Assembly: GCA_964449465.1 (NCBI GenBank)
Contig: CAYVBK010000015.1
Span: forward strand, 64,001 to 107,854
Source of the DNA: an uncultured Anaerolineae bacterium
GTDB taxonomy: Bacteria > Chloroflexota > Anaerolineae > JAFGEY01
Length of the DNA stretch: 43,854 nt
Reading direction: 5' to 3'
The position numbers were made by a program, and so were the translations under genes. Below, in pieces: positions 1 to 43,854 of the stretch (positions are counted from its first letter, which is position 1; each line of letters opens with the position of its first letter). The notes below the pieces were generated by a model. It did not search any database. It was not told the origin of the DNA and saw only the letters and a program-made list of their open reading frames with translations.

Positions 1-1823
1 TTTATCTGGGGCTACAGGATGGGCGGGGCTATGGCGTGTTTTGGGACATGCCGGCGCGCAGTCGTTTTGATTTTGGCTGTGCCGAGCCGGGCGTGACCTG
101 CTTTGAGGCCTATTGTGAAGACTGGCATGCCGATGAAACGCATCGCTATTATTTCTTTTATGGCCCCAGCCTGGCCGATGTGCTAAACCGCTACACCGAA
201 CTGACCGGGCGCATGATCATGCCGCCGCTATGGGCCTTGGGCTATCACCAAAACCGTTGGAGCTATTACCCCGAAGCGCGGGTGCGCCAGCTCGCCGCCG
301 AATTTCGGCAGCGACGCATCCCTTGCGAGGCCATTCACCTGGACATTGATTATATGGACGGCTATCGCTGCTTTACCTGGCACCCCAAACGCTTTCCCCA
401 CCCGGCACAACTCATCGCCGACCTGCACAGGGGTGGCTTTAAGGCAGTAGTGATGATCGATCCCGGCATCAAACAAGATCGAAATTATTGGGTGTATCAG
501 GATGGTTTGAAGAACGATGTGTTTTGCAAATATCCCGACGGGCGGCCGTTCAGCGGGCCGGTGTGGCCCGGCGAGTGCGTCTTTCCCGATTTTACCTCAG
601 AACGGGTGCGCCGTTGGTGGGGAGACCTGTATCGGGGTATGGTGGACCTGGGGGTAGATGGCTTTTGGAATGATATGAACGAGCCAGCGGTGTTGGGACA
701 GCAGGGCGACACGTTCCCCGATGTAGTGAGACACGACAGCGGAGGGTGTGGCACCGACCATGCCACCGTCCACAATGTCTATGGCATGCAGATGGCCCGC
801 GCTTCGGCCGAGGGGTTGATGCGCCTGCGCCCCAATGAGCGTCCGTTGGTGATCAGCCGGTCAGTGTGGGCGGGCAGCCAGCGTTACCACATGCATTGGC
901 TGGGCGACAATTTCAGCGAGTGGGAGAGTCTGTGCAACACAATGCCCCTCGTTTTGAACATGGGGCTGAGCGGTTTGCCGTTTACCGGGCCGGACACCGG
1001 CGGTTTTGCCGGCGACTCGCACGCCGAGTTGCTGATCCGTTGGAATCAGTTGAGCGCGTTTCTGCCCTTTTTCCGCAACCATTCGGCCAAAAACACCGCC
1101 GATCAAGAGCCATGGGTGTTTGGCCCCGACTGTGAGCGCATCAGCCGCCAATTCATCGAGCTGCGTTACCGCCTGTTGCCCTATATCTATACGACATTTT
1201 GGCAGTGCGCCCAAACCGGCCTGCCGATGGCCCGCCCGCTGTGCCTGGCTTTTCAAGATGATCGGCATGCCGCCGACATTGAGGATCAATTCATGTTGGG
1301 TGATGCGTTTTTGGTGGCCCCGGTGTACGAGCCAGGTGTCACCTTGCGGCGCGTCTATGTCCCGGCCGGGCGATGGTATGACTTTTGGAGCGGCGACCTG
1401 ATCGGCGGGCCGCAGATCACCCGCCTGGACGCGCCGCTGGATCGCCTGCCGCTGCTGGTGCGCGCCGGCAGCATTGTGCCGATGTGGCCGCTCATGCAGC
1501 ACACCGACGAACCGCCCCCGGATACGCTGATTTTGCATGTGTACCCTGGCTGCGGCGAGTCGTGGCTGTATGAGGATGACGGTCATACCTGGAATTTTCG
1601 GCAGGGCCAATACCGCCTGACCCGCCTGATCTGCGAATTAAACGGCCCAGAGCAGTTGCCCGGCGAGGTTCGCTTGCGGCGACAGGTAGAGGTCACTCCA
1701 TCTGATCCAACCGGACTGCCTGTGTACAAGCACGTGCAAGTATGCGTGCATGGCCCGGACGCGGCCTCTCGCACCGTCACCCTGGATGGGCAGCCGATTG
1801 AGCCTGTCGAAATCGAGCAATAA
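1..1823 (+). CDS. Glycoside hydrolase family 31 alpha-glucosidase, 5'-truncated at window edge
   Basis: The frame stays open back to base 3 with no stop (YLGLQDGRGYGVFWD...), so the true start lies upstream of the window. GH31 catalytic-nucleophile signature GVDGFWNDMNEP is present, as is the conserved HNxYG region. Stop TAA at 1821-1823. Confidence 0.85.
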   Translation, partial: YLGLQDGRGYGVFWDMPARSRFDFGCAEPGVTCFEAYCEDWHADETHRYYFFYGPSLADVLNRYTELTGRMIMPPLWALGYHQNRWSYYPEARVRQLAAEFRQRRIPCEAIHLDIDYMDGYRCFTWHPKRFPHPAQLIADLHRGGFKAVVMIDPGIKQDRNYWVYQDGLKNDVFCKYPDGRPFSGPVWPGECVFPDFTSERVRRWWGDLYRGMVDLGVDGFWNDMNEPAVLGQQGDTFPDVVRHDSGGCGTDHATVHNVYGMQMARASAEGLMRLRPNERPLVISRSVWAGSQRYHMHWLGDNFSEWESLCNTMPLVLNMGLSGLPFTGPDTGGFAGDSHAELLIRWNQLSAFLPFFRNHSAKNTADQEPWVFGPDCERISRQFIELRYRLLPYIYTTFWQCAQTGLPMARPLCLAFQDDRHAADIEDQFMLGDAFLVAPVYEPGVTLRRVYVPAGRWYDFWSGDLIGGPQITRLDAPLDRLPLLVRAGSIVPMWPLMQHTDEPPPDTLILHVYPGCGESWLYEDDGHTWNFRQGQYRLTRLICELNGPEQLPGEVRLRRQVEVTPSDPTGLPVYKHVQVCVHGPDAASRTVTLDGQPIEPVEIEQ

Positions 1824-1832
1824 CGCAGGTCT

Positions 1833-1918
1833 CGCTTGAGGGTATCGGAATCCCGAACTTGTTCGAGGACTTGGCACCCCACCCGCTTGAGAGTACCGGA
1901 ATCCCGAACTTGTTCGGG
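1833..1918. repeat. Two ~35-bp direct repeat units (period 51 bp), each holding the palindrome CCGAAC-TT-GTTCGG
   Basis: Unit 1 is cgcttgagggtatcggaatcccgaacttgttcgagg at 1833-1867. Unit 2 is cgcttgagagtaccggaatcccgaacttgttcgggc at 1884-1918. It lies between convergent genes. The minus-strand ORFs 1583..1921 and 1638..1928 simply translate this repeat. Confidence 0.7.
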
Positions 1919-1989
1919 CACACCCCACTCAGTGCGCTAAAATTGCCAGGTTGGGGACTCGCCACCGATCAGGGACCCCCGACAGCCTT

Positions 1990-3348
1990 CTAGGCCGCCT
2001 GCGCCCTGGCCCGCTGAAGCTGCCACAGCACAAACCGCACCCGCTGCGCCACCGCCGCCGAAATGTTCCACATCAACCGTGTGCCGAGTATGGCATCGTC
2101 TTCGCACAGAGCCAGCAGCCGCTCGCGAGAAAGGCTCAAGACGGTGGCACCCTCGGGGCCGGCGGCCAGGTCGGCGCTGCGCAGCCCCTGATCCAGCATC
2201 GCCAGCTCGCCGGCAATCTGTCCAGGCCGCAGCACGGCGGTTTTGTAGGGCTGCTGCGGACCGTCGGGTCCGTCGGGGTCTTTCCACACCTCCACCAACC
2301 CCTCTTGAATGATGTACAACTCGCTGCCGGCCTGAGCCTCTTGCACAATTGGCTCGCCGGGCAGATAATTTCGCGCCCGGCACTGGGCGGCCAGGCGGAT
2401 GCGCTGCGGCTGATTGAGATTGTTGCCAATGTCCGAGTGGGCCAAAAATTGGGCCACATCTTGCACGCGGAACAGTTCTTGATCGTCCACCGGCGCATGC
2501 AATTGATCGCCGGTCAGCGGCAGGCCCAAATAGGCGGCCACTAACCGCCGCACGGCGTCGGTGTTCTCAAACTGCGGCCAGTGCCCGGCCTGAGGCAAGA
2601 TGCGCAGGTCGGCGTCGGGCCACTCATCGGCGATCACGCCGGCATCGCGCAGCGGTACCGTATTGTCCTCTGCGCCCCAAATCACCAGCGCCGGCGTAGA
2701 CACCTGGCTCAATTGGCCGCTCAGGTTGTTTTCGCGCATAGCCACAAAGCACTCGGCCCGCGTGCGCCCCTGCCCCGGCCGACGGGCATCGGCGCGCAGC
2801 CGCTCATAATCCTGCCGGGTGATACCGCTGCGTTCGGCGAACGAAGCTGGCCGCATCAGCCGGTCGGTGATACCCACAAAAGTGCGCTCGACGCTGGACA
2901 CAATCAGGCTGCCCAGGCCAAACCGCTCCAGCATCGTGACCGGCGAAATGCCCAGGTTGATCATCAGCGAAAGGTTGCCGGTGATGGTCGGGCCAATCAA
3001 GACCATGCGCTCCACCAACACCGGATGGCGCAAGGCCATCGTGACACTGGTCATGCCCCCCATCGAATGTCCCACCAGCACGGCTGGCCCGTCGCCGATC
3101 TGGGCGATCAACTCGGCCAGCAGGTCGGCCAAAGCCGGAATGGTAGCTCGCTCGCTCAGCGGCGGCGACTCGCCATAGCCGGGCAGATCCACGGCGACGG
3201 CATAAAATCGCTGGCCGAGCAGCTTGAGCAGCGGCGACATGGCATACCACGAACTGGACCAGCCGTGAATCAGCAGAGCCAGTTGACGGTTGGGATTCCC
3301 TTCTTCGACCGTGTGCAGTTTTTGACCCAAAACGGTGTAAACAGACAT
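1990..3348 (-). CDS. Alpha/beta-hydrolase fold enzyme fused to a C-terminal CAP-type cyclic-nucleotide-binding domain
   Basis: N-terminal region is LLIHGW...GHSMGG (nucleophile elbow GxSxG). C-terminal region has the phosphate-binding cassette GELAML...RSADLAA typical of cNMP-binding domains. Start moved to the internal ATG at 3348 (MSVYTVLGQKLH...), which is preceded by AAGGGGG 7 nt upstream. Confidence 0.8.
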   Translation of the reverse strand: MSVYTVLGQKLHTVEEGNPNRQLALLIHGWSSSWYAMSPLLKLLGQRFYAVAVDLPGYGESPPLSERATIPALADLLAELIAQIGDGPAVLVGHSMGGMTSVTMALRHPVLVERMVLIGPTITGNLSLMINLGISPVTMLERFGLGSLIVSSVERTFVGITDRLMRPASFAERSGITRQDYERLRADARRPGQGRTRAECFVAMRENNLSGQLSQVSTPALVIWGAEDNTVPLRDAGVIADEWPDADLRILPQAGHWPQFENTDAVRRLVAAYLGLPLTGDQLHAPVDDQELFRVQDVAQFLAHSDIGNNLNQPQRIRLAAQCRARNYLPGEPIVQEAQAGSELYIIQEGLVEVWKDPDGPDGPQQPYKTAVLRPGQIAGELAMLDQGLRSADLAAGPEGATVLSLSRERLLALCEDDAILGTRLMWNISAAVAQRVRFVLWQLQRARAQAA

Positions 3349-3412
3349 ACTCGCCCCCTTGTCTTGCAATTGAACCTTTTGCGATTGTAACATAGACATA
3401 CACAAATCAGGA

Positions 3413-3513
3413 TTACAGTCGGGTTACAATGGGGGTATTGGTTAGTAGCGGATCAGCGGATCAGCGGGTTGGCGGGTTGACGGGGCGGCGAATCAGCGAA
3501 TCAGCGGGGCGTT
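3413..3513. repeat. 8-bp-periodic tandem array flanked by direct repeats GTTACAATGGGGG
   Basis: The array at 3437-3500 reads AGCGGATC AGCGGATC AGCGGGTT GGCGGGTT GACGGGGC GGCGAATC AGCGAATC AGCGGGGC. It is bounded by GTTACAATGGGGG at 3413-3425 and again at 3501-3513. It sits in the divergent intergenic region between the hydrolase-cNMP gene and the S2P gene. Confidence 0.7.
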
Positions 3514-3587
3514 ACAATGGGGGCGATTGCAGGGGGGATGCCACTCTGACTTGACAGAATGGTCAAAAACGGCTAAGCTACATTCTT

Positions 3588-4715
3588 ATGGAAAATCAAA
3601 ATGCCGAACCAACACTCGAAAACATCTCACGACTGGAAATCATCGGCCGGCTGCGCGCCTGCATCTTGCCGGTTTTGCCCGATGCCGAAACCCTGTGGAA
3701 TCAGAGCGACCAGCACAGCGTTCTGTTTCGCGGCCACCTGTCTGCCGACGCCGACACGGCCTTTGCGCAATTGCGCCAGTCTTTGGCCGGGTTGGGCTAT
3801 ACGCCGATCTTGCGCCATCAAGACGGTTATGATGTGGTGATCGCCATCCGGCACGTGTTTCAGGCCGGAGCCAACCGCTGGGTGATCAACCTGGTGCTGT
3901 TTTTGCTGACCCTGTGCACTACTACGGTGATGGGCGCGTGGATGGAGCAGTATGAGCAGGTGGGCGACAATGTCGGGCGGCTGTTCCAACAGCCCAGACT
4001 GCTCCTCGCCGGCCTGCCTGCCGCGCTGACGATCATGGGCATTTTGGGCGTTCACGAGTTGGCGCATTATTTTGTGGCCCGACGATACGGCCTGGATACC
4101 ACCCTGCCCTTTTTCATCCCGGTGCCGCTGGGCTTTGGCACATTTGGAGCGATCATCCGCATCCGCACGCCGTGGGAAAACCGCAAGGCTTTGTTTGATG
4201 TGGGCATTGCCGGGCCACTGGCCGGATTTTTGGTGGCTCTGCCCATTTTTGTGATTGGCATGTTCACCTCACCCATCAAGCCCATTCCATCAGACGCGGC
4301 CATGCTGGGCTCGCCGCTGCTCTTGCAATGGATCGAAAACTGGGTCGAGGCTCTTCGCGGTGTACCGCCCGGCTATGACACCTATCTCAACGCCATGTCG
4401 TTTGCCGCCTGGTTCGGGCTGGTTGTCACCGGGTTCAATCTCTTGCCGGTCGGTCAACTCGACGGCGGGCATGTGGCGTATGCGGTATTGGGGCCGTGGA
4501 CCAGGTACCTGAGCAGCCTGGTCATGCTGATTTTGCTTGGGCTGGGGCTGTTTATGTGGAACGGCTGGTTTGTCTGGGCGGCATTCATCATGCTCTCCGG
4601 CTGGCAGCACCCCGCCCCACTGAATACCCTGGCCCCATTGGGGCGCAAACGCAAGCTGATTGCCCTGCTGGCACTGTTCTTGCTCATCCTGCTTTTCACG
4701 CCCACGCCGATGTAA
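3588..4715 (+). CDS. Site-2 protease family (M50) zinc metalloprotease, membrane-embedded
   Basis: HExxH motif HELAHYF is present, as is the downstream LDGGH motif characteristic of M50/S2P. There are multiple hydrophobic TM segments. No obvious SD upstream of the ATG at 3588. Confidence 0.8.
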   Translation: MENQNAEPTLENISRLEIIGRLRACILPVLPDAETLWNQSDQHSVLFRGHLSADADTAFAQLRQSLAGLGYTPILRHQDGYDVVIAIRHVFQAGANRWVINLVLFLLTLCTTTVMGAWMEQYEQVGDNVGRLFQQPRLLLAGLPAALTIMGILGVHELAHYFVARRYGLDTTLPFFIPVPLGFGTFGAIIRIRTPWENRKALFDVGIAGPLAGFLVALPIFVIGMFTSPIKPIPSDAAMLGSPLLLQWIENWVEALRGVPPGYDTYLNAMSFAAWFGLVVTGFNLLPVGQLDGGHVAYAVLGPWTRYLSSLVMLILLGLGLFMWNGWFVWAAFIMLSGWQHPAPLNTLAPLGRKRKLIALLALFLLILLFTPTPM

Positions 4716-4757
4716 AGGCTCTGGTTCGACAGCCATCACCCGGCCCAAAAGTAGCCA

Positions 4758-4892
4758 CCTATGAGGCCGCTGAAAAAATCTATTTTTACCACAAAGGACA
4801 CTGAGAAAAGTTTTGCAATACTTGAGTTTTTAGGAATGCTTTGTGTCCTTTGTGTCTTGGTGGTGAGGGAGTTTTTCAGCACGCTCCTATGC
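4758..4892 (+). repeat. MITE-like palindromic dispersed repeat, copy A
   Basis: Termini read cctatgaggccgctgaaaaa ... tttttcagcacgctcctatg. Internal arms are ccacaaaggacac / gtgtcctttgtg. It is ~90% identical to copies at 17212-17349 (reverse orientation) and 23297-23436. The ORF 4761..5042 overlaps it and is rejected. Confidence 0.8.
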
Positions 4893-4962
4893 TATCAGGG
4901 TTATGTGGGCGTGCGGCACGCCCACGTGCCAGACTCTATCTATTCAGCTGGAACGAAACACA

Positions 4963-4996
4963 CCCAAAACGTAAAGGCCTGGACATATCAAATGCC
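4963..4996. terminator. Bidirectional rho-independent terminator
   Basis: The sequence is aaaGGCCTGG-acatatcaaatg-CCAGGCC-ttttt, between the convergent S2P (+) and amidohydrolase-like (-) genes. A second perfect 9-bp hairpin GTGGGCGTG-cgg-CACGCCCAC lies at 4905-4925. Confidence 0.6.
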
Positions 4997-5040
4997 AGGC
5001 CTTTTTATGTTGCCCTGTGAACCAGGCTGGTTCAATCTAT

Positions 5041-5090
5041 AGTGTACTCATTAGTACACCTTTGGTGTACTCGCTAGTATACTAATCATC
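5041..5090. promoter_or_regulatory. Phased array of GTRTACT half-sites (candidate protein-binding array)
   Basis: Sites are AGTGTACT (5041-5048), AGTACAC (5053-5059), GGTGTACT (5065-5072) and AGTATACT (5076-5083), at 11-23 bp spacings, immediately 3' of the gene ending at 5082. The same composite motif recurs at 8328-8358. Confidence 0.4.
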
Positions 5091-6281
5091 CAGATCAAAA
5101 TACTGTTGGGCGTTTTGCCCCAAAAGGCAGCGCAGCACTGTTACAGCATCCTGCTCATCCAACTCGTTGTGAGCCACCATCTCGGCCAGCATCGCCGCCA
5201 GATGCTCGCGGGCGATCCAGGCCTGGGCGCAGATCATCTCGATGACGACGGCCCCGCCACTGATGCCCAACAGCCGGTTCCAGGGCAAGCCTTGAATCCA
5301 GGTTTTCAGCACATGGCAGGCCAGAAACGGCGTCGTGCGCCACAGGTCGCCTACCCCCAGCATCAGGTGAGGCCGGCGGCATGCCAGCGACATAAGAGGG
5401 AACGGGTCGCCGCCCCGATAGAGAGCCACCAGGCGCGCCTGCGGATAGGCATCCAGCCAGGCAGCCAGGCGTTCGATCTGTGCCGGCTGGCTCACCTGAA
5501 CCATCAGCGGGCGATCGGCGCCGGACAGGGCGGACATGAGGCGGTGCAGCAAATAGCTCGACAGGGCTGGTTCGGCGGCCGCGTTGTCCGATTCGCGCCC
5601 CAACAGCCGCCCCAAAGCCCATTGCGCCTGGATCGGCGCCAGCATGACCGCGTCGGGCAGACGAGCGAGGGTAAAAGCCAGACAGCCCTGCTCGACGTTG
5701 CGGCTGACGACCTGCCGCAGCAATTCTTCCAATTGCCCCAGATTGGTGCAAGAGCCGTCTGGCCCCAAATCAGCCCGTTCGGTCGGCCAGATCAGCGGCT
5801 CGATGTCGCTCAGCCAGTTTGTTCCCGGTGTGGCCTCGCCGACGGGCCGGGCCACCAGCACGTGACGAATCTGTGCCTGCCGCAGCAGCAACTCGTACAT
5901 CCCGGCCGCGCCAGATTTCCACAAATAGGCCGAGATGTCTTTCCACGTTCGCTCGTTGATCTCTTCAATGTGAAACAACTCCCACACAGCCCGCAAAACA
6001 GCGCGCCCCAGACCGGTGGCGCGCCAACCCGGCCAGCGGGCGGCAAAGAGATTCCATCGCTCCAGCGGCGGCGCATTGATCTGGCCGAGCAACTCTTGCT
6101 CTGATTCGCTCAGCCCCAATGCGGTGATCTGGTCGGCGGCGCAGGCCAGGAACCACGAAAACAGGTCGTGTCGCTGTGTGGTGCGCGCACTCTCTGGCAG
6201 CAGGCGTTCATACACGTCAATGACCGGCGTCTGCTCGGCGGCTTCGAGCATGCGTTTGCTCAAATCGCGCGGTGTCTGCAT
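5082..6281 (-). CDS. Amidohydrolase-2-like (TIM-barrel) protein with degenerate metal site; hypothetical
   Basis: Balanced composition, unlike the R/Q/P-rich antisense ORF 5106..6104. N-terminal PVIDVYERL occupies the position of the amidohydrolase-2 IDxHxH motif, with the histidines replaced. C-terminus is LLGQNAQQYFDLDD, amidohydrolase-2-like. It is operonic with the upstream SEC-C gene (17-bp gap). Confidence 0.45.
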   Translation of the reverse strand: MQTPRDLSKRMLEAAEQTPVIDVYERLLPESARTTQRHDLFSWFLACAADQITALGLSESEQELLGQINAPPLERWNLFAARWPGWRATGLGRAVLRAVWELFHIEEINERTWKDISAYLWKSGAAGMYELLLRQAQIRHVLVARPVGEATPGTNWLSDIEPLIWPTERADLGPDGSCTNLGQLEELLRQVVSRNVEQGCLAFTLARLPDAVMLAPIQAQWALGRLLGRESDNAAAEPALSSYLLHRLMSALSGADRPLMVQVSQPAQIERLAAWLDAYPQARLVALYRGGDPFPLMSLACRRPHLMLGVGDLWRTTPFLACHVLKTWIQGLPWNRLLGISGGAVVIEMICAQAWIAREHLAAMLAEMVAHNELDEQDAVTVLRCLLGQNAQQYFDLDD

Positions 6282-6298
6282 TCATCCTCTCCCACTGG

Positions 6299-7153
6299 TC
6301 AGGTCAGTTTGATTTTGCTCTGTCCCCAGTTGACGATCCGGCGCAGGGTTTGGCCGCTCAATTTTTTGGCCGAAGGATCCTGGGCGGCTACGGCCGGCCG
6401 GCCTTCGCGATCGGCATAATCGAGGGCATAGTGGGTGAGCAAATAAGCGCGGTGGCGCAAAAATTCGGCCATGTCCGTGTCGGGATGATCGGTCAGGTAG
6501 GCCTGGCGCGCTTGCTGGATGAATTGGAGCAATTTTTCTTGCTCTTCGGCTGGCAAGACGGCGGTGGCACCGGCCAGCCGCAACCGCGTCTCGCCCGGTG
6601 CCATCCATTCGGGCAGAGGCCGCGCCAACAGAATTTGCCCCGCCTGGCCGTGCTGCGCCGCCGCCGTGTCGTGAATGATCAGAGCGCGGTCAAGCAGCAG
6701 GTCGCGGATGTGGACGCAGCCCTGGTCGGGATCGGTCTGCTCCAGCACAAAGGCACTGCCGGGCAGGCTGGCGATCCAGGCATCCAGGGTGACCGCCTCT
6801 GGCTCTTGCAGCGTGTTGGCCACCTCGTCGCGATATACCTCGATCAGACGGCGGCCGCGCGTCCGCAGAGTGTAATCGTGGGCAAACCAGTCAAAAAAGC
6901 GCAGCGACTCGTCTACGCTCATCTGATGGATGGTTTGGGCGGTATAGCGATCTTGCCAGAACAGCCCCAACCCTGCGGCCACATCCTGGACAAATTCGGG
7001 TTCGCGGGCAAAGCCGATCAGGGCGGCGCGCATATCGGACGCGGCGCGCTCCCAGGTCATTCGCTCGGCCTGCTCAGCCTTGTCACGGGCCATACAACAA
7101 CTTTTGTATTTTTTGCCGCTGCCACACGGGCAGAGATCGTTTCGTCCGGGCAT
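6299..7153 (-). CDS. SEC-C motif (SecA C-terminal-type zinc-binding motif) domain protein, motif at N-terminus
   Basis: NDLCPCGSGKKYKSCC begins at residue 5 of the trimmed protein. Start is set at ATG 7153 (MPGRNDLCPC...), with AAAGGA 8 nt upstream. The antisense ORF 6272..7252 is rejected for its junk composition. Confidence 0.7.
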   Translation of the reverse strand: MPGRNDLCPCGSGKKYKSCCMARDKAEQAERMTWERAASDMRAALIGFAREPEFVQDVAAGLGLFWQDRYTAQTIHQMSVDESLRFFDWFAHDYTLRTRGRRLIEVYRDEVANTLQEPEAVTLDAWIASLPGSAFVLEQTDPDQGCVHIRDLLLDRALIIHDTAAAQHGQAGQILLARPLPEWMAPGETRLRLAGATAVLPAEEQEKLLQFIQQARQAYLTDHPDTDMAEFLRHRAYLLTHYALDYADREGRPAVAAQDPSAKKLSGQTLRRIVNWGQSKIKLT

Positions 7154-7169
7154 ACGGGTATCCTTTCTA

Positions 7170-7201
7170 TGGTCAAATGCACTTGTGGTCGAATGCACTT
7201 G
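7170..7201. promoter_or_regulatory. Tandem 16-bp direct repeat TGGTC(A/G)AATGCACTTG x2 (candidate RHH/ParG operator or iteron)
   Basis: Copies at 7170-7185 and 7186-7201 are perfect apart from one base. They lie in the divergent region upstream of parA. Confidence 0.4.
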
Positions 7202-7263
7202 TTTTGTCTCAGTATACCTTACATTGACCTGTTTGGCAACCAGTTTTCATAAATCAAAAGGCA

Positions 7264-7272
7264 TGATATAAT
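7264..7272 (+). promoter_or_regulatory. Extended -10 promoter element TGATATAAT for the parA operon
   Basis: TGnTATAAT at 7264-7272, 28 nt upstream of the ATG at 7301 with GGAGAAG as RBS. A candidate -35 TTGACC sits at 7224-7229. Confidence 0.4.
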
Positions 7273-7300
7273 TCTCCAGTTCATTCTGAATGGAGAAGTC

Positions 7301-8050
7301 ATGCCTCGTGTGATCGCCATTGCCAATCAAAAGGGCGGTGTGGGCAAAACCACCACCACCCTGAACCTGGGCGCAGCCCTGGCCGAGCGCGGCCGCACCG
7401 TGCTGCTGGTTGACCTGGACCCGCAAAGCTCGCTCACCATCGCCTGCGGCCTGGATGCCGAGGGTCGCAGCATGCACGAGGTGTTGGGCAGCGCGACGGT
7501 CGGCAGCAAAACCGTGCGCGATATCACCTGCCCGGTGGCGACTCGACTGTTCTTGGCTCCGTCTGACATTGCTCTATCACGCAGCGAGGCCGGCCTGATC
7601 GTGCGCATGGGGCGCGAGGCGGTACTCAAAGAGGCACTGGCCCCGGTGCGGGCCGACTATGTGCTGATTGACTGCCTGCCCAGCCTGGGCATTCTCACCA
7701 TCAATGCATTGGTGGCCGCGCATGGGGTGCTGATTCCCACCCAATGCGAGTACCTGGCCCTGCGCGGCATTGCCTTGTTTTATCAAACGCTGCACGAGGT
7801 GCGCCGCCTTAACCCCGACCTGAGCGTGCGAGGCATTTTGCCCACTTTTTATGACAGTCGCCTGGTGCATGCTCGCGAGGTGTTGGAGGCCATGAAGAAC
7901 AAGGGACTGCCGGTGCTGCCCGTCACAGTAGGACGGTCGGTGCGCTTTGCCGAAGCAGCCCTGGCCGGGGCGAGCATCCTGGCGTATGACCGGAACAATC
8001 CGGGTGCCGAAGCGTATCGTCAACTGGCCGAGGTGATTGATGAGTCCTAA
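7301..8050 (+). CDS. parA: ParA/Soj/MinD-family partition ATPase (small type Ib ParA, no N-terminal HTH)
   Basis: Deviant Walker [15 protein letters not shown] is present. Length of 249 aa. SD GGAGAAG precedes the start. The 3' end overlaps the next gene by 14 nt. Confidence 0.9.
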
Positions 8051-8330
8051 AAAACGCCCTGTTTTGACCGGCGAAGCAATGGACGATTTGTTTGCCCCCA
8101 CCGGGTCAGCCCGTTCGCCGTCGCCATATGACCAGAAATTTGCCCGCCACACCTACCGCATCAGCGACGACCTGCACCTCAAGCTGACGCAGATCGCCCA
8201 GGAAAAGGGGGTCGGGCTGAATGACCTGGTGCGCTATATTTTTCAAACTTTTGTGCGACAATATGAGGCCGATCAGGTAGACCTGCCGGTGCGCGAATAT
8301 GTGGTGACTCGCTCGCGGCTGAGCGATTGA
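8037..8330 (+). CDS. Ribbon-helix-helix (ParG/CopG-like) small DNA-binding protein, ParA partner
   Basis: 97 aa with a disordered N-tail plus a C-terminal RHH ([29 protein letters not shown]). Its start overlaps the parA stop. Confidence 0.65.
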
Positions 8331-8358
8331 GTATACCATCAGTACACTATGAGTATAC
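8328..8358. promoter_or_regulatory. GAGTATACC-n-AGTACAC-n-GAGTATACT composite motif (same family as 5041-5090)
   Basis: GAGTATACC at 8328-8336, AGTACAC at 8340-8346 and GAGTATACT at 8350-8358, with a 22-bp spacing of the GTATAC cores. Immediately 3' of the RHH gene. Confidence 0.4.
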
Positions 8359-8422
8359 TATTCAGTTTACCTGCTTGTGTGGAAAAGCTGGCCGTTACGT
8401 TTGAACATTGAAGGATGGATGG

Positions 8423-8794
8423 ATGAGTCAAGGGGTAGCCAGAAACGAGGAATGGAATCAGGTAGCCCACGAGGTGATTGACTATTTGCGGCCATTTGCG
8501 CCAGTGATTCTGCTGGGGTTGGAGAGCGCCAGCAGACAGTTGGGCAGGCCGATTGACCGCAAAGAGTTTGTCAACGCCAAATCGGTTTACGCGATTTTAA
8601 AGACATCGTTTGAGCGCGATGAAAGCGATCAGGGGCGACAAACCCTGGAGCAGTTTATCCGCGAACCGGCCCGTCACCACGACGCGCTGGTGACGCTGGT
8701 GGCACAGCGGGCGGCCCAGTCGCCGCAAGACCTGGGCCACAAGCTGGTGGCCATCAGCAACCGCTGGCGAAGCGACAGGCGCGCCCTGCCGTGA
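8423..8794 (+). CDS. Hypothetical protein (124 aa)
   Basis: Start is ATG 8423 after GAAGGATGG. No recognisable domain. Coding-like composition. Confidence 0.45.
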   Translation: MSQGVARNEEWNQVAHEVIDYLRPFAPVILLGLESASRQLGRPIDRKEFVNAKSVYAILKTSFERDESDQGRQTLEQFIREPARHHDALVTLVAQRAAQSPQDLGHKLVAISNRWRSDRRALP

Positions 8795-8815
8795 TGGGTG
8801 GATGACAAACCCGGC

Positions 8816-9670
8816 TCAATGAGCCGGCGAGCTACTCACCGGGCAGGCAGCGATGCCCAAAAAGCCCGGCCCCACATGCGTCCCGATGACCGGCCCCACC
8901 TCGCTGATGTACAAAGAGACGCAGTTGAGCAGCAGACGAGCCTGATCGGCCAGTTCGGCCGCTTCTTGAGGGGCCTGGATGTGCGCCACAGCCACGCGAG
9001 CCGGGGCCGGCCCAATTCGCTGCACCACCTCATCTAATACCCGCTTTTTGGCCCGGGCGCTGGAACGGGCCTTGTCTAGCGGCTCGATTTTGCCCTCGTT
9101 CATGTACAAAATGGGCTTGATGTTGAGCAGCGTGCCGAGCAAACGGGTGGCGCCGTTGATCCGACCCCCCTTGTGCAAATACGCCAGATTTTCCACCATA
9201 AACACTGCTGTGCTTTGAGCGATCATGCGATCCAACAGAGCCAGCACCTGGGCGCGGCTCTGCCCGGCGGCGATGGCCTCGCCGGCCTCGATCACCATCA
9301 GCAGCAGGCCGATGGCCGAAGTGCGCGAGTCTACCACCGAAATCAGATGGGGCGCCACAGCCTGCGCCGCCGACATGGCATTGGGTATCGTGCCACTCAG
9401 CCCAGCCGAGATGTGCAGCGAAATGACCTCGTCGCCGTTGCGGGTCAACTGATCGTACAATTGCACAAACTCGCCTACGGCCGGCTGTGAGGTGGTGGGC
9501 GCCGTTTCAACGCGACCGAGCAGGTTGAAAAATTCGGCCTGGGTGATGCCGCCCATCTCGTCGTAAGCCTGATCTTCGATGATAACTTTTAGCGATACTT
9601 GATGCACATTGTATTTCCATTTAATGTCGTCCGGCAAATATGCCGTGCTGTCTGTCACCAGGTGAATCAT
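8816..9670 (-). CDS. DegV family (fatty-acid-binding) protein
   Basis: N-terminus MIHLVTDSTAYLPDDI matches the DegV start signature. GGAGGAGG lies 6 nt upstream of the start. Confidence 0.85.
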   Translation of the reverse strand: MIHLVTDSTAYLPDDIKWKYNVHQVSLKVIIEDQAYDEMGGITQAEFFNLLGRVETAPTTSQPAVGEFVQLYDQLTRNGDEVISLHISAGLSGTIPNAMSAAQAVAPHLISVVDSRTSAIGLLLMVIEAGEAIAAGQSRAQVLALLDRMIAQSTAVFMVENLAYLHKGGRINGATRLLGTLLNIKPILYMNEGKIEPLDKARSSARAKKRVLDEVVQRIGPAPARVAVAHIQAPQEAAELADQARLLLNCVSLYISEVGPVIGTHVGPGFLGIAACPVSSSPAH

Positions 9671-9774
9671 ACCAGGACCTCCTCCAAAAAATTCTGACGT
9701 AGACTGGTAAATAAAACACCACAGGTATCATTTGGTTTCTGGTTGAGACGTGTCTTGATGCGCAAGGAGATGTG

Positions 9775-10806
9775 ATGAAACAAGTCAGGTTGATTTTGGT
9801 GGGTTTGGGCAACATCGGTTGGCGATTTTTGTCCATCCTCGACCGTAAAGCAGCGCAGTTATCTGAGGGGAGTGACCTGTCGTTTAGTCTGGTAGGCGTG
9901 GCCGATAGCCGGGGAGCGGCGGTGTGCGCCGATGGGCTAGACATGGCCGCGTTGGTGCGCCTCAAGAAGGAACGGCGCAGCGCGGCCGAGATGCCGGGCG
10001 TGGGCCGGCCGGGCCTGTCGGCGGTGGAACTGGTGCGCAGCCTGGCCGCCGATGTGCTGTGTGAGGCCTCGCCGGTCAGCTTGAGCGACGGCGAGCCGGG
10101 CCTGAGTTGTATGCGGACGGCGTTGAACCGGGACATGCACGTGGTCACAACCAACAAGGGACCGCTGGTGCTGGCCTATTCCGAGCTGATCGGTCTGGCG
10201 CGGCAAAAGGGCCTGAGCCTGCGCTTTTCGGGGACGGTGGGCGGCGGATTGCCGGCGATCAATCTGGGGCAGCGTGACCTGGCCGGGGCAACCATCGAGC
10301 AGATCGAAGCCTTGCCCAACCTGACCACCAGTTTTATCCTGGCGCAGATGGCGCAAGGGTTGACCTATGACCAGGCGGTAGCGGCCGCGCAGGCGCAAGG
10401 CTGCGCCGAAGCCGATCCCTCGCTGGATGTGGAGGGGTGGGACGCCGCCAACAAGCTGGTTATTCTGGCGCAGAGCGTATTGGGCATCCCTGCCGGCCTG
10501 TCGGATGTGCAGGTGCAGGGCATCACCAAAATCACACTGGCCGACCTGGAACGGGCGCGCGCCGATGGCCGAATGATCAAGCTGGTGGCCTCGGCAGTGC
10601 GGCAGGCCGATGGCCGCTATACCCTGTCGGTGGCGCCGGTTGCGCTGCCGGGCGATCATCCGCTGGCGCAGTTGAGCGGGCAGCAAATGGGCATTGTGTA
10701 TCATACCGATATTTATGGTGTGATCAGTGCGGCGATCCAAGAGCCAGAGCCGATCCCGTCGGCGGCGGCGATGCTGCGCGATCTGTTGAGCATTTACGCC
10801 GATTGA
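9775..10806 (+). CDS. Homoserine dehydrogenase-family oxidoreductase (no ACT domain)
   Basis: Rossmann motif VGLGNIGW is present. NKGPLVLAYSELIGLARQKGLSLRFSGTVGGGLPAI matches the Hom catalytic region. AAGGAGA precedes ATG 9775. Confidence 0.7.
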   Translation: MKQVRLILVGLGNIGWRFLSILDRKAAQLSEGSDLSFSLVGVADSRGAAVCADGLDMAALVRLKKERRSAAEMPGVGRPGLSAVELVRSLAADVLCEASPVSLSDGEPGLSCMRTALNRDMHVVTTNKGPLVLAYSELIGLARQKGLSLRFSGTVGGGLPAINLGQRDLAGATIEQIEALPNLTTSFILAQMAQGLTYDQAVAAAQAQGCAEADPSLDVEGWDAANKLVILAQSVLGIPAGLSDVQVQGITKITLADLERARADGRMIKLVASAVRQADGRYTLSVAPVALPGDHPLAQLSGQQMGIVYHTDIYGVISAAIQEPEPIPSAAAMLRDLLSIYAD

Positions 10807-10839
10807 GCCGGTCGAAATCGGCGGATGGAAAGGTAAACG

Positions 10840-11751
10840 GTGAACGACGCCGATATCTGGTTTGATGAACGGTTTTTGCGCAAAATCGAGCGATTGTCGC
10901 TAGTGGTGCATCAGCGGCGGGCCGGGCAGATCAAGGGCGAGCGACGTTCGACCCTGCGCGGCGCTTCGGTCGAGTTTGCCGATTATCGCGATTATGTCAA
11001 GGGTGATGATCTGCGGCGGGTGGACTGGAATATCTATGCCCGGCTGGAGCGGCCTTTTATCAAGCTGTTTGAAGAAGAGCAAGACCTGACCGTGCATGTG
11101 TTGCTGGATGCCAGCCGTTCGATGAATTGGGGCGGATCGGGCCAGGACGATCCGCTCAACAAGTGGGTCTATGCCCGACGGACGGCGGCGGCGCTGGGTT
11201 ATATGGCCTTGAGCAGTGGGGATCGGCTGCGGCTGGCCATACTCAACGAGGCGCGCAAGGGGTTTGGGCCGGCGCGAGGCAAGGGTCAGATACTGCCGCT
11301 GCTGCGCTTTTTGTCCGATCAGCCGGCCGCCGGCGTGACGAATTTGAACACGGCATTGCGCAACGATGCTTTGCGCGCCTCGACGGCAGGACGGGCCGGC
11401 CTGGTGATTTTGATCAGCGACATGTTTTCGCCGCAGGGCTATCAAGATGGCCTGAGCGCGCTGCTGTCACGCGGTCACGAGGGGATTTTGCTGCACATCC
11501 TGTCGCCCGAAGAGGCCGATCCGCCGTTGAGTGGCGACTTGAAGCTGGTAGATGTCGAATCGGGGCATATCCAGGAAGTGACCATTGATGCGGTGATGCA
11601 GCAGTTGTACCGCCGCCGCCTGACCGCCTGGCAGGACGAGATCGGCCGATGGTGCGGGCAGCGCGGCGTGGCCTATGTCCCGATCAATACAGCGCAGCCT
11701 TTTGACGAGTTGATTCTGGCGCACCTCCGCTCCAGGGGGCTGGTCAAATAG
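10840..11751 (+). CDS. DUF58 domain protein (VWA-like, normally MoxR-associated)
   Basis: GASVEFADYRDYVKGDDLRRVDWNIYARLERPFIK...VHVLLDASRSMNWG is the canonical DUF58 core. Start is GTG after GGAAAGG. Confidence 0.8.
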   Translation: MNDADIWFDERFLRKIERLSLVVHQRRAGQIKGERRSTLRGASVEFADYRDYVKGDDLRRVDWNIYARLERPFIKLFEEEQDLTVHVLLDASRSMNWGGSGQDDPLNKWVYARRTAAALGYMALSSGDRLRLAILNEARKGFGPARGKGQILPLLRFLSDQPAAGVTNLNTALRNDALRASTAGRAGLVILISDMFSPQGYQDGLSALLSRGHEGILLHILSPEEADPPLSGDLKLVDVESGHIQEVTIDAVMQQLYRRRLTAWQDEIGRWCGQRGVAYVPINTAQPFDELILAHLRSRGLVK

Positions 11752-11760
11752 GCGGCGCGA

Positions 11761-12420
11761 TCAAGCTGGCGGCTCGAATTTGAGGCCATGCCCGCGCACG
11801 GCAAAAATGTAGCGATAGGTGGAGTCTATTTCCATCAGCCGGCCGCGCAGACGACGGATCAGCGAGTCGAGGGCATCGGCACTGACACCAGAGGGGTCCT
11901 CGTCGGGCCAGGCCAGGGCAATCAGCTCGTCGGACGTAAATACTCGCCCCGGCGACCGGATCATCGCTTCCAACAGGGCAAATTGGGCGGTAGACAGCGG
12001 CGGGTCTAGCTCGACACCGGTCACCCAAACCCGGCGGGCCTGATGGTCAATTTGTACACCCGTTTTGTGCTGCAAGACCGGGGCAGTGGCTTCGCTGTCT
12101 ACAAAGGTAAGTTGAAAGCGCGGGGCAATCTGGATGGTGTCGCCGTCTTGCAACTGCACGGCCTCCGTCACCGGGCTGCCGTTGACAAACAGGCCGTTCT
12201 TGCTGCCCAAGTCGCTCAAGATGTAATGACCTTTTTCCCAGGTAATTTGGGCATGATGGCGCGAAATCCAACGGTCCGAGATGACAATATCATTGTCGGC
12301 CTCACGACCGATGGTGATGGGGCTATGGCCCAACGGCCAGTGCGGTCCGGGTTGACCTTCTTGTACCAGAATCAAGATCGCTTCGCTCGGTGGCGGAGAT
12401 TTTGGATCGTCTTGTTTCAT
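11761..12420 (-). CDS. FHA domain fused to OmpR/PhoB-type winged-helix DNA-binding domain
   Basis: N-terminal FHA (ITIGREADNDIVISDRWISRHHAQI...SKNGLFVNG). C-terminal trans_reg_C (LSTAQFALLEAMIRSPGRVFTSDELIALAWP...). GAGGAGA lies 4 nt upstream. Confidence 0.8.
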   Translation of the reverse strand: MKQDDPKSPPPSEAILILVQEGQPGPHWPLGHSPITIGREADNDIVISDRWISRHHAQITWEKGHYILSDLGSKNGLFVNGSPVTEAVQLQDGDTIQIAPRFQLTFVDSEATAPVLQHKTGVQIDHQARRVWVTGVELDPPLSTAQFALLEAMIRSPGRVFTSDELIALAWPDEDPSGVSADALDSLIRRLRGRLMEIDSTYRYIFAVRGHGLKFEPPA

Positions 12421-12486
12421 ATTGTCTCCTCAATAGTCGGATTTCTTGCAGAGGTTTTTTTGTTTATCGAACTGCCTGTTGACACA

Positions 12487-13449
12487 ATGTTGCATGAACG
12501 CTATCAGGTAATATCGCTGATCGGGCGGGGCGGCATGGGGGCGGTTTATTTGACCCAAGACACCCGTTTGCCGGGCCGCCGTTGCGCCGTCAAAGAGATT
12601 GTTTTACCCGAAGGCATATCGCCGCAGGCCGAGGCGCAGGCACGGCAGCAGTTTCACCGCGAAGCCAATACCCTGGCCTGCCTCAGCCACCCCAACCTGC
12701 CGCAGGTCTCTGATTTTTTCTCAGAGGGTGAGCGCGATTACCTGGTGATGGATTATGTGCCAGGCAGCGACCTGCTGCACATTGTCCGTGAGGCGCGGCG
12801 CAAAGGTCGTTTTTTGCCTGAAGCGCAGGTGTTGGGTTGGGTGGAGCAGTTGTGCGACGCCCTGGCTTTTTTGCATCGCCAGGACCCGCCCATTTTGCAC
12901 CGCGACATCAAGCCCGAAAATATCAAGTTAACCCCCGAAGGCGACATCAAGCTGGTAGATTTTGGGCTGTCCAGGCCGCTGGATCCAGAGAGCAGCAGCA
13001 CGCTGACCGGTCTGCGTGGCATGGGGTCGCTGCCCTATACCCCGCTGGAGCAGTATGGCGATTCGGCCGACCATACCGACATGCGCTCAGACCTGTACGC
13101 GCTGGGCGCCACCCTGTACCATTTGCTCACCGGCACCCCGCCGCCCAGCGCCCAAGAAGTGTTTCTCAAGCCCGACAGCCTGGTGCTGCCCCGCCAACTC
13201 AACCCCGACATTTCGTCGGCTGTTCAAGACACCATTTTGGCAGCCATGTCGCCGCACCCGGCCGGACGGCCCGCTTCGGTAGAGGTGTGGCAACGGTTGC
13301 TGCGCTCCTCAACGCCTGCTGCTTTGCCTGCCGGCTCCCCAATCGCCCGGCAGCAAGTCTGGCAAGAAATCTGGCAGGAGAACGGGTGGCTGATCGGCAT
13401 CGCCGCGCTGCTGACCGCCCTGGTGTTGTATTGGACACTGGCGCATTGA
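12487..13449 (+). CDS. Ser/Thr protein kinase (Hanks-type) with C-terminal TM anchor
   Basis: GRGGMGAVYL...AVK, HRDIKPENIKL and DFGLS motifs are all present. C-terminal hydrophobic helix is WLIGIAALLTALVLYW. Start chosen at ATG 12487 (MLHERYQVISL). The ORF-track N-extension to 12043 is antisense overlap with the FHA gene. Confidence 0.8.
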   Translation: MLHERYQVISLIGRGGMGAVYLTQDTRLPGRRCAVKEIVLPEGISPQAEAQARQQFHREANTLACLSHPNLPQVSDFFSEGERDYLVMDYVPGSDLLHIVREARRKGRFLPEAQVLGWVEQLCDALAFLHRQDPPILHRDIKPENIKLTPEGDIKLVDFGLSRPLDPESSSTLTGLRGMGSLPYTPLEQYGDSADHTDMRSDLYALGATLYHLLTGTPPPSAQEVFLKPDSLVLPRQLNPDISSAVQDTILAAMSPHPAGRPASVEVWQRLLRSSTPAALPAGSPIARQQVWQEIWQENGWLIGIAALLTALVLYWTLAH

Positions 13450-13474
13450 TCGCCGCATCGAGGCCGGCACCAGG

Positions 13475-15943
13475 CTAATCAGGGCGAATGGGCAGCCAAA
13501 CTTCAAATACGGTGCCCTGGCCTTCCTGGCTTTCCACATGAATACGGCCGCGATGACGCTCGATAGTGCGAAAGCAGTTGAACAGCCCCAATCCGGTGCC
13601 GCGCCCCGGCTCTTTGGTGGTGAAAAACGGATCAAAAATCCGCCGCATGTTGTCCGGCGAAATTCCCATGCCATCGTCCGAGATGCGCACCCACACAGCC
13701 TCGCCCTCGCACCCCGACGAGATGTCAATATGCCCGCTGTTGCCGGCGTCCTGGATGGCATCGTGGGCATTGAGCAGCAGGTTGAACCAGATCATGCGCA
13801 AATGGTCGGGGCTGGCCCAGATCGGCGACAGGCCGGCTTGCAGATGGAGGCCCATTTCGATATTGGCTTTGTTCATCTGCGAACGAACCAGTGAGACAAC
13901 GTCCTGGAGTGAGAGATTCAGGTCGGTGGGCATAAATTCAAACTGCTCGGCGCGCGAAAAGCGCAGCAGGTTTTGCACGATTTTAGAGGCGCGTTCGGCA
14001 GCGCGATGGATCAACTCGACCGACTCGTAGCTAGGGTGCGAAGGGGGAATCTCTTCGCGCAAAATCTGAATGTTGGTCGAGATCACGGTCATGGGGTTGT
14101 TGATCTCGTGGGCAATGCCCGTGACCAACTGACCGATGGCAGCCAGTTTTTCCGATTGCAGCAGTGAGGCCTCCAGTCGCTGCTGTTCGGTGACATCGCG
14201 CACCACCACCACCACGTGATTGACCTCTCCGTCTTCGCCAACCACCGGGTAGGTATGCACATTCCACTCGGTCCAGGCGCGCCCCTCGCCTTGCTGACGT
14301 TCGGTGCAAGAAACCGGCTTGCCACTTTTGAGCGTTTCTTCGATGCAATGGATCAACTGCTGTCCTTGCGGAAAGGCTTCCTGGGCCGGGCGGCCCACCA
14401 ACTCGCTGTACTTGCGCTCCACCCGCCCGGCCTGGGTGCGGTTGATGGCCAGGATTTTTTGCCGGCGATCAATGATGTAAATGCCGTCCAAAATACTGTC
14501 AAAGACGGCCAGCAGGGTGCTGCGACTCTCCGAAATGGTGCGCTGAGTGTTTTCTACCTGCTCAAAAAGCCGCGCGTTTTCAATGGCCATAGCAATCTGC
14601 TGGCCGGCGATTTGCAGCATGCGGCCATTTTCGCGGCCGAACGCATCGGGCAGGCTGCTGCCCAAAACGAGGACACCGATGAGCTGCGGCCCCAGGTAGA
14701 GCGGTACGCCCAGCCACGAGCATAGGAGTGGGTATACCGGATCGAGCGACCCCGAGATCACATCGCGCTGCATCCACACCGACTGTGGGCCAACCTGACA
14801 CACAAATTCTCGACCCGGCAAGGGCTGTTGGCCTTGTTGAAAGGTCTCGCCGATCAGGCTGAACACCATCTCGATGTTTTGGTCGTCGTCGAGCAGGCAG
14901 ATCTCGGCGGCCGACACTGGCGGCAAAGAACTGTCGCCGGAGCAGATGCACAGCAAGATGCTTTGCACCGACTCTTTGAGGTTGAGGCTTTGCTTGGAAG
15001 CCTGGCCGATGCGGTTCAAAAAGGCCAGCTCATCGGCGCGGCGGGCCAGCGAGTACAGCCGCGCATTTTCCAGCACCACAGCCGTCTGGCCGGCCAATGA
15101 TTCCAGAAAAGGCAGGTTGTCTTGACCCAACGGAGCGTCTTGCTGCCAGTTAGCTACCCATAGCCCGACGATGCGGTCGTGCGCTTGCAAAGGAAAAACC
15201 AGGTCACAGGCGGGAATGATGGTTGAGGGGGTGTCGGGTGAGCGCACAAAGGGCCGGCGGCCGCCCTGGGTCAACGCCCAAAACGGGCTGGCCTGCACGG
15301 CCTCGCGACGCCCATCGAGCGGCGGACCGCGAAAGGCGATCTGGTCACGGTCAATCACCCCGAAACTGAGTGAGGCAAAGTGAAATGCCCGACACACCTG
15401 CGGAATGGCAATGTCAATCAGGCGATCCACGTCCAGAATTTCGGTGATCTGGCGGGCGATGGCATTGACCTGACGGAGTTGCTCGGTTTTGCGCTGCTCT
15501 TCACGATGTAGCGTGTCGAGAATCAGGTTTTTGTCGCGCAGAGAGGCGATCAATTGTTTGTTTTGCAGCAGCAATTCACGGTGCGACATAGCCCGCCGCA
15601 TGGTCAGGGTCAGGTCATTCAGATCAAGCGGCTTGGTTAAAAAGTCATAGACACCCCGCCGCATACCCGAAATGGTCATATCAATGGTCGCAAAGGCCGT
15701 CATCAATACAAACAGGGTGTCGGGATGGTGGCGGGTGATCTCTTCAAGGACCTGCCAACCGTCTACAAGGGGCATTTTCAAATCGCACAAGACCAGCGCA
15801 AACGAGTCGGCGCGCAATTTGAGGATGGCCTCTTCGCCGCCGCCGGCTTCTTCAACAGCATAGCCTAGCTTGTGCAAAAAGCGGCTGACCAGCCAGAGGA
15901 TCTGCGGTTCGTCGTCAACCACCAGCACCCTGTCTGTGCTCAT
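13475..15943 (-). CDS. Hybrid sensor histidine kinase (REC-GAF-GAF-PAS-HisKA-HATPase)
   Basis: N-terminal receiver (VLVVDDEP...LCDLKMP). H-box IAHEINNPMTVI. G-boxes ISDDGMGI and GTGLGL. AGGAAGGG precedes the start. Confidence 0.85.
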   Translation of the reverse strand: MSTDRVLVVDDEPQILWLVSRFLHKLGYAVEEAGGGEEAILKLRADSFALVLCDLKMPLVDGWQVLEEITRHHPDTLFVLMTAFATIDMTISGMRRGVYDFLTKPLDLNDLTLTMRRAMSHRELLLQNKQLIASLRDKNLILDTLHREEQRKTEQLRQVNAIARQITEILDVDRLIDIAIPQVCRAFHFASLSFGVIDRDQIAFRGPPLDGRREAVQASPFWALTQGGRRPFVRSPDTPSTIIPACDLVFPLQAHDRIVGLWVANWQQDAPLGQDNLPFLESLAGQTAVVLENARLYSLARRADELAFLNRIGQASKQSLNLKESVQSILLCICSGDSSLPPVSAAEICLLDDDQNIEMVFSLIGETFQQGQQPLPGREFVCQVGPQSVWMQRDVISGSLDPVYPLLCSWLGVPLYLGPQLIGVLVLGSSLPDAFGRENGRMLQIAGQQIAMAIENARLFEQVENTQRTISESRSTLLAVFDSILDGIYIIDRRQKILAINRTQAGRVERKYSELVGRPAQEAFPQGQQLIHCIEETLKSGKPVSCTERQQGEGRAWTEWNVHTYPVVGEDGEVNHVVVVVRDVTEQQRLEASLLQSEKLAAIGQLVTGIAHEINNPMTVISTNIQILREEIPPSHPSYESVELIHRAAERASKIVQNLLRFSRAEQFEFMPTDLNLSLQDVVSLVRSQMNKANIEMGLHLQAGLSPIWASPDHLRMIWFNLLLNAHDAIQDAGNSGHIDISSGCEGEAVWVRISDDGMGISPDNMRRIFDPFFTTKEPGRGTGLGLFNCFRTIERHRGRIHVESQEGQGTVFEVWLPIRPD

Positions 15944-15958
15944 AGGCGGCCCTTCCTG

Positions 15959-16651
15959 CTATCCATAGAACACATACCCGTGACGCGGCACCGTCTGCAA
16001 GTGGATGGGTTTTTTGGGATCGGGTTCGATCTTGTCGCGCAGGTTTTTAATGTGCGCCCGCACCAGATCGCTGCTGCCGGTGTGGTTGGGAAAGTTCCAC
16101 ACCTCGCGCAGCAGCCGCTCGCTGGAAAAAATCTGCCCGGCATGCGCCATCAAATAATGCAACAGTTCAAACTCGGTGGGAGTGAGCAGCACTGTGCCGG
16201 CATGGGTCTGCACGCTGAACGACTGAATGTCCAGGGTGATTTCTCCGACGGTGAGCCGGTCGGTGGGGACGACAGGCAGGGTGGTGCTGCGGCGCAAGAC
16301 GGCCTGCACGCGCAAGATCAATTCTTCCAGGTTGAAAGGCTTGGTCAGATAATCATCGCCGCCGGCGCGAAACCCCTCGATGCGATCATCATCCTGACCT
16401 CGCGCCGTCAAAAAGATGATCGGCATAGCGGCGGTAGCCGGGTTTTCGCGAATGTGCCGGCATACCTCAAAACCGTTCATGCCCGGCATGATCACGTCCA
16501 GCACGATCAAGCTGGGGTGGTAATGTTGGAGCATCTTGATCGCCTCGGCGCCATTGTAGGCCAGTTGAGATTGAAAACCTTTGCGCCGCAAAGCCAGCTT
16601 GATCGTCTGAGCCACATCACGGTCGTCATCTACCACCAAAATCTCACTCAT
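15959..16651 (-). CDS. OmpR/PhoB-family response regulator
   Basis: REC domain (ILVVDDDRD...LDVIMPGMNGFEV) plus C-terminal winged helix (LTPTEFELLHYL...VPRHGYVF). Confidence 0.9.
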   Translation of the reverse strand: MSEILVVDDDRDVAQTIKLALRRKGFQSQLAYNGAEAIKMLQHYHPSLIVLDVIMPGMNGFEVCRHIRENPATAAMPIIFLTARGQDDDRIEGFRAGGDDYLTKPFNLEELILRVQAVLRRSTTLPVVPTDRLTVGEITLDIQSFSVQTHAGTVLLTPTEFELLHYLMAHAGQIFSSERLLREVWNFPNHTGSSDLVRAHIKNLRDKIEPDPKKPIHLQTVPRHGYVFYG

Positions 16652-17168
16652 GGCTCAATTCCTCGTCGGTATAGACTCGCCAAAAGGGCATTTCCTCGTC
16701 CCAGCCGGACAAAAATTCGGGGTTGGGTTTGACCACCAGAGATTGACATTCGGCCAGCAGGGTAGAGGGATCATCCGTCGGGCCATCCAGCCGCAGTTCG
16801 CCGCACACCCGCGAGCGGCTGGGGCCAAACTGCTCCACCCAGCCGACGGCCAGCAGAGGGGTTTGGGTGGGCGTGGGGCGACGGTAACGCAGCTCCATTT
16901 TGGCAGTGGCGAAAAAGGCATTGTCGTCATGGGTGTGCATCATGATGGCGCGGCCAGAGGTCTCGTCGAGAATGGTGGCCACGATGCCGCCATGCACCAC
17001 GCCCGGATAGCTGCGATAGCCTTCTGGCACGGCGAGGCGGGCATAGACGCGCCCGCTGGCGGAGTCTTCTTCAAAGACCATGTGCAGGCCGATGGGGTTG
17101 TGCAGGCCGCAGATAAAACAGCCGCCCGAATTGGGCTGGCGTCGTTTGGTGAGGAGTATATCGTTCAA
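16644..17168 (-). CDS. PaaI/4HBT-family hotdog thioesterase
   Basis: CFICGLHNPIGL...VVHGGIVATILDETSG. Start trimmed to TTG 17168 (preceded by AAGGAA), because the upstream extension runs into MITE copy B. Overlaps the RR gene by 8 nt. Confidence 0.65.
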   Translation of the reverse strand: MNDILLTKRRQPNSGGCFICGLHNPIGLHMVFEEDSASGRVYARLAVPEGYRSYPGVVHGGIVATILDETSGRAIMMHTHDDNAFFATAKMELRYRRPTPTQTPLLAVGWVEQFGPSRSRVCGELRLDGPTDDPSTLLAECQSLVVKPNPEFLSGWDEEMPFWRVYTDEELSHE

Positions 17169-17211
17169 TGTGCATTCCTTGTGATGATCAAACCGAAAAC
17201 GTAATCCGGCG

Positions 17212-17349
17212 CTAGGAGCGTGCTGAAAAACCCGCTCACCACCAAGACACAAAGAGCACAAAGCATTTTTAGCGACTCAAAAGTATCGTAAACCTTTGTG
17301 TTCTCGGTGTCCTTTGTGGTAAAAATAGACTTTTTCAGCGGTCTCCTAG
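17212..17349 (-). repeat. MITE-like palindromic dispersed repeat, copy B (reverse orientation)
   Basis: ctaggagcgtgctgaaaaa...tttttcagcggtctcctag. About 90% identical to the reverse complement of copy C. Sits in the divergent promoter region between the thioesterase and aspartate aminotransferase genes. Confidence 0.8.
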
Positions 17350-17513
17350 TGTATGTCGAACCGGTTGTGCTGTCAAGTTGGGTTGCCGGTTTGCTCAAAC
17401 CATGATAAACTGAACATGCTCTCATCGGCGCGGGCATCCTGCTCGCCGCACCGATGGTGGTGGGCGACGCGCTGGAGGCAGATATCCCAACCCTTATTCA
17501 ATCGGAGGAAAAA

Positions 17514-18725
17514 ATGCTCAAGCTCTCTCAAGGTGTCCAACGCATCGCCGAATCGGCCACCATGGCCATTGATTCGCGCGCCAAAGCCATGAAGCAAGCC
17601 GGCGAGAACGTGATTGCCCTGGCCGCCGGCGAACCCGACTTTGACACGCCGGCGCACATTGTGCGGGCGGCCAACGAGGCCCTGGCTGCCGGTTTTACCC
17701 GCTACACCCCCGCATCGGGCATTGCCGAGTTGCGCGCCGCCTGGGCCGACAAGGTGGGCCGTGAGCGTGGCATCTCTTTCAAGCCCAATCAGTTGATGGT
17801 CACGGCGGGCGGCAAGCAGGCCCTCTTTAATGTGGTCTATGCGCTGGTAGACGCCGGCGACGAGGTAATCATCCCGGCCCCATATTGGGTCAGCTATACC
17901 GAGCAGGTCAAGGCGGTAGGAGCCACGCCGGTGATCGTATCCACCTCGGCTCAAGAGAATTTCAAGATGAGTGCGGCGGCCCTGCGCCAGACCATCACCC
18001 CACGCACCCGTCTACTCATCCTCAACTCGCCCTCCAACCCCACCGGCGCGGTCTACAACCGCGCCGAATTGACCGCCCTGGCCGGGGTGTTGGTCGAAAA
18101 GCAGGTGCCCGTGCTGTCGGATGAGGTGTATGACTGTTTGATCTATGGAACAGAGGTGGAGCAGCGGCCGCCGTTTGTCAGTATTGCTTCGTTGGGCGAC
18201 GAGATACTCAAATTGACGGTGGTGGTGGGCGCAGCCTCCAAAGCCTATGCCATGACCGGCTGGCGCATCGGGTTTGCCGCCGGCCCCGCCGACCTGATCG
18301 CTGCTTGCGGGCGGCTGCAAAGCCAGACCACCAGCGGCCCCAACTCGATAGCCCAAAAGGCGGCTCTGGCTGCCATCACCGGCGATCAAGGCACGGTAGA
18401 GGTGATGCGCCAGGAGTTTGATCGGCGGCGGTGGTACATGGTAGAGCGGCTGAACGCTATGCCCCATATCACCTGCCCCGTCCCCACCGGCGCGTTTTAT
18501 GCCTTTCCCAAAATTTCGGCCTATTACGGCCAGCGATACGATCAAGAGCCGGTCAATGGCTCGATGGATTTTTGCCGCTTGCTGCTAGAGCATGAAAAAC
18601 TGGCCCTGGTGCCCGGCGTCGAATTTGGCAACGACGAACACGTCCGCCTGTCCTACGCCGCCAGCATGGCCCAAATCCAGGAGGCCCTCAACCGTCTGGA
18701 GCGATTCCTGGCGCGGCTGGATTGA
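17514..18725 (+). CDS. Aspartate/aromatic aminotransferase (PLP fold type I, AAT class)
   Basis: Start ATG 17514 with GGAGGA 6 nt upstream. Motifs NVIALAAGEPDFDTP and SKAYAMTGWRIG (Schiff-base Lys region). Confidence 0.85.
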   Translation: MLKLSQGVQRIAESATMAIDSRAKAMKQAGENVIALAAGEPDFDTPAHIVRAANEALAAGFTRYTPASGIAELRAAWADKVGRERGISFKPNQLMVTAGGKQALFNVVYALVDAGDEVIIPAPYWVSYTEQVKAVGATPVIVSTSAQENFKMSAAALRQTITPRTRLLILNSPSNPTGAVYNRAELTALAGVLVEKQVPVLSDEVYDCLIYGTEVEQRPPFVSIASLGDEILKLTVVVGAASKAYAMTGWRIGFAAGPADLIAACGRLQSQTTSGPNSIAQKAALAAITGDQGTVEVMRQEFDRRRWYMVERLNAMPHITCPVPTGAFYAFPKISAYYGQRYDQEPVNGSMDFCRLLLEHEKLALVPGVEFGNDEHVRLSYAASMAQIQEALNRLERFLARLD

Positions 18726-18770
18726 CCAGTCCCGGATATTGTAACACAACCCTCTGCATTGCACCGGATA

Positions 18771-18792
18771 GAGACGCAACATATTGCGTCTC
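18771..18792 (+). terminator. Perfect 9-bp stem hairpin GAGACGCAA-cata-TTGCGTCTC downstream of aminotransferase gene (weak U-tract)
   Basis: Seen directly in sequence. There is no strong T-run, so termination function is uncertain. Confidence 0.3.
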
Positions 18793-18915
18793 TACTCCTG
18801 CTGAGGAGTTGCCGCACGAGGGCGTGCCAAACTCCTCGATGGACATTTTCATGTTGGGTGGTGTGCGAGAATCGTGTATGATGACTACTGGGACGATTTT
18901 CAAAGGAGAATGAAC

Positions 18916-20862
18916 ATGCCCTCACATCCTTATCGCAACGGCTATGCGCACATGGTGCTGGACGACTATGTTGCCAGATTGCGCGACATTTACGCCCGCC
19001 GACGGGCACGGCTGGCAGCGGTTCAGACGCCGGCGCAGGCTGAGGCCTATCAATGCGAGGCGCGGGCGGCCATCCGGCAGGCTTTTACGCCCTGGAGCGG
19101 ATTGCCATCGCGCACGCCGCTCCATCCTCACATCAACGGCGTGATACAAAGAGATGATTTTTGCATCGAAAGGCTCACCTTTGAAAGCCGCCCCGGTTGC
19201 CTGGTCACGGCCAACCTGTACCTGCCGTGCGGTCTGGATGCTCCGGCGCCCTGCGTGTTGGCCCCTTGCGGCCATGCCGCCGAGGGCAAAGCCTACGAGT
19301 TGTATCAGGCTTTTTGTCAACGACTGGCTATGGCCGGATTTGTGGTGTTGATCTATGACCCGTTCAGCCAGGGCGAGCGCGAGCAGTATCACGGCCTGGC
19401 CTGCCGTCCGCAGGTAGGTTGGGGCACCCAGGCTCACAATATGATGGGCAAGCAACTCGATCTCTTGGGCGATTCGTTCGCCTTTTGGCGGACCTGGGAC
19501 GGTATTCGCGCCCTCGATTATCTGCTTTCGCGCCCCGAAATAGACCCCACCCGCGTCGGCCTCACCGGCAATTCGGGCGGCGGCACCCTCACCACCTGGC
19601 TGTGGGCGTTGGACGACCGGTTTACGATGGCCGCGCCCAACTGCTTTATCACCTCGTTTCTGAGCAACCTGGAGAACGAACTGCCCGCCGACGCCGAACA
19701 GTGCCCGCCGGGCGTCATTGCCGCCGGCCTGGACATGGCCGATTTTATGATCGCCCAATCTCCCAAACCGGCCATTTTGCTGGGCGAGCGCTATGACTTT
19801 TTTGACCGGCGCGGCCTGTTCCAGGCCTATCAAGATATTCGCTCTTTTTACGATGCGCTGGGTGCCGGCGACCGGGTCGAACTGTGGATCGGCGACCGCG
19901 ATCACGGCTATCATGAACCCAGCCAGCAGGCCATGGTTGAGTTTTTCTGCCGCCATGCACGTATGCCGATGGTGTGGCGCGATGCGGCCGTTCCGCTGCC
20001 GGCCGCCGACCTGTGGGCCACGCCGACCGGTCAGGTGATGGAACTAGGCGCCACGCCGGCCTATGAATTGATCGCCGCGCAGGCATGCGACATTGCCGCA
20101 ACCCGTCCCGCGCCAGACGATGAAACCTTGCGCTCCAGGCTGGCCGATCTGCTCAACCTGCCTGCCCGCTCTGCGCCACCCCATTACCGCATCCCCCGTC
20201 CGCTGCGCCAGGGCGATCCGGCATGGGCGCGCTTTGCCGTCGAGACCGAAGGCCCGGTGCGCGCCATTTTGTTCAAGCTGCTACGGCCATCCGATTCTCC
20301 TTTTACCCTGGATGTTGAGCTGGAAGCGCGCCTCTATGTGCCGCACATTTCGGCGCAGGCCGACCTGGCCGAGAACGAATGGGCCAAATCGCTGACGCAA
20401 GACCTGCCCTTGTATGCCCTGGATGTGCGCGGCCTCGGCGAATCACTGCCCGAAGAAGAACGTGGCGGTTTTTTGCAGCCCTATGGCATGGATTACATGT
20501 TTCATGCCTATGGATTGATGCTCAATCAGAGCTATCTGGGGCGACGCGTCTATGACCTGCTGCGGGTAATAGATTTGCTGATCGGCGAGGGGGCGCAGTG
20601 CATTGACCTCTATGGGCGCGGGCAGGGAGCGATCCTGGCCGCGCTGGCCGCGCTGTTCCACCCTCAGGTCGAATCGGTGACGCTTCAAGATGCGCCGCGG
20701 TCATTTTTCGAGTGGACGCAGACGCCCTATGTGGCCTGGCCGGCGGCCAACTGTGGGCGTGGCATCTTGCACGTAGCTGATCTACCCGATATGCTGCGCA
20801 TTTTGGGCCGCCGGGCGACGGTTCTTGGTCACTGGGATGCGACCATGTCTCCTCTGCACTGA
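18916..20862 (+). CDS. Alpha/beta-hydrolase (acetyl-xylan-esterase-like / Abhydrolase_7-type), 648 aa
   Basis: Nucleophile motif GLTGNSGGG. Start ATG 18916 with GGAGA 7 nt upstream. The antisense ORF 18922..19956 is rejected. Confidence 0.55.
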   Translation: MPSHPYRNGYAHMVLDDYVARLRDIYARRRARLAAVQTPAQAEAYQCEARAAIRQAFTPWSGLPSRTPLHPHINGVIQRDDFCIERLTFESRPGCLVTANLYLPCGLDAPAPCVLAPCGHAAEGKAYELYQAFCQRLAMAGFVVLIYDPFSQGEREQYHGLACRPQVGWGTQAHNMMGKQLDLLGDSFAFWRTWDGIRALDYLLSRPEIDPTRVGLTGNSGGGTLTTWLWALDDRFTMAAPNCFITSFLSNLENELPADAEQCPPGVIAAGLDMADFMIAQSPKPAILLGERYDFFDRRGLFQAYQDIRSFYDALGAGDRVELWIGDRDHGYHEPSQQAMVEFFCRHARMPMVWRDAAVPLPAADLWATPTGQVMELGATPAYELIAAQACDIAATRPAPDDETLRSRLADLLNLPARSAPPHYRIPRPLRQGDPAWARFAVETEGPVRAILFKLLRPSDSPFTLDVELEARLYVPHISAQADLAENEWAKSLTQDLPLYALDVRGLGESLPEEERGGFLQPYGMDYMFHAYGLMLNQSYLGRRVYDLLRVIDLLIGEGAQCIDLYGRGQGAILAALAALFHPQVESVTLQDAPRSFFEWTQTPYVAWPAANCGRGILHVADLPDMLRILGRRATVLGHWDATMSPLH

Positions 20863-20930
20863 AACGAGGAACCGCCTGGCCTGATTCGGCGTCTTGGTAT
20901 TGATGTTCTGGATCGAACAGGAGGTTGACC

Positions 20931-21782
20931 ATGAAATTGAACCGACACGAATTTATGCGACGTTTGGGCGTGACGTTGGCTGGCTGGTTGGCTGCGCGCA
21001 CCACCGCCGCGTGTCAGGTATTTCCACCTCGCGTATTGTGCTACGATCAGGCCCCGCCAGATACGCCCACCCCGGCAGTGACATGCTATACAGTTATGCC
21101 TTCGCCTACCCCATCCCTTTCCTCCGACGCCGGCGATTACCTCACCCGCCAGGCACAGATTTTCCAGGCCACCCTGGAAGCCGGCGGATTGCCGGCCGAG
21201 GCCACCCGACAGGCACAGGCGGCCCTGGCCCGCGAGCGGCTGCGGCTCTGTTGGCTGGCCGGACTGGATGCGCTGGCCAAGCAGGCGGAAGACCTGGATG
21301 TCGGTGAGCAGGCACAAAAGCAGTTGCTGGCCGATCACCGCGCTGCGCTGAACGATCTGGTGGCGCTGAACGAATTGAGCGCAGAGGCCGCCGATCAGGC
21401 ACAGATCGCCTTTGAAGGAGCAGCCTATCACGTCTGGCGCAGCAATGCCCCCATCACCTGCTATGAACCGATGCTGGTTGATTTCAGGCCGGTCAGCAGC
21501 GGCGATCTGGTATCACGCGCCAAAATCCTGTCCATGTCCAGCGACCTGAACCCGAACACGCTGGCGGTCATCCAGGCGTCTATGGAGCGCGATGTGGCGT
21601 TTCTCAACATGTCGCCCGACGAGGTGAATGTGCTGTATCAACGCTTTACCCAGTCGCGCAAGCAAGGGCAGCCGCCTCCCGATTTTGCCCATGTCGAGCT
21701 AGAGGTGCCGCCAGAAGCGGCCGAGGCGGCGCAGTTCCTGATCGAGGTGCTGGCGCGAGACCGTCTGCGAAACCGCCCATGA
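20931..21782 (+). CDS. Tat-signal exported protein with three C-Y-(D/T/E) motifs in a Pro/Thr-rich N-region and a helical C-domain; candidate rSAM substrate
   Basis: Twin-arginine signal EFMRRLGVTLAGWLAA with possible lipobox TAAC. Motifs are LCYDQAPP, TCYTVMPSP and TCYEPML. AGGAGG lies 7 nt upstream. The stop overlaps the rSAM start (ATGA). Confidence 0.6.
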   Translation: MKLNRHEFMRRLGVTLAGWLAARTTAACQVFPPRVLCYDQAPPDTPTPAVTCYTVMPSPTPSLSSDAGDYLTRQAQIFQATLEAGGLPAEATRQAQAALARERLRLCWLAGLDALAKQAEDLDVGEQAQKQLLADHRAALNDLVALNELSAEAADQAQIAFEGAAYHVWRSNAPITCYEPMLVDFRPVSSGDLVSRAKILSMSSDLNPNTLAVIQASMERDVAFLNMSPDEVNVLYQRFTQSRKQGQPPPDFAHVELEVPPEAAEAAQFLIEVLARDRLRNRP

Positions 21783-22855
21783 GCCAGACGCCGCCCCTCT
21801 ATTCGCTGATCTGGGAGGTGACGCAGCGCTGCAATCACCTGTGCCGACATTGCTACAATGTCTGGCAGCCTGACACCCCGACATGGCCATGTTCATACCC
21901 GCGCGGCGAGTTGGATACGGCGCAATCGCTGGCCTTGATTGACAAGGCGCTGGACGAGACGGGTTGCCCGCATGTCACCCTCACCGGCGGCGAGCCGCTT
22001 TTGCGCTCCGATCTGCTCCAGATTGTGGCCCACCTGCGTCGGCGCGGGGTGAGCCTCACTCTGATCAGCAACGGGCGGCTGTTGTCCGAGGAACTGGTTA
22101 TGGAATTGATCGAGGGCGGGGTGAGTATGTTCGAGCTGCCGCTGCTGAGCCGGCGGCACGAGATGCACGACCGGTTGTGTGGCGCAGAAAAAGCCGAGGG
22201 CATTGCCGGCGCATTTGATGCAGTGCTGGCGGCGGCCGCGCGCATCCGCTATCACGGCGGGGCATGGGTGGCCGTTTTTGTGGCTACCCGCCTCAACATT
22301 GCCGATCTGGATGAGACCATCCGCCTGGCATTTGCGTTTGGCGCCAGCGGCCTGATGCTCAATCGCCTGAACGTGGGCGGGCGCGGGCGGGCCTATGTGG
22401 ATGAACTGCTGCCCTCGGTGGAGCAGGTCAAGGCCGCGCTGGCAGTAGCCGAGGCGGCCCGAGTCGAGTTAAACTGGCCCATCTCTTGTTCTATCGCCAT
22501 CCAGCCCTGCCTGATAGACCTGGCCGTATACCCCCATTTGGGGTTTGGCTTTTGCGCCGCCGGCACCGCGCGAGCCTATTACACGCTGGACCCGTTGGGC
22601 AACGTGCGCCCTTGCAACCATACGCCCACCATTTTGGGCAATTTGTTTCGAGAATCCTGGGCCGACATTGTTTCGCCGGAGCGTCTGGCCCCTTTTATGC
22701 AGGCAATGCCTTCTTTTTGCAAGGCCTGCCGCCTGCGCGAGACGTGTCAGGGCGGATGCAAAGCCGCCGCCCAGGTCTATGCCGGTTCTTTGAGCGAGCC
22801 GGAGCCGTTTTTGTGTCGTCACCTGGATCAGGCACAGCCCGTTTTGTCCGACTGA
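21779..22855 (+). CDS. Radical SAM enzyme with C-terminal SPASM domain (peptide/protein-modifying maturase class)
   Basis: CNHLCRHCY is the Cx3Cx2C motif. SPASM cysteines CAAGT...RPCNHTP...CKACRLRETCQGGCK are present. Translationally coupled to the upstream gene. Confidence 0.85.
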   Translation: MSQTPPLYSLIWEVTQRCNHLCRHCYNVWQPDTPTWPCSYPRGELDTAQSLALIDKALDETGCPHVTLTGGEPLLRSDLLQIVAHLRRRGVSLTLISNGRLLSEELVMELIEGGVSMFELPLLSRRHEMHDRLCGAEKAEGIAGAFDAVLAAAARIRYHGGAWVAVFVATRLNIADLDETIRLAFAFGASGLMLNRLNVGGRGRAYVDELLPSVEQVKAALAVAEAARVELNWPISCSIAIQPCLIDLAVYPHLGFGFCAAGTARAYYTLDPLGNVRPCNHTPTILGNLFRESWADIVSPERLAPFMQAMPSFCKACRLRETCQGGCKAAAQVYAGSLSEPEPFLCRHLDQAQPVLSD

Positions 22856-22892
22856 ACCAGGTTTGAAGCCATTCAGTTTTCTGGGAGGTTTG

Positions 22893-23300
22893 ATGATGTT
22901 GAACAAATGGGTTTTGTGTCTCGGCCTGGTCATTGTACTGTTGGGCGTTTCGGCCTGCGGCTCGGCCAAAACGGCCGAGATCAAACTGGGCGCAGGCGAT
23001 GATGGGCGCGAGATCGAGCTCAAGCAGGGGCAGGTGATGGCGATCAGTCTGGATAGCAACCCCACTACCGGCTATAGTTGGGCGGCCGTAGACCTGGATG
23101 AGGCCATTCTCCAGTCGGAGGGCGAGGCCGAGTTCAAATCGGAGAGACAGCCGGGAGTGGTGGGCGCCGGCGGCGTCGAAACACTGCGCTTCAAGGCAGT
23201 GAGCACGGGCAAGGTCACGCTCAAGCTGGCCTACCGCCGCTCTTGGGAGCAAAACGTCGAGCCGATCCAGACCTGGAGCGTCTCGGTCATAGTGCGCTAG
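22893..23300 (+). CDS. Chagasin-family (MEROPS I42) cysteine-peptidase inhibitor, lipoprotein
   Basis: Signal plus lipobox LLGVSAC. Conserved chagasin loop motif NPTTGYSW. GGGAGG lies upstream. Confidence 0.8.
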   Translation: MMLNKWVLCLGLVIVLLGVSACGSAKTAEIKLGAGDDGREIELKQGQVMAISLDSNPTTGYSWAAVDLDEAILQSEGEAEFKSERQPGVVGAGGVETLRFKAVSTGKVTLKLAYRRSWEQNVEPIQTWSVSVIVR

Positions 23301-23485
23301 GAGACCGCTGAAAAAGTCTATTTTTACCACAAAGGACACCGAGAACACCAAGACTTACGATACTTTTGGGTCGCTAGAAATGCTTTGTGTCCTTTGTGTC
23401 TTGGTGGTGAGAGGTTTTTTCAGCACGCTCCTAGGGAGGCCGCTGAAAAAGTCGGTTTTCATCACAAAGAACACCCAAGAGGCAA
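23297..23485 (+). repeat. MITE-like palindromic dispersed repeat, copy C (full copy 23297-23436 plus adjacent half-copy 23437-23485)
   Basis: ctaggagaccgctgaaaaagtctatttttaccacaaaggacac...gtgtcctttgtgtcttggtggtgag...ttttttcagcacgctcctagg, followed by a second left arm gaggccgctgaaaaagtcggttttcatcacaaagaacac. Lies between convergent genes. The ORFs 23380..23757 and 23385..23714 are rejected. Confidence 0.8.
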
Positions 23486-26422
23486 TTATTGCACACACCG
23501 ACTTGCCATTCGAATCTGTTCCAGCACATGGCGCGCCTGCTCGGCGCGCTGCCTGGCCCCGATTTGTTCCAATGTTGACAATGCTGCGGCCGCGTCTTGG
23601 TGCGCGGCCGCCAGCTCGCCCCGCGCCAGGGCAACTTTTGCCAGCCCCAGCCGGGCAATTGCCGCGCCCCAGCGATCATCCGCCTCAAGGCAAAGCGCGG
23701 CGGCAGTGGTATAGGCAACCTTGGCAACCTCCCATTCGCCCAACTCGCAGGCAATAGCGCCAAGATTATTATGGCTTAGTCCCTGCGCACGCTGGTCTCC
23801 GATGGTGCGGCGAAGCTCCAATGCGCGCATGTAATGATCCTGTGCCGTCAGCAGCGTACCCTCGTGCTGAGCCACAATGCCCAAGATGTTATAGGCATCC
23901 GCTTCCCCGCGCCGGTCACCGAGCTCTTGGCACAGCGCCAGACTTTGTTCCAAATAGCCCCTGGCCGCAGCATAGTCCCCTTGTTGCCACGCTACATTGG
24001 CCAACCCTTGCAGCGCATCTGCCAGCACCGGCATGTCGCCGGCGCGCGCGGCGGCGGTGTGCGCCCGCTCGTAGAGATCCCGTGCTTCAGGCAACCGTTC
24101 CAGGCGGCGTAGCGCATAGCCCCACTGCCGCAAGCCCGCCGCAGATAAAACATCATCACCAACCGCCAGCGACAGCGACACGGCACACCCGGCAGCCGCC
24201 GCCGCGACAGCGTAATCGCTGATCGCTTCAGCCAAGTGCGCCTGGCGCAATGCGGTTTCAATTTGATAGCGCGGCATCGCCAATGCTGGCGTCGTTTCTA
24301 CCAGGGCGGCCAGCTCCTGGAGCGCAGCGCGCTGCTCTTCGCGGCGGCCGGCCATATCGCATACAGATTCCAGCCCACAGAGCAACTTGTAACGCAGTTC
24401 CGGTGCTGGCGCCAATGCCAGCCCACGTCGGTAATACTCACCAGCTTGCTCTTGCGCATAAGCCTGCCGTGCCTGATCGCCCGCCTGAAGCAGATAGTGG
24501 GCGGCCGGCGCGCGTTGTTGCGCCCGGTCAAAGTGATGCGCCAGCAACGCGACCTGTGCGGGCTGTAGCGTCTCCAATGCGTGGGCGAGCCGGGCGTGGA
24601 GCAGGCGGCGCAGCGGCACAGGGACGGCCTGGTAGAGCGCGGCGCGGATTTTGTCGTGTGCTATATCCCACCCATCGGCGACAGGCCGCGCCAGCTGGCG
24701 CGTCTGCCAGTCGGCCAAAGCCGTCTCCACATCCTCTATCTCACATTCACCGGCGACGGTCAGCAATTCGGCGTCGAAAGGCTGCCCGTGCGCCGCTGCC
24801 AGGCTGAGCAGATATTGCCCCTGCTCGTCGAGCCGGATAGTGCGCTGTAAAATGATGTCTTGCACGCGCGTCGGCAGCGACAGCGGTGCAATCAAATCCC
24901 CAACAATTTCCCAGTTTCCCCCCTCGCCGCGCACAAAGCCCTGTTCTCGCAGGGCAGCCAGCGCTTCCCCAATGATGAACGGATTGCCCTCGCTTTCGCG
25001 GAACAGGTAATCCCCTAGCGGCGTTGTCCTCTCTGTTTGAAGCAGCAGGCTCGTCAGTTTCGCCACATCAGCGGCGGTCAGTGGCGAGAGTTCCAACAGA
25101 TGCAGCAGCCCGTCGCGGTTGAGAGTCTGCCGCAGGCGAGTGAGTGGATGGTCGGGCAGCGCATCGTCGGACCGGTACGCGCCGACGAGCCAGCAAGGAG
25201 CTTTGTTCAGGTTGCGCGTCAGATAATGAATCAAATCCAGTGTGTCGGAGTCGGCCCAGTGCAAATCATCCAGAAAAATCACACACGGGGTACGCAATCT
25301 ACACAAATCGCGCAGCCAGGCGGCAATGGCAGCAAAGAGCGCGTGGCGTGCTTCCGGTTGAAATGGCCCGGTGAGCCATTGCGCCAACGGATTGTCAGGT
25401 ACAACGTGCAACGCTTCATAGAGAGCCTGATAGGGCAGAGTGCGGTTGAATCCATAGCAACGTCCCCGCAGCACCCGCGCACCCTGTCCGGCAATAAAAC
25501 GCAACGTTTCCTGAACAAGCCGCGTCTTGCCGATGCCGGCCTCGCCAGCGACAAGGGTGAGGCCACCGGCACTGCGCCGGGCAGCATCCCACTGCACCAG
25601 CAGCCAGGCGTGCGCCTCTGCGCGGCCCACCAGCGGCAGCAACGCCGGCGGCGGAGCCAAGTCGGCAGACTCTGTCAATTCAGCGTTGGCAACAATGCGA
25701 CGATACAGCGACTCGGTTTCCGGCGCGGGGGCAACGCCGAGTTCCGTTTCCAAAAGATGGCGACACACTTCATATTGCCGCAAAGCAGCGTCGCGCTCGC
25801 CTTGCAATGCAAGCAGCAGCATCAATTGGCGATGCGCGCTTTCGCGCCAGGGGTCAAGGTCCAGCGCGCGCCGGGCGCAAGCGACGGCGGCGGGCCATTC
25901 GCCGCGCTGTCGGTGATAGGCGATCAGCCCATCCCACGCGCTCAACGCCAGCGTGTGGGCCTGCTCCTGCTGAATGCGCTGCCATTCTTCAAACTCGGGG
26001 CAGCCGGGCAGCGAAAAGCCCGCCAGCAGCGGCCCGCGGTAGAGTTCCAGCGCGGCACTCAGCGCAGCGGGGGATTGCTGCGCAGTGCGATAAGCGGCGA
26101 TCAGAACGTGAAGGTCAATCCAGGCCGGGGTTGGCGGAGTCAGGGCGATGGTTTCCCGGTCGCTGGCGATGCAGGCGGGGAACAAGTCGCGCAGATTGGA
26201 AAGCACACGGCTGAGGTTGCCGCGCGCGCGGGCTTCGGGCTGCTCGCCCCAGAACAGCCCGGCCAGTTGTTCGCGGCGAAGCGAGCGCGCTTCCAGCAGC
26301 AGGTAGCAGAACAGAGCGCGCGCCTTGTCGGACTCAAAGGCGGTAACGGGCTGCCCGGCCCATTCCACCCGAAAACCGCCCAGCAACCAGACACGCAACT
26401 CGCTCATCTCATCATCCAGCAT
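23486..26422 (-). CDS. SARP/AfsR-like large transcriptional regulator (OmpR-type wHTH + BTAD + NB-ARC ATPase + TPR)
   Basis: N-terminus LRVWLLGGFRVEWAGQPV...ARALFCYLLLE is the SARP DNA-binding region plus BTAD. Walker A GEAGIGKTRL and Walker B VIFLDDLHWAD are present. C-terminal TPR-like repeats. The antisense ORF 25037..26458 is rejected. Confidence 0.8.
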   Translation of the reverse strand: MLDDEMSELRVWLLGGFRVEWAGQPVTAFESDKARALFCYLLLEARSLRREQLAGLFWGEQPEARARGNLSRVLSNLRDLFPACIASDRETIALTPPTPAWIDLHVLIAAYRTAQQSPAALSAALELYRGPLLAGFSLPGCPEFEEWQRIQQEQAHTLALSAWDGLIAYHRQRGEWPAAVACARRALDLDPWRESAHRQLMLLLALQGERDAALRQYEVCRHLLETELGVAPAPETESLYRRIVANAELTESADLAPPPALLPLVGRAEAHAWLLVQWDAARRSAGGLTLVAGEAGIGKTRLVQETLRFIAGQGARVLRGRCYGFNRTLPYQALYEALHVVPDNPLAQWLTGPFQPEARHALFAAIAAWLRDLCRLRTPCVIFLDDLHWADSDTLDLIHYLTRNLNKAPCWLVGAYRSDDALPDHPLTRLRQTLNRDGLLHLLELSPLTAADVAKLTSLLLQTERTTPLGDYLFRESEGNPFIIGEALAALREQGFVRGEGGNWEIVGDLIAPLSLPTRVQDIILQRTIRLDEQGQYLLSLAAAHGQPFDAELLTVAGECEIEDVETALADWQTRQLARPVADGWDIAHDKIRAALYQAVPVPLRRLLHARLAHALETLQPAQVALLAHHFDRAQQRAPAAHYLLQAGDQARQAYAQEQAGEYYRRGLALAPAPELRYKLLCGLESVCDMAGRREEQRAALQELAALVETTPALAMPRYQIETALRQAHLAEAISDYAVAAAAAGCAVSLSLAVGDDVLSAAGLRQWGYALRRLERLPEARDLYERAHTAAARAGDMPVLADALQGLANVAWQQGDYAAARGYLEQSLALCQELGDRRGEADAYNILGIVAQHEGTLLTAQDHYMRALELRRTIGDQRAQGLSHNNLGAIACELGEWEVAKVAYTTAAALCLEADDRWGAAIARLGLAKVALARGELAAAHQDAAAALSTLEQIGARQRAEQARHVLEQIRMASRCVQ

Positions 26423-26450
26423 CCAATATCCACCGAAGGATTGGCGAAGA

Positions 26451-26463
26451 CTTTTTGAGTATA
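26451..26463. promoter_or_regulatory. Perfect 12-bp palindrome TGAGTATACTCA in divergent promoter region
   Basis: Seen directly. It contains the GAGTATAC core shared with motifs at 8328, 8350 and 40733, and a -10-like TATACT. Confidence 0.35.
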
Positions 26464-26504
26464 CTCAGATTCAAGCATTACGGCAACCCAATCGCCGGGA
26501 GAGG

Positions 26505-26756
26505 ATGATGAATCTGGACACGTATATGCCTTCAACTTATCGCGCGTTCATTTTGCGGATGTGGACAGAGCAAGACACGTTTGATGCCATGTCGCCGCCA
26601 TTGTGGCGTTTTAGCCTGGAGAGCATCGGAACACAGGAGGAGCCATCATCAGAGCGGCGCGGTTTTGCCAGCGTAGAAGAACTGCTGGCGTATGTGCAGG
26701 AATTGGCCCTCGCCAATTCGGCTGGGGATAAATCTATTATTCAGGAGGTCAAATGA
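26505..26756 (+). CDS. Small hypothetical protein (83 aa), translationally coupled to downstream giant secreted protein
   Basis: GGGAGAGG RBS followed by an ATG ATG start. The stop TGA overlaps ATG 26753 of the next gene (ATGA). No Cys residues and no signal peptide. Confidence 0.5.
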   Translation: MMNLDTYMPSTYRAFILRMWTEQDTFDAMSPPLWRFSLESIGTQEEPSSERRGFASVEELLAYVQELALANSAGDKSIIQEVK

Positions 26757-29704
26757 TGAAAACTCGTCAGAAATGGATGTGTATGGTATTGATTGGCTTG
26801 TTTGTGTTGGGCCTGGCGTCGTCCGAGTTTGCGCCAATGCGCGCGCCCGTCGCGGCCGCGCCGCCTTGGGCTGCACCGCAAGCGGCGACAGGGACTCTTA
26901 CCGTGACCAGCCTGGCCGACTCGACGGCGAATGACGGCTATTGCACACTGCGCGAGGCGATCATCAATGCCAACAATAACGCGGCTACCTGGCCCGACTG
27001 CCCCGCCGGCAGCGGGCTAGACGTGATTGATTTGACCAGCTTGAGCGGGCAGATTACCTTGCTCGCCAACCTGCCGGAATTGACCGACCCCGCCGGCTTG
27101 TCCGTGCAAGGCCCCGGCGCAGCAACGCTGGCGATCAGTGGCAACGATGCATACCGCATGTTTCGGGTCTTTCAGGATAACCCGCCCATTGATGGGCCGC
27201 TTACAGTGCGCGATTTGACCTTGCGGAACGCCAAAGGGGATAATCCTGGCAGCGTGATTCGCACGCCCAGTGGGAGCGCCGTAGAGGTGTGGAACAGCGT
27301 CATCATCAGCAACACCCACAGCGCCATTTATATTGCGGGCGGCAGCTTGAAGGTGAGCCACACCACGTTTAGCGGCAACACAACCACCGGCGCCGGCGGC
27401 GCCATCCAGGCCGTCAACAACTTTCAGGCTGCGCAGCCGGCCCCCACTGTATGGGTAGATGCTTCCACCTTTATCCGCAACCAGGCGGGTGCCGGCCATG
27501 CGATTGATCAAAACAGCGGCAGCCTGATGCTTGACAACAGCCTGTTTCAGAAGAACGGTGTCACCACCAGCGACGGCTATGGCACGGTGAATTACAGTGG
27601 GAATATGGACATTGTCGTGACAAACTGCCAGTTTCAGGGTAATCAGACCCGGCAGGGCGGCGCGCTGCACGATGCCGGGGGCATGGGCGTAGTCTATATT
27701 GAAAACAGCCGGTTCATCAGCAACACGACGGGGTATACTGCCGGCGTCATTCGCAGCGGCGGCGGGCGCGCCCTCGACATCCGCCGCAGCCTGTTTGTGG
27801 AAAATATGACGACAGAAAAGGGCGGCGTAATTTACAGCTATGCGCCCATCACGGTTACCGCCAGTGCCTTTTATAGCAACACGGCCGGTTATATGGGCGG
27901 CGTGATTATGACGGAAAACGACGCCACCGGCCCGATTACGATCTTGAACAGTCTGTTCCAGAGCAATCACGCCGAGTGGGGCGGCGCGATCTGGTTTGGG
28001 CGTGGTCTATATGTGACAAATACCACCTTTTACACCAACACGGCAGGGTATGCCGGCGGCGCACTGGCCTCGTTTGAGGGCTGGGGCGAAATCAACAACA
28101 GCACCTTCGATCACAACGGGGCCGCCAACGGTGCCGCCTTGTATTTTAGTAACGGCTGGGCGCCACCGATCACGTTGCGCAATACCATCATTGCCAACCC
28201 GTTATGGGGCAACAATTGTCATACCTATACCGGCTCGTACACTGACGGCGGCAATAATCTGCAATACCCCGGCACCAGTTGCAATGCAGCGATCCCAGAA
28301 CTGAATCCGCTGTTAGACCCTGCCGGCCCGCAGGATAACGGCGGCCCCACCTGGACAATTGCGCTGCAAGCCGGCAGCCCGGCGATTGATCGGATCCCGA
28401 CCGGTGGCGTTTGCCCGGCGACCGATCAACGCGGCGCGCCTCGCCCGGTGGACGGCGATGGGGTCGGCGCGGCCGATTGCGACAGCGGCGCGTATGAATA
28501 CGGCAGCGTCGGCCCGGTCACGCTCAGCAAGACGGCGGTGGACGCAAACGGCACACCGCTCAAACCCGGCGACACCATCTCTTACACCGTGCGCGTCGAG
28601 AACACCTTCCCGGCCGCGGTGACCGGCGTGATCGTCACGGACACGATCCCGGCCTACACCACCTACATCCCAGGTTCCGCCGTTCCGCCGGCGACCAGGG
28701 TGGAGAACGTGTTGGTGTGGAGCGGTTTGAGTCTGACGGCCAAACAGGTGCAAACACTCACCCTGGCTGTGACGGTGAACGAGAACGCCGGCGGTCAGGT
28801 GATCAACAATGTGGCCTGTACAGTGCAGCCAGGGGTGTCACAGACCTGCACGCAGCCCGTCACCCCGGCCGGCCCGGATGGCGGCACCGTCACGCCGGTG
28901 TTGGCCTTGGGCAAGACGGCGTTGGACGTGAACGGCGCACCGCTGCTGCCCGGCGACACAATCCGCTATACCATCCAGGTGACAAACAGCCATGCCGTCA
29001 CCGTCACCGGCTTTACACTCCAAGATGCCATCCCCGCGTACACCACCTATGTGGCCAACTCGGACACGCCCGAAGCCGATGCGGACGCCGACCCGTTGGT
29101 CTGGAGCAATCAGACCATTCCGCCGGGCGTCAAGACATACACATTCGAGGTGACCATCAATGCCAACGCCGGTGGACAGAGCATTGCCAACATGGCTTGC
29201 CTGACTCAACAGGGGCTGACGCAGGCCTGTACCCAACCGGTGACACCGCCTGGCGCACCAGGGAGCACGGTTGTGCCAGTGTTGGCCTTGGGCAAGGCGG
29301 CGTTGGACGTAAACGGCACGCCGCTGCTGCCCGGCGACACAATCCGCTATACCATCCAGGTGACGAATCCGCACAGCGTTGACGTATCGGGTGTCGTCAT
29401 CAGCGATGTGATTCCGGCGTATACCACCTACGCGCCCAACTCGGACACGCCCGAAGCGGATGCAGATGCCGACCCGTTGGTCTGGAACAATCAGACCATT
29501 CCGCCGGGTGTCAAGACATACACATTTGAGATCACTGTGAATGTCGGTGCGGTAGGACAAACGATTCGGAATCGAGCTGTGATGCGGCAGCCAGGTCTGA
29601 CAGAGCCAGGCATGACGCCTTGGGTTGAACCATCGGGCGGGGGGCTGGTAAAACAGCTGGTGTATCTGCCGCTGGCGATCAAAGACCTGTCTATGCAACC
29701 ATAA
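26753..29704 (+). CDS. Large secreted protein: signal peptide, CSLREA-like N-terminal motif, right-handed parallel beta-helix repeats, 3 tandem DUF11 (conserved repeat) domains
   Basis: Signal MMKTRQKWMCMVLIGLFVLGLASS. GYCTLREAIINAN matches the CSLREA-domain motif. Gly/Asn/Thr-rich PbH1-like repeats follow. Three ~127-aa repeats carry LKPGDTI(S/R)YT. Confidence 0.8.
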   Translation: MMKTRQKWMCMVLIGLFVLGLASSEFAPMRAPVAAAPPWAAPQAATGTLTVTSLADSTANDGYCTLREAIINANNNAATWPDCPAGSGLDVIDLTSLSGQITLLANLPELTDPAGLSVQGPGAATLAISGNDAYRMFRVFQDNPPIDGPLTVRDLTLRNAKGDNPGSVIRTPSGSAVEVWNSVIISNTHSAIYIAGGSLKVSHTTFSGNTTTGAGGAIQAVNNFQAAQPAPTVWVDASTFIRNQAGAGHAIDQNSGSLMLDNSLFQKNGVTTSDGYGTVNYSGNMDIVVTNCQFQGNQTRQGGALHDAGGMGVVYIENSRFISNTTGYTAGVIRSGGGRALDIRRSLFVENMTTEKGGVIYSYAPITVTASAFYSNTAGYMGGVIMTENDATGPITILNSLFQSNHAEWGGAIWFGRGLYVTNTTFYTNTAGYAGGALASFEGWGEINNSTFDHNGAANGAALYFSNGWAPPITLRNTIIANPLWGNNCHTYTGSYTDGGNNLQYPGTSCNAAIPELNPLLDPAGPQDNGGPTWTIALQAGSPAIDRIPTGGVCPATDQRGAPRPVDGDGVGAADCDSGAYEYGSVGPVTLSKTAVDANGTPLKPGDTISYTVRVENTFPAAVTGVIVTDTIPAYTTYIPGSAVPPATRVENVLVWSGLSLTAKQVQTLTLAVTVNENAGGQVINNVACTVQPGVSQTCTQPVTPAGPDGGTVTPVLALGKTALDVNGAPLLPGDTIRYTIQVTNSHAVTVTGFTLQDAIPAYTTYVANSDTPEADADADPLVWSNQTIPPGVKTYTFEVTINANAGGQSIANMACLTQQGLTQACTQPVTPPGAPGSTVVPVLALGKAALDVNGTPLLPGDTIRYTIQVTNPHSVDVSGVVISDVIPAYTTYAPNSDTPEADADADPLVWNNQTIPPGVKTYTFEITVNVGAVGQTIRNRAVMRQPGLTEPGMTPWVEPSGGGLVKQLVYLPLAIKDLSMQP
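28515..29650 (+). repeat. Intragenic tandem DNA repeat, 3 units of ~381 bp (DUF11 modules); units 2 and 3 ~90% identical
   Basis: ccggtgttggccttgggcaagacggcgttggacgtgaacggc at 28895 matches ccagtgttggccttgggcaaggcggcgttggacgtaaacggc at 29276, a period of 381 bp. Confidence 0.8.
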
Positions 29705-29870
29705 CTCTCTTGAAAAAAGGCATCCAGGCAGTTTTTTCAGTAAACCTGGCCATTGCAATAAAACAGTAAGGCAAGCGTCAGGTAAGCGTATGATCATCGT
29801 AGAATAGCCGTCCAGCTTGTTTTCCTGATCTGCGATATATTATGTACAGATAATCTTCTCCTCCTTTTGA

Positions 29871-29903
29871 CAAGAGCCAGAGCTTGGGCAACTCTGGCTC
29901 TTG
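29871..29903. terminator. Hairpin CAAGAGCCAGAG-cttgggcaa-CTCTGGCTCTTG (12-bp stem)
   Basis: Perfect inverted repeat lying between convergent genes. Confidence 0.45.
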
Positions 29904-29919
29904 TTGATCCTGGCGGAAA

Positions 29920-29957
29920 AAACAAACAGCCGATTGGAATCGGCTGTTTGTTTTTTT
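29920..29957. terminator. Bidirectional rho-independent terminator (A-run, 16-bp stem, T-run)
   Basis: aaaaaACAAACAGCCGATT-gg-AATCGGCTGTTTGTttttttt. Confidence 0.75.
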
Positions 29958-29971
29958 GAGGCGGCGGCCTA

Positions 29972-30400
29972 TCAGGCCTCGGCGATGCGTTTGAGGTTTT
30001 GCAGTGTCTTGTCGGCCATTTCTTCAAAGCTGCTGATCACAATAGATTCGGCCAGCTTGGCCGGGCCGCTCAGCTCGGCTTCGATGGTAAAAGAAAGCCG
30101 GGTGCGCTCACCCATCGCCAGATAATCCCATTGCATATAGCCCTTGTTGGCCGGCCCGACAAATTCGCCTTTCCAGCAGACGCCGGGATCGAACACCACT
30201 ATGGTGGTTTTGGCCGGCAGCGGGATTTTGCTGACCGTGATGCCATGTTCGACTATGGTGCCAACTCCTCCATCGCCATGAATGGATTTGGCCTCCGAGG
30301 CACCATCAAACCAGGTGTGCCACTGTGCCGGATCTTTGGCGACATCCCAAATTTTGGGTATTGGTGCTTTGATCGTAATAGATTTTTCGACTTTGGCCAT
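29972..30400 (-). CDS. SRPBCC (Bet v1/START/polyketide-cyclase-like) ligand-binding protein
   Basis: IKAPIPKIWDVAKDPAQWHTWF is the SRPBCC N-terminal signature. Start trimmed to ATG 30400 after GGGGGAG. Confidence 0.65.
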   Translation of the reverse strand: MAKVEKSITIKAPIPKIWDVAKDPAQWHTWFDGASEAKSIHGDGGVGTIVEHGITVSKIPLPAKTTIVVFDPGVCWKGEFVGPANKGYMQWDYLAMGERTRLSFTIEAELSGPAKLAESIVISSFEEMADKTLQNLKRIAEA

Positions 30401-30472
30401 ATCTCCCCCGCAACACAAAGTAAATAAAAACCAATCTGGTATCTTGGCCTATTTTACCCAGAAATCTTTTGA

Positions 30473-30501
30473 ATGACAACTCGATGCAGGTATGGTATAA
30501 T
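30473..30501 (+). promoter_or_regulatory. Sigma70-like promoter ATGACA-17-TGgTATAAT (extended -10)
   Basis: -35 ATGACA at 30473-30478, 17-nt spacer, TGg then TATAAT at 30496-30501. The ATG at 30562 is 60 nt downstream. Confidence 0.5.
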
Positions 30502-30561
30502 GATAACATCCATGATATGTTTTGTTAGTTCGATTTCTCGGATATTTTGGGGCATTTCAAG

Positions 30562-32601
30562 ATGAATAAACGCTCTTACAAGCGCGAGATGTTCAAATCT
30601 GGGATGGGGCTGGTGTACCCTCGTCTGCCGGTAGTTTATTCGCTGCTGATCGGTCTGTTGGGCGTGGCGGTGTTGGTGCAACTGGTCGAGTATCAGACGG
30701 CCTCTTTTGATCTGTGGGCGCTGCTTGCTTTTGCGGTGGTGGCCATGCTGGTTTCGTATTTTCGTCTGCCCATGGGCCAGGATGGCGCCGAATTGAACCT
30801 GGAAGGGGCTGTGCTGCTTGGGGCCATGCTCACCGGTGGACCAATTGTGGGCGGGTGGGCGGCGTTCATCGCTGGCCTGGCGACAGGTTTGGCGCCGTAT
30901 CTGGCGCAGCGACATGCTCGCAAAGCCTGGATTGAGCATGTGGCCTCGGCAGCATGTCATGGTGGGCGCAATGTGATGGCGATTGGCGGCGCATGGACAG
31001 TTTTGACCGGGTTGGGCGGTTCATTGCACCCGGCGACGGTGCAAGCCAGGACTGTTCTGGCTCTGGTTTTGATGTGCCTGGTCTATGTCTTGCTGCGCCT
31101 GATTCTTTATGTGCCGGTGGTGCTGCTGGCCGGTCGCACCGATGAGCGGGCCTGGGCGCGCACATGGAATCCGACGCAGATTTTGCTAGAATTGGCACCC
31201 CTGCCGGCGGCCTTGCTGATCGCGCCGGTCTGGGCGGCCTGGACATGGGCGCGCCTGTTGACCCTGGCCATAATGCTGGTCGGCGTGGGAGCGTTGGTAC
31301 GTCACATGCGCATGGAGAACCATCAACTGCAAGACCGGGTGCAAGAATTGCTTTTTGCGCAGAGGGTGCATAGAGAGATCGATCGCTCAGCAGGGGACCT
31401 GGATGCGCTGAGCCGGCTGACCCAGGCATGGTGCGCCGAGATTGTGTCGTGTCAATGCGAGATGGGGATATTTGACGCCGCCCAAGACCATGCTGGTGTC
31501 TATGTGCGGCTGGAAGACGGTCGCTGCCTGCCGCCGATGCACATTCCCATCACCACCATGTGGCAGTGGGCGGCCAGCCTGGCTGCGCCCCACCTGGTGG
31601 ATACGCCCGAGTCGTTTGCCGAACTGCCCTTTAACCTGCCGCCGTTCGAGTCGGGCCTGCCGGTGAGCAGCGCATTGTTCATCCCGTTGCATCGCCAGCC
31701 TGCTGCCGCACCCGGCTGCGAACTGCCTTTGCTCGAGCCGGCCGGTGCATTGATTTTGTTGTCGGCGCAACCTCATGCTTTGGGGCCGGCGCAAACGGGC
31801 CGTTTGAACACGGTGGCGCAGGCCCTGAGCACAAAACTGCCGGACATTTTGGCCTTTCAGTCGCGCGCCTGTGAGCCAGAACTATTGTCCGGTTTGCAGC
31901 GCAGGTTAATTTCGCCGTGCCTGCCGCCGTGTGTGGGCTGGGAAGTGGCACTGGCCTGCCGGACTGACTCGCCGGACGGCGGAGTCTGGTATAGCTGGCT
32001 CGACCTGCCCGCTCAAGCAGTGGGCATTGCTTTGGGGCAGATGCAAGGGCAGGGAGCAGCGACAATGCTGGCGGCGGCGGCAGCGCAGGCCTTGTTTCAA
32101 TCGCTGCCACCGCAAATAGATGTAACGCCGGCGCAGATTGTGCGCAACCTGAATGTGTGCCTGAGCGCGGCAGGCAACCCGCCGCTATCGCTGCTTTATG
32201 CGATTTTGGATCAGGATGGCGTGCTGACCTGCGCCGGCATGGGCGCGACGGCGGTGTGGTGGTGGCAGCACGGTCAGAGGCATGTCCAGACAGTCCGTGC
32301 GTCTAGCGCTCCAGGAAGCGAACGCCTGAGCCGGACTGACGACCAAACTGGCCTGGCGCCGGCCTCTGGTGATGTGGTGATTTTGAGCGTGCCCAATTTG
32401 CTGCACGGCTGTAGTGAGAACCAGAACCGCCCGGCCTGGCAGCAATGGTCACTAGCCATTGAGCAGTGGGCCGATGCGTCGATCCAGGACATGGCCGATG
32501 GGCTGCTAAGCGCGTTGATAGACCTGGCGCAGGCCGACGCCGCCGATGGCTCTGGTCGTGCGGTGCTGCTGGTCTTGCGTCGTCAGGAGGATGGGTTATG
32601 A
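30562..32601 (+). CDS. Membrane-anchored sensor phosphatase: N-terminal multi-TM domain, GAF-like middle, C-terminal PP2C/SpoIIE-type phosphatase
   Basis: About 7 hydrophobic helices lie within residues 20-260. C-terminus reads VGIALGQMQGQGAATMLAAAAA...LLYAILDQDGVLTCAGMG, PPM/SpoIIE-like. The stop overlaps the next start (ATGA). Confidence 0.6.
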   Translation: MNKRSYKREMFKSGMGLVYPRLPVVYSLLIGLLGVAVLVQLVEYQTASFDLWALLAFAVVAMLVSYFRLPMGQDGAELNLEGAVLLGAMLTGGPIVGGWAAFIAGLATGLAPYLAQRHARKAWIEHVASAACHGGRNVMAIGGAWTVLTGLGGSLHPATVQARTVLALVLMCLVYVLLRLILYVPVVLLAGRTDERAWARTWNPTQILLELAPLPAALLIAPVWAAWTWARLLTLAIMLVGVGALVRHMRMENHQLQDRVQELLFAQRVHREIDRSAGDLDALSRLTQAWCAEIVSCQCEMGIFDAAQDHAGVYVRLEDGRCLPPMHIPITTMWQWAASLAAPHLVDTPESFAELPFNLPPFESGLPVSSALFIPLHRQPAAAPGCELPLLEPAGALILLSAQPHALGPAQTGRLNTVAQALSTKLPDILAFQSRACEPELLSGLQRRLISPCLPPCVGWEVALACRTDSPDGGVWYSWLDLPAQAVGIALGQMQGQGAATMLAAAAAQALFQSLPPQIDVTPAQIVRNLNVCLSAAGNPPLSLLYAILDQDGVLTCAGMGATAVWWWQHGQRHVQTVRASSAPGSERLSRTDDQTGLAPASGDVVILSVPNLLHGCSENQNRPAWQQWSLAIEQWADASIQDMADGLLSALIDLAQADAADGSGRAVLLVLRRQEDGL

Positions 32602-33674
32602 ACTCGAAAGAGCGAGTGCTGACCGCGTTTGCCCATCAACAGCCCGACCGCGTGCCGATTGACTATGCGGCCAATCCGGGCATAGACGGTCGGCTCAAGG
32701 CCTGGTATGGCCTGGACGCCGCGGATGATGAAGAACTGCGGCAGGTGTTGGGGGTAGATTTTCGGCACGTGGGCGCGCCCTATGTGGGAGCACCGCTGCA
32801 CCCGCCTGTGCCGGATCGCCAGGTGGACATGTGGGGGATTCGTCGCCGTTGGATCGAACACGAGAGCGGCGGATATTGGGATTACTGCGATTTTCCCTTG
32901 CAGCAGGCCACCCTGGACGAGATCGCGGCCTGGCCTATGCCGTCGCCGGACGATTTTGACTATACTCAGGTAGCCGCGCAGTGCCGCCAGATGCAGGCCT
33001 GGTGCGTCTATGCCGGAGACGCCGGGCAGGGTGACCTGATCAACAGCACGGGCATGATCCGCACCATGAGCCAGGTGTTGATTGACCTGATCAGCGACGA
33101 CCCGGCCGGTTTGTGCTATATGGATCGCAAGATCGGCATCCAGCTGGAGGTGTTGTACCGCACCCTGGAAGCGGCGCGCGGCGGCATTGACTTGCTATGG
33201 ATCGGCGAGGACCTGGGCACACAGATCGGCCCGCTGATCAGCCTGAGCCTGTATCGCCGCCATTTGCGCCCGCGCCATCAAAAGTTTGTAGACCTGGCCC
33301 GGCATTTCAACATTCCGGTGATCATTCACTGTTGCGGATCGAGCAGTTGGGCCTTTGAAGATTTTATCGAGATGGGCATTGATGCTGTAGACACGTTGCA
33401 GCCCGAAGCACACAACATGGCTCCGGCCTATCTCAAACAACAGTTTGGCGACCGGCTGGCCTTTCACGGCTGCATTTCGACGGCCGGGCCGGTGGCCGGC
33501 GGCACAGTGCAGGAAACCATAGAGCATGTGCGGCAGACGTTGGAGGTGATGATGCCGGGCGGCGGCTATGCCCTGGCCCCCACCCATATGCTGCAAGACA
33601 ATTCGCCCACCGAAAATGTGGTCGCCATGTACCAGGCAGCGCAGCAGTACGGTCGTTATCGTGCAGTAGACTGA
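32598..33674 (+). CDS. Uroporphyrinogen-decarboxylase (URO-D) family protein (MtaA/CmuA-like methyltransferase fold)
   Basis: Start ATG 32598 with AGGAGG 7 nt upstream. N-terminus is RVLTAFAHQQPDRVPIDYAANPG, the typical URO-D-family start. The track's N-extension to 32466 is rejected. Confidence 0.6.
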   Translation: MNSKERVLTAFAHQQPDRVPIDYAANPGIDGRLKAWYGLDAADDEELRQVLGVDFRHVGAPYVGAPLHPPVPDRQVDMWGIRRRWIEHESGGYWDYCDFPLQQATLDEIAAWPMPSPDDFDYTQVAAQCRQMQAWCVYAGDAGQGDLINSTGMIRTMSQVLIDLISDDPAGLCYMDRKIGIQLEVLYRTLEAARGGIDLLWIGEDLGTQIGPLISLSLYRRHLRPRHQKFVDLARHFNIPVIIHCCGSSSWAFEDFIEMGIDAVDTLQPEAHNMAPAYLKQQFGDRLAFHGCISTAGPVAGGTVQETIEHVRQTLEVMMPGGGYALAPTHMLQDNSPTENVVAMYQAAQQYGRYRAVD

Positions 33675-33686
33675 AAACACAACCCC

Positions 33687-33721
33687 CCGCCCTTCGATAT
33701 GAGGGGCGGGGGGTTATTCTC
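33687..33721 (+). terminator. GC-rich hairpin terminator aaCCCCCCGCCC-ttcgatatgag-GGGCGGGGGGtt
   Basis: 10-bp G/C stem immediately after the URO-D-family gene stop. Weak T-tract (ttattct). Confidence 0.5.
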
Positions 33722-33906
33722 CAGATTTTGCCCAGAGGTTATTTGTGGACGACACGGCTCCAACCTTTGAGCGATGGTCGCCTGCGCCATTGCAAGTGCC
33801 ACCTTCTCAAAGGGTTGCCGGGTGGGGCCGTGCCTGAAAACAAGGACATGTTACCACACCCGTTGATCCCCTGCTTGACGCTCACTTGACGCTTTCAATA
33901 CGCCGG

Positions 33907-35517
33907 TCAGAACCCAGGCTGAACGGCTTGCCCCTGCCCCTCGACCAGCCAGCGATAGGTTTTCTCGATGCGATCCCAATGGTGTTCCCGGTCGAGGGCC
34001 CAAAAGCGGCCAATGACGCCGGCGCATTGCCCCACACCCAACCGGTCACACTCGGCCTCGATCTCGTTGACATACAGCGCGCCGCTTTCCGGCTTTTCGC
34101 CGCGCCGCCCCAACAGGCCATGCACATAGACCTCTGACAAGCCCTCTTGTTTAGCCATACGCAGCAGGGCCTTGAGGTGTTCGACCGAGCCGTGCGAGCT
34201 GTAGAATGAGATGATGCCCAACAGATGCAGGCGCACACCATCGCGCCGGGCTCCTTGCATGGCCCAGAGAAAGGCCGGATTTTGGAAAAAGCTGCCGTCG
34301 GCGATGGCCCGTTCGATACGCAGCCGGTCGGACGGCACCACCCGTCCTGCGCCCAAATGCATGTGTCCCACCTCTGAATTGCCCACCGTCTTGCCTGGCC
34401 GCCCCGGCACGGTGTTGGGCAGGCCCACGGCCTCGCCGGCGGCCTCGATGCGGGTAGCAGGAAAATCGCGCTGGATGGCGTCCATCGTGGGCGTGTCGGC
34501 CTCCCAGATCAGGTTGCCCCAGGTGTCGTCGCGCGCCCCCCAGCCATCGAGGATCAGCAGGGCCACGCGGATGGGCGGCAGGTCGGCCGGCGGGTGGACG
34601 ATCAGCGGCGCGCCGGTCATGGCCGCCGGGCGGGGGATGCCTAACAGGTGCAGCGCGGTGGGGGCCACGTCGGTCAGACCGCCGTCGTTACGCAGCGATG
34701 CGTGGCGCAGCGGATGGCCGGGCGGCGATACCAGCACAAACGGCACCGGGCTGTCGGTGTGACCGGTGTCAATGGTGCCGTCTTCATAATACCACTTTTC
34801 CACCGTGCCATGGTCGGCTGTGACCAGGACCATGACGCCTTGTTCCTGAGCCGTTTGCAGTACACGGCCAAGCTGACGATCTACGGCCGAGACGGCCTGC
34901 TTGATCCGCTCCTTGTCTTCGCTGTGACCGATCACGTCGGTGTTGGCCCAGTTGACCACGATCAGGTGCCAGGTAGGGTCGCGCAAGGCCTCTATGGCTG
35001 CATCGGCGACCTCTTGGGCGCACATTTCGGGCAGCGGCCAATAACCCTCGAACGGGCGCGAGGGGATGATGCGCCAGGTTTCGCCAGGAAACGGATCGTT
35101 GCGTTTGCCGTTGAGGAAATAGGTTACATGCACCCCTTTTTCCGACTCGACGATCTTGATCTGGCGGCGACCGGCGCGGCTGACCGTCTCGCTCAAAGTG
35201 TCGTGGAGAATGCCCAGCGGCGGAAAGGCCACATGCTCCACCAGGCCGGGCCGGTATTCGATCATAGTAGCCCAGTGCGTTTGGATGGGTGAGCGGGGGA
35301 AATGGGGAAATTCGCTGCCGACAAAGGCCTCGGTCAGCTCGATCTCGCGTTCGCCGCGAATGTCGTCAAAAATCACATAATCGCCGTTTTGGATGCGACC
35401 AACCGGCTGCCCATCGGGGCCAGCCAGGAGCAGCGGTTCCATCGTTTCGTCATCCTGGCCGGCGCGGTAGGCCTCGCGGATGGCCTGAGCGATGGGAAAG
35501 AACAAAGAATTGGACAT
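33907..35517 (-). CDS. Cofactor-independent phosphoglycerate mutase (iPGM/GpmI family), circularly permuted domain order
   Basis: Residues 1-~295 align to the C-terminal half of GpmI (IFxxxRxDRxRE, AFPP, ETEKxxHVTFFxNG, NxxNxDMVGH, TADHGN, EMTG...L). Residues ~305-536 align to the N-terminal half (LLILDGWG, MGNSEVGH, AMDRDxRWDR). Start ATG 35517 with AGGAG 6 nt upstream. Confidence 0.85.
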   Translation of the reverse strand: MSNSLFFPIAQAIREAYRAGQDDETMEPLLLAGPDGQPVGRIQNGDYVIFDDIRGEREIELTEAFVGSEFPHFPRSPIQTHWATMIEYRPGLVEHVAFPPLGILHDTLSETVSRAGRRQIKIVESEKGVHVTYFLNGKRNDPFPGETWRIIPSRPFEGYWPLPEMCAQEVADAAIEALRDPTWHLIVVNWANTDVIGHSEDKERIKQAVSAVDRQLGRVLQTAQEQGVMVLVTADHGTVEKWYYEDGTIDTGHTDSPVPFVLVSPPGHPLRHASLRNDGGLTDVAPTALHLLGIPRPAAMTGAPLIVHPPADLPPIRVALLILDGWGARDDTWGNLIWEADTPTMDAIQRDFPATRIEAAGEAVGLPNTVPGRPGKTVGNSEVGHMHLGAGRVVPSDRLRIERAIADGSFFQNPAFLWAMQGARRDGVRLHLLGIISFYSSHGSVEHLKALLRMAKQEGLSEVYVHGLLGRRGEKPESGALYVNEIEAECDRLGVGQCAGVIGRFWALDREHHWDRIEKTYRWLVEGQGQAVQPGF

Positions 35518-35523
35518 GATACA

Positions 35524-35700
35524 CTCCTGAGTCCACTGAAAAAACCACCAAGAACACCAAGTACACGAAGAAAGTCAAGACTTGCATTAATTATTTCAAT
35601 ATTGTATTTGAACAATTTCAAGCTCAACCTGAATTTTCTTTGTGACCTTTGTGTTCTTTGTGGTTAAATCCACCTTTTTTCAGGAGAGTCACTCCTGAGT
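35524..35700 (+). repeat. MITE-like palindromic dispersed repeat, copy D (diverged, longer AT-rich centre)
   Basis: actcctgagtccactgaaaaaaccaccaagaacaccaag...ctttgtgacctttgtgttctttgtgg...ttttttcaggagagtcactcctgagt. The iPGM RBS lies within its left terminal repeat. Confidence 0.7.
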
Positions 35701-35772
35701 TTGAAAAAGATGCGACACATTGTATCACATCCATCTCTGGGCGGCAATTGCGAGGTGGTTGAAACAAAAAAA

Positions 35773-35803
35773 GCCCTGGCGGTCATTCTCCAGGGCTGGT
35801 GTT
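35773..35803 (-). terminator. Rho-independent terminator on minus strand (GCCCUGG-loop-CCAGGGC followed by U7)
   Basis: Plus-strand sequence is aaaaaaaGCCCTGG-cggtcattct-CCAGGGC. On the minus strand it is followed by UUUUUUU. It lies 20 nt downstream of the small ORF stop. Confidence 0.7.
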
Positions 35804-35815
35804 TTCAGGCACGAA

Positions 35816-35962
35816 TCATCCCAAAATGATAATCAGGGTTTGCAGCCAGGCTGCCAGACGGCTCTTGTTGGCCGATAAAAAACGACGCGCACTGGCTGCC
35901 TCGCTCAGCAGATCGTCCATCTTGAGCCTGGCCACCTGATTGACCATCCAATAATTATCCAT
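35816..35962 (-). CDS. Small ORF (48 aa) absent from the >=60 aa track: MDNYWMVNQVARLKMDDLLSEAASARRFLSANKSRLAAWLQTLIIILG
   Basis: Strong SD GAAAGGAGG lies 5 nt before the ATG. A strong terminator follows directly. Own promoter 300 nt upstream. Confidence 0.4.
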   Translation of the reverse strand: MDNYWMVNQVARLKMDDLLSEAASARRFLSANKSRLAAWLQTLIIILG

Positions 35963-36262
35963 TTTTGCCTCCTTTCGGGCCTAGCCCGATTGTGAGGTAC
36001 CCTGCAACCGATCACGTTGCATAAAAAAAAGGGCACCTTGACCAATGATGTAGGTTCTGGGTGTCCTTTTCCTACGCCTACGAGGTTAGCTAGGCGATGC
36101 GTATCGCCCGGGCTTGGGTCGAAAAAGGCTGACCCTACACTGTTTCGCGCGCAGACCCGGCAACGACTCTGCCTGGAAACCCGTGATTCGCCCCTGATGT
36201 GGTTCCCCCGTTACAAGCCTGACCTGACAAGCCAGCCTGTATTAGGCGATTTATTCAATTGC
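35963..36262 (-). promoter_or_regulatory. ~300-nt structured 5' leader with internal terminator-like hairpin + U8 (candidate riboswitch/attenuator or ncRNA)
   Basis: On the minus strand, AAGGACACC-(21 nt)-GGUGCCCUU is followed by UUUUUUUU, ~70 nt upstream of the small ORF's RBS. Upstream of that lie several mutually exclusive hairpins (GGGUC-10-GACCC, GGCGAU-ACGC-AUCGCC, CGCCUA-10-UAGGCG). I cannot match it to any known riboswitch class by eye. Confidence 0.3.
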
Positions 36263-36268
36263 AGGGTG

Positions 36269-36298
36269 ATCATATCACAAGAAATATCCTCTGTCAAG
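36269..36298 (-). promoter_or_regulatory. Near-consensus sigma70 promoter on minus strand: TTGACA-18-TATGAT
   Basis: Plus-strand tgtcaa at 36293-36298 gives the -35. Plus-strand atcata at 36269-36274 gives the -10. Located immediately after the stop of the ABC permease gene. Confidence 0.5.
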
Positions 36299-36300
36299 CC

Positions 36301-37290
36301 TCAGCCGCGTTTGCGTTGAATGATGGCAATGCTGATCAGGATGAGCAGGCCGCTGATGACCGTGTACAGCAAAATGTAGACGATCCAGGGCGAGATCAAG
36401 GGGACGACATAGGTGTTGCCGTTGTTGCTGGTAACCTGACTGGTGAAAAAGAAAAACGAGTTTTTCTCTTGCTCAATCACCACAGTGGCGATGGCAGTGG
36501 CAAAGGGGTTGGAGCATACCAGCAGGCCGCCCAGGTAGACCAGGGCGATCTGGCCGATCCAGTCCAGCTTGTCCATAATCGGGTCAATCAGGACGCCGAT
36601 AAAGCCGAGCAGCATGGACAGCATAATCGGCAGCCCCATCGAAAAGAGCAGGATGGTGGCATAGGTCAGCACGGTCGAGGCGATGGATGATTTCATCAGG
36701 CTAGAGATGAAAATGCCCACCGCGCCCGAAAGCAGGGCGGTGGCCAGCAGCAGCAGCGTGCCGATGATCACTTCGGGCAGGACGACGCCGCCAAAGACAA
36801 AGGCCAGGCTTTCGATGGGCAGGGCCACCAGGATGAGCAGGACGATATAGGCCAGCGCCGATACCAGTTTGCCCAGCACCAGCGAATGGGTGGGCAGCAG
36901 GGTGGTGACCAACAGTTCCAGCGTTTTGCGCTCGCGTTCTCCCGAAATTGCTCCAGCCGTAAAAGCCGGCGACAAAAAGACCACCATCACCATCTGCAAG
37001 AGATAGGTGCTGTAAAAGAGAGCCTGCCCTATCGTCGAGCCGACCGTGCCGCTGTTGGATGAGGCTTCGGCAATAATAAAGTAAACGAACGATGCAAAGC
37101 AGCTCAAAATGACCAACTGACTGATCAGCACGGCGGCGGCGCGCCAGCCGCGCATGCGCCCGCGCAGTTCCTTGATCACTACCGGGTTGTTCCAGGTCTG
37201 GTAGGCCAGGCGATGAAACAGTCCCAGCAGTCGCTGTGACAGGGGGCGCCGAATTTTTTGGGGAGCAGGTGATAGGGCGGTTTCGCTCAT
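36301..37290 (-). CDS. ABC-2 family transporter permease
   Basis: Six hydrophobic segments. GGAGAAGAG RBS. Follows the ABC ATPase with a 29-bp gap. Confidence 0.7.
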   Translation of the reverse strand: MSETALSPAPQKIRRPLSQRLLGLFHRLAYQTWNNPVVIKELRGRMRGWRAAAVLISQLVILSCFASFVYFIIAEASSNSGTVGSTIGQALFYSTYLLQMVMVVFLSPAFTAGAISGERERKTLELLVTTLLPTHSLVLGKLVSALAYIVLLILVALPIESLAFVFGGVVLPEVIIGTLLLLATALLSGAVGIFISSLMKSSIASTVLTYATILLFSMGLPIMLSMLLGFIGVLIDPIMDKLDWIGQIALVYLGGLLVCSNPFATAIATVVIEQEKNSFFFFTSQVTSNNGNTYVVPLISPWIVYILLYTVISGLLILISIAIIQRKRG

Positions 37291-37319
37291 GCGCTCTTCT
37301 CCAACAGGCCACCGGGGCG

Positions 37320-38279
37320 TCAGGATACGATGCCGCGCGTGGTCTGCATAAATACGTCTTCCAGATCGGGTTTTTCTTCTTGAAAATTGATGATCGGCAG
37401 GCCGGCCTCGATCAACCGGGTGAGGATGGCGGTTTGGGCGGCGTCGTCGCCGTTAAACTGGACGACCAACCCGTTTTTGCGCCCGCCGCGCTCTGTGGTT
37501 TGCACATCTAGCACGCCGGGCAGTGTTTGGACGATGGTCTGCGCTTCGGCGGCGCGGTCGGTCAGAGCGATGCGCACCCGCCGGGTGGGGCGGTGTTCTT
37601 GAATCTCGTCCAGGCTGCCACAGGCCACCAGCCGTCCCGCCTCGATGATGCCGATGGTGTTGCAGATTTCGGCCACTTCGAGCAAAATGTGCGATGAGAA
37701 AAAGATGGTTTTGCCCATAGCCTGCAATTCTTTGAGCAGCTCACGGATTTCGATGCGCGCTCGCGGGTCCAGGCCCGACGCCGGCTCGTCCAAAATCAGC
37801 ACTTGAGGGTCGTGGGTGAGGGTGCGGGCCAGGCACAGCCGCTGCTTCATGCCTCGCGACAGGCTGTCTACATAGTCGTTGCGGCGATGCGACAGGTCTA
37901 CCAGTTTGAGCAGGTCGTCAATCAACCCTTTGCGCTGCTGCGCCGGAATGTCATAGCAGGCCGCGAAAAAATCCAGATATTCCCACACTTTCATATCGTC
38001 ATACGTGCCGAAAAAGTCGGGCATATAGCCGATCTGGCGGCGCACCCCGCGCGGGTCTCGGCGCACCGAACAGCCGCCGATCCAGGCGTCGCCGCTGGTG
38101 GGGCGCAGCAGGGTGCAGAGAATGCGCATAGTGGTGGTTTTGCCCGCTCCGTTGGGGCCGATAAAGCCAAAAATGCTGCCCTGCTCGATGCGCAGTGAAA
38201 CGCTTTGGAGGGCGGTCAGGCCGCTTTTGCCACTGCCATAGCGGTGAACCAGGTTTTGGGTTTCAATAATCGCTGCCAC
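37320..38279 (-). CDS. ABC transporter ATP-binding protein
   Basis: Walker A GPNGAGKTT, signature LSRGMKQRL, Walker B LILDEPASGLD. Start set at GTG 38279 with AGGAG 6 nt upstream. The track's N-extension to 38465 overlaps the upstream gene. Confidence 0.85.
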   Translation of the reverse strand: MAAIIETQNLVHRYGSGKSGLTALQSVSLRIEQGSIFGFIGPNGAGKTTTMRILCTLLRPTSGDAWIGGCSVRRDPRGVRRQIGYMPDFFGTYDDMKVWEYLDFFAACYDIPAQQRKGLIDDLLKLVDLSHRRNDYVDSLSRGMKQRLCLARTLTHDPQVLILDEPASGLDPRARIEIRELLKELQAMGKTIFFSSHILLEVAEICNTIGIIEAGRLVACGSLDEIQEHRPTRRVRIALTDRAAEAQTIVQTLPGVLDVQTTERGGRKNGLVVQFNGDDAAQTAILTRLIEAGLPIINFQEEKPDLEDVFMQTTRGIVS

Positions 38280-38311
38280 AGGCGGCTCCTGAAAAGGTAA
38301 ACGGCATTGGC

Positions 38312-40714
38312 CTATTTTTTCTGCCCGGCCGCCGAAAAATCCAGTGAGACGGGATTGTTGCCGCTGATCGTCATCACCCGCACCTGGATGCTGCCGTCGG
38401 ACTGCACCCACGATGGTGGGTTGAGCAGGACATTGCTGCCCCAGACCAGCCCGATGGATTCCCATTGATCGTTATCGGCACGCCTGATCTGGATGGTGGG
38501 CCGGGTGGTGGTCGAGGATGCATAGGACGACGTCAGGTGCAGGTTCAATTCGGTGAGGGTCACGTGATCGGCGTCGGGTATGTAAAAGGCGAATGTGACC
38601 GGCGTTTGAAAGGGATACAGGTTTTGAGGACTGGCATTTTCGTCACCATCCAGGACCTGCCAGGTCATCAATCCCGTCGGCACGCTCCAGGCATTGCTGC
38701 CGCTGCTGGACGGCGAAATCCAGGTAAAGGACAGTGGCATCACCAGCAAGGTGGTGGCGTACAGGCCGGTGTTTTTGCCTTCGACCACAATCTGGTCGGG
38801 GCTGGCGTCCAGCCAGCCGACCAGGTTCAGGCCGTCCAGGGTGATGGAGGCAGATTGGGCACTGTAGGGCGGAAACAGGCAGTCGGCAATTTCTTTGCGA
38901 CGTTCTTGCTCGCGGCCCTCGCGGCCCAACGTGGACGGCCCAGCCAGGTCATTGCCCAGTTGGTAGAGGGGATTGCCGCCAATGACCGAAATGTCGAGCG
39001 AGATGGTTTGGGTGGCCCCGTTGGGCAGGTCGTCTATTTGCACCGGGTATTTGTTCAAGACCAAAACGCAGCGGGTGAGGTTATAGCCGCTCTGGTTGGA
39101 CAGGCTGCCCTGCACCCGAAACAGGTTGTTGGATACCTGGCTGAGGGTCAAGCTGGCCGAGACGCCGGACCAGGGACGGAGGGTGTGGACGGCAAAGCCG
39201 CTCATCGAACCAACATTGACCTCCAGGTTGCGCACCCGAGTGGGCGGCCCTTGCTCAACCCGCAGCGACCCCGTCAGTGCGCCGACCGACCCCGTTCCTG
39301 AGGTGGCAAGTTGATATACCAGAGTGTGATCGGGCAGGCGCACATCATAGCCCTGGCGCAGCGGCGAATACAGCCCCACAAAATGATCCACGGCGGCCAT
39401 GCCGCTTTGGGGCATGGCGCGAATCACCGTCACCTGGCTGATTGCGGGGCGGGTGCCGCGAAACAGCCAGCCCGAAATATAGGCCCCGCAGCTAAAGATG
39501 ACAATTAGCAGCGGGATGGTGATCCAGGCCCACGACTGTCGGTCAATCGCCCGCAGCACCAGCAGGTTGAGCGGCCCGATGATCATGATGTAAAAGAACA
39601 AGAACATCATCACCAGCAGCACCGACGGTGCGTCCAGGCCGGGGATGTTGGCGATGGCCTGATCGAGCGATCCCCAGGCGATCTGCGCCCTGCCGGGGCG
39701 CAGAGTCAGGGGAACGGCATAGAACAGGCGCGGCCAGAGTTTGTCGTTGCCCACCCAGGCCCGCAAAGGCTCCTGGTAGGGGTCAAAAGCCAGGTAATCC
39801 AGCCGCCCGCGATCCAACTCGCGGCGCACGATGAGCGGCTGTTGCACGCTCCCGGCCAGAACCCGGCCGGTAGTCGGCTCGATTTGCGCCACCACCACCG
39901 GTAACTCGGATGCCAGAGGGGTGTTGGCAAAAGTGCCGATGGCCGACAGGTCACTGATGCTTTGAGTGCCGATCACCCGCACCGGCAGCAGATCGTCCAG
40001 GCCGGCGGCGGTGGCCACGGCATTGGGCCCGCCGCAGATGATCAAGTGGCCGCCAAAAGCCACCCAGCCGCGCAGAGCTGTCCGCTGATCGGCGGTGAGG
40101 GGGGCGGTGTCGGCGCGGTGCAAGATCAGGGCATCCAGGCCGTTCAGGGCGCGACCCTGTGCGGGAATGTCGGACAGGGACAGGTGGGCCACGTTGAACC
40201 GCCCTTTGCCCACCGGCGGCAGCCCGGCTAAATAGTTGAGCGCAGCCCCATCATCGCCGATCACGCCGATCAAGAAATCTTGATCGCTCAGCGGTTGCAA
40301 GCGCACCTGTTGTTCGACCAGGGTGCGGTTTTTTTGGATCAGCGACACTGTGATTTCTTGAGTATAATTGGGAATAAAAACAAAGAGCGAGAATTGTTTA
40401 CGGGATTGGGTGGGGAGGATGGCCGGTTGAGTGTACACCACATCGGCGTTGTTCCAGTTGCCACCGGTTTTGACGCGGATTTCGCCGTTGACATCGCCGC
40501 CCTGATTGGCGGCGATGATGGTAATGGGCAGCCAGCCGCCGACTTTGTAATATCCATCCCAGCCGGCGCGAATGTCCAGCGTGGGCAGGTCTTGGGCCGA
40601 GATATGGGTTGGCGCCAGGACACCAATTGCGCCCAGCCCGACGGCCATCCATAGTATGATTTGTCGCAATGTTCGCACGCCGCTCTCCTGGCTTGAGAAT
40701 TGGGTCTGTTTCAC
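38312..40714 (-). CDS. GldG-like ABC-transport auxiliary component (signal peptide, class-I glutamine-amidotransferase-like domain, internal TM segment)
   Basis: N-terminal signal. DFLIGVIGDDGAA...LDALILHRAD...GWVAFGGHLIICGG resembles ABC_transp_aux/GldG. Central TM stretch VLLVMMFLFFYIMIIGPL. GTG start with no clear SD, so start confidence is low. Confidence 0.5.
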   Translation of the reverse strand: MKQTQFSSQESGVRTLRQIILWMAVGLGAIGVLAPTHISAQDLPTLDIRAGWDGYYKVGGWLPITIIAANQGGDVNGEIRVKTGGNWNNADVVYTQPAILPTQSRKQFSLFVFIPNYTQEITVSLIQKNRTLVEQQVRLQPLSDQDFLIGVIGDDGAALNYLAGLPPVGKGRFNVAHLSLSDIPAQGRALNGLDALILHRADTAPLTADQRTALRGWVAFGGHLIICGGPNAVATAAGLDDLLPVRVIGTQSISDLSAIGTFANTPLASELPVVVAQIEPTTGRVLAGSVQQPLIVRRELDRGRLDYLAFDPYQEPLRAWVGNDKLWPRLFYAVPLTLRPGRAQIAWGSLDQAIANIPGLDAPSVLLVMMFLFFYIMIIGPLNLLVLRAIDRQSWAWITIPLLIVIFSCGAYISGWLFRGTRPAISQVTVIRAMPQSGMAAVDHFVGLYSPLRQGYDVRLPDHTLVYQLATSGTGSVGALTGSLRVEQGPPTRVRNLEVNVGSMSGFAVHTLRPWSGVSASLTLSQVSNNLFRVQGSLSNQSGYNLTRCVLVLNKYPVQIDDLPNGATQTISLDISVIGGNPLYQLGNDLAGPSTLGREGREQERRKEIADCLFPPYSAQSASITLDGLNLVGWLDASPDQIVVEGKNTGLYATTLLVMPLSFTWISPSSSGSNAWSVPTGLMTWQVLDGDENASPQNLYPFQTPVTFAFYIPDADHVTLTELNLHLTSSYASSTTTRPTIQIRRADNDQWESIGLVWGSNVLLNPPSWVQSDGSIQVRVMTISGNNPVSLDFSAAGQKK

Positions 40715-40831
40715 GGGTTCGTTCAGAGTATACCTGTAAATTTACTATGCGTCAAGGGAGGGGCTTGCCTCGCCTGTCAAGGGGCGGTATAATGGCTTTG
40801 AATCACAAATTTTACCATAGATCGGCTTGCT

Positions 40832-43768
40832 ATGCGCTTACCTGTCTCATTTGCGTATCCTCATTATCTCTGGATATTTCTGGTTTTGCCAGTGATGGTC
40901 GGCTTGTGGCAGCGCGGGCGAAATCGGTTTCGCCGCCTGCGCGAGGGCATCAGCCTGGTGGTGCGCCTGCTCATCCTGGCTTTGCTGGTGCTGGGCCTGG
41001 CCGGGCTGCAATGGGTGCGCGCCAGCAATGACCTGGCGGTGGTGTTTTTGCTGGATGTGTCGGACAGCGTTGACCAGGCTGCCCGCGCACAGGCTGTCGA
41101 ATTTGTGCGCGCCGCGCTCTCGCACATGGGGTCAAACGATCATGCCGCGCTGGTGCTGTTCGGCTCGGACGCCCTGGTCGAACGGCCCATGTCGCAGTCG
41201 CACGAGTTGGGCGAGTTGCTGTCCGTTCCGTCTACCTTTCACACCGACATCGGCCAGGCCATACGGCTGGGGCTGGCCCTCTTGCCGGCGACAGCGCAGC
41301 GGCGGCTGGTGCTGCTGTCCGACGGCGTGGACACTGTATCTGGCGCAACGGCCAACAGTGAGACGGCGGCGCGTCTGGCGGCGGCCGGCGGCGCCGAACT
41401 GGATGTGGTGCCGCTGCCCGGACGCGGCGACGGGGGAGGCGAAGAGGTTTTGCTGGATAGCCTGAACGCGCCTTCTCTGCTGTATGAGGGCGAAATGTTT
41501 GGCGTGACGGTGCGGGTGCGCAGCACGGCAGCGCAATACGCCCTGATTCGCCTCTATGCCGACGACGCGCTGGCACACGAAGAGCTGGTTTATCTCCAGG
41601 TTGGCCTCAACTCGTTTTTGTTCGAGATGCAGGCCGGCCAGTCTGGCTTTAGCACGTTCACGGCGCAGTTGGTGCCGGAAAAGGACGTGTTTTATCAAAA
41701 CAATGTGCTGGGTGCGTTTGCCCTGGTGCGTGGGCAGCCGCGTGTGTTGGTGGTGGCCCGCTCGCCGTATCCCGACAAACAGAGCGGCGTGTTGGTAGAC
41801 GATGCGCAAGCACTGATGGCGGCGTTGGAGAGCGTAAACATTCCGGTTGAGCGGGTTACGCCGGCCTACATGCCCGCCGATCTGCCCTCGCTGGGCGAAT
41901 ATGCGGCGGTGGTGCTGGCCAATGTGCCGGCCACCGACCTTTCGCCGCGCCAGATGGAGCTGTTGCAAGCCTATGTGCGCGATTTGGGGCATGGGCTGGT
42001 GTGTGTGGGCGGCGAGGAGAGCTATGGCGTGGGCGGTTATGTCAAGACACCGTTGGAAGAGACGCTGCCGGTTGAGATGGTGATCAAGGACCGGCAGCGC
42101 ATGCCGCCGCTGGCGATCATTTTTGTGGTGGACAAGTCGGGCAGCATGGACATGGCCGCCAGCCCCGGCACGCCGCGCAAAATCGAGCTGGTCAAAGAGG
42201 CTGTGGTGCGTTCGCTCGATCTGCTCAACCCCGGCGATCAGGTGGGGGTGGTGGCATTTGAAGACTCGGCGCAGTGGGTGTGGAACCTGGCTCCGTTGGA
42301 GGATGTGGAGGCGGTCAAAACGCAGGTGATGACCATGCGCGGCGGCGGCGGCACCGACATTTTTGCCGGCCTGGAGGCGGCGGTGCGGGTGATGGAGGGC
42401 AGCGACGCCCGCCTCAAGCACGTCATTCTGCTCACCGACGGCGGAGCCAGTGAGACAGGGCTGCGTGAGCTGGCTTTGCGCCTGCAAGCGACCAACGGCA
42501 CGCTGTCTACGGTGGGGGTGGGCCAGGATGCGGCGACTTTTTTGCAGCAGTTGGCCCTCGACGGCGGCGGCCGCTATCATTACACCGACAATCCGGCCAC
42601 CATTCCGCAGATTTTTGCCCAGGAGACCAGCCTGGCGCAGCGTGCTTATATTGTCGAAGAACTGTTCTACCCGGCCCTGGCCGGGCGCAGCCTCATTTTG
42701 AGCGGCATCGAAACGACGCCGCCGCTGTACGGCTATGTGGCCGCCTCGCCCAAGCCGGCCGCGCAAGTGATCCTGGTCTCCGGCCAGGACGACCCGCTGC
42801 TGGCACAGTGGCAGTATGGGTTGGGGCGGGCGGTGGCCTGGACTTCGGACGCCAAAGGCAAGTGGGCGCAGGCGTGGCTGAGTTGGGAGCAATTTCCGCG
42901 TTTTTGGGCGCAGACGGTGCGCTGGACCATTGTCGAGCGCGACGAGTCGGGGCTGGAAACGCGCATCACCGACGAGGGTGAGCGGGCGCGCATCGCCGTA
43001 GACGTGGTGGGCGACGCCGCGCCCTATGGCAATGACCTGAGCATGAACGCGTATTTGATCTCGCCTTCGCTCAAATCGCAGCAAATATCTTTGCGCCAGA
43101 CTGCGCCGGGCCACTATGAGGCTGCTTTTCGTCCAGAGGAGCAGGGGGTCTACCTGGTGCGCATTGCGGCGGCCTCATCGCAGCCCGATGCGCCGGCCCT
43201 GACCCAGACGATTGGTATGGTGCGCGCCTATTCGCCGGAATATCGCCTGCTCCAGGCCGATGAAAATGCCATGCGCCGCCTGGCCGAGGCCGGGCAGGGG
43301 CGGTTGCTCGATGACCCGGCCGGCGTTTTTCAGCACACCCAACAGCCGGTGTATACATTTACCGACATCTGGATGGGACTGCTGATTGCGGCAGTGTGCC
43401 TGACTCCGCTGGACGTGGGGGTGCGGCGGGTGACGGTGCGCTGGAGCGAGATGGCGCAAGGTCTGGGGCGGGCCTGGGGTGGAGTGATGGCCCGTCTGCG
43501 GCATCGCCCGGCGCCTCGCCTGCCTGCCGAGCAGCCCATTTCGCGGCTGATGGAGGCCAAAAAGCGCGCTCCGCTCGAATCGGCCGACGAGGCGGCGATC
43601 AGGCCAGCCTTGCCCACATCTGCGGCCATCCCGCCAACGCCGCCGCCGCCCGTGTCTGTGCCGGCCGAGTCTGTGCCGGCGCCGGTTCAGCCGCCCGCCG
43701 AGCCGCCCGCCGGCGACATGGCTGCGCGTCTGCTGGCGGCCAAAAAGCGGGCCGGGCGGACAGAGTGA
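40832..43768 (+). CDS. BatA-like membrane protein with two von Willebrand factor A domains and Pro-rich C-terminus
   Basis: N-terminus FAYPHYLWIFLVLPVMVGLW (BatA-type TM). MIDAS motifs VVFLLDVSDSVD and IIFVVDKSGSMD. C-terminal TM IWMGLLIAAVCL plus a PPTPPPP tail. The antisense ORF 41132..43114 is rejected. Confidence 0.75.
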   Translation: MRLPVSFAYPHYLWIFLVLPVMVGLWQRGRNRFRRLREGISLVVRLLILALLVLGLAGLQWVRASNDLAVVFLLDVSDSVDQAARAQAVEFVRAALSHMGSNDHAALVLFGSDALVERPMSQSHELGELLSVPSTFHTDIGQAIRLGLALLPATAQRRLVLLSDGVDTVSGATANSETAARLAAAGGAELDVVPLPGRGDGGGEEVLLDSLNAPSLLYEGEMFGVTVRVRSTAAQYALIRLYADDALAHEELVYLQVGLNSFLFEMQAGQSGFSTFTAQLVPEKDVFYQNNVLGAFALVRGQPRVLVVARSPYPDKQSGVLVDDAQALMAALESVNIPVERVTPAYMPADLPSLGEYAAVVLANVPATDLSPRQMELLQAYVRDLGHGLVCVGGEESYGVGGYVKTPLEETLPVEMVIKDRQRMPPLAIIFVVDKSGSMDMAASPGTPRKIELVKEAVVRSLDLLNPGDQVGVVAFEDSAQWVWNLAPLEDVEAVKTQVMTMRGGGGTDIFAGLEAAVRVMEGSDARLKHVILLTDGGASETGLRELALRLQATNGTLSTVGVGQDAATFLQQLALDGGGRYHYTDNPATIPQIFAQETSLAQRAYIVEELFYPALAGRSLILSGIETTPPLYGYVAASPKPAAQVILVSGQDDPLLAQWQYGLGRAVAWTSDAKGKWAQAWLSWEQFPRFWAQTVRWTIVERDESGLETRITDEGERARIAVDVVGDAAPYGNDLSMNAYLISPSLKSQQISLRQTAPGHYEAAFRPEEQGVYLVRIAAASSQPDAPALTQTIGMVRAYSPEYRLLQADENAMRRLAEAGQGRLLDDPAGVFQHTQQPVYTFTDIWMGLLIAAVCLTPLDVGVRRVTVRWSEMAQGLGRAWGGVMARLRHRPAPRLPAEQPISRLMEAKKRAPLESADEAAIRPALPTSAAIPPTPPPPVSVPAESVPAPVQPPAEPPAGDMAARLLAAKKRAGRTE

Positions 43769-43854
43769 GGGGGGCGCGGCGCATTGCCGACCTGATCGGG
43801 CAGCCTGGGTTTTTGTTCCATACTACCCCCTTGGACGCTTGTCAAGCGACCGGA

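Follow-up and report, generated by a model that had tools for sequence, protein, structure and literature searches.

The window, a 43,854-nucleotide stretch of DNA from an uncultured Anaerolineae bacterium, contains four full hairpin repeats (c1 to c4) and one solo end (c3b), amounting to about 4.5 copies in 44 kb. We consider it very likely (roughly 85%) that these elements are short gene-less DNA-transposon derivatives (MITEs), cut and pasted by a DDE-type transposase encoded elsewhere. The kind of element is ordinary, and the MITE family itself is apparently undescribed.

A repeat family with two subfamilies

The repeat search joined 17212-17349 and 23297-23434 (c2 versus c3) as a 138-nt inverted repeat with 93% complementarity, and 4759-4807 and 4822-4889 (c1) were linked to both c2 and c3 in the same search. 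When the element ends were modelled in nhmmer, exactly nine ends were found, comprising the four full elements and a solo end at 23436-23476, and this model detected no further ends in the window outside c1-c4 and c3b. The pattern CTGAAAAAN{8,18}CACAAAGRACAC had seven matches in the window against 0.00 expected, and CACAAAGRACAC with at most one mismatch had 10 against 0.24 expected, all of them falling within elements. The five repeat sites reported in the initial annotation are real, each lying where it had been placed. The description of the copies as near-identical holds for c1-c3, which share 88-93% mutual identity and form type A, but not for c4, which is about 73-78% identical to type A, has different tips and represents a second, related subfamily, type B. 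The features are as follows, with target-site duplications excluded from the elements proper and the strand given where one applies.

4763-4886, plus strand: c1, type A MITE, 124 bp (repeat search, nhmmer, composition)
4759-4762: c1 left target-site duplication, CTAT; the same 4 nt stand at 4887-4890
4887-4890: c1 right target-site duplication, CTAT, matching the left flank
17216-17345, minus strand: c2, type A MITE, 130 bp, in the opposite orientation to c1 and c3 (repeat search, nhmmer)
17212-17215: c2 target-site duplication, CTAG, a flanking direct repeat
17346-17349: c2 target-site duplication, CTAG; its first two bases complete the minus-strand -10 hexamer TACACT
17348-17376, minus strand: sigma-70-like promoter, TTGACA, 17-nt spacer, TACACT, directly upstream of c2 (consensus scan, 10/12 matches)
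23301-23430, plus strand: c3, type A MITE, 130 bp (repeat search, nhmmer)
23297-23300: c3 left target-site duplication, CTAG, whose last three letters form the TAG stop of the gene for the chagasin-type inhibitor
23431-23434: c3 right target-site duplication, CTAG, matching the left flank
23436-23485, plus strand: c3b, solo left end (repeat search; nhmmer E 4.6e-06)
35529-35690: c4, type B MITE, 162 bp, tips GAGTCCACTGAAAAAA / TTTTTTCAGGAGAGTC, three 9-nt units per arm (nhmmer, folding)
35523-35528: c4 target-site duplication, ACTCCT; its minus-strand reading, AGGAGT, is the ribosome-binding site and stands 5 nt from the ATG of iPGM (35517)
35691-35696: c4 distal target-site duplication, ACTCCT, AGGAGT on the minus strand
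35719-35747, minus strand: iPGM promoter-like site, TTGCCG, 17-nt spacer, TACAAT with a TG extension, aligning with the promoter/leader of a relative (L084)

The elements range from 124 to 162 bp and have a G+C content of 35-45%, against 60% for the window. The most decayed copy is c1, with 88% identity to c2 and c3 and a 6-nt deficit. No copy has a credible ORF or coding capacity; the sole ORF beginning in a copy (4761-5042) has a GC3 of 0.52, compared with 0.65-0.78 for Pfam-confirmed genes.

Copies are present both ways round and in unrelated gene contexts, and Pfam bore out the contexts assigned in the initial annotation. Two copies lie between convergent genes: c1, 47 nt past the stop of an M50 peptidase gene (plus strand) that faces an unknown gene (minus strand), and c3, between a chagasin-type inhibitor gene (plus strand, 22863-23300), which ends in the TAG of the left duplication, and a BTAD-AAA-TPR regulator gene (minus strand). 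Between the divergent 4HBT thioesterase operon (minus strand) and aminotransferase gene (plus strand) lies c2, which the predicted promoter function would place in the 5' leader of a thioesterase / response-regulator / histidine-kinase operon. The type B copy, c4, lies directly upstream of iPGM (minus strand), separating the promoter-like site from the start codon. In the solo end c3b, the tip GAGGCCG is followed by CTGAAAAA and roughly two 9-nt units. Its identity to the left ends of type A is 78-86%, and it breaks off where the BTAD regulator gene has its stop codon (23486).

Anatomy of the element ends

Each end, read from the outside in, has a 7-nt tip, an invariant CTGAAAAA(A), a spacer of 0-12 nt and three tandem 9-nt units (AACCACAAAG, GACACAAAG and nnCACAAAG), where the arms had previously been described as a single CCACAAAGGACAC motif. 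The type A tips are GAGnnnGCTGAAAAA, of the form GAGnnnG, and the type B tips are GA[C/G]TCnnCTGAAAAAA, of the form GA[C/G]TCnn. In c1-c4 and in 13 related elements alike, the tip, CTGAAAAA and the 9-nt units recur inverted at the two ends, indicating that the potential to form a hairpin is a by-product of identical motifs placed at both ends. The 9-nt units are most likely sub-terminal transposase-binding sites. A parallel is offered by Emigrant/Lemi1, which have short repeated motifs inside their ends besides the TIR, bound in Emigrant by its transposase (PMC1636448); such eukaryotic MITEs and foldback elements differ in using an unrelated transposase superfamily, and binding in our elements is a prediction.

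Across phyla the 9-nt-unit array is conserved more widely than the tips, which is odd, as the reverse is usual for transposons, and the better preservation of the units hints at constraint beyond transposase recognition. The array could then be an iteron platform for a widespread host DNA- or RNA-binding protein, a regulatory cassette that the Anaerolineae MITEs merely carry and spread. Hairpins with nnCACAAAG, nnCACGAAG or nnCACAGAG occur in Holophagaceae, Terriglobia, Gallionella, Magnetospirillum, an alphaproteobacterium, Verrucomicrobia, Gemmataceae and Abditibacterium, in many cases with the CTGAAAAA/GACTC tip missing from both sides, and unit counts range from 2 to at least 8 (L064). However, these loci were picked by our own search pattern and so give no estimate of frequency, duplications are not definable for them, the 9-bp period does not match the helical repeat, and we have no candidate binding protein for the units. 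Repeated transposase sites in sub-terminal position are a frequent feature of DNA transposons and, within Chloroflexota, account for the same observations, and we consider the platform very unlikely.

Target-site duplications flank both subfamilies

Exact 4-bp direct repeats flank all four type A elements, a small sample of only four copies (c1 CTAT, c2 CTAG, c3 CTAG and the relative L076 CCAG). The outer CTAG (CTAT in c1) had been counted as part of the inverted repeat, but the CCAG in the relative indicates that these 4 bp are a target-site duplication lying outside it. The CTAT of c1 leads to the same conclusion, as a non-palindromic sequence repeated on both sides must be a direct repeat. 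Since neither CTAT nor CCAG is palindromic, both CTAG within the inverted repeat and a TA duplication are ruled out. Correia and IS630-derived MITEs have a TA target duplication. We accordingly rejected an IS630/Tc1-type (Correia-like) MITE: there is no TA at L076 (CCAG/CCAG), c1 has CTAT/CTAT, and type B has 6 bp.

Type B elements (c4 and its relatives) have exact 6-bp repeats in 10 of 12 cases, with one more matching at 5/6 positions and one shifted. Among the first 11 elements the nine exact duplications are attggt, atggat, atttga, aagaat, aataat, atgtat, accgat, ataaag and actcct; the twelfth element, on three metagenome contigs (L074/L075/L077), has ATTCCA. These duplications are A/T-rich and of the form A-N4-T. 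Two duplication lengths are unusual given the shared internal architecture, and they imply two related but distinct transposases. The search for target-site duplications proposed at the outset thus yielded 4 bp for type A and 6 bp for type B, and together with the TIRs and the lack of coding capacity they uphold the view of the repeats as a non-autonomous, MITE-like mobile element.

The other half of that proposal, a REP-like repeat, did not survive. As REP/REPIN-type elements, the copies would be moved as single-stranded hairpins by a RAYT (IS200/IS605-like Y1) transposase, and they are indeed intergenic, palindromic and multi-copy, with c3 and c3b forming a head-to-tail pair. REPs are 20-40 bp, G+C-rich and marked by a GTAG or CGTC tag at one end (PMC3733652). 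Our elements measure 124-162 bp, are A+T-rich and contain neither a short G+C-rich palindrome nor a GTAG/CGTC tag, and they have 7-nt tips and 4- or 6-bp duplications such as Y1 transposition does not make. Pfam revealed no RAYT-like gene or domain in the window. The duplications contradict this reading, with size, composition and tips also differing, and we regard it as extremely unlikely.

An empty site corresponds to the c4 insertion

The insertion of c4 doubled AGGAGT, the ribosome-binding hexamer of iPGM. On the minus strand of the window the filled site reads gtgaTACAATgtgtcgcatctttttcaaactcAGGAGT[162-nt element]AGGAGTgtatcATG, and the matching empty site in L084 reads gtggTACAATgcgcccgttatttttcttttaaAGGAGTacatATG, with a single AGGAGT and the predicted iPGM promoter and leader uninterrupted. 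When c4 and one duplicate were deleted in silico, the sequence aligned to L084 over the -35 and -10 elements, leader, ribosome-binding site and start codon. This comparison, made for c4 only and against the iPGM of L084 (77% protein identity), supports mobility; because L084 is distant, with iPGM proteins only 77% identical and synteny lost, it does not represent a strain-level polymorphism. The earlier idea that c4 provides the RBS context of iPGM was half right: AGGAGT does stand beside the ATG at the edge of the element, but the duplicated target is the gene's own ribosome-binding site and is not carried by the element.

Relatives in other genomes and breaks in assemblies

In another metagenome, L076 represents an independent insertion; it lies between two response-regulator genes on a contig of 55% G+C and has 86-88% identity to c1-c3. 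Dozens of elements were found in Anaerolineae, Caldilineaceae, Roseiflexus and Thermoflexales MAGs, and of 10 type B relatives located in other Chloroflexota genomes, nine share the 6-bp duplication. Short-read contigs from several samples have termini 22-34 nt inside each of c1, c2, c3 and c4, as expected for a multi-copy repeat. Logan contigs end 34 nt into c1 (L087, L088), begin about 25 nt into c2 (L089-L092), end 22 nt into c3 (L093-L095) and end 29 nt into c4 (L071, L072), and the contig from which L089 derives, 12,383 nt long, runs exactly from c1 to c2. The occurrence in other contexts and genomes, the filled and empty sites of c4 and the breaks in every copy all favour the mobile-element reading.

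The hairpins show no sign of selection for structure

A terminator or mRNA-stability role had also been suggested, and the main role of the copies could be that of an RNA or DNA structure (a bidirectional terminator, an mRNA-stabilising 5' or 3' hairpin or an RNase III site) maintained by selection, with mobility secondary or absent. All of c1-c4 folded into long imperfect hairpins, on both strands, with z-scores of -3.9 to -7.3 for c2, c3 and c4 and weaker values of -2.6 and -2.9 for c1. Placement is suggestive as well, with c1 and c3 between convergent genes, a setting that would suit a bidirectional terminator, and c2 and c4 in predicted 5' leaders; the stem is flanked by an A-run and a T-run, and some known MITEs, Correia among them, have effects on transcripts (PMC3184786). 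Promoters, transcript structure and any effect of our copies on expression are inferred.

Other results argue against this reading. No canonical terminator (G+C-rich stem, T-run within 0-2 nt) scored in any copy, and the T-run pairs with the A-run as part of the stem, 6-10 nt from the main stem. Compensatory changes were found in 0 of 47 pairs among only four type A copies (covariation term +1.44), with substitutions among the copies breaking pairs or making wobbles. The identity between an element's own arms (0.71) was no higher than that between elements (0.73), indicating that own arms are no more complementary than unrelated ones. Rfam gave no match in the window at the gathering threshold, only rRNA in 17 related loci, and only generic hairpins below threshold (E up to 10). 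Both orientations and every type of context are represented among the copies. The empty L084 site and the perfect target-site duplications show insertion, not conservation. We therefore judge a primarily structural function very unlikely.

Relation to known elements and transposases

MITEs are defined by TIRs, flanking direct repeats, a size under about 200-400 bp, the lack of a transposase and a long stem-loop (PMC3184786); our elements have inverted ends, direct repeats, small size without a transposase gene and dispersed copies. They resemble the bacterial MITEs Correia/nemis, RUP, ERIC, Nezha and Chunjie (PMC3184786), which are 100-200 bp, non-coding and A+T-rich, with TIRs, direct repeats, long stem-loops and many intergenic copies. 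Chunjie can likewise sit in operons or leaders without destroying them, and Nezha likewise has filled and empty sites between relatives (PMC3184786). In sequence, however, our elements are unrelated to these five so far as checked, their duplications are 4 and 6 bp versus 9 bp in Chunjie (PMC3184786), and, unlike known bacterial MITEs, they have arms of three or more tandem 9-nt units and lack a partner IS in the sequences searched. Scans of the window, of related loci totalling about 0.7 Mb, of plasmids and of viral contigs turned up no partner transposon and no full-length IS sharing these ends.

Among known families, IS701 makes exactly 4-bp duplications (PMC2266710), like type A in 4/4 cases, but its end consensus ---YACT-Y--YR fits neither the GAGnnnGCTGAAAAA tips nor the type A ends GAGACCGCTGAAAAA and GAGCGTGCTGAAAAA. 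IS1634 makes 5-6 bp A/T-rich duplications (PMC2266710), like type B, but its tip consensus C-----YT is mismatched by GA[C/G]TCnn, a weak test because IS1634 ends are 'poorly conserved' (PMC2266710). ISH3 differs in being restricted to archaea and in its 5-bp duplication. IS701, ISH3 and IS1634 form sister groups, a relationship that would accord with two related MITE subfamilies, one with 4-bp and one with 6-bp duplications. The surroundings of the copies yielded no IS701-type transposase, and no transposase matching IS1634 was found. The IS5 group of the IS5 family, with its Ga/g tips and 4-bp CTAG-like target, fits type A at least as well as IS701.

Proposed mechanism and survival of the copies

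In the mechanism that we propose, a DDE-type transposase acting in trans would move the non-autonomous elements by cut and paste, probably bound at the sub-terminal 9-nt units. Staggered cuts in the target would give the 4-bp duplication of type A (CTAG, CTAG and CTAT, with CCAG in the relative) and the 6-bp A/T-rich A-N4-T duplication of type B. At the surviving copies the signals of neighbouring genes are intact because the duplication restores them. Survival of c3 would depend on the restored stop codon of the inhibitor gene, that of c2 on the restored -10 hexamer of the thioesterase operon, and that of c4 on the restored AGGAGT ribosome-binding site of iPGM. In the present placement, c2 and c4 are inside putative 5' leaders and c1 and c3 in 3' regions between convergent genes.

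Two types of repeat element in the window

A repeat search of the window showed that 17212-17349 and 23297-23434 form a 138-nt inverted repeat with 93% complementarity, and that 4759-4807 and 4822-4889 are joined to both of these stretches. Pattern searches of the window returned 7 matches to the one-arm pattern CTGAAAAAN{8,18}CACAAAGRACAC (0.00 expected) and 10 matches to the 12-mer CACAAAGRACAC with at most one mismatch (0.24 expected), all of them within elements. A profile of the element ends, made from 17 elements, detected exactly nine ends, namely two for each of the four full elements and one solo end at 23436-23476; no further end was detected in the window with this profile. Folding predicted a long imperfect hairpin for all copies on either strand, with z-scores of -3.9 to -7.3 for copies c2, c3, and c4 and weaker scores of -2.6 and -2.9 for c1. 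These results demonstrate that the repeats are real and far above chance at all four places listed in the initial annotation. Their G+C content is 35-45%, compared with 60% for the window. The elements are as follows.

4763-4886, plus strand: c1, type A
17216-17345, minus strand: c2, type A
23301-23430, plus strand: c3, type A
23436-23485, plus strand: c3b, solo left end
35529-35690: c4, type B, upstream of the minus-strand iPGM gene

The description of four near-identical copies holds for c1, c2, and c3, which are mutually 88-93% identical, and fails for c4, which is only 73-78% identical to them and carries the tips GAGTCCACTGAAAAAA and TTTTTTCAGGAGAGTC rather than GAGnnnGCTGAAAAA. We therefore named c1-c3 type A (tip GAGnnnGCTGAAAAA) and c4 type B (tip form GA[C/G]TCnnCTGAAAAA). 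Alignment of all ends revealed a plan common to both types, consisting of a 7-nt tip, an invariant CTGAAAAA(A) box, a spacer of 0-12 nt, and three tandem 9-nt units in the order AACCACAAAG, GACACAAAG, nnCACAAAG.

Target-site duplications of 4 bp and 6 bp

Direct repeats of the target were found beside the elements, 4 bp long in type A and 6 bp long in type B. The type A duplications are CTAT/CTAT at c1, CTAG/CTAG at c2, and CTAG/CTAG at c3. A metagenome scan with a subfamily-specific pattern yielded seven loci, one of which (L076) is type A; this sole close type A relative found in the JGI metagenomes shares 86-88% identity with c1-c3 and has the flanking pair CCAG/CCAG. Since CTAT and CCAG are not palindromic, the tetranucleotide is a direct repeat of the target lying outside the inverted repeat. 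The pairs at c1 and L076 thus rule out that CTAG belongs to the inverted repeat, and they likewise rule out a TA duplication and a TA-duplicating (IS630-type) MITE.

For type B, we used c4 and the matches listed in a scan of 185,579 species-representative genomes, which include many loci from Anaerolineae, Caldilineaceae, Roseiflexus, Thermoflexales, and other Chloroflexota. Both tips were recognisable in 11 elements including c4, and nine of the 11 have exact 6-bp direct repeats (attggt, atggat, atttga, aagaat, aataat, atgtat, accgat, ataaag, and actcct); one of the remaining two matches at 5/6 positions and the other is shifted. A twelfth type B element, present on three metagenome contigs (L074, L075, and L077), has the duplication ATTCCA. 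These duplications are rich in A/T, and most fit the pattern A-N4-T, which could also be read as a 4-bp duplication beside longer tips, TGACTC...GAGTCA. Two of them, atttga and ataaag, depart from A...T and are nevertheless exact 6-mers, which rules out the shorter reading and indicates that the type B duplication is 6 bp.

Two type B copies have, past their right duplication, a flank that looks like the left tip of the element itself: at L031 (4106-4260), AATAAT is followed by GACTCTA, and at window 35691-35715, ACTCCT is followed by GAGTTTGAAAAAG. This likeness may be due either to chance, to a preference for tip-like targets, or to remnants of older copies.

The elements are insertions

The clearest case is c4. 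On the minus strand of the window, the filled site reads gtgaTACAATgtgtcgcatctttttcaaactc AGGAGT, the 162-nt c4, AGGAGT, gtatc, and the ATG of iPGM, and the empty site at the iPGM gene of the closest relative (L084) reads gtggTACAATgcgcccgttatttttcttttaa AGGAGT acat ATG. When c4 and one AGGAGT are removed, the window aligns with L084 through the -35 element (TTGCCG in the window versus TTGCCC in L084), the extended -10 element, the leader, the ribosome-binding site (RBS), and the coding start. Therefore, the insertion point of c4 in the 5' leader coincides exactly with the ribosome-binding hexamer, which the insertion duplicated. The proposal that the element provides the RBS context of iPGM is correct in placing c4 at the RBS, but the AGGAGT beside the ATG is the gene's own, as the empty site of L084 shows, and is not carried by the element.

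Contexts and assemblies agree with this result. The type A element of L076 lies between two response-regulator genes on a contig of 55% G+C, and among the matches listed, genes of all sorts stand beside the Chloroflexota copies. Short-read Logan contigs from independent samples end 22-34 nt inside all four copies (c1, L087 and L088; c2, L089-L092; c3, L093-L095; c4, L071 and L072), and one contig of 12,383 nt spans exactly c1 to c2. Such stops are how a de Bruijn assembler behaves at sequence repeated elsewhere in the same genome. The exact window proteins are encoded on contigs from many sequencing runs.

Taken together, the duplications, the unrelated contexts, the filled and empty c4 site, and the assembly breaks demonstrate that the elements are insertions, and they support the classification as non-autonomous, MITE-like mobile elements. 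The elements show every testable feature of bacterial MITEs (PMC3184786). They are not REP or REPIN sequences, so that the suggested REP-like nature is not upheld.

No sign that the hairpin is maintained as an RNA structure

We then considered whether the hairpin is a selected structure, a terminator, or a known RNA family. Among four type A elements, compensatory change was found in 0/47 predicted pairs, substitutions wobble or break pairs, and the covariation term was unfavourable (+1.44). When ten type B elements from different genomes were compared, left arms were no more similar to the right arm of the same element (0.71) than to the right arms of the others (0.73). The lack of compensatory pairs and the fact that own arms are no more alike indicate that the palindrome arises because both ends need the same motifs, and not from maintained pairing. 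The suggested terminator function was not supported either, since a terminator scan scored no canonical terminator inside any copy and the T-run belongs to the stem, 6-10 nt from the main helix. Rfam searches of the window and 17 related loci returned nothing relevant, whether run with the gathering threshold or with E values of up to 10. A 50-bp hairpin in a leader or 3' region may well have side effects at the RNA level; such effects are not the defining trait of the elements. Resemblances to CsrA/Hfq-type RNA motifs, to a DnaA box (TTAACCACA), and to the IS50 outside end (TGACTCT) were judged coincidental.

Candidate mechanism and transposase

The best-supported reading is that the elements move by cut-and-paste or some other staggered-cut transposition, catalysed by a DDE transposase acting in trans. 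Cleavage would occur at the tip, and the transposase would bind the CTGAAAAA box and the 9-nt units. The unequal duplication lengths of type A and type B point to two transposases. IS701 produces duplications of exactly 4 bp, IS1634 produces A/T-rich duplications of 5-6 bp and has poorly conserved ends, and these two and ISH3 are sister groups (PMC2266710). By duplication length, IS701 fits type A and IS1634 fits type B, but the tips of the elements depart from the consensus sequences published for these families. The IS5 group, with Ga/g tips and a 4-bp CTAG-like target, is no worse a candidate for type A.

No autonomous partner transposase with matching ends was found in the window, the related loci, plasmids, or viral contigs. 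Pfam detected no transposase domain among the 30 window ORFs and none in the ORFs beside solo ends, which encode LysR, GlnA, AsnB, HhH-GPD, and PALP proteins. No full-length partner with paired ends more than 450 bp apart was found in any of the loci, and all-against-all BLASTP of the 1251 locus ORFs showed that only two-component proteins recur. Blastn against PLSDB plasmids gave no match, and two scans of viral contigs gave chance matches only.

Insertions and the signals of neighbouring genes

A promoter scan found promoters in the flanks of the elements and not inside them. At c2, c3, and c4, the duplication appears to have preserved a signal of the neighbouring gene. The iPGM RBS was duplicated by c4, and the TAG of the left CTAG of c3 is the stop codon of a chagasin-type inhibitor gene. 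The CTAG of c2 completes the -10 hexamer TACACT of a predicted promoter, TTGACA-17-TACACT, that faces a thioesterase/response-regulator/kinase operon; because this promoter lies just upstream of c2, the element is probably transcribed as the start of the operon's leader. Both c1 and c3 are located between convergent genes. The solo end c3b starts one base past the right CTAG of c3. Type A targets CTAG-like sites and each insertion makes two of them, so the pair is simply explained if a new copy inserted beside an older one that has since been truncated.

The iPGM protein (window 33907-35517, minus strand) has best database matches of at most 77% identity, and the named ones are labelled 'Anaerolineae bacterium' or 'Chloroflexi bacterium'. 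Its Pfam domain order is iPGM_N, Metalloenzyme, iPGM_N, and the start of the iPGM_N profile (positions 1-131) matches residues 401-531. From its sequence, the protein looks circularly permuted relative to the usual order of Metalloenzyme, iPGM_N, Metalloenzyme; two relatives (P0001 and P0003) have the same order as the window's protein.

Further features were observed in the window. At 35765-35795 (minus strand), a G+C-rich hairpin followed by a T-run, agccctggagaatgaccgccagggcttttttt, resembles a terminator. It closely precedes the iPGM promoter and follows the stop of an ABC-2 permease gene (36301) at a distance of about 500 nt; an overlong loop is the probable reason why the simple terminator scan did not report it. 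The plus-strand ORF at 26753-29704, a DUF11/Chlamydia-PMP-repeat surface protein gene, contains tandem repeats of 381-384 bp with 79-82% identity at 28527-29566, and by coordinate arithmetic the far end of L071, a contig that ends inside c4, falls in this repeat. Between convergent GH31 glycosidase and alpha/beta-hydrolase-cNMP genes, a 38-nt direct repeat unrelated to the MITEs (1833-1870 and 1884-1921, 89% identical, 51 nt start to start) holds in each copy a small CGGAATCCCG-type palindrome.

Related hairpins outside Chloroflexota

Hairpins of 9-nt units (nnCACAAAG, nnCACGAAG, and nnCACAGAG) also occur outside Chloroflexota among the genome-scan matches listed, from Holophagaceae, Terriglobia, Gallionella, Sulfuriferula, Magnetospirillum, an alphaproteobacterium, Verrucomicrobia, Gemmataceae, and Abditibacterium; these loci were chosen by the search pattern itself and give no estimate of frequency. 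Their unit number varies, many have no recognisable tip on both sides, and no duplication was definable at them. Among the matches listed, the units are more widely conserved than the tips, the reverse of the usual pattern in transposon families.

This wider conservation of the units is the basis for a tentative reading to which we give rather low odds: that the elements belong to an undescribed multi-phylum 'foldback' MITE superfamily whose ends consist of the CTGAAAAA box and tandem nnCAC[A/G][A/G]AG units, or that the 9-nt array serves as a module for binding a host factor and was spread by transposition. Such a superfamily would range over Chloroflexota, with a related form in Acidobacteriota, Verrucomicrobiota, Planctomycetota, and Proteobacteria, and would be mobilised by transposases with no known link so far, giving 4-bp and 6-bp duplications.

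Several related loci, some of them within Chloroflexota, have features of their own. Among the matches listed, one solo end, CTGAAAAATGATAACCACAAAGAACACAAAGAACACAAAG, is shared by three related Verrucomicrobia genomes, where its position is also the same (L049 2222-2272, L067 3998-4048, and L069 1533-1583); on the opposite strand, TTTTTCAG abuts the GTG start of one conserved gene, and the sequence beyond differs between genomes. In Holophagaceae (L064 48-129), at least eight perfect tandem copies of the unit CTTTGTGTT precede GGTTAAAAAATCTTTTTCAG, so the unit number can expand in a microsatellite-like manner. Two adjacent hairpins in an alphaproteobacterial locus (L020 6817-6985), the first of nnCACAAAG units and the second of nnCGCAGAG units, suggest a wider class of 9-nt-unit hairpins. 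In Anaerolineae and Thermoflexales MAGs (L001 ~4290-4385, L057 ~915-1000, and L053 ~7570-7740), type B MITEs carry in their loops an inserted second repeat, which is G+C-rich, palindromic, and bounded by AGTAACTnCTCAG...CTGAGnAGTTACT; this arrangement shows that two repeat families are nested.

Significance

In the literature, within incomplete coverage, we found no description of MITEs in Chloroflexota or Anaerolineae, and the sequence motifs of the elements appeared only in primers. The elements belong to an ordinary class and reveal no new biological principle; they provide a well-supported example with an insertion at an RBS. A small puzzle remains in the two duplication lengths and the units common to several phyla, and the combination of one internal architecture, two duplication lengths, and units conserved across phyla gives a starting point in the search for an uncharacterised group of transposases. 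Short-read Anaerolineae assemblies are broken at every copy, as seen in more than 20 samples, and knowledge of the element ends would aid scaffolding and annotation. Moreover, these MITEs insert into promoters and leaders, with c4 between the iPGM promoter and the RBS and c2 just downstream of a -10 box, which makes them a likely cause of differences in expression among strains of those uncultured Chloroflexota that abound in sludge and sediments.

Follow-up and report, generated by a model that had tools for sequence, protein, structure and literature searches.

Two adjacent genes in the window, which is the whole 43,854-nucleotide stretch of DNA analysed here, form an obligate, translationally coupled pair of Chloroflexota. 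The first encodes an exported helical protein with Cys-Tyr motifs (the CY protein), which is a member of a previously undescribed family, and the second a radical SAM enzyme with a SPASM domain (the rSAM). Most likely the rSAM modifies the Cys-Tyr motif before its partner is exported, and the best reading of the system is protein maturation of the anSME or QhpD kind. That the two genes make up a self-contained two-gene maturation cassette, in which the rSAM would act on the CY protein, we consider rather probable.

The CY gene (20931..21782, + strand), with AGGAGG as a ribosome binding site 6 nt 5' of its ATG, specifies a protein of 283 aa, the presumed substrate and a founding-type member of its unannotated family. 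At least 545 homologues can be found, all of them without a name or a Pfam domain, and the family comprises at least 532 clusters (50% identity, E <= 1e-3). Its sources are almost exclusively Anaerolineae-type MAGs, and all of the genomes with related CY/rSAM loci are MAGs. Relatives of the CY family were sought in Pfam, NCBIfam and PDB and none was found, nor did a search of the literature yield a description of the CY/rSAM family. The AF2 model of the window protein (pLDDT 84.9) predicts an all-alpha core, with residues 25-65 disordered, and partner proteins of 200-280 aa are predicted to contain a domain of ~200 aa. His136, Asp221 and Trp108 are invariant in family alignments along with the Cys-Tyr pair, and the features that members have in common are a Tat motif, a Cys at a fixed position, a confidently modelled all-helical domain and a sequon placed in a loop. 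That the enzyme acts on a folded protein of full length, as the initial annotation supposed, is supported by the confidently predicted helical model.

The second gene (21779..22855, + strand) encodes the presumed maturase, an enzyme of 358 aa that scores above the cut-offs of both Pfam Radical_SAM (PF04055, 68.7 bits against 29.5) and Pfam SPASM (PF13186, 24.5 bits against 21.5). The radical SAM [4Fe-4S] ligands, C18-x3-C22-x2-C25 (21830..21853, + strand), are invariant in orthologue sets of 28 and of 64 sequences, and the SPASM region (22487..22816, + strand) holds the putative auxiliary-cluster cysteines C237, C244, C259, C279, C314, C317, C323, C327 and C346. When searched with the expression C-x9-15-G-x4-C ... 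C-x2-C-x5-C-x3-C ... C, the window enzyme yields a complete seven-Cys SPASM motif (C259-x14-G-x4-C279, C314-x2-C317-x5-C323-x3-C327, C346), which with the cluster motif and the two Pfam scores establishes the full radical SAM enzyme with a SPASM domain that had been read from the sequence at the outset. Among the orthologues, which share 49-72% identity, C244, C259, C279, C314, C317, C323 and C327 are invariant, and the SPASM half of the family contains an eighth conserved Cys beyond the seven-Cys motif. At the family's C334 the window enzyme has Tyr, and its C346 is peculiar to it, such that the last SPASM Cys is displaced.

The fold of the modelled rSAM (AF2, pLDDT 92.8) matches SPASM enzymes in Foldseek, and its nearest sequences and folds are those of peptide and protein maturases: PqqE, SkfB, CteB, SuiB, ChlB and anSME. 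The radical SAM core begins at residue ~10 and the match to PqqE at residue 5, and no RRE or PqqD domain was found in the enzyme. Classification by HMM, which the initial annotation had called for, confirms the SPASM assignment and leaves the enzyme far short of the thresholds of all curated NCBIfam families; PqqE (TIGR02109, cut-off 381 bits) is nearest with 109 bits, the scores of AhbD (97 bits), NirJ2 (92) and NirJ (87.5) are not much lower, and anSME families are missing from the 25 best matches. A link to defence systems was considered and set aside, as in PADLOC the rSAM showed no more than a generic resemblance to the viperin core and the CY protein drew no hit, and the SPASM systems described in a 2020 eLife paper on conflict systems use FxSxx peptides and are unrelated.

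The junction of the two genes in the window reads CCC ATG AGC, the TGA stop of the CY gene overlapping the ATG start of the rSAM gene, and the ATGA overlap reported earlier is indeed seen at 21779-21782. The same rSAM lies directly downstream of the CY gene or genes in 33/33 genome loci, a count that takes in the CY loci having downstream DNA, and one to five CY genes lie upstream of the rSAM in 70/70 metagenome loci found via the rSAM in which 150 nt or more of sequence precede it. The suspected dedicated pair is thereby seen in both directions, and none of the 33 testable loci has a CY gene without the adjacent rSAM. The overlap measures 4 nt at 53 of the 68 junctions, and divergent lipobox-type CY members retain the gene arrangement. 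Tandem CY paralogues, from one to five, stand ahead of a single rSAM, an arrangement typical of a substrate and its maturase. An apparent fusion of the two genes at one locus, L030, is not real, since translation shows that in this MAG, assembled from long reads, the ends of the two genes are frameshifted. Co-occurrence by itself does not name the substrate of the rSAM, and the two could be operon partners outside any enzyme-substrate relation, with the CY protein serving, for example, in extracytoplasmic sensing or as an anchor and the rSAM acting elsewhere. This we judge quite unlikely in view of the strict adjacency and 4-nt overlap that persist across the whole range of rSAM identity, the lack of a third conserved gene that might provide an alternative substrate, and the scarcity of other rationales for a cytoplasmic Fe-S enzyme beside an exported protein.

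All-against-all clustering of flanking ORFs from 114 related loci revealed no conserved third gene around the pair; the clusters consist of shadow ORFs and sporadic housekeeping genes only, the sporadic neighbours including a GNAT-like gene (19/60 loci) and genes for transketolase, FdhD, an ABC-F ATPase and YgjP. One cluster, seen in nine loci, turned out to be merely response-regulator domains. Neither a small ORF nor a PqqD-like gene is conserved near the pair among the related loci, and pqqA, pqqB, pqqC and pqqD were found neither in the window nor among conserved neighbours. The same is true of sulfatase genes, and with the rSAM under all NCBIfam cut-offs and no conserved sulfatase neighbour, no other established substrate of the enzyme emerges. 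A sulfatase upstream of the pair at locus L115 is confined to that locus, where the rSAM keeps its PqqE-like profile. Inverted repeats of 138 nt that flank 17350-23296, considered as the possible boundary of a mobile element, recur at 4759-4889, and this third copy identifies them instead as a dispersed intergenic hairpin repeat. A search of the window for Rfam families returned none.

Downstream of the pair in the window is a gene for a chagasin-family (I42) lipoprotein (22893..23300, + strand; PF09394, Inhibitor_I42, 86.4 bits against 27.2, E = 1.7e-24), its ATG 37 nt beyond the rSAM stop with GGGAGG ahead of it and its encoded signal terminating in the lipobox-like LGVSAC. The gene itself is as the initial annotation described it, in position, strand and family, and the short distance, the common strand, its own ribosome binding site and a 37-nt gap that shows no terminator-like site in a simple scan would be in keeping with CY protein, rSAM and inhibitor acting together as three components. 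Joint action of the three is nevertheless highly improbable, for a chagasin homologue occurs at 0 of the 114 related loci, including 76 that extend more than 1 kb downstream, and downstream of the pair the other loci have unrelated housekeeping genes such as those for FdhD or the ABC-F ATPase. The chagasin gene is a local coincidence, unrelated to the CY/rSAM system, and its proposed role as a third component is to be abandoned.

All three of the Cys-Tyr motifs first noticed in the CY protein are present. The Cys of LCYDQAPP lies in linker sequon 1 (V-L-C37-Y38-D-Q; 21033..21050, + strand), that of TCYTVMPSP in linker sequon 2 (V-T-C52-Y53-T-V; 21078..21095, + strand), and that of TCYEPML in the core sequon (N172-A-P-I-T-C177-Y178-E-P180; 21444..21470, + strand), which is the presumed site of modification. 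In the window protein the peptide at the core sequon is SNAPITCYEPMLVDFR. Three of the five cysteines of the protein (37, 52 and 177) are followed by Tyr, and when its sequence is shuffled 200,000 times, three or more CY dipeptides turn up with a frequency of 6e-5. The AF2 model places the core sequon in a predicted loop between helices 151-172 and 185-202, where pLDDT is lower. C177 and Y178 are invariant in two alignments of the family and at least 90% conserved in a third, and C-Y is found in 227 of 229 unique members, the two exceptions being fragments. Even relatives at E ~1e-30 keep the dipeptide despite altered flanking residues, and no other feature of the partner protein is under as much constraint as this motif.

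The common sequon of the family is [IV]-T-C-Y-x-P, and it recurs in an otherwise unconserved Pro/Thr linker, in 0-3 copies per protein across the family. Within these linkers Tyr follows 131 of 166 cysteines (79%), roughly 32 times the Tyr background of 2.45% of linker residues. Among the sites the third, in the core, is alone invariant; the N-terminal sites vary, with A, E, T, I or D after their Tyr. Conservation does not extend to the acidic residue, and the Cys-Tyr-acidic spacing put forward by the initial annotation as a general motif gives way to [IV]-T-C-Y-x-P.

The N-terminal export signal (aa 1-28; 20931..21014, + strand) comprises a Tat-type n-region, a hydrophobic stretch and Cys28 after T-A-A. 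Across the family the Tat consensus, [TS]-R-R-[ED]-F-[IML]-[KR], agrees with the canonical [ST]-R-R-x-F-L-K ahead of a hydrophobic stretch, and the motif is present in 107 of 127 full-length representatives and in 221 CY proteins in total, even though Pfam TAT_signal matches 15 of 120 members and weakly. R-R occupies the twin-arginine position in 220 of the 221 motif-bearing relatives, and the window protein has R5-H6 there; its R10-R11, four residues beyond R5-H6, is off the family's twin-arginine position. The Tat motif of the window copy thus appears degenerate and that of the family canonical, and the Tat signal attributed to the CY protein stands at the level of the family, though R10-R11 is not the family's twin arginine. 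A Cys lies 19 residues past the first Arg in 191 of 214 members, and alignment to homologues shows a 4-residue insertion ahead of the signal Cys in the window protein. Set beside the lipobox pattern [LVI]-[ASTVI]-[GAS]-C, 58 members have L-S-G-C-like boxes and 132 have x-x-R-C, and the window protein has T-A-A-C28. The canonical family consensus fits modification in the cytoplasm followed by export of a folded protein.

Tat export is also typical for proteins containing cofactors. Since the rSAM scores similarly against tetrapyrrole-modifying SPASM enzymes (AhbD, NirJ2 and NirJ) and PqqE, a small molecule could be its substrate, and the enzyme might make or tailor one, such as a tetrapyrrole, to be loaded in the cytoplasm into the helical protein, with the Cys as covalent attachment and the Tyr as ligand, the holo-protein leaving by Tat. 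The predicted helical-bundle fold would be compatible with cofactor binding, and the invariant His136, Asp221, Trp108 and Cys-Tyr could make a binding site. What makes this supply of a cofactor improbable is that T-C-Y-x-P repeats, in variable copy number, occur in a disordered Pro/Thr linker and so resemble a linear sequon rather than a folded pocket, that no other conserved biosynthetic gene lies nearby, and that several tandem CY genes translationally coupled to one rSAM are what substrate-maturase pairs typically show.

Maturation of the CY protein by the rSAM, the preferred reading, may be envisaged as a succession of steps. The CY protein would be synthesised in the cytoplasm with its Tat-type signal, and the rSAM, translated from the overlapping downstream gene, would bind it directly, as the absence of an RRE or PqqD domain from the enzyme suggests. 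The 5'-deoxyadenosyl radical would then be used on the linear sequon [IV]-T-C-Y-x-P, both in the loop that the helical domain exposes and in the Pro/Thr-rich linker repeats where these are present, and the modified, folded protein would be exported by Tat, probably to remain on the external side of the membrane, either through lipidation of a Cys or because its signal stays uncleaved as an anchor. As a first guess at the chemistry, a thioether might link the sulfur of the Cys with a carbon atom of its neighbour, Thr or Tyr, giving a sactionine- or ranthionine-type ring between adjacent residues; conversion of the Cys to formylglycine in the manner of anSME is the second. The crosslinking put forward by the initial annotation would thus be one of several conceivable chemistries. 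The rSAM may also place on the neighbouring residues Thr-Cys-Tyr, in a folded (lipo)protein that leaves by Tat, a kind of modification not described before, for example a thioether ring inside the sequon or a redox cofactor derived from Cys and Tyr, a proposal that we advance tentatively and with some doubt.

Formylglycine would be a special case of maturation in which no crosslink forms, the sequon Cys becoming C-alpha-formylglycine and presenting a reactive aldehyde beside the Tyr on the exported protein. The eight conserved Cys of the SPASM half are enough to ligate both auxiliary clusters fully; if they do, no open iron would be left for a substrate thiolate, which we infer to be a better fit to anSME-like oxidation than to a CteB-like thioether. 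A strict need for the Cys alone would explain the variable residue after the Tyr, anSME is among the structural matches (TM ~0.68-0.70), and as with anSME there is no RRE and the target would be a full-length exported protein. Yet anSME is outside the 25 best NCBIfam matches, in the PDB the rSAM family profile reaches it through the SPASM segment only (39.6 bits), the sequon differs from C-x-P/A-x-R, and the CY protein does not have the sulfatase fold. Formylglycine would also leave the strict conservation of Tyr and Thr unexplained, and we regard it as an unlikely outcome.

To our knowledge few radical SAM/SPASM enzymes act on whole proteins, anSME and QhpD being the main examples, and the CY/rSAM pair adds a third, unrelated case of presumed whole-protein SPASM maturation, with the assets of a minimal two-gene architecture, a short portable sequon, a new helical fold and a Tat signal. 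The pair is kept across hundreds of lineages of Anaerolineae-type Chloroflexota, organisms that abound in sediments and digesters and are poorly understood. New chemistry, if that is what the enzyme performs, would enlarge the catalogue of protein-derived cofactors and crosslinks and provide a sequon for protein engineering, and a novel T-C-Y modification would define a new extracytoplasmic protein family widespread in Anaerolineae. Should the product prove to be formylglycine or a standard thioether, a function would still be assigned to two sizeable families now labelled hypothetical. The pair is a solid experimental lead.

Among known systems PqqE offers the best match of sequence, profile and structure (TIGR02109, 109 bits; 6c8v, E = 1.9e-20; top Foldseek hit) and an identical domain layout without an N-terminal extension, and its substrate contains Tyr. 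PqqE depends on PqqD and couples Glu with Tyr within a peptide of 20-30 aa, whereas a Glu after the Tyr is dispensable in CY linker sequons, the rSAM falls far under the 381-bit cut-off, and no PqqA, B, C or D genes accompany it. The TIGR04133/TIGR04134 couple, which we take to be an uncharacterised 'rSAM with lipoprotein' pair, likewise joins an orphan radical SAM/SPASM enzyme to a secreted lipoprotein-type partner; it differs in that the cut-off of TIGR04133 is 425 bits and the window rSAM reaches 58.7, and in that the CY protein matches no NCBIfam model. Maturases of sactipeptides and ranthipeptides (AlbA, SkfB, CteB and PapB, and KgrC of the enteropeptins) have SPASM or twitch domains and form Cys thioethers, and SkfB and CteB are among the structures nearest to the window rSAM. 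The thioether ring that a radical SAM enzyme forms between adjacent residues in enteropeptins indicates that such a ring is feasible (PMC12395415). These maturases act on short leader peptides by means of an RRE, in clusters with proteases and transporters, whereas the rSAM is paired with a folded Tat-signal partner of 200-280 aa, with no RRE, protease or transporter.

QhpD is alike in being a SPASM enzyme with a genetically linked whole-protein partner, the modification being presumed in the CY/rSAM case. It modifies Cys residues of its dedicated, linked protein QhpC in the cytoplasm before export, and binds QhpC by direct recognition, without an RRE (PMC7876137; PMC11951088). Although the initial annotation cited QhpC as a precedent for Tat export, its 28-residue leader is cleaved by QhpE and the protein then leaves through the ABC transporter QhpF (PMC7876137). 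QhpC is ~80-110 aa long and mostly coil, in contrast to the helical CY protein of 200-280 aa; the qhp operon includes qhpA, B, E, F and G, and the CY/rSAM pair has no such neighbours; and QhpD, which is absent from the best NCBIfam matches of the window rSAM, joins Cys to Asp or Glu, acidic residues that CY linker sequons do not conserve. Sulfatase maturation by anSME (AtsB, ChuR) departs from the present system in its sequon (C/S-x-P/A-x-R against [IV]-T-C-Y-x-P), in its partner, a sulfatase in place of the novel helical CY protein, and in a sequence similarity confined to the SPASM part. It resembles the CY/rSAM pair in an equal number of conserved SPASM-domain Cys, in structure (TM ~0.7), and in the association of an RRE-less SPASM enzyme with a short Cys sequon in a full-length, signal-bearing protein before export.

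The gene for the exported helical protein with Cys-Tyr motifs (the CY protein; 20931-21782, plus strand, 283 aa), with an AGGAGG 6 nt before its ATG, is followed co-directionally by the gene for the radical SAM/SPASM enzyme (rSAM; 21779-22855, 358 aa), whose start (CCC ATG AGC) lies inside the CY stop, and by a third gene whose most likely start is 22893, 37 nt past the rSAM stop and preceded by GGGAGG. The product of this last gene is a chagasin/I42 inhibitor (Pfam, E = 1.7e-24) with a lipobox-like LGVSAC. The initial annotation described this arrangement accurately, including the three CY motifs, the overlap of the first two genes, the full rSAM/SPASM enzyme and the spacing of the chagasin gene. 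The DNA of the window is ordinary chromosomal.

It is very likely that the CY and rSAM genes constitute a functional unit. A scan from the CY side, using one genome per GTDB species, yielded 34 loci, every one in a MAG and almost all of them in Chloroflexota; in all 33 that have downstream DNA, an rSAM orthologue (E 1e-97 to 1e-165) directly follows one to three tandem CY paralogues. In a metagenome scan from the rSAM side, in which the best 80 of 352 stretches encoding a relative were kept as loci, one to five CY genes lie upstream of the rSAM in all 70 loci whose upstream DNA is 150 nt or longer, and the junction overlap is 4 nt in 53 of 68. Lipobox-type CY members at about 30% identity share the layout. 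The pairing withstands the refuting condition set by the initial annotation, regular occurrence of CY genes without an adjacent rSAM. The chagasin inhibitor, which had been proposed as a further component, was dropped, as no homologue occurs in 114 related loci, 76 of them with more than 1 kb of downstream DNA. No other conserved neighbour of the pair was found, the flanks consisting of assorted housekeeping genes.

Several individual loci merit mention. Encoded 68 nt upstream of the CY gene (18874-20862) is a 662-aa protein that weakly matches alpha/beta-hydrolases (AXE1, Peptidase_S9, DLH); it is not conserved beside the pair in other loci. In a divergent branch (L115:561-5829 and L116), the rSAM comes after a tandem array of three CY paralogues whose lipoboxes are classical (SGSLPGC), and a sulfatase-family gene just upstream in L115 was seen in that locus only. 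An apparent CY-rSAM fusion ORF on a 3.2-Mb long-read MAG contig (L030:7962-9698) most likely reflects indel errors rather than a natural fusion, because the C-terminal ends of its CY and rSAM parts are out of frame. The pair also occurs in MAGs labelled Halioglobus, Rickettsiales or Phycisphaerales (L014, L031, L033, P0197), which points either to mis-binning or to a rare presence of the pair outside Chloroflexota; the most divergent rSAM copies (49% identity) are those of L031 and L033.

Downstream of the three genes, the opposite strand encodes a 978-aa BTAD-AAA_16-TPR regulator (23486-26422) and the plus strand (26753-29704) a 983-aa secreted protein that carries PMP and DUF11 repeats and contains a 381-nt internal tandem duplication (28832-29566, about 81% identical). 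An intergenic repeat of about 138 nt, a long imperfect hairpin (RNA fold -67.7 kcal/mol, z = -3.7) with no Rfam match, occurs at 4759-4889, 17212-17349 (inverted) and 23297-23434, with a partial copy at 23435-23480. Two inverted copies (93% complementary) flank a five-gene block from an aminotransferase to the chagasin gene; since a third copy lies 12 kb away, the repeat is probably a REP/MITE-like element and not a mobile-element boundary.

The CY protein has no Pfam or NCBIfam model and no PDB sequence match. At least 545 homologues, none of them named, were found in a set of 5.8 billion proteins, from Chloroflexi/Anaerolineae MAGs and metagenomes, and a profile search of 1.84 billion representatives gave 532 clusters at E <= 1e-3, 302 of them with E <= 1e-10. 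Four representatives of 404-476 aa (P0241, P0256, P0262, P0293) contain two CY domains per polypeptide, through either tandem duplication or merged gene calls. The best-conserved stretch of the family is Y-H-V-W-R-S-N-A-P-I-T-C-Y-E-P, whose C-Y is predicted to lie in a loop between helices 151-172 and 185-202; this dipeptide is found in 227 of 229 unique members, both exceptions being fragments, and is kept in the most divergent relatives despite changed neighbouring residues. The Pro/Thr-rich linker is variable and carries zero to three N-terminal CY sites per protein, a count that is not conserved, with the sequon [VI]-T-C-Y-x-P when present. Tyr follows 131 of 166 linker Cys while making up only 2.45% of linker residues, and Cys precedes 131 of 171 linker Tyr. 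Of the five Cys in the window protein (28, 37, 52, 107, 177), three are followed by Tyr, and three or more CY dipeptides arise in its shuffled sequence with a frequency of 6e-5 (200,000 shuffles). Glu follows Tyr in 78% of core sites, but in linker sites that position is taken by A, E, T, I or D, so the Cys-Tyr-acidic pattern suggested at first is not a rule; the constant unit is Thr-Cys-Tyr.

The n-region of the family is canonically Tat, [TS]-R-R-[ED]-F-[IML]-[KR] and then a hydrophobic stretch, in keeping with the twin-arginine signal originally noted. The original placing of that signal in the window protein (residues 5-11, 20943-20963) needs correction: the alignment puts R5-H6 at the otherwise invariant twin-arginine position of the family, and the R10-R11 pair lies four residues beyond it. 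The window copy also has a 4-residue insertion (TTAA) ahead of the conserved signal Cys, and its Tat signal could be either compensated or impaired. Counting from the first Arg, position +19 is a Cys in 191 of 214 members, preceded by a classical L-S-G-C type lipobox in 58 and by x-x-R in 132; this conserved Cys, with its alternation with classical lipoboxes, suggests that the mature protein is membrane-anchored.

Pfam assigns Radical_SAM, Fer4_12 and SPASM domains to the rSAM, a complete radical SAM/SPASM enzyme that has no RRE domain at its N-terminus. Its cluster motif C18-x3-C22-x2-C25 and all seven Cys of the SPASM motif are in place, and its C-terminal half has eight conserved Cys. Within residues 334-346 (22778-22816), the last SPASM Cys (C334), present in 59 of 64 orthologues, is Tyr in the window enzyme and its three closest relatives, and a Cys at 346 unique to the window enzyme may have taken over as a ligand of auxiliary cluster II. 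Orthologues (49-72% identity) are annotated solely as 'radical SAM protein'. Scores fall far under the cut-off of every curated NCBIfam equivalog (PqqE 109 bits against 381, GeoRSP 98, AhbD 97, NirJ2 92, MftC 86), and the proposed choice between anSME and QhpD-like subfamilies found neither among the best 25 families. Among solved structures, PqqE comes closest in both sequence and profile comparisons, and the predicted structure (pLDDT 92.8) matches PqqE, SkfB, CteB, SuiB, ChlB and anSME about equally (TM 0.64-0.71).

Several facts point to an enzyme-substrate pair: the genes are strictly adjacent and translationally coupled, several tandem CY genes can precede one rSAM, a cytoplasmic Fe-S radical enzyme is partnered with a protein bearing a folded-state export signal, and a short linear sequon is strongly constrained in a structured loop as well as in a disordered linker. 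On balance the CY protein is probably the substrate, modified at T-C-Y; the rSAM would act on it in the cytoplasm, and the modified protein would then leave via Tat. The rSAM may instead serve in cofactor supply, in the manner of AhbD or NirJ, a role that is a poor match for a sequon repeated in a disordered linker. If the CY protein is the substrate, its sequon Cys may be oxidised to formylglycine as by anSME, consistent with an enzyme that lacks an RRE and has an eight-Cys SPASM half. A crosslink is a tentative prospect; an attractive form is a thioether that joins the Cys to the adjacent Thr or Tyr, given that both of these residues are conserved, and ring closure between adjacent residues by a radical SAM enzyme is known from the enteropeptin thiomorpholine (PMC12395415).

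Searches of the full-text literature turned up no description of the system, and NCBIfam (June 2026) holds no model for either protein. With anSME/sulfatases and QhpD/QhpC the pair would share the logic of a protein modified in the cytoplasm and then exported, but it differs from both in family scores, partner type, sequon and operon context. The analogy once drawn to QhpC as a Tat precedent needs correction, because QhpC exits through the ABC transporter QhpF (PMC7876137). Nor does the pair belong with RiPP systems, as a short precursor, an RRE, a protease and a transporter are all lacking. We rate it as a probable radical SAM/SPASM maturase plus its dedicated protein substrate, a kind already known and no conceptual surprise; the substrate family and the sequon are new, and a Tat link comes with them. 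It offers a clearly defined lead, open to testing, to what may be a new protein modification in a major uncultured lineage.

Follow-up and report, generated by a model that had tools for sequence, protein, structure and literature searches.

A natural circular permutant in the cofactor-independent phosphoglycerate mutase family of Anaerolineae

The locus described here lies in a 43.9-kb stretch of DNA (43,854 nucleotides, hereafter called the window) from an uncultured Anaerolineae bacterium and holds, on the minus strand, a single open reading frame that starts with ATG and encodes 536 amino acids plus a stop codon (33907-33909). In a phmmer search of the PDB, its product aligned with the cofactor-independent phosphoglycerate mutase (iPGM, or GpmI) of B. 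stearothermophilus (Bst; 1EJJ) with an E value of 2.3e-111 over the whole sequence, and did so in two blocks: residues 318 to 531 with chain positions 6 to 212 (183 bits) and residues 11 to 307 with positions 218 to 510 (192 bits). All 11 iPGM entries in the PDB gave the same two-stretch match, and when a canonical iPGM, P0128, was compared with the window by tblastn, its residues 217 to 510 fell at 35487-34594 and its residues 4 to 211 at 34569-33922. The blocks lie off the diagonal against P0128 and every PDB iPGM; the co-linear order, phosphatase (N)-transferase-phosphatase (C), is absent. Pfam likewise recognized iPGM_N (PF06415; 169.7 bits) and Metalloenzyme (PF01676; 168.5 bits) in two stretches each, with iPGM_N profile positions 1 to 131 of 217 falling on residues 401 to 531. 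Among the NCBIfam models, TIGR01307 scored 429.4 bits (summed over two stretches), above its cutoff of 330.65, and the stricter equivalog NF003897 scored 344.5 bits, below its cutoff of 862. The two-block signal is far beyond chance. The original prediction of a natural circular permutant of the GpmI fold, which listed a set of motifs and expected off-diagonal blocks against the Bst enzyme, is borne out: every motif is present in the translation, the alignment is not colinear, and the same order recurs in independent assemblies and in hundreds of orthologues (see below). The features of the locus are collected in Table 1.

Table 1. Features of the permuted iPGM gene and its leader (window coordinates)
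Feature	Position	Strand	Basis
Complete CDS, circularly permuted iPGM-family enzyme	33907..35517	minus	ORF list, PDB phmmer, Pfam and NCBIfam matches, translation
N-terminal part of transferase domain (residues 396-536; ~Bst 77-212)	33910..34332	minus	Pfam, 1EJJ alignment
N-terminal part of phosphatase domain (residues 318-395)	34333..34566	minus	1EJJ alignment, residue mapping
Linker HPPADLPPIR (residues 308-317), joining Bst 510 to Bst 6	34567..34596	minus	Gap between aligned blocks
C-terminal part of phosphatase (alkaline-phosphatase-like) domain (residues 101-307)	34597..35217	minus	Pfam, 1EJJ alignment
C-terminal part of transferase domain (residues 1-100; ~Bst 208-310)	35218..35517	minus	1EJJ alignment, residue mapping
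Proximal 11-bp direct repeat CACTCCTGAGT	35522..35532	minus	Sequence; contains SD
157-bp AT-rich (34% GC) palindromic MITE-like element in 5' leader	35533..35689		Terminal inverted repeats, similar copies
Distal direct repeat CACTCCTGAGT, target-site duplication	35690..35700	minus	Sequence
Promoter-like TTGCCG-17-TG-TACAAT, just upstream of MITE insertion point	35719..35747	minus	Consensus scan

Read from its N terminus, the window protein runs transferase (C-terminal half), hinge, phosphatase (C-terminal part), 10-residue linker, phosphatase (N-terminal part), hinge, transferase (N-terminal half); the canonical order is phosphatase (N-terminal part), hinge, transferase, hinge, phosphatase (C-terminal part). 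We take the Bst domain limits to be 1 to 76 plus 311 to 511 for the phosphatase and 77 to 310 for the transferase, which is consistent with the Pfam stretches. The chain begins 10 residues before Bst 218, and the alignment ends at Bst 210, followed by a 7-residue tail. Since these ends (ca. Bst 212/218) lie in the middle of the transferase, that domain is divided, with one part at each end of the chain, and the phosphatase domain is contiguous in sequence, unlike in the canonical order. The new termini had been thought to fall near the transferase/phosphatase boundary, leaving both domains intact. Instead, the cut lies at iPGM_N position 131 of 217, within the transferase. The short linker proposed between the old C terminus and the old N terminus is indeed there, at about 10 residues.

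Canonical iPGM (GpmI/GpmM; Bst structures 1EJJ, 1EQJ, and 1O98) has the same two domains, PF01676 and PF06415, as the window protein, is 36 to 42% identical to it in each block, and shares its serine nucleophile, six metal ligands, and His/Arg/Lys substrate residues. The window chain differs in being cut at about 212/218 in the transferase and in having a linker of 10 residues to close the old termini. The canonical architecture includes two interdomain hinge peptides (PMC5382265), and both are retained in the permutant. ApgM (TIGR00306/PF10143) and the phosphopentomutase DeoB also have the alkaline-phosphatase-like core, a Ser/Thr nucleophile, and a binuclear metal site, but their cap domain is different and smaller; we rejected membership of the window protein in either family, as the match is confined to residues ~167 to 298 (32 to 46 bits). 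Natural circular permutants are known elsewhere (for example, in transaldolases, DNA methyltransferases, glucansucrases, and saposin/swaposin), and the usual proposal for their origin is tandem duplication and then loss of both ends. Compared with these, the window protein is cut within one of the two domains of a hinge-closing enzyme, a cut that makes the formerly split domain contiguous and splits the other. We found no description of a circularly permuted iPGM or PGM in the searchable literature, in agreement with the earlier impression that none had been described.

The structure prediction that had been suggested points the same way. The AF2 model of the window protein is confident (pLDDT, 80.4; pTM, 0.81), with pLDDT values of 85 to 89 in the two 10-residue blocks that span the linker region (301 to 320), and its best Foldseek matches are iPGM structures only. 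1EJJ matched with an E value of 1.5e-15, an rmsd of 3.1 Å over 301 columns, 36% identity, and a TM score of 0.49, figures that cover a single block, since Foldseek is a sequential aligner and can align only one block (~300 columns) of a permutant. On the strength of the model, the permuted chain would presumably close into the iPGM fold.

The 5' leader contains a MITE-like element, which is short and noncoding, has inverted repeats, is flanked by a target-site duplication, and occurs in multiple copies. Related copies lie in the window at 4759-4889, 17212-17349, and 23297-23480, with the termini CTGAAAAA...ACCACAAAGRACAC in common; given its low identity to them, the leader element is a diverged relative. 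As RNA, it is predicted to form a long hairpin (-66.4 kcal/mol; z = -5.2), and short-read contigs carrying the gene stop within it, 40 nt upstream of the ATG. The SD (AGGAG, minus strand, 35524-35528) lies 6 nt before the ATG, inside the proximal copy of CACTCCTGAGT. It had been proposed that the MITE supplies this SD. However, the SD belongs to the 11-bp target-site duplication, and element-free orthologues carry a (C/T)AGGAG of their own with identical spacing. The promoter-like site is weak on its own, with one such site found and 1.1 expected by chance; in orthologue L011, TACAAT occupies the corresponding position. We read the gene as a transcription unit by itself, served by this promoter-like site, with the MITE inserted later into the leader.

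Orthologues with the same permutation, for which a search had been proposed, are plentiful. The identical 536-amino-acid protein is encoded on five other contigs, two of which are shown to come from different runs (ERR4539747 and ERR4539745); at least 120 protein clusters, with 68 to 78% identity and 95 to 100% coverage, are all permuted; and GTDB species-representative genomes contain 213 stretches with this order. The carriers are mostly Anaerolineae MAGs, among them a single-contig MAG of 4.87 Mb (CP070818.1; protein UCC65231.1). Permuted representatives at 35 to 53% identity have the same breakpoints and linkers of 7 to 11 residues, so the permutation long predates the window genome. Linkers of unrelated sequence occupy a common position in every permuted group, and linker and termini show family-specific conservation. 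The permutation is evidently old and is common to hundreds of mostly uncultured Anaerolineae species. Among the longer iPGM representatives (P0126, P0147, P0168, and P0203) we found no tandem-duplication intermediates; their extensions have no similarity to iPGM sequence and are therefore not partial duplicates.

For the active site, we compared the window protein with the known nucleophile, metal ligands, and substrate residues of the Bst enzyme. It is identical at 15 of the 16 positions checked. S381, D324, D194, H198, D235, H236, and H253 correspond to Bst S62, D12, D403, H407, D444, H445, and H462, respectively; R54 and R57 (Bst R261 and R264) lie in the part formed by residues 1 to 100, K127 (K336) in residues 101 to 307, and H385 (H66) in residues 318 to 395; H442, R472, R504, and R510 correspond to H123, R153, R185, and R191. 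The nucleophilic serine and the six metal ligands are kept, and these and the other catalytic residues are invariant in 36 orthologues, among which mean column identity is 71%. Seven of the eight substrate residues (H123, R153, D154, R185, R191, R261, R264, and K336) are kept as well. The exception is D154, which is G473 in the window protein, G or S across groups A and B (defined below), and D in 125 of the 130 canonical iPGM representatives on which near-invariance was gauged. D151 and G152, each present in 129 of these 130, are G and R in the window's clade, and the DGRD motif reads GRRG in the window protein (LGRRGE). Around H123, GGVHS has become YSSHG (window SFYSSHGS, canonical S-D-G-G-V-H-S; V122 occurs in 115/130 and G121 in 96/130), and the clade further shows N259 to D, D263 to E, G409 to E, and N447 to T. 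All of the replaced positions adjoin residues that bind metal or substrate. The presumed functions of D154 and of further Bst residues draw on conservation statistics. Against 1EJJ there is also a 7-residue insertion ahead of GNSEVGH, in the N-terminal phosphatase part.

Among the permuted homologues we distinguish group A, to which the window gene belongs, group B, with SSHG and DGRS (P0123-like), and group C, which is permuted with the canonical GVHS and DGRD (P0125, P0127, and P0145). Groups A and B form an "SSHG" clade characterized by S-S-H-G at Bst 121 to 124, by replacement of D154, N259, D263, G409, and N447, and by a common geometry, in which the N terminus lies 2 to 17 residues before Bst 218, the C terminus lies at Bst ~208 to 212 plus a short tail, and the linker has 7 to 11 residues; the window protein shows this geometry and motif set and clusters with the clade. 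In neighbor-joining (NJ) trees of de-permuted alignments, A plus B was recovered in 198/200 and 96/100 bootstraps and A alone in 200/200; a grouping of A, B, and C appeared in 1/100 and 1/200, and the tree is star-like at about 50% identity. Since group C fails to join A plus B, the same loop may have been permuted repeatedly. Group B shares with the window protein identical breakpoints and linker length, SSHG, the loss of D154, and changes at N259 and N447, whereas group C shares the breakpoints and linker length but keeps every canonical motif. The gene for P0127, a group C member with fully canonical motifs (TIGR01307, 592 bits), overlaps the stop codon of a PGI gene, a coupling that suggests that the permuted topology is compatible with glycolysis.

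The groups also differ in genomic context. Group B genes of the P0123 lineage lie in a conserved operon (HAD-HAD-permuted gene-apgM-kinase) that group A lacks; a bona fide apgM (NF003160, 573 bits against a cutoff of 468) is found within 3 kb of the permuted gene in 39 of 48 loci, and the surroundings include two HAD phosphatases, the apgM equivalog, a PRK-like kinase, LacI/RpiR regulators, UxaE/KduI, and transporters. Group A genes are solitary, with housekeeping genes (holB, thrS, and truB, for example) around them, as is typical of a central-metabolism gene. An apgM probe had no match in group A flanks (up to 10 kb per locus), and across 80 genome loci no glycolytic or widely conserved neighbor emerged. 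The top neighbor "clusters" of group A were antisense ORFs within the GC-rich gene itself. In seven group A loci, a histidine-phosphatase "putative phosphomutase" gene overlaps downstream. Group A also occurs, in a scattered fashion, in MAGs whose bins are assigned to Planctomycetota, Myxococcota, Desulfobacterota, and Eisenbacteria. In the window, the neighbors (a URO-D-like protein, an ABC-2 transporter, and VWA proteins) gave no functional hint, and apgM, histidine-phosphatase-family, and canonical iPGM probes matched no second PGM elsewhere in its 43.9 kb.

We think it fairly probable that the gene encodes a working enzyme of the iPGM/GpmI family whose circular permutation is ancient, and its sequence points to an enzyme that is, most likely, still an Mn-dependent phosphoglycerate mutase. 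The mechanism would then be iPGM-like: a binuclear Mn site (D324, D235, and H236; D194, H198, and H253) would activate Ser381, which would take the phosphate from a substrate held by R54, R57, K127, H442, R472, R504, and R510; the glycerate would reorient, and the phosphate would go back to the neighboring hydroxyl. The most likely reaction is the interconversion of 3-phosphoglycerate and 2-phosphoglycerate. Against this reading stand the clade-wide replacements at near-invariant positions, the score below the NF003897 cutoff, and the names under which NCBI lists orthologues ("alkaline phosphatase family protein" or "sulfatase-like hydrolase/transferase").

Several alternatives call for comment. 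Because permutations arise through tandem duplication, a collapsed or misjoined tandem duplication of a normal gpmI was a theoretical concern, and misassembly was among the worries attached to the original prediction; we found no support for it. The identical protein on other contigs, the hundreds of same-order orthologues in independent assemblies, the 4.87-Mb single-contig MAG, and the family-specific linker and termini make such an artifact extremely improbable. The same can be said of a recent local rearrangement by the adjacent MITE, which had also been hinted at: the element does abut the start-codon region, but it is a simple leader insertion with its 11-bp duplication and leaves the coding sequence untouched, element-free orthologues are permuted identically, and sequences less than 50% identical (with the same breakpoints over the 35 to 53% range) share the permutation. 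It is also very unlikely that the gene is a decaying or nonfunctional relic of an iPGM duplication, a view that has the unusual order in its favor and nothing beyond; the ORF is intact and preceded by an SD, conservation among the 36 orthologues is high with invariant catalytic residues, and the AF2 model is confident.

A shift of substrate is a serious rival to the phosphoglycerate mutase reading. Under it, groups A and B would be a neofunctionalized paralogue that keeps the phosphoserine/Mn chemistry but acts on another small phospho-acid or sugar phosphate, or mainly as a phosphatase, and is not the glycolytic enzyme; we regard this as possible, though not the likelier outcome. It would account for the coherent, clade-wide substitutions at near-invariant positions next to the active site, and the robustness of the A plus B clade (198 of 200 NJ bootstraps) and the histidine-phosphatase gene coupled downstream in seven group A loci both point in its direction, as does the scatter of group A over several phyla, which resembles that of an accessory gene. 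The group B operon, with its HADs, kinase, regulators, and transporters, adds to this, and its apgM argues against simple redundancy there. On the other hand, every Arg, Lys, and His that holds phosphoglycerate in Bst iPGM is kept, the TIGR01307 cutoff is passed, and group A has no dedicated catabolic context; the group B operon may simply hold true PGMs, and binning errors in the MAGs could account for the taxonomic scatter. A more far-reaching version, to which we give somewhat less credence and which we consider unlikely, is that the SSHG clade is an unrecognized family that diverged from iPGM once the permutation had taken place and handles another phospho-metabolite, the group B operon being a new organophosphate or sugar-acid pathway and the loop having perhaps been permuted more than once.

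A textbook case of a two-domain enzyme that closes on hinges, iPGM is also a target for antiparasitic and antibacterial drugs. A large natural clade of permuted forms bears on the role of chain topology in domain closure and folding and offers a ready-made template for engineering. If the remodeled active site does reflect a new substrate, the family and the group B operon would point to an undescribed phospho-metabolite pathway. The names now given to these proteins vary among PGM, "alkaline phosphatase family protein," and "sulfatase-like hydrolase/transferase," and because of this inconsistent naming, a PGM may be missed or wrongly assigned when the metabolism of Anaerolineae and other MAGs is reconstructed.

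The window protein is translated from a single ATG-initiated ORF of 536 aa (33907 to 35517, minus strand), in which all the motifs named in the original prediction were found. The circular permutation of GpmI proposed there was borne out. Using phmmer against all PDB chains, we found that residues 6 to 212 of the B. stearothermophilus (Bst) iPGM (PDB 1EJJ) matched query residues 318 to 531 (183 bits) and that residues 218 to 510 matched query residues 11 to 307 (192 bits; whole-sequence E value, 2.3e-111). The two off-diagonal blocks that had been anticipated were seen with every iPGM structure in the PDB, and the canonical iPGM P0128 gave the same block swap when compared with the window by tblastn. 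The Pfam domains iPGM_N and Metalloenzyme were both matched, each split in two. The protein also exceeded the TIGR01307 cutoff (429 versus 331 bits) and failed the stricter NF003897 model (344 versus 862).

iPGM is built from a phosphatase domain and a transferase domain connected via two hinge peptides (PMC5382265), and both hinges are retained in the permutant. The termini had been expected near the boundary between the two domains; instead, the cut falls midway through the transferase domain, since the C terminus corresponds to approximately Bst residue 210 to 212, the N terminus lies 10 residues ahead of Bst 218, and iPGM_N is split at profile position 131 of 217 (positions 1 to 131 being residues 401 to 531). 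The Bst domain limits given in the structure papers are consistent with the Pfam stretches. The phosphatase domain is made contiguous by the permutation, whereas the transferase domain is split. An AlphaFold2 model made with 36 orthologues (pLDDT 80.4, pTM 0.81) included a confident linker, and its top 21 Foldseek matches were all iPGM structures, the best being 1EJJ (E = 1.5e-15; rmsd 3.1 Å over 301 columns); a single block was aligned because the aligner is sequential.

Coordinates of the permuted iPGM segments, its leader elements, and a downstream phosphatase gene
Feature	Location	Strand	Remarks
Transferase-C	residues 1-100	minus	coordinates verified by translation
Phosphatase-C	residues 101-307	minus	coordinates verified by translation
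Linker HPPADLPPIR	residues 308-317	minus	coordinates verified by translation
Phosphatase-N	residues 318-395	minus	coordinates verified by translation
Transferase-N	residues 396-536	minus	coordinates verified by translation
MITE-like palindrome	35533-35689		157 bp, 34% GC, AT-rich
11-bp direct repeat CACTCCTGAGT (target-site duplication)	35522-35532 and 35690-35700		both sides of MITE
208-aa histidine phosphatase	locus L081, 2410-3036		example; abuts group-A stop codon or overlaps it by a few nt

Mis-assembly, named in the original prediction as a possible refutation, is excluded by the exact protein in independent assemblies and by the same order across orthologues. The identical protein occurs on five other contigs from NCBI and Logan sources (15-billion-protein collection); two of these, from separate sequencing runs (ERR4539747 and ERR4539745), both stop 40 nt upstream of the ATG, within the repeat element. 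The suggested orthologue search yielded at least 120 clusters at 68 to 78% identity and 95 to 100% coverage, one alignment each (5.8 billion proteins), and the order was permuted in 120 of 120 clusters among the matches listed. Two family-specific peptides, used to scan GTDB species-representative genomes, revealed 213 encoding stretches; the best 80 (55 to 75% identity) came nearly all from Anaerolineae, Anaerolineales, Thermoflexales, or Ardenticatenales MAGs, with a minority binned as Planctomycetota, Phycisphaerae, Myxococcota, Desulfobacterales, or Eisenbacteria. A single-contig MAG of 4.87 Mb (CP070818.1) carries one of the orthologues. A recent rearrangement is likewise excluded: among the best 150 matches in 1.84 billion 50%-identity representatives (19 permuted, 131 canonical), the permuted ones are only 35 to 53% identical to the window protein and yet share its breakpoints, with linkers of 7 to 11 residues and unrelated sequence.

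No description of a permuted iPGM was found in the literature searched, in line with the original prediction, nor did phmmer against all PDB chains find an entry with this order; NCBIfam holds no model specific for the permuted form. The relevance is to protein evolution and annotation, and would be greater if the substrate had changed. Public names within one orthologous family (clusters of homologues P0043 and P0058) range from [quoted passage not shown] to "alkaline phosphatase family protein" and "sulfatase-like hydrolase/transferase."

The permuted homologues comprise group A (the window clade; motifs SFYSSHGS and LGRRGEKPESG), group B (SSHG and DGRS), and group C, which retains the canonical GVHS and DGRD. 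In neighbor-joining trees on de-permuted alignments (153 sequences, 100 replicates; 93 sequences, 200 replicates), clade A was recovered in 200/200 replicates (reported for the smaller tree only) and A+B in 96/100 and 198/200, while all permuted sequences grouped together in 1/100 and 1/200. Permutation at this same loop may have had one origin or several, group C being ca. 50% identical both to canonical enzymes and among its own members. No partial-duplication intermediates were seen among the longer iPGM representatives. A permuted module also occupies residues 3858 to 4372 of P0139, a 5,027-aa predicted protein whose gene model is probably run-on or eukaryote-style.

Of 16 active-site residues of Bst iPGM that were compared, the window protein has 15 unchanged (D12, S62, H66, H123, R153, R185, R191, R261, R264, K336, D403, H407, D444, H445, and H462), the sole exception being D154, which is G473. 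The phospho-Ser, binuclear-metal, and Arg-cluster chemistry therein appears to be kept. Against 130 canonical representatives, the whole A+B clade is changed at near-invariant positions (D154 to G/S, N259 to D/C, D263 to E, M189 to L, G409 to E/P, N447 to T/L, and G121-V122-H-S124 to S-S-H-G), with D151-G152 to G-R in group A only; group C retains every one of these canonical residues. The shell surrounding the substrate thus seems remodeled in A+B.

We lean toward a functional, anciently permuted iPGM-family enzyme in which phospho-Ser/binuclear-metal chemistry, as in iPGM, would convert 3PG to 2PG and back. This reaction is considered the most probable because the substrate-holding residues are kept, TIGR01307 is passed, and the group C topology is compatible with glycolysis. 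There is a 4-nt overlap between the group C gene P0127, whose motifs are fully canonical, and the stop codon of a glucose-6-phosphate isomerase (PGI) gene (locus L003, 6556 to 9626), an arrangement suggesting that this form, at least, acts in glycolysis. The main alternative, less probable but serious, is that the SSHG clade (A+B) has changed its substrate or its role. The retained substrate-holding residues and the TIGR01307 score speak against it, but the coherence of the active-site substitutions and the inconsistent automatic annotation favor it, as does gene context in group B and at a few group-A loci. At the 80 metagenome loci of P0123 relatives (group B), a conserved cluster (L091 to L170 and L006; e.g., L108, 3653 to 17375) has UxaE(-like) and LacI genes divergent, followed by HAD, HAD, the permuted gene, a true apgM (NF003160 equivalog; 573 versus 468 bits), a ca. 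400-aa PRK-like kinase, and MFS/RpiR/ABC transporter genes; a HAD gene lies directly upstream in 51/58 loci and apgM within 3 kb downstream in 39/48. In seven group-A loci from Anaerolineales MAGs (L063, L066, L080, L081, L083, L084, and L086), a histidine-phosphatase-superfamily gene follows downstream, its product resembling TIGR03848 ("MSMEG_4193 family putative phosphomutase") at 186 bits, under the cutoff of 204.

Two different cofactor-independent PGM-type genes thus adjoin in the group-B operon. The 80 group-A loci have no conserved glycolytic or catabolic neighbor; their lineage-specific neighbors are housekeeping genes, holB, thrS, truB, and a DHH phosphoesterase among them. The window gene itself forms a single unit that converges on a URO-D-like gene; an ABC-2 transporter and VWA proteins are also encoded nearby, and apgM, histidine-phosphatase-family, and canonical iPGM probes had no match elsewhere in the window.

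The MITE inserted into the leader, duplicating an SD-containing target. It was originally credited with supplying the SD and with hinting at local rearrangement. Neither idea held: AGGAG lies within the proximal repeat copy, 6 nt ahead of the ATG, MITE-free orthologues have (C/T)AGGAG at unchanged spacing, and the insertion is unrelated to the permutation, given the breakpoints shared by distant relatives. A consensus scan located a promoter-like TTGCCG-17-TG-TACAAT directly past the distal copy, so that the MITE separates this site from the start codon and lengthens the leader by 168 nt. RNA copied from the MITE would fold into a long, strong hairpin (z = -5.2) immediately 5′ of the SD, and contigs built from short reads end inside the element. 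Immediately upstream of the promoter-like site, a ca. 48-aa small ORF is followed by a GC-rich hairpin and T-run (35766 to 35961, minus strand; ccagccctgg...ccagggcttttttt), which probably isolates the window gene transcriptionally.

The element shares its termini with copies at 4759 to 4889, 17212 to 17349, and 23297 to 23480. These represent a ca. 130-bp MITE family (CTAGGAGxCCGCTGAAAAA...TTTTTCAGCACGCTCCTAG) of three to four copies, 87 to 93% identical and all intergenic, the second being reversed and the last comprising a full copy (23297 to 23434) and then a partial one (23432 to 23480). Two pairs of ca. 155- to 162-nt direct repeats (28832 to 29566; 381 nt apart, 81 to 82% identity) lie inside a 983-aa DUF11/DUF7507 surface-protein gene (26753 to 29704) and are therefore tandem domain repeats. 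Finally, two 38-nt repeats (1833 to 1921; 89% identical, 51 nt apart), each containing a short palindrome (CCCGAACTTGTTCG), are intergenic, downstream of the first ORF.

Follow-up and report, generated by a model that had tools for sequence, protein, structure and literature searches.

Cyclic di-AMP (c-di-AMP) controls potassium and osmolyte balance as well as cell-wall homeostasis. The usual OFF design of a riboswitch involves a separate 5′ arm of the terminator, which is freed by ligand binding. The fluoride (crcB) and ZTP (pfl) riboswitches are of the ON type: the pseudoknot that the ligand stabilises has a 3′ strand overlapping the 5′ arm of an intrinsic terminator, and the ligand blocks strand displacement by that terminator, leading to read-through.

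Riboswitches responding to c-di-AMP regulate potassium, osmolyte and amino-acid transporters and cell-wall enzymes (PMC7266159; PMC9960051); a dedicated 48-residue protein is not among the regulated genes described in these two papers. The B. subtilis ydaO/kimA and B. thuringiensis kdp riboswitches are OFF switches acting by termination (PMC6488665), the C. glutamicum nlpC riboswitch is also OFF, as reported most likely at the translation level (PMC9960051), and a Thermoanaerobacter element is OFF via sequestration of the Shine–Dalgarno (SD) site in the pseudoknot (PMC11963983). The class is described as OFF, to the extent that biosensing called for an engineered ON version (PMC11963983). In this synthetic, translationally acting biosensor, ON-riboCdA, an added stem-loop competes with the pseudoknot by strand displacement and hides the SD until ligand drives pseudoknot formation, turning expression on (PMC11963983). 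No other ON-type c-di-AMP riboswitch was returned by our full-text literature search, the founding papers lying outside its coverage.

Layout of the unit and class of its leader

The window (the whole stretch of 43,854 nt that was analysed) carries a compact unit on its minus strand, described in an earlier note from the letters alone as a consensus promoter, a long structured leader with its own terminator, a 48-codon ORF and a second terminator. Reading of positions 35500-36600 located all of these elements (Table 1). RNAfold recovered both the terminator-like stem of the leader with its U8 run and the stem followed by U7 behind the ORF, and the SD and the ORF are where they had been placed. 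The promoter hexamers likewise stand; the spacer between them, given as 18 nt, is in fact 17 nt. The pattern TTGACA-17-TAnnAT occupies the same position in four related loci (L005, L007, L022 and L028), and a hairpin with a U-rich run follows the ORF in these four and in L027, the U tract being poor in the last. A simple terminator scan listed neither terminator of the window because their loops exceed its 8-nt limit.

Table 1. Elements of the unit on the minus strand of the window; paired ranges are the two strands of a helix.
Feature	Position (−)	Sequence or description	Basis
Promoter, sigma-70 type	36269..36297	TTGACA-17-TATGAT, upstream TG	11/12 consensus matches
−35 element	36297-36292	TTGACA	
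−10 element	36274-36269	TATGAT	
Putative transcription start	~36262		
RF00379 match	36258-36061	full model, 1-134	Rfam E-value scan
c-di-AMP (ydaO, RF00379) aptamer	36065..36248		covariance match; segment-by-segment parse common to relatives
P1	36248-36245 with 36078-36075		
Expanded P2 hairpin	36212..36241	30 nt, 13-bp stem	predicted fold
P3	36211-36205 with 36085-36080		
P4	36194-36191 with 36112-36110	GGGG, three pairing	
Expanded P5 hairpin	36138..36184	47 nt (14-33 nt in relatives)	
P6 hairpin	36135-36116		
P6 loop, pseudoknot 5′ strand	36121..36130	AGCCUUUUUC	
Extra hairpin	36092..36109	GGCGAU-ACGC-AUCGCC, junction between P4 3′ strand and AGCUAA	
Pseudoknot tail (3′ strand)	36072-36065		
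Leader intrinsic terminator	36023..36072	AAAAGGACACC...GGUGCCC + U8	RNAfold
Leader terminator, 5′ arm	36072-36060	GGAAAAGG-A-CACC	
Leader terminator, 3′ arm	36037-36031	GGUGCCC	
Leader terminator, U8	36030-36023		
Conserved element	35993..36002	GGGUACC-UCA; GGGUACC complementary to terminator 3′ arm GGUGCCC	
Anti-SD	35997-35994	CCUC, complementary to SD	
Structured insert	35992-35973	between CCUC and SD	
SD	35968..35972	GGAGG, 5 nt before ATG; hairpin with CCUC	
Gene for 48-aa protein	35816..35962	MDNYWMVNQVARLKMDDLLSEAASARRFLSANKSRLAAWLQTLIIILG; conserved family	called as gene in assemblies
Small-gene intrinsic terminator	35796-35773	GCCCUGG...CCAGGGC	RNAfold
Small-gene terminator, U7	35772-35766		

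The order of promoter, long structured leader, leader terminator and gene had been read as that of a riboswitch or attenuator of unnamed class, and this reading holds. An Rfam scan of the whole window at gathering thresholds produced no match. An E-value scan of positions 35450-36400, which include the leader for which an Rfam scan had been suggested, gave one strong match, to the c-di-AMP (ydaO/yuaA) riboswitch RF00379, with 37.2 bits (0.8 bit under the gathering score of 38 bits) and E=6.9e-7 for the region; over the whole window E=3.2e-5, the sole match below 1e-3. These E-values, together with the recurrence of the whole unit in five other lineages, place the leader beyond chance. The five leaders from outside the window score 63.7-74.4 bits against the same model, and the aptamer core of the window is 86-90% identical to these high-scoring orthologous leaders over 99 positions. 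The shortfall of the window is probably accounted for by three inserted hairpins (P2, P5 and a junction hairpin, see below): the covariance model pushes the junction insertion into P6, misaligning that part and losing score. Aptamers bearing inserted hairpins can, as here, drop just below Rfam cut-offs. Judging from sequence, the leader is very probably a c-di-AMP riboswitch paired with the 48-aa gene.

No diadenylate cyclase, phosphodiesterase or potassium transport genes were found among the window ORFs scanned. Taken as a whole, the unit probably represents a monocistronic operon comprising a strong promoter, a c-di-AMP riboswitch and a gene for a conserved helical protein of 48 residues.

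Conservation and anatomy of the aptamer

Contigs of the relatives were retrieved, and a DNA pattern describing the expression platform brought up two further loci in JGI metagenomes. Six lineages are distinguished: the window with L001-L004, L005/L006, L007, L021/L027, L022-L025, and L028. RF00379 lies directly upstream of the ORF in 6/6 lineages having enough upstream DNA, so that the leader is indeed conserved in related genomes, the whole unit recurring in the five lineages other than that of the window. Its neighbours vary. In the window an ABC-2 transporter gene precedes the unit and iPGM follows it; in the L022/L024 lineage iPGM lies upstream and a convergent GFO_IDH_MocA oxidoreductase gene downstream, the latter being found 3′ of the ORF in L005 and L007 as well. 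The flanking genes differ while riboswitch and ORF stay together; the two therefore form a self-contained module. Among the other searches, a protein-alignment search of genome and metagenome contigs with an MDNYW pattern yielded no relatives, the pattern being too strict. The 12 hits of an 18-mer DNA scan in genome contigs were chance matches, none of them accompanied by a c-di-AMP RNA, and L020, one of three metagenome pattern hits, was rejected as lying inside a coding region.

A single regular expression parses helices P1-P6, arranged as two pseudo-symmetric halves, in all six lineages, and the aptamer-only MFE fold of the leader reproduces P1, P2, P3, P5 and P6. Comparison of the six lineages revealed compensatory changes in two helices: a P3 pair is A-U in three lineages and G-C in two, and a P6 pair that is U-A in the window is C-G in the others; P2 and P5 vary between lineages with pairing kept. 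The junction nucleotides surrounding the two ligand pockets (UAA after P1, ACGGGGGAACC, GGGGCGAAUC, UA-GGG, NAG-CCC and AGCUAACCUCG) agree fully or almost fully with the Rfam consensus. P1, the junctions, the tail UA-GGAAAAGG-ACAC, the arm GUGCCC with U6-8, the element GGGUACC-UCA (GGGCGCC-UCA in L021/L027) and the SD GGAGG are invariant or nearly so in the six leaders.

The sequence of the crystallised Thermoanaerobacter c-di-AMP construct served as reference (PMC5393176). It has in common with the window P1 CGCC/GGCG, the UAA junction, ACGGGGG-AACC and GGGG-CGAAUC, and further UA-GGGUC[loop]GACCC, AAG-CCC and AGCUAA-CCUCGU-A (PMC5393176). The nucleotides of the ligand-pocket junctions also match the crystallised sequence, with the exception of the junction after P4, which measures 18 nt in the window and 3 nt in the relatives and the crystal construct. 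The window leader thus shares with the c-di-AMP riboswitches (B. subtilis ydaO/kimA, B. thuringiensis kdpFABC, the Thermoanaerobacter constructs) the P1-P6 aptamer and the pseudoknot, the junctions CGAAUC, UA, AGCUAA and ACGGGGGAACC, the position in a 5′ leader and an intrinsic terminator after the aptamer. It differs from them in its expanded P2 and P5, the new hairpin after P4 and the resulting position just below the cut-off.

The insertions raise the question of whether the aptamer has decayed and lost c-di-AMP binding, the leader being left as a constitutive partial terminator or a sensor of something else. The sub-threshold score and the lengthened J4/3 junction speak for this reading. 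Against it, nothing is missing from the conserved core nucleotides, from P1-P6 or from the pseudoknot, at the core identity given above, and the promoter, the terminators and the ORF are intact as well. Each of the three insertions is a self-contained hairpin; two of them sit at helix tips, the third in a junction. The junction hairpin occurs only in the window lineage and is identical in L001-L004; all three insertions are kept in these four near-identical metagenome copies, where the single P2 change (A to G in L001, L002 and L004, turning U-A into U.G) preserves the pair. Decay appears very unlikely on this evidence.

The expression platform and its predicted direction

In the crystallised construct the pseudoknot appears, from complementarity within its sequence, to join the P6 loop CUCCUU to the 3′ tail AAGGAG. 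The homologous helix of the window, between the P6 loop CCUUUUUC and the tail GGAAAAGG, has 8 bp (-8.3 kcal/mol), and in the six lineages the pseudoknot comprises 7-9 bp with -8.0 to -9.7 kcal/mol. The loop variants CCUUUUUC, CUUUUUCC and CUUUUCC all still pair with GGAAAAGG, and in 6/6 lineages no other part of the aptamer offers the tail a better partner than the P6 loop.

The same tail constitutes the first eight nucleotides of the terminator 5′ arm and therefore sits in both helices. In the terminator its last two G make two G-C pairs adjoining the U tract, its A run pairs with the U run, and the pairing of ACACC with GGUG contains a conserved A.C mismatch. The upper stem covaries (CCGA/UCGG in L022, CCAAU/AUUGG in L028, CCAA/UUGG in L007), and a tract of 6-8 U follows the terminator arm in 6/6 lineages, after which the spacer varies from 11 to 60 nt. 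Since the tail forms the base of the terminator 5′ arm, pseudoknot and terminator are mutually exclusive. Blocking the tail in silico, as a mimic of the ligand lock, left a stem of -3.1 to -7.4 kcal/mol that ends 3 nt (CCC) before the U tract; intrinsic terminators whose stem ends 3 nt short of the U tract terminate poorly.

We therefore consider the following scheme, which the sequence suggests. Bound c-di-AMP would stabilise the class-defining pseudoknot between the tail GGAAAAGG and the P6 loop CCUUUUUC; alternatively, the tail would pair with GGUGCCCUUUUUU, completing the intrinsic terminator. Without ligand, the terminator would nucleate at CACC:GGUG and displace the pseudoknot, and transcription would stop at U8. 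With c-di-AMP bound, the tail would be locked, only the weak leftover stem could form, and RNA polymerase would read through, so that the small protein is made. Such a layout, in which the pseudoknot tail also forms the base of the terminator, predicts an ON switch, and we assign a probability of roughly 60% to this direction, c-di-AMP raising expression.

The described natural members are OFF, and a terminator base formed by the pseudoknot tail sets the window apart from them. A similar platform is found in the fluoride and ZTP riboswitches, to judge by analogy, the 3′ strand of the pseudoknot lying within the 5′ arm of a terminator with a U tract; neither its aptamer fold nor its ligand is related to theirs, and the window leader is not a member of those families. 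Like ON-riboCdA, it joins a c-di-AMP aptamer to a hairpin in competition with the pseudoknot (PMC11963983). The competing hairpin of the window differs from the engineered one in being a natural intrinsic terminator, conserved in six lineages.

Two Bacillus/Priestia plasmid c-di-AMP riboswitches located upstream of amino-acid/APC permeases, L031 and L032, were used as comparators. They belong to RF00379 (113.9 and 101 bits, respectively) and, like the window unit, carry a terminator after the aptamer. Unlike in the window, the base of their terminator stem contains no pseudoknot-tail nucleotides: the terminator of L032 begins ~30 nt after the tail, and that of L031 adjoins the tail and still forms with the tail blocked (-11.6 kcal/mol). 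The contrast with OFF members drawn here concerns terminator position relative to the pseudoknot tail only.

The opposite direction has to be weighed, namely a canonical OFF riboswitch in which the ligand promotes termination or SD sequestration by some unrecognised pairing and the protein is made at low c-di-AMP. The characterised natural members described in the papers cited are OFF (PMC9960051; PMC6488665; PMC11963983), and the C-rich 3′ arm of the terminator can pair with G-rich strands of the aptamer at -11 to -13 kcal/mol; however, the site of these aptamer partners is not conserved. Between the tail and the terminator 3′ arm no other segment complementary to that arm was found, so that the usual OFF design with a separate 5′ arm is not available here. 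The tail is the only complement upstream of the 3′ arm, which sets the ligand-stabilised helix and the terminator in direct competition. The power of such in-silico logic is limited for this class, because equilibrium folding failed to reveal the OFF mechanism of the two Bacillus-type comparators; as no antiterminator appeared in these presumably OFF leaders either, its absence from the window is a weak argument. The 8-bp pseudoknot might also form without ligand, which would count against ON. Overall, we regard the OFF direction as rather unlikely, a judgement to which the parity of the helices further downstream also contributes.

These downstream helices concern the ON scheme as follows. 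The last two C of GGGUACC begin the CCUC motif, which closes a hairpin onto the SD in every lineage across an insert of 8 to 64 nt, with nested hairpins differing between lineages. GGGUACC is invariant in five lineages; both changes in the only variant, GGGCGCC of L021/L027, keep pairing with GGUGCCC (U.G to C-G; A-U to G.U). The GGUGCCC:GGGUACC duplex spans 8-11 bp at -14.9 to -17.6 kcal/mol. Against dinucleotide shuffles, complementarity of this strength arose in 0-10/1000 cases in four lineages, in 107/1000 for L005 and in 56/1000 for the window, where it is not significant taken alone. In the read-through RNA, the freed GGUGCCC would pair with GGGUACC, overlapping the CCUC that otherwise sequesters the SD. 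The chain of pseudoknot, terminator, GGUGCCC:GGGUACC and CCUC:GGAGG would then have a parity at which ligand also favours an open SD, that is, ON parity.

When the tail was blocked, the SD became more accessible, its mean unpaired probability going from 0.13 to 0.37 for the window and, for L005, from 0.20 to 0.60; the gain was at most 0.08 in three other lineages. The idea of a strong translational switch was scaled back, as SD accessibility barely shifts in 3/5 lineages. That the downstream helices form a translational layer, or relay, acting in the same direction is a possibility we put forward tentatively. The complete picture is finely balanced: a natural ON c-di-AMP module, in which high c-di-AMP would induce the 48-residue helical protein with its hydrophobic tail and a relay of four mutually exclusive helices would couple read-through to translation.

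The small protein and the meaning of the module

Usual targets of c-di-AMP riboswitches are transporters and cell-wall enzymes; unlike these, the window gene encodes a 48-aa protein without a named family. No Pfam or NCBIfam match was obtained for the product, and its names in the sources are solely "hypothetical protein". Searched exhaustively with HMMER, a set of 1.84 billion representatives yielded no more than three relatives, all small. A word-indexed profile search of a 5.8-billion-sequence set gave seven cluster representatives, all but one of 48-49 aa, the exception being a 68-aa, N-terminally extended gene call from the lineage of the window itself; none of the seven bears a name or carries a Pfam domain. 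All relatives were found in metagenomes only.

The length of the ORF, its start codon and its SD are conserved across the six lineages. Codon-aligned comparisons between them gave pS of 0.43-0.83 against pN of 0.18-0.48, with third codon positions changing most: between the ORFs of the window and L005, 26 differences fall there, 15 at first and 7 at second positions. By these sequence criteria the ORF is a real protein-coding gene under purifying selection. The ORF of L021 contains an in-frame TAA where L027 has AAA.

This conservation bears on another proposal, raised earlier as an alternative, that the RNA is a stand-alone non-coding RNA and the ORF incidental; in its present form, the terminated RNA of ~240 nt would be a functional c-di-AMP-binding small RNA or sponge. 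The aptamer does lie between a strong promoter and a terminator, and the short RNA should accumulate when read-through is off. The proposal does not fare well against the selection on the amino-acid sequence in six lineages, pS far exceeding pN, nor against the fact that the ORF has its own conserved terminator and that its family is found only behind an RF00379 aptamer. It is further disfavoured by the promoter scan of the window, which detected no promoter between the leader terminator and the ORF. We consider it hardly tenable, and return to the riboswitch-controlled gene.

In the AlphaFold2 prediction, based on an alignment of seven sequences, residues 3-47 form a single helix (pLDDT 70). 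Invariant or near-invariant positions comprise the N-terminal MD..W, a basic patch RRFL..KK and a hydrophobic C-terminal L.QSLIIILG. Based on the predicted induction by high c-di-AMP, the single-helix model and the hydrophobic C terminus, we speculate that the protein may be a small membrane-associated modulator within c-di-AMP physiology, possibly acting on ion or osmolyte transport or on c-di-AMP turnover.

Two features of the unit are new: an expression platform whose sequence predicts activation by c-di-AMP, and an exclusive pairing with an uncharacterised small-protein family. If the ON direction is true, the leader would rank as the first natural c-di-AMP riboswitch of the ON type among those we have found described, the class would work in both directions, and the leader would offer a ready-made design for an ON sensor. 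It would also point to a gene whose product cells want more of at high c-di-AMP. Its occurrence only behind RF00379 riboswitches marks the 48-aa protein as a specific candidate new effector of c-di-AMP; if this holds, the protein would represent a new output of c-di-AMP signalling.

The phosphoglycerate mutase gene adjoining the unit

The gene downstream of the riboswitch unit in the window encodes a 2,3-bisphosphoglycerate-independent phosphoglycerate mutase (iPGM). Residues 10–306 of this protein align to positions 214–504 of the TIGR01307 model, and the start of the iPGM_N profile is matched by residues ~401–531; judged by sequence, the enzyme appears to be circularly permuted. The same domain order is found in the unit-adjoining iPGM of a related metagenome contig (L024) and in contig P0006. 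Elsewhere in the window, a separate ORF encodes an alpha/beta-hydrolase domain together with a cyclic-nucleotide-binding domain at its C-terminal end.

The iPGM gene possesses a promoter-like site of its own (TTGCCG-17-TACAAT), followed by an AT-rich leader. The latter is predicted to fold into an imperfect long hairpin of ~125 nt (CCACAAAGAACACAAAGGUCACAAAGAA ... UUCUUCGUGUACUUGGUGUUCUUGGUGG, then U6) with an MFE of -66.4 kcal/mol (z = -5.4 versus shuffles). This hairpin may have a regulatory role or serve as a terminator, or it may be a MITE-like insertion.

Features discussed in the window and in related metagenome contigs
Feature	Location	Strand	Basis or remark
iPGM	window 33907-35517	-	adjoins unit
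iPGM promoter-like site and leader region	window 35510-35747	-	promoter-like site and folding
iPGM promoter-like site	window 35747-35719	-	
Hydrolase/cyclic-nucleotide-binding ORF	window 1990-3405	-	
Window riboswitch	window 36061-36258	-	
Expanded leader regions, L005 lineage	L005 131-250 and 421-540		
Small gene	L021 2367-2513; L027 387-533		
Direct repeat 5' of riboswitch	L021 1950-2110; L027 90-145		

Divergent units in two lineages

The clean TTGACA-17 promoter layout is present in five of the six lineages carrying the unit and is absent from the sixth, represented by contigs L021 and L027. Here, the promoter-like sequence sits within a ~60-nt direct repeat (CCAAACGCTTACG.TCCGT.AACA.CCCG.TA.CAAACAC.TGG). 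Codon 35 of the small gene is an in-frame TAA in L021 versus AAA (Lys) in the near-identical L027. The TAA may mark the L021 copy as a pseudogene, vary within the population or stem from a sequencing error.

The leader of the L005 lineage has a promoter-to-P1 stretch of ~60 nt with an extra ~40-nt hairpin at its 5' end. The leader terminator is followed by a 60-nt spacer, and 64 nt are inserted ahead of the SD site. The common elements, namely the 3' pseudoknot strand, GGUGCCC (the leader-terminator 3' arm), GGGUACCUCA and GGAGG (the SD site), are unaltered.

Aptamer detection by covariance model

The window riboswitch scores 0.8 bit under the Rfam curated cut-off, a shortfall probably caused by the hairpins inserted into it. 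The Rfam model also errs in L005, where it assigns a wrong 5' strand to P1, since P2 is expanded to 35 nt. Threshold-based annotation is likely to under-count aptamers with peripheral insertions.
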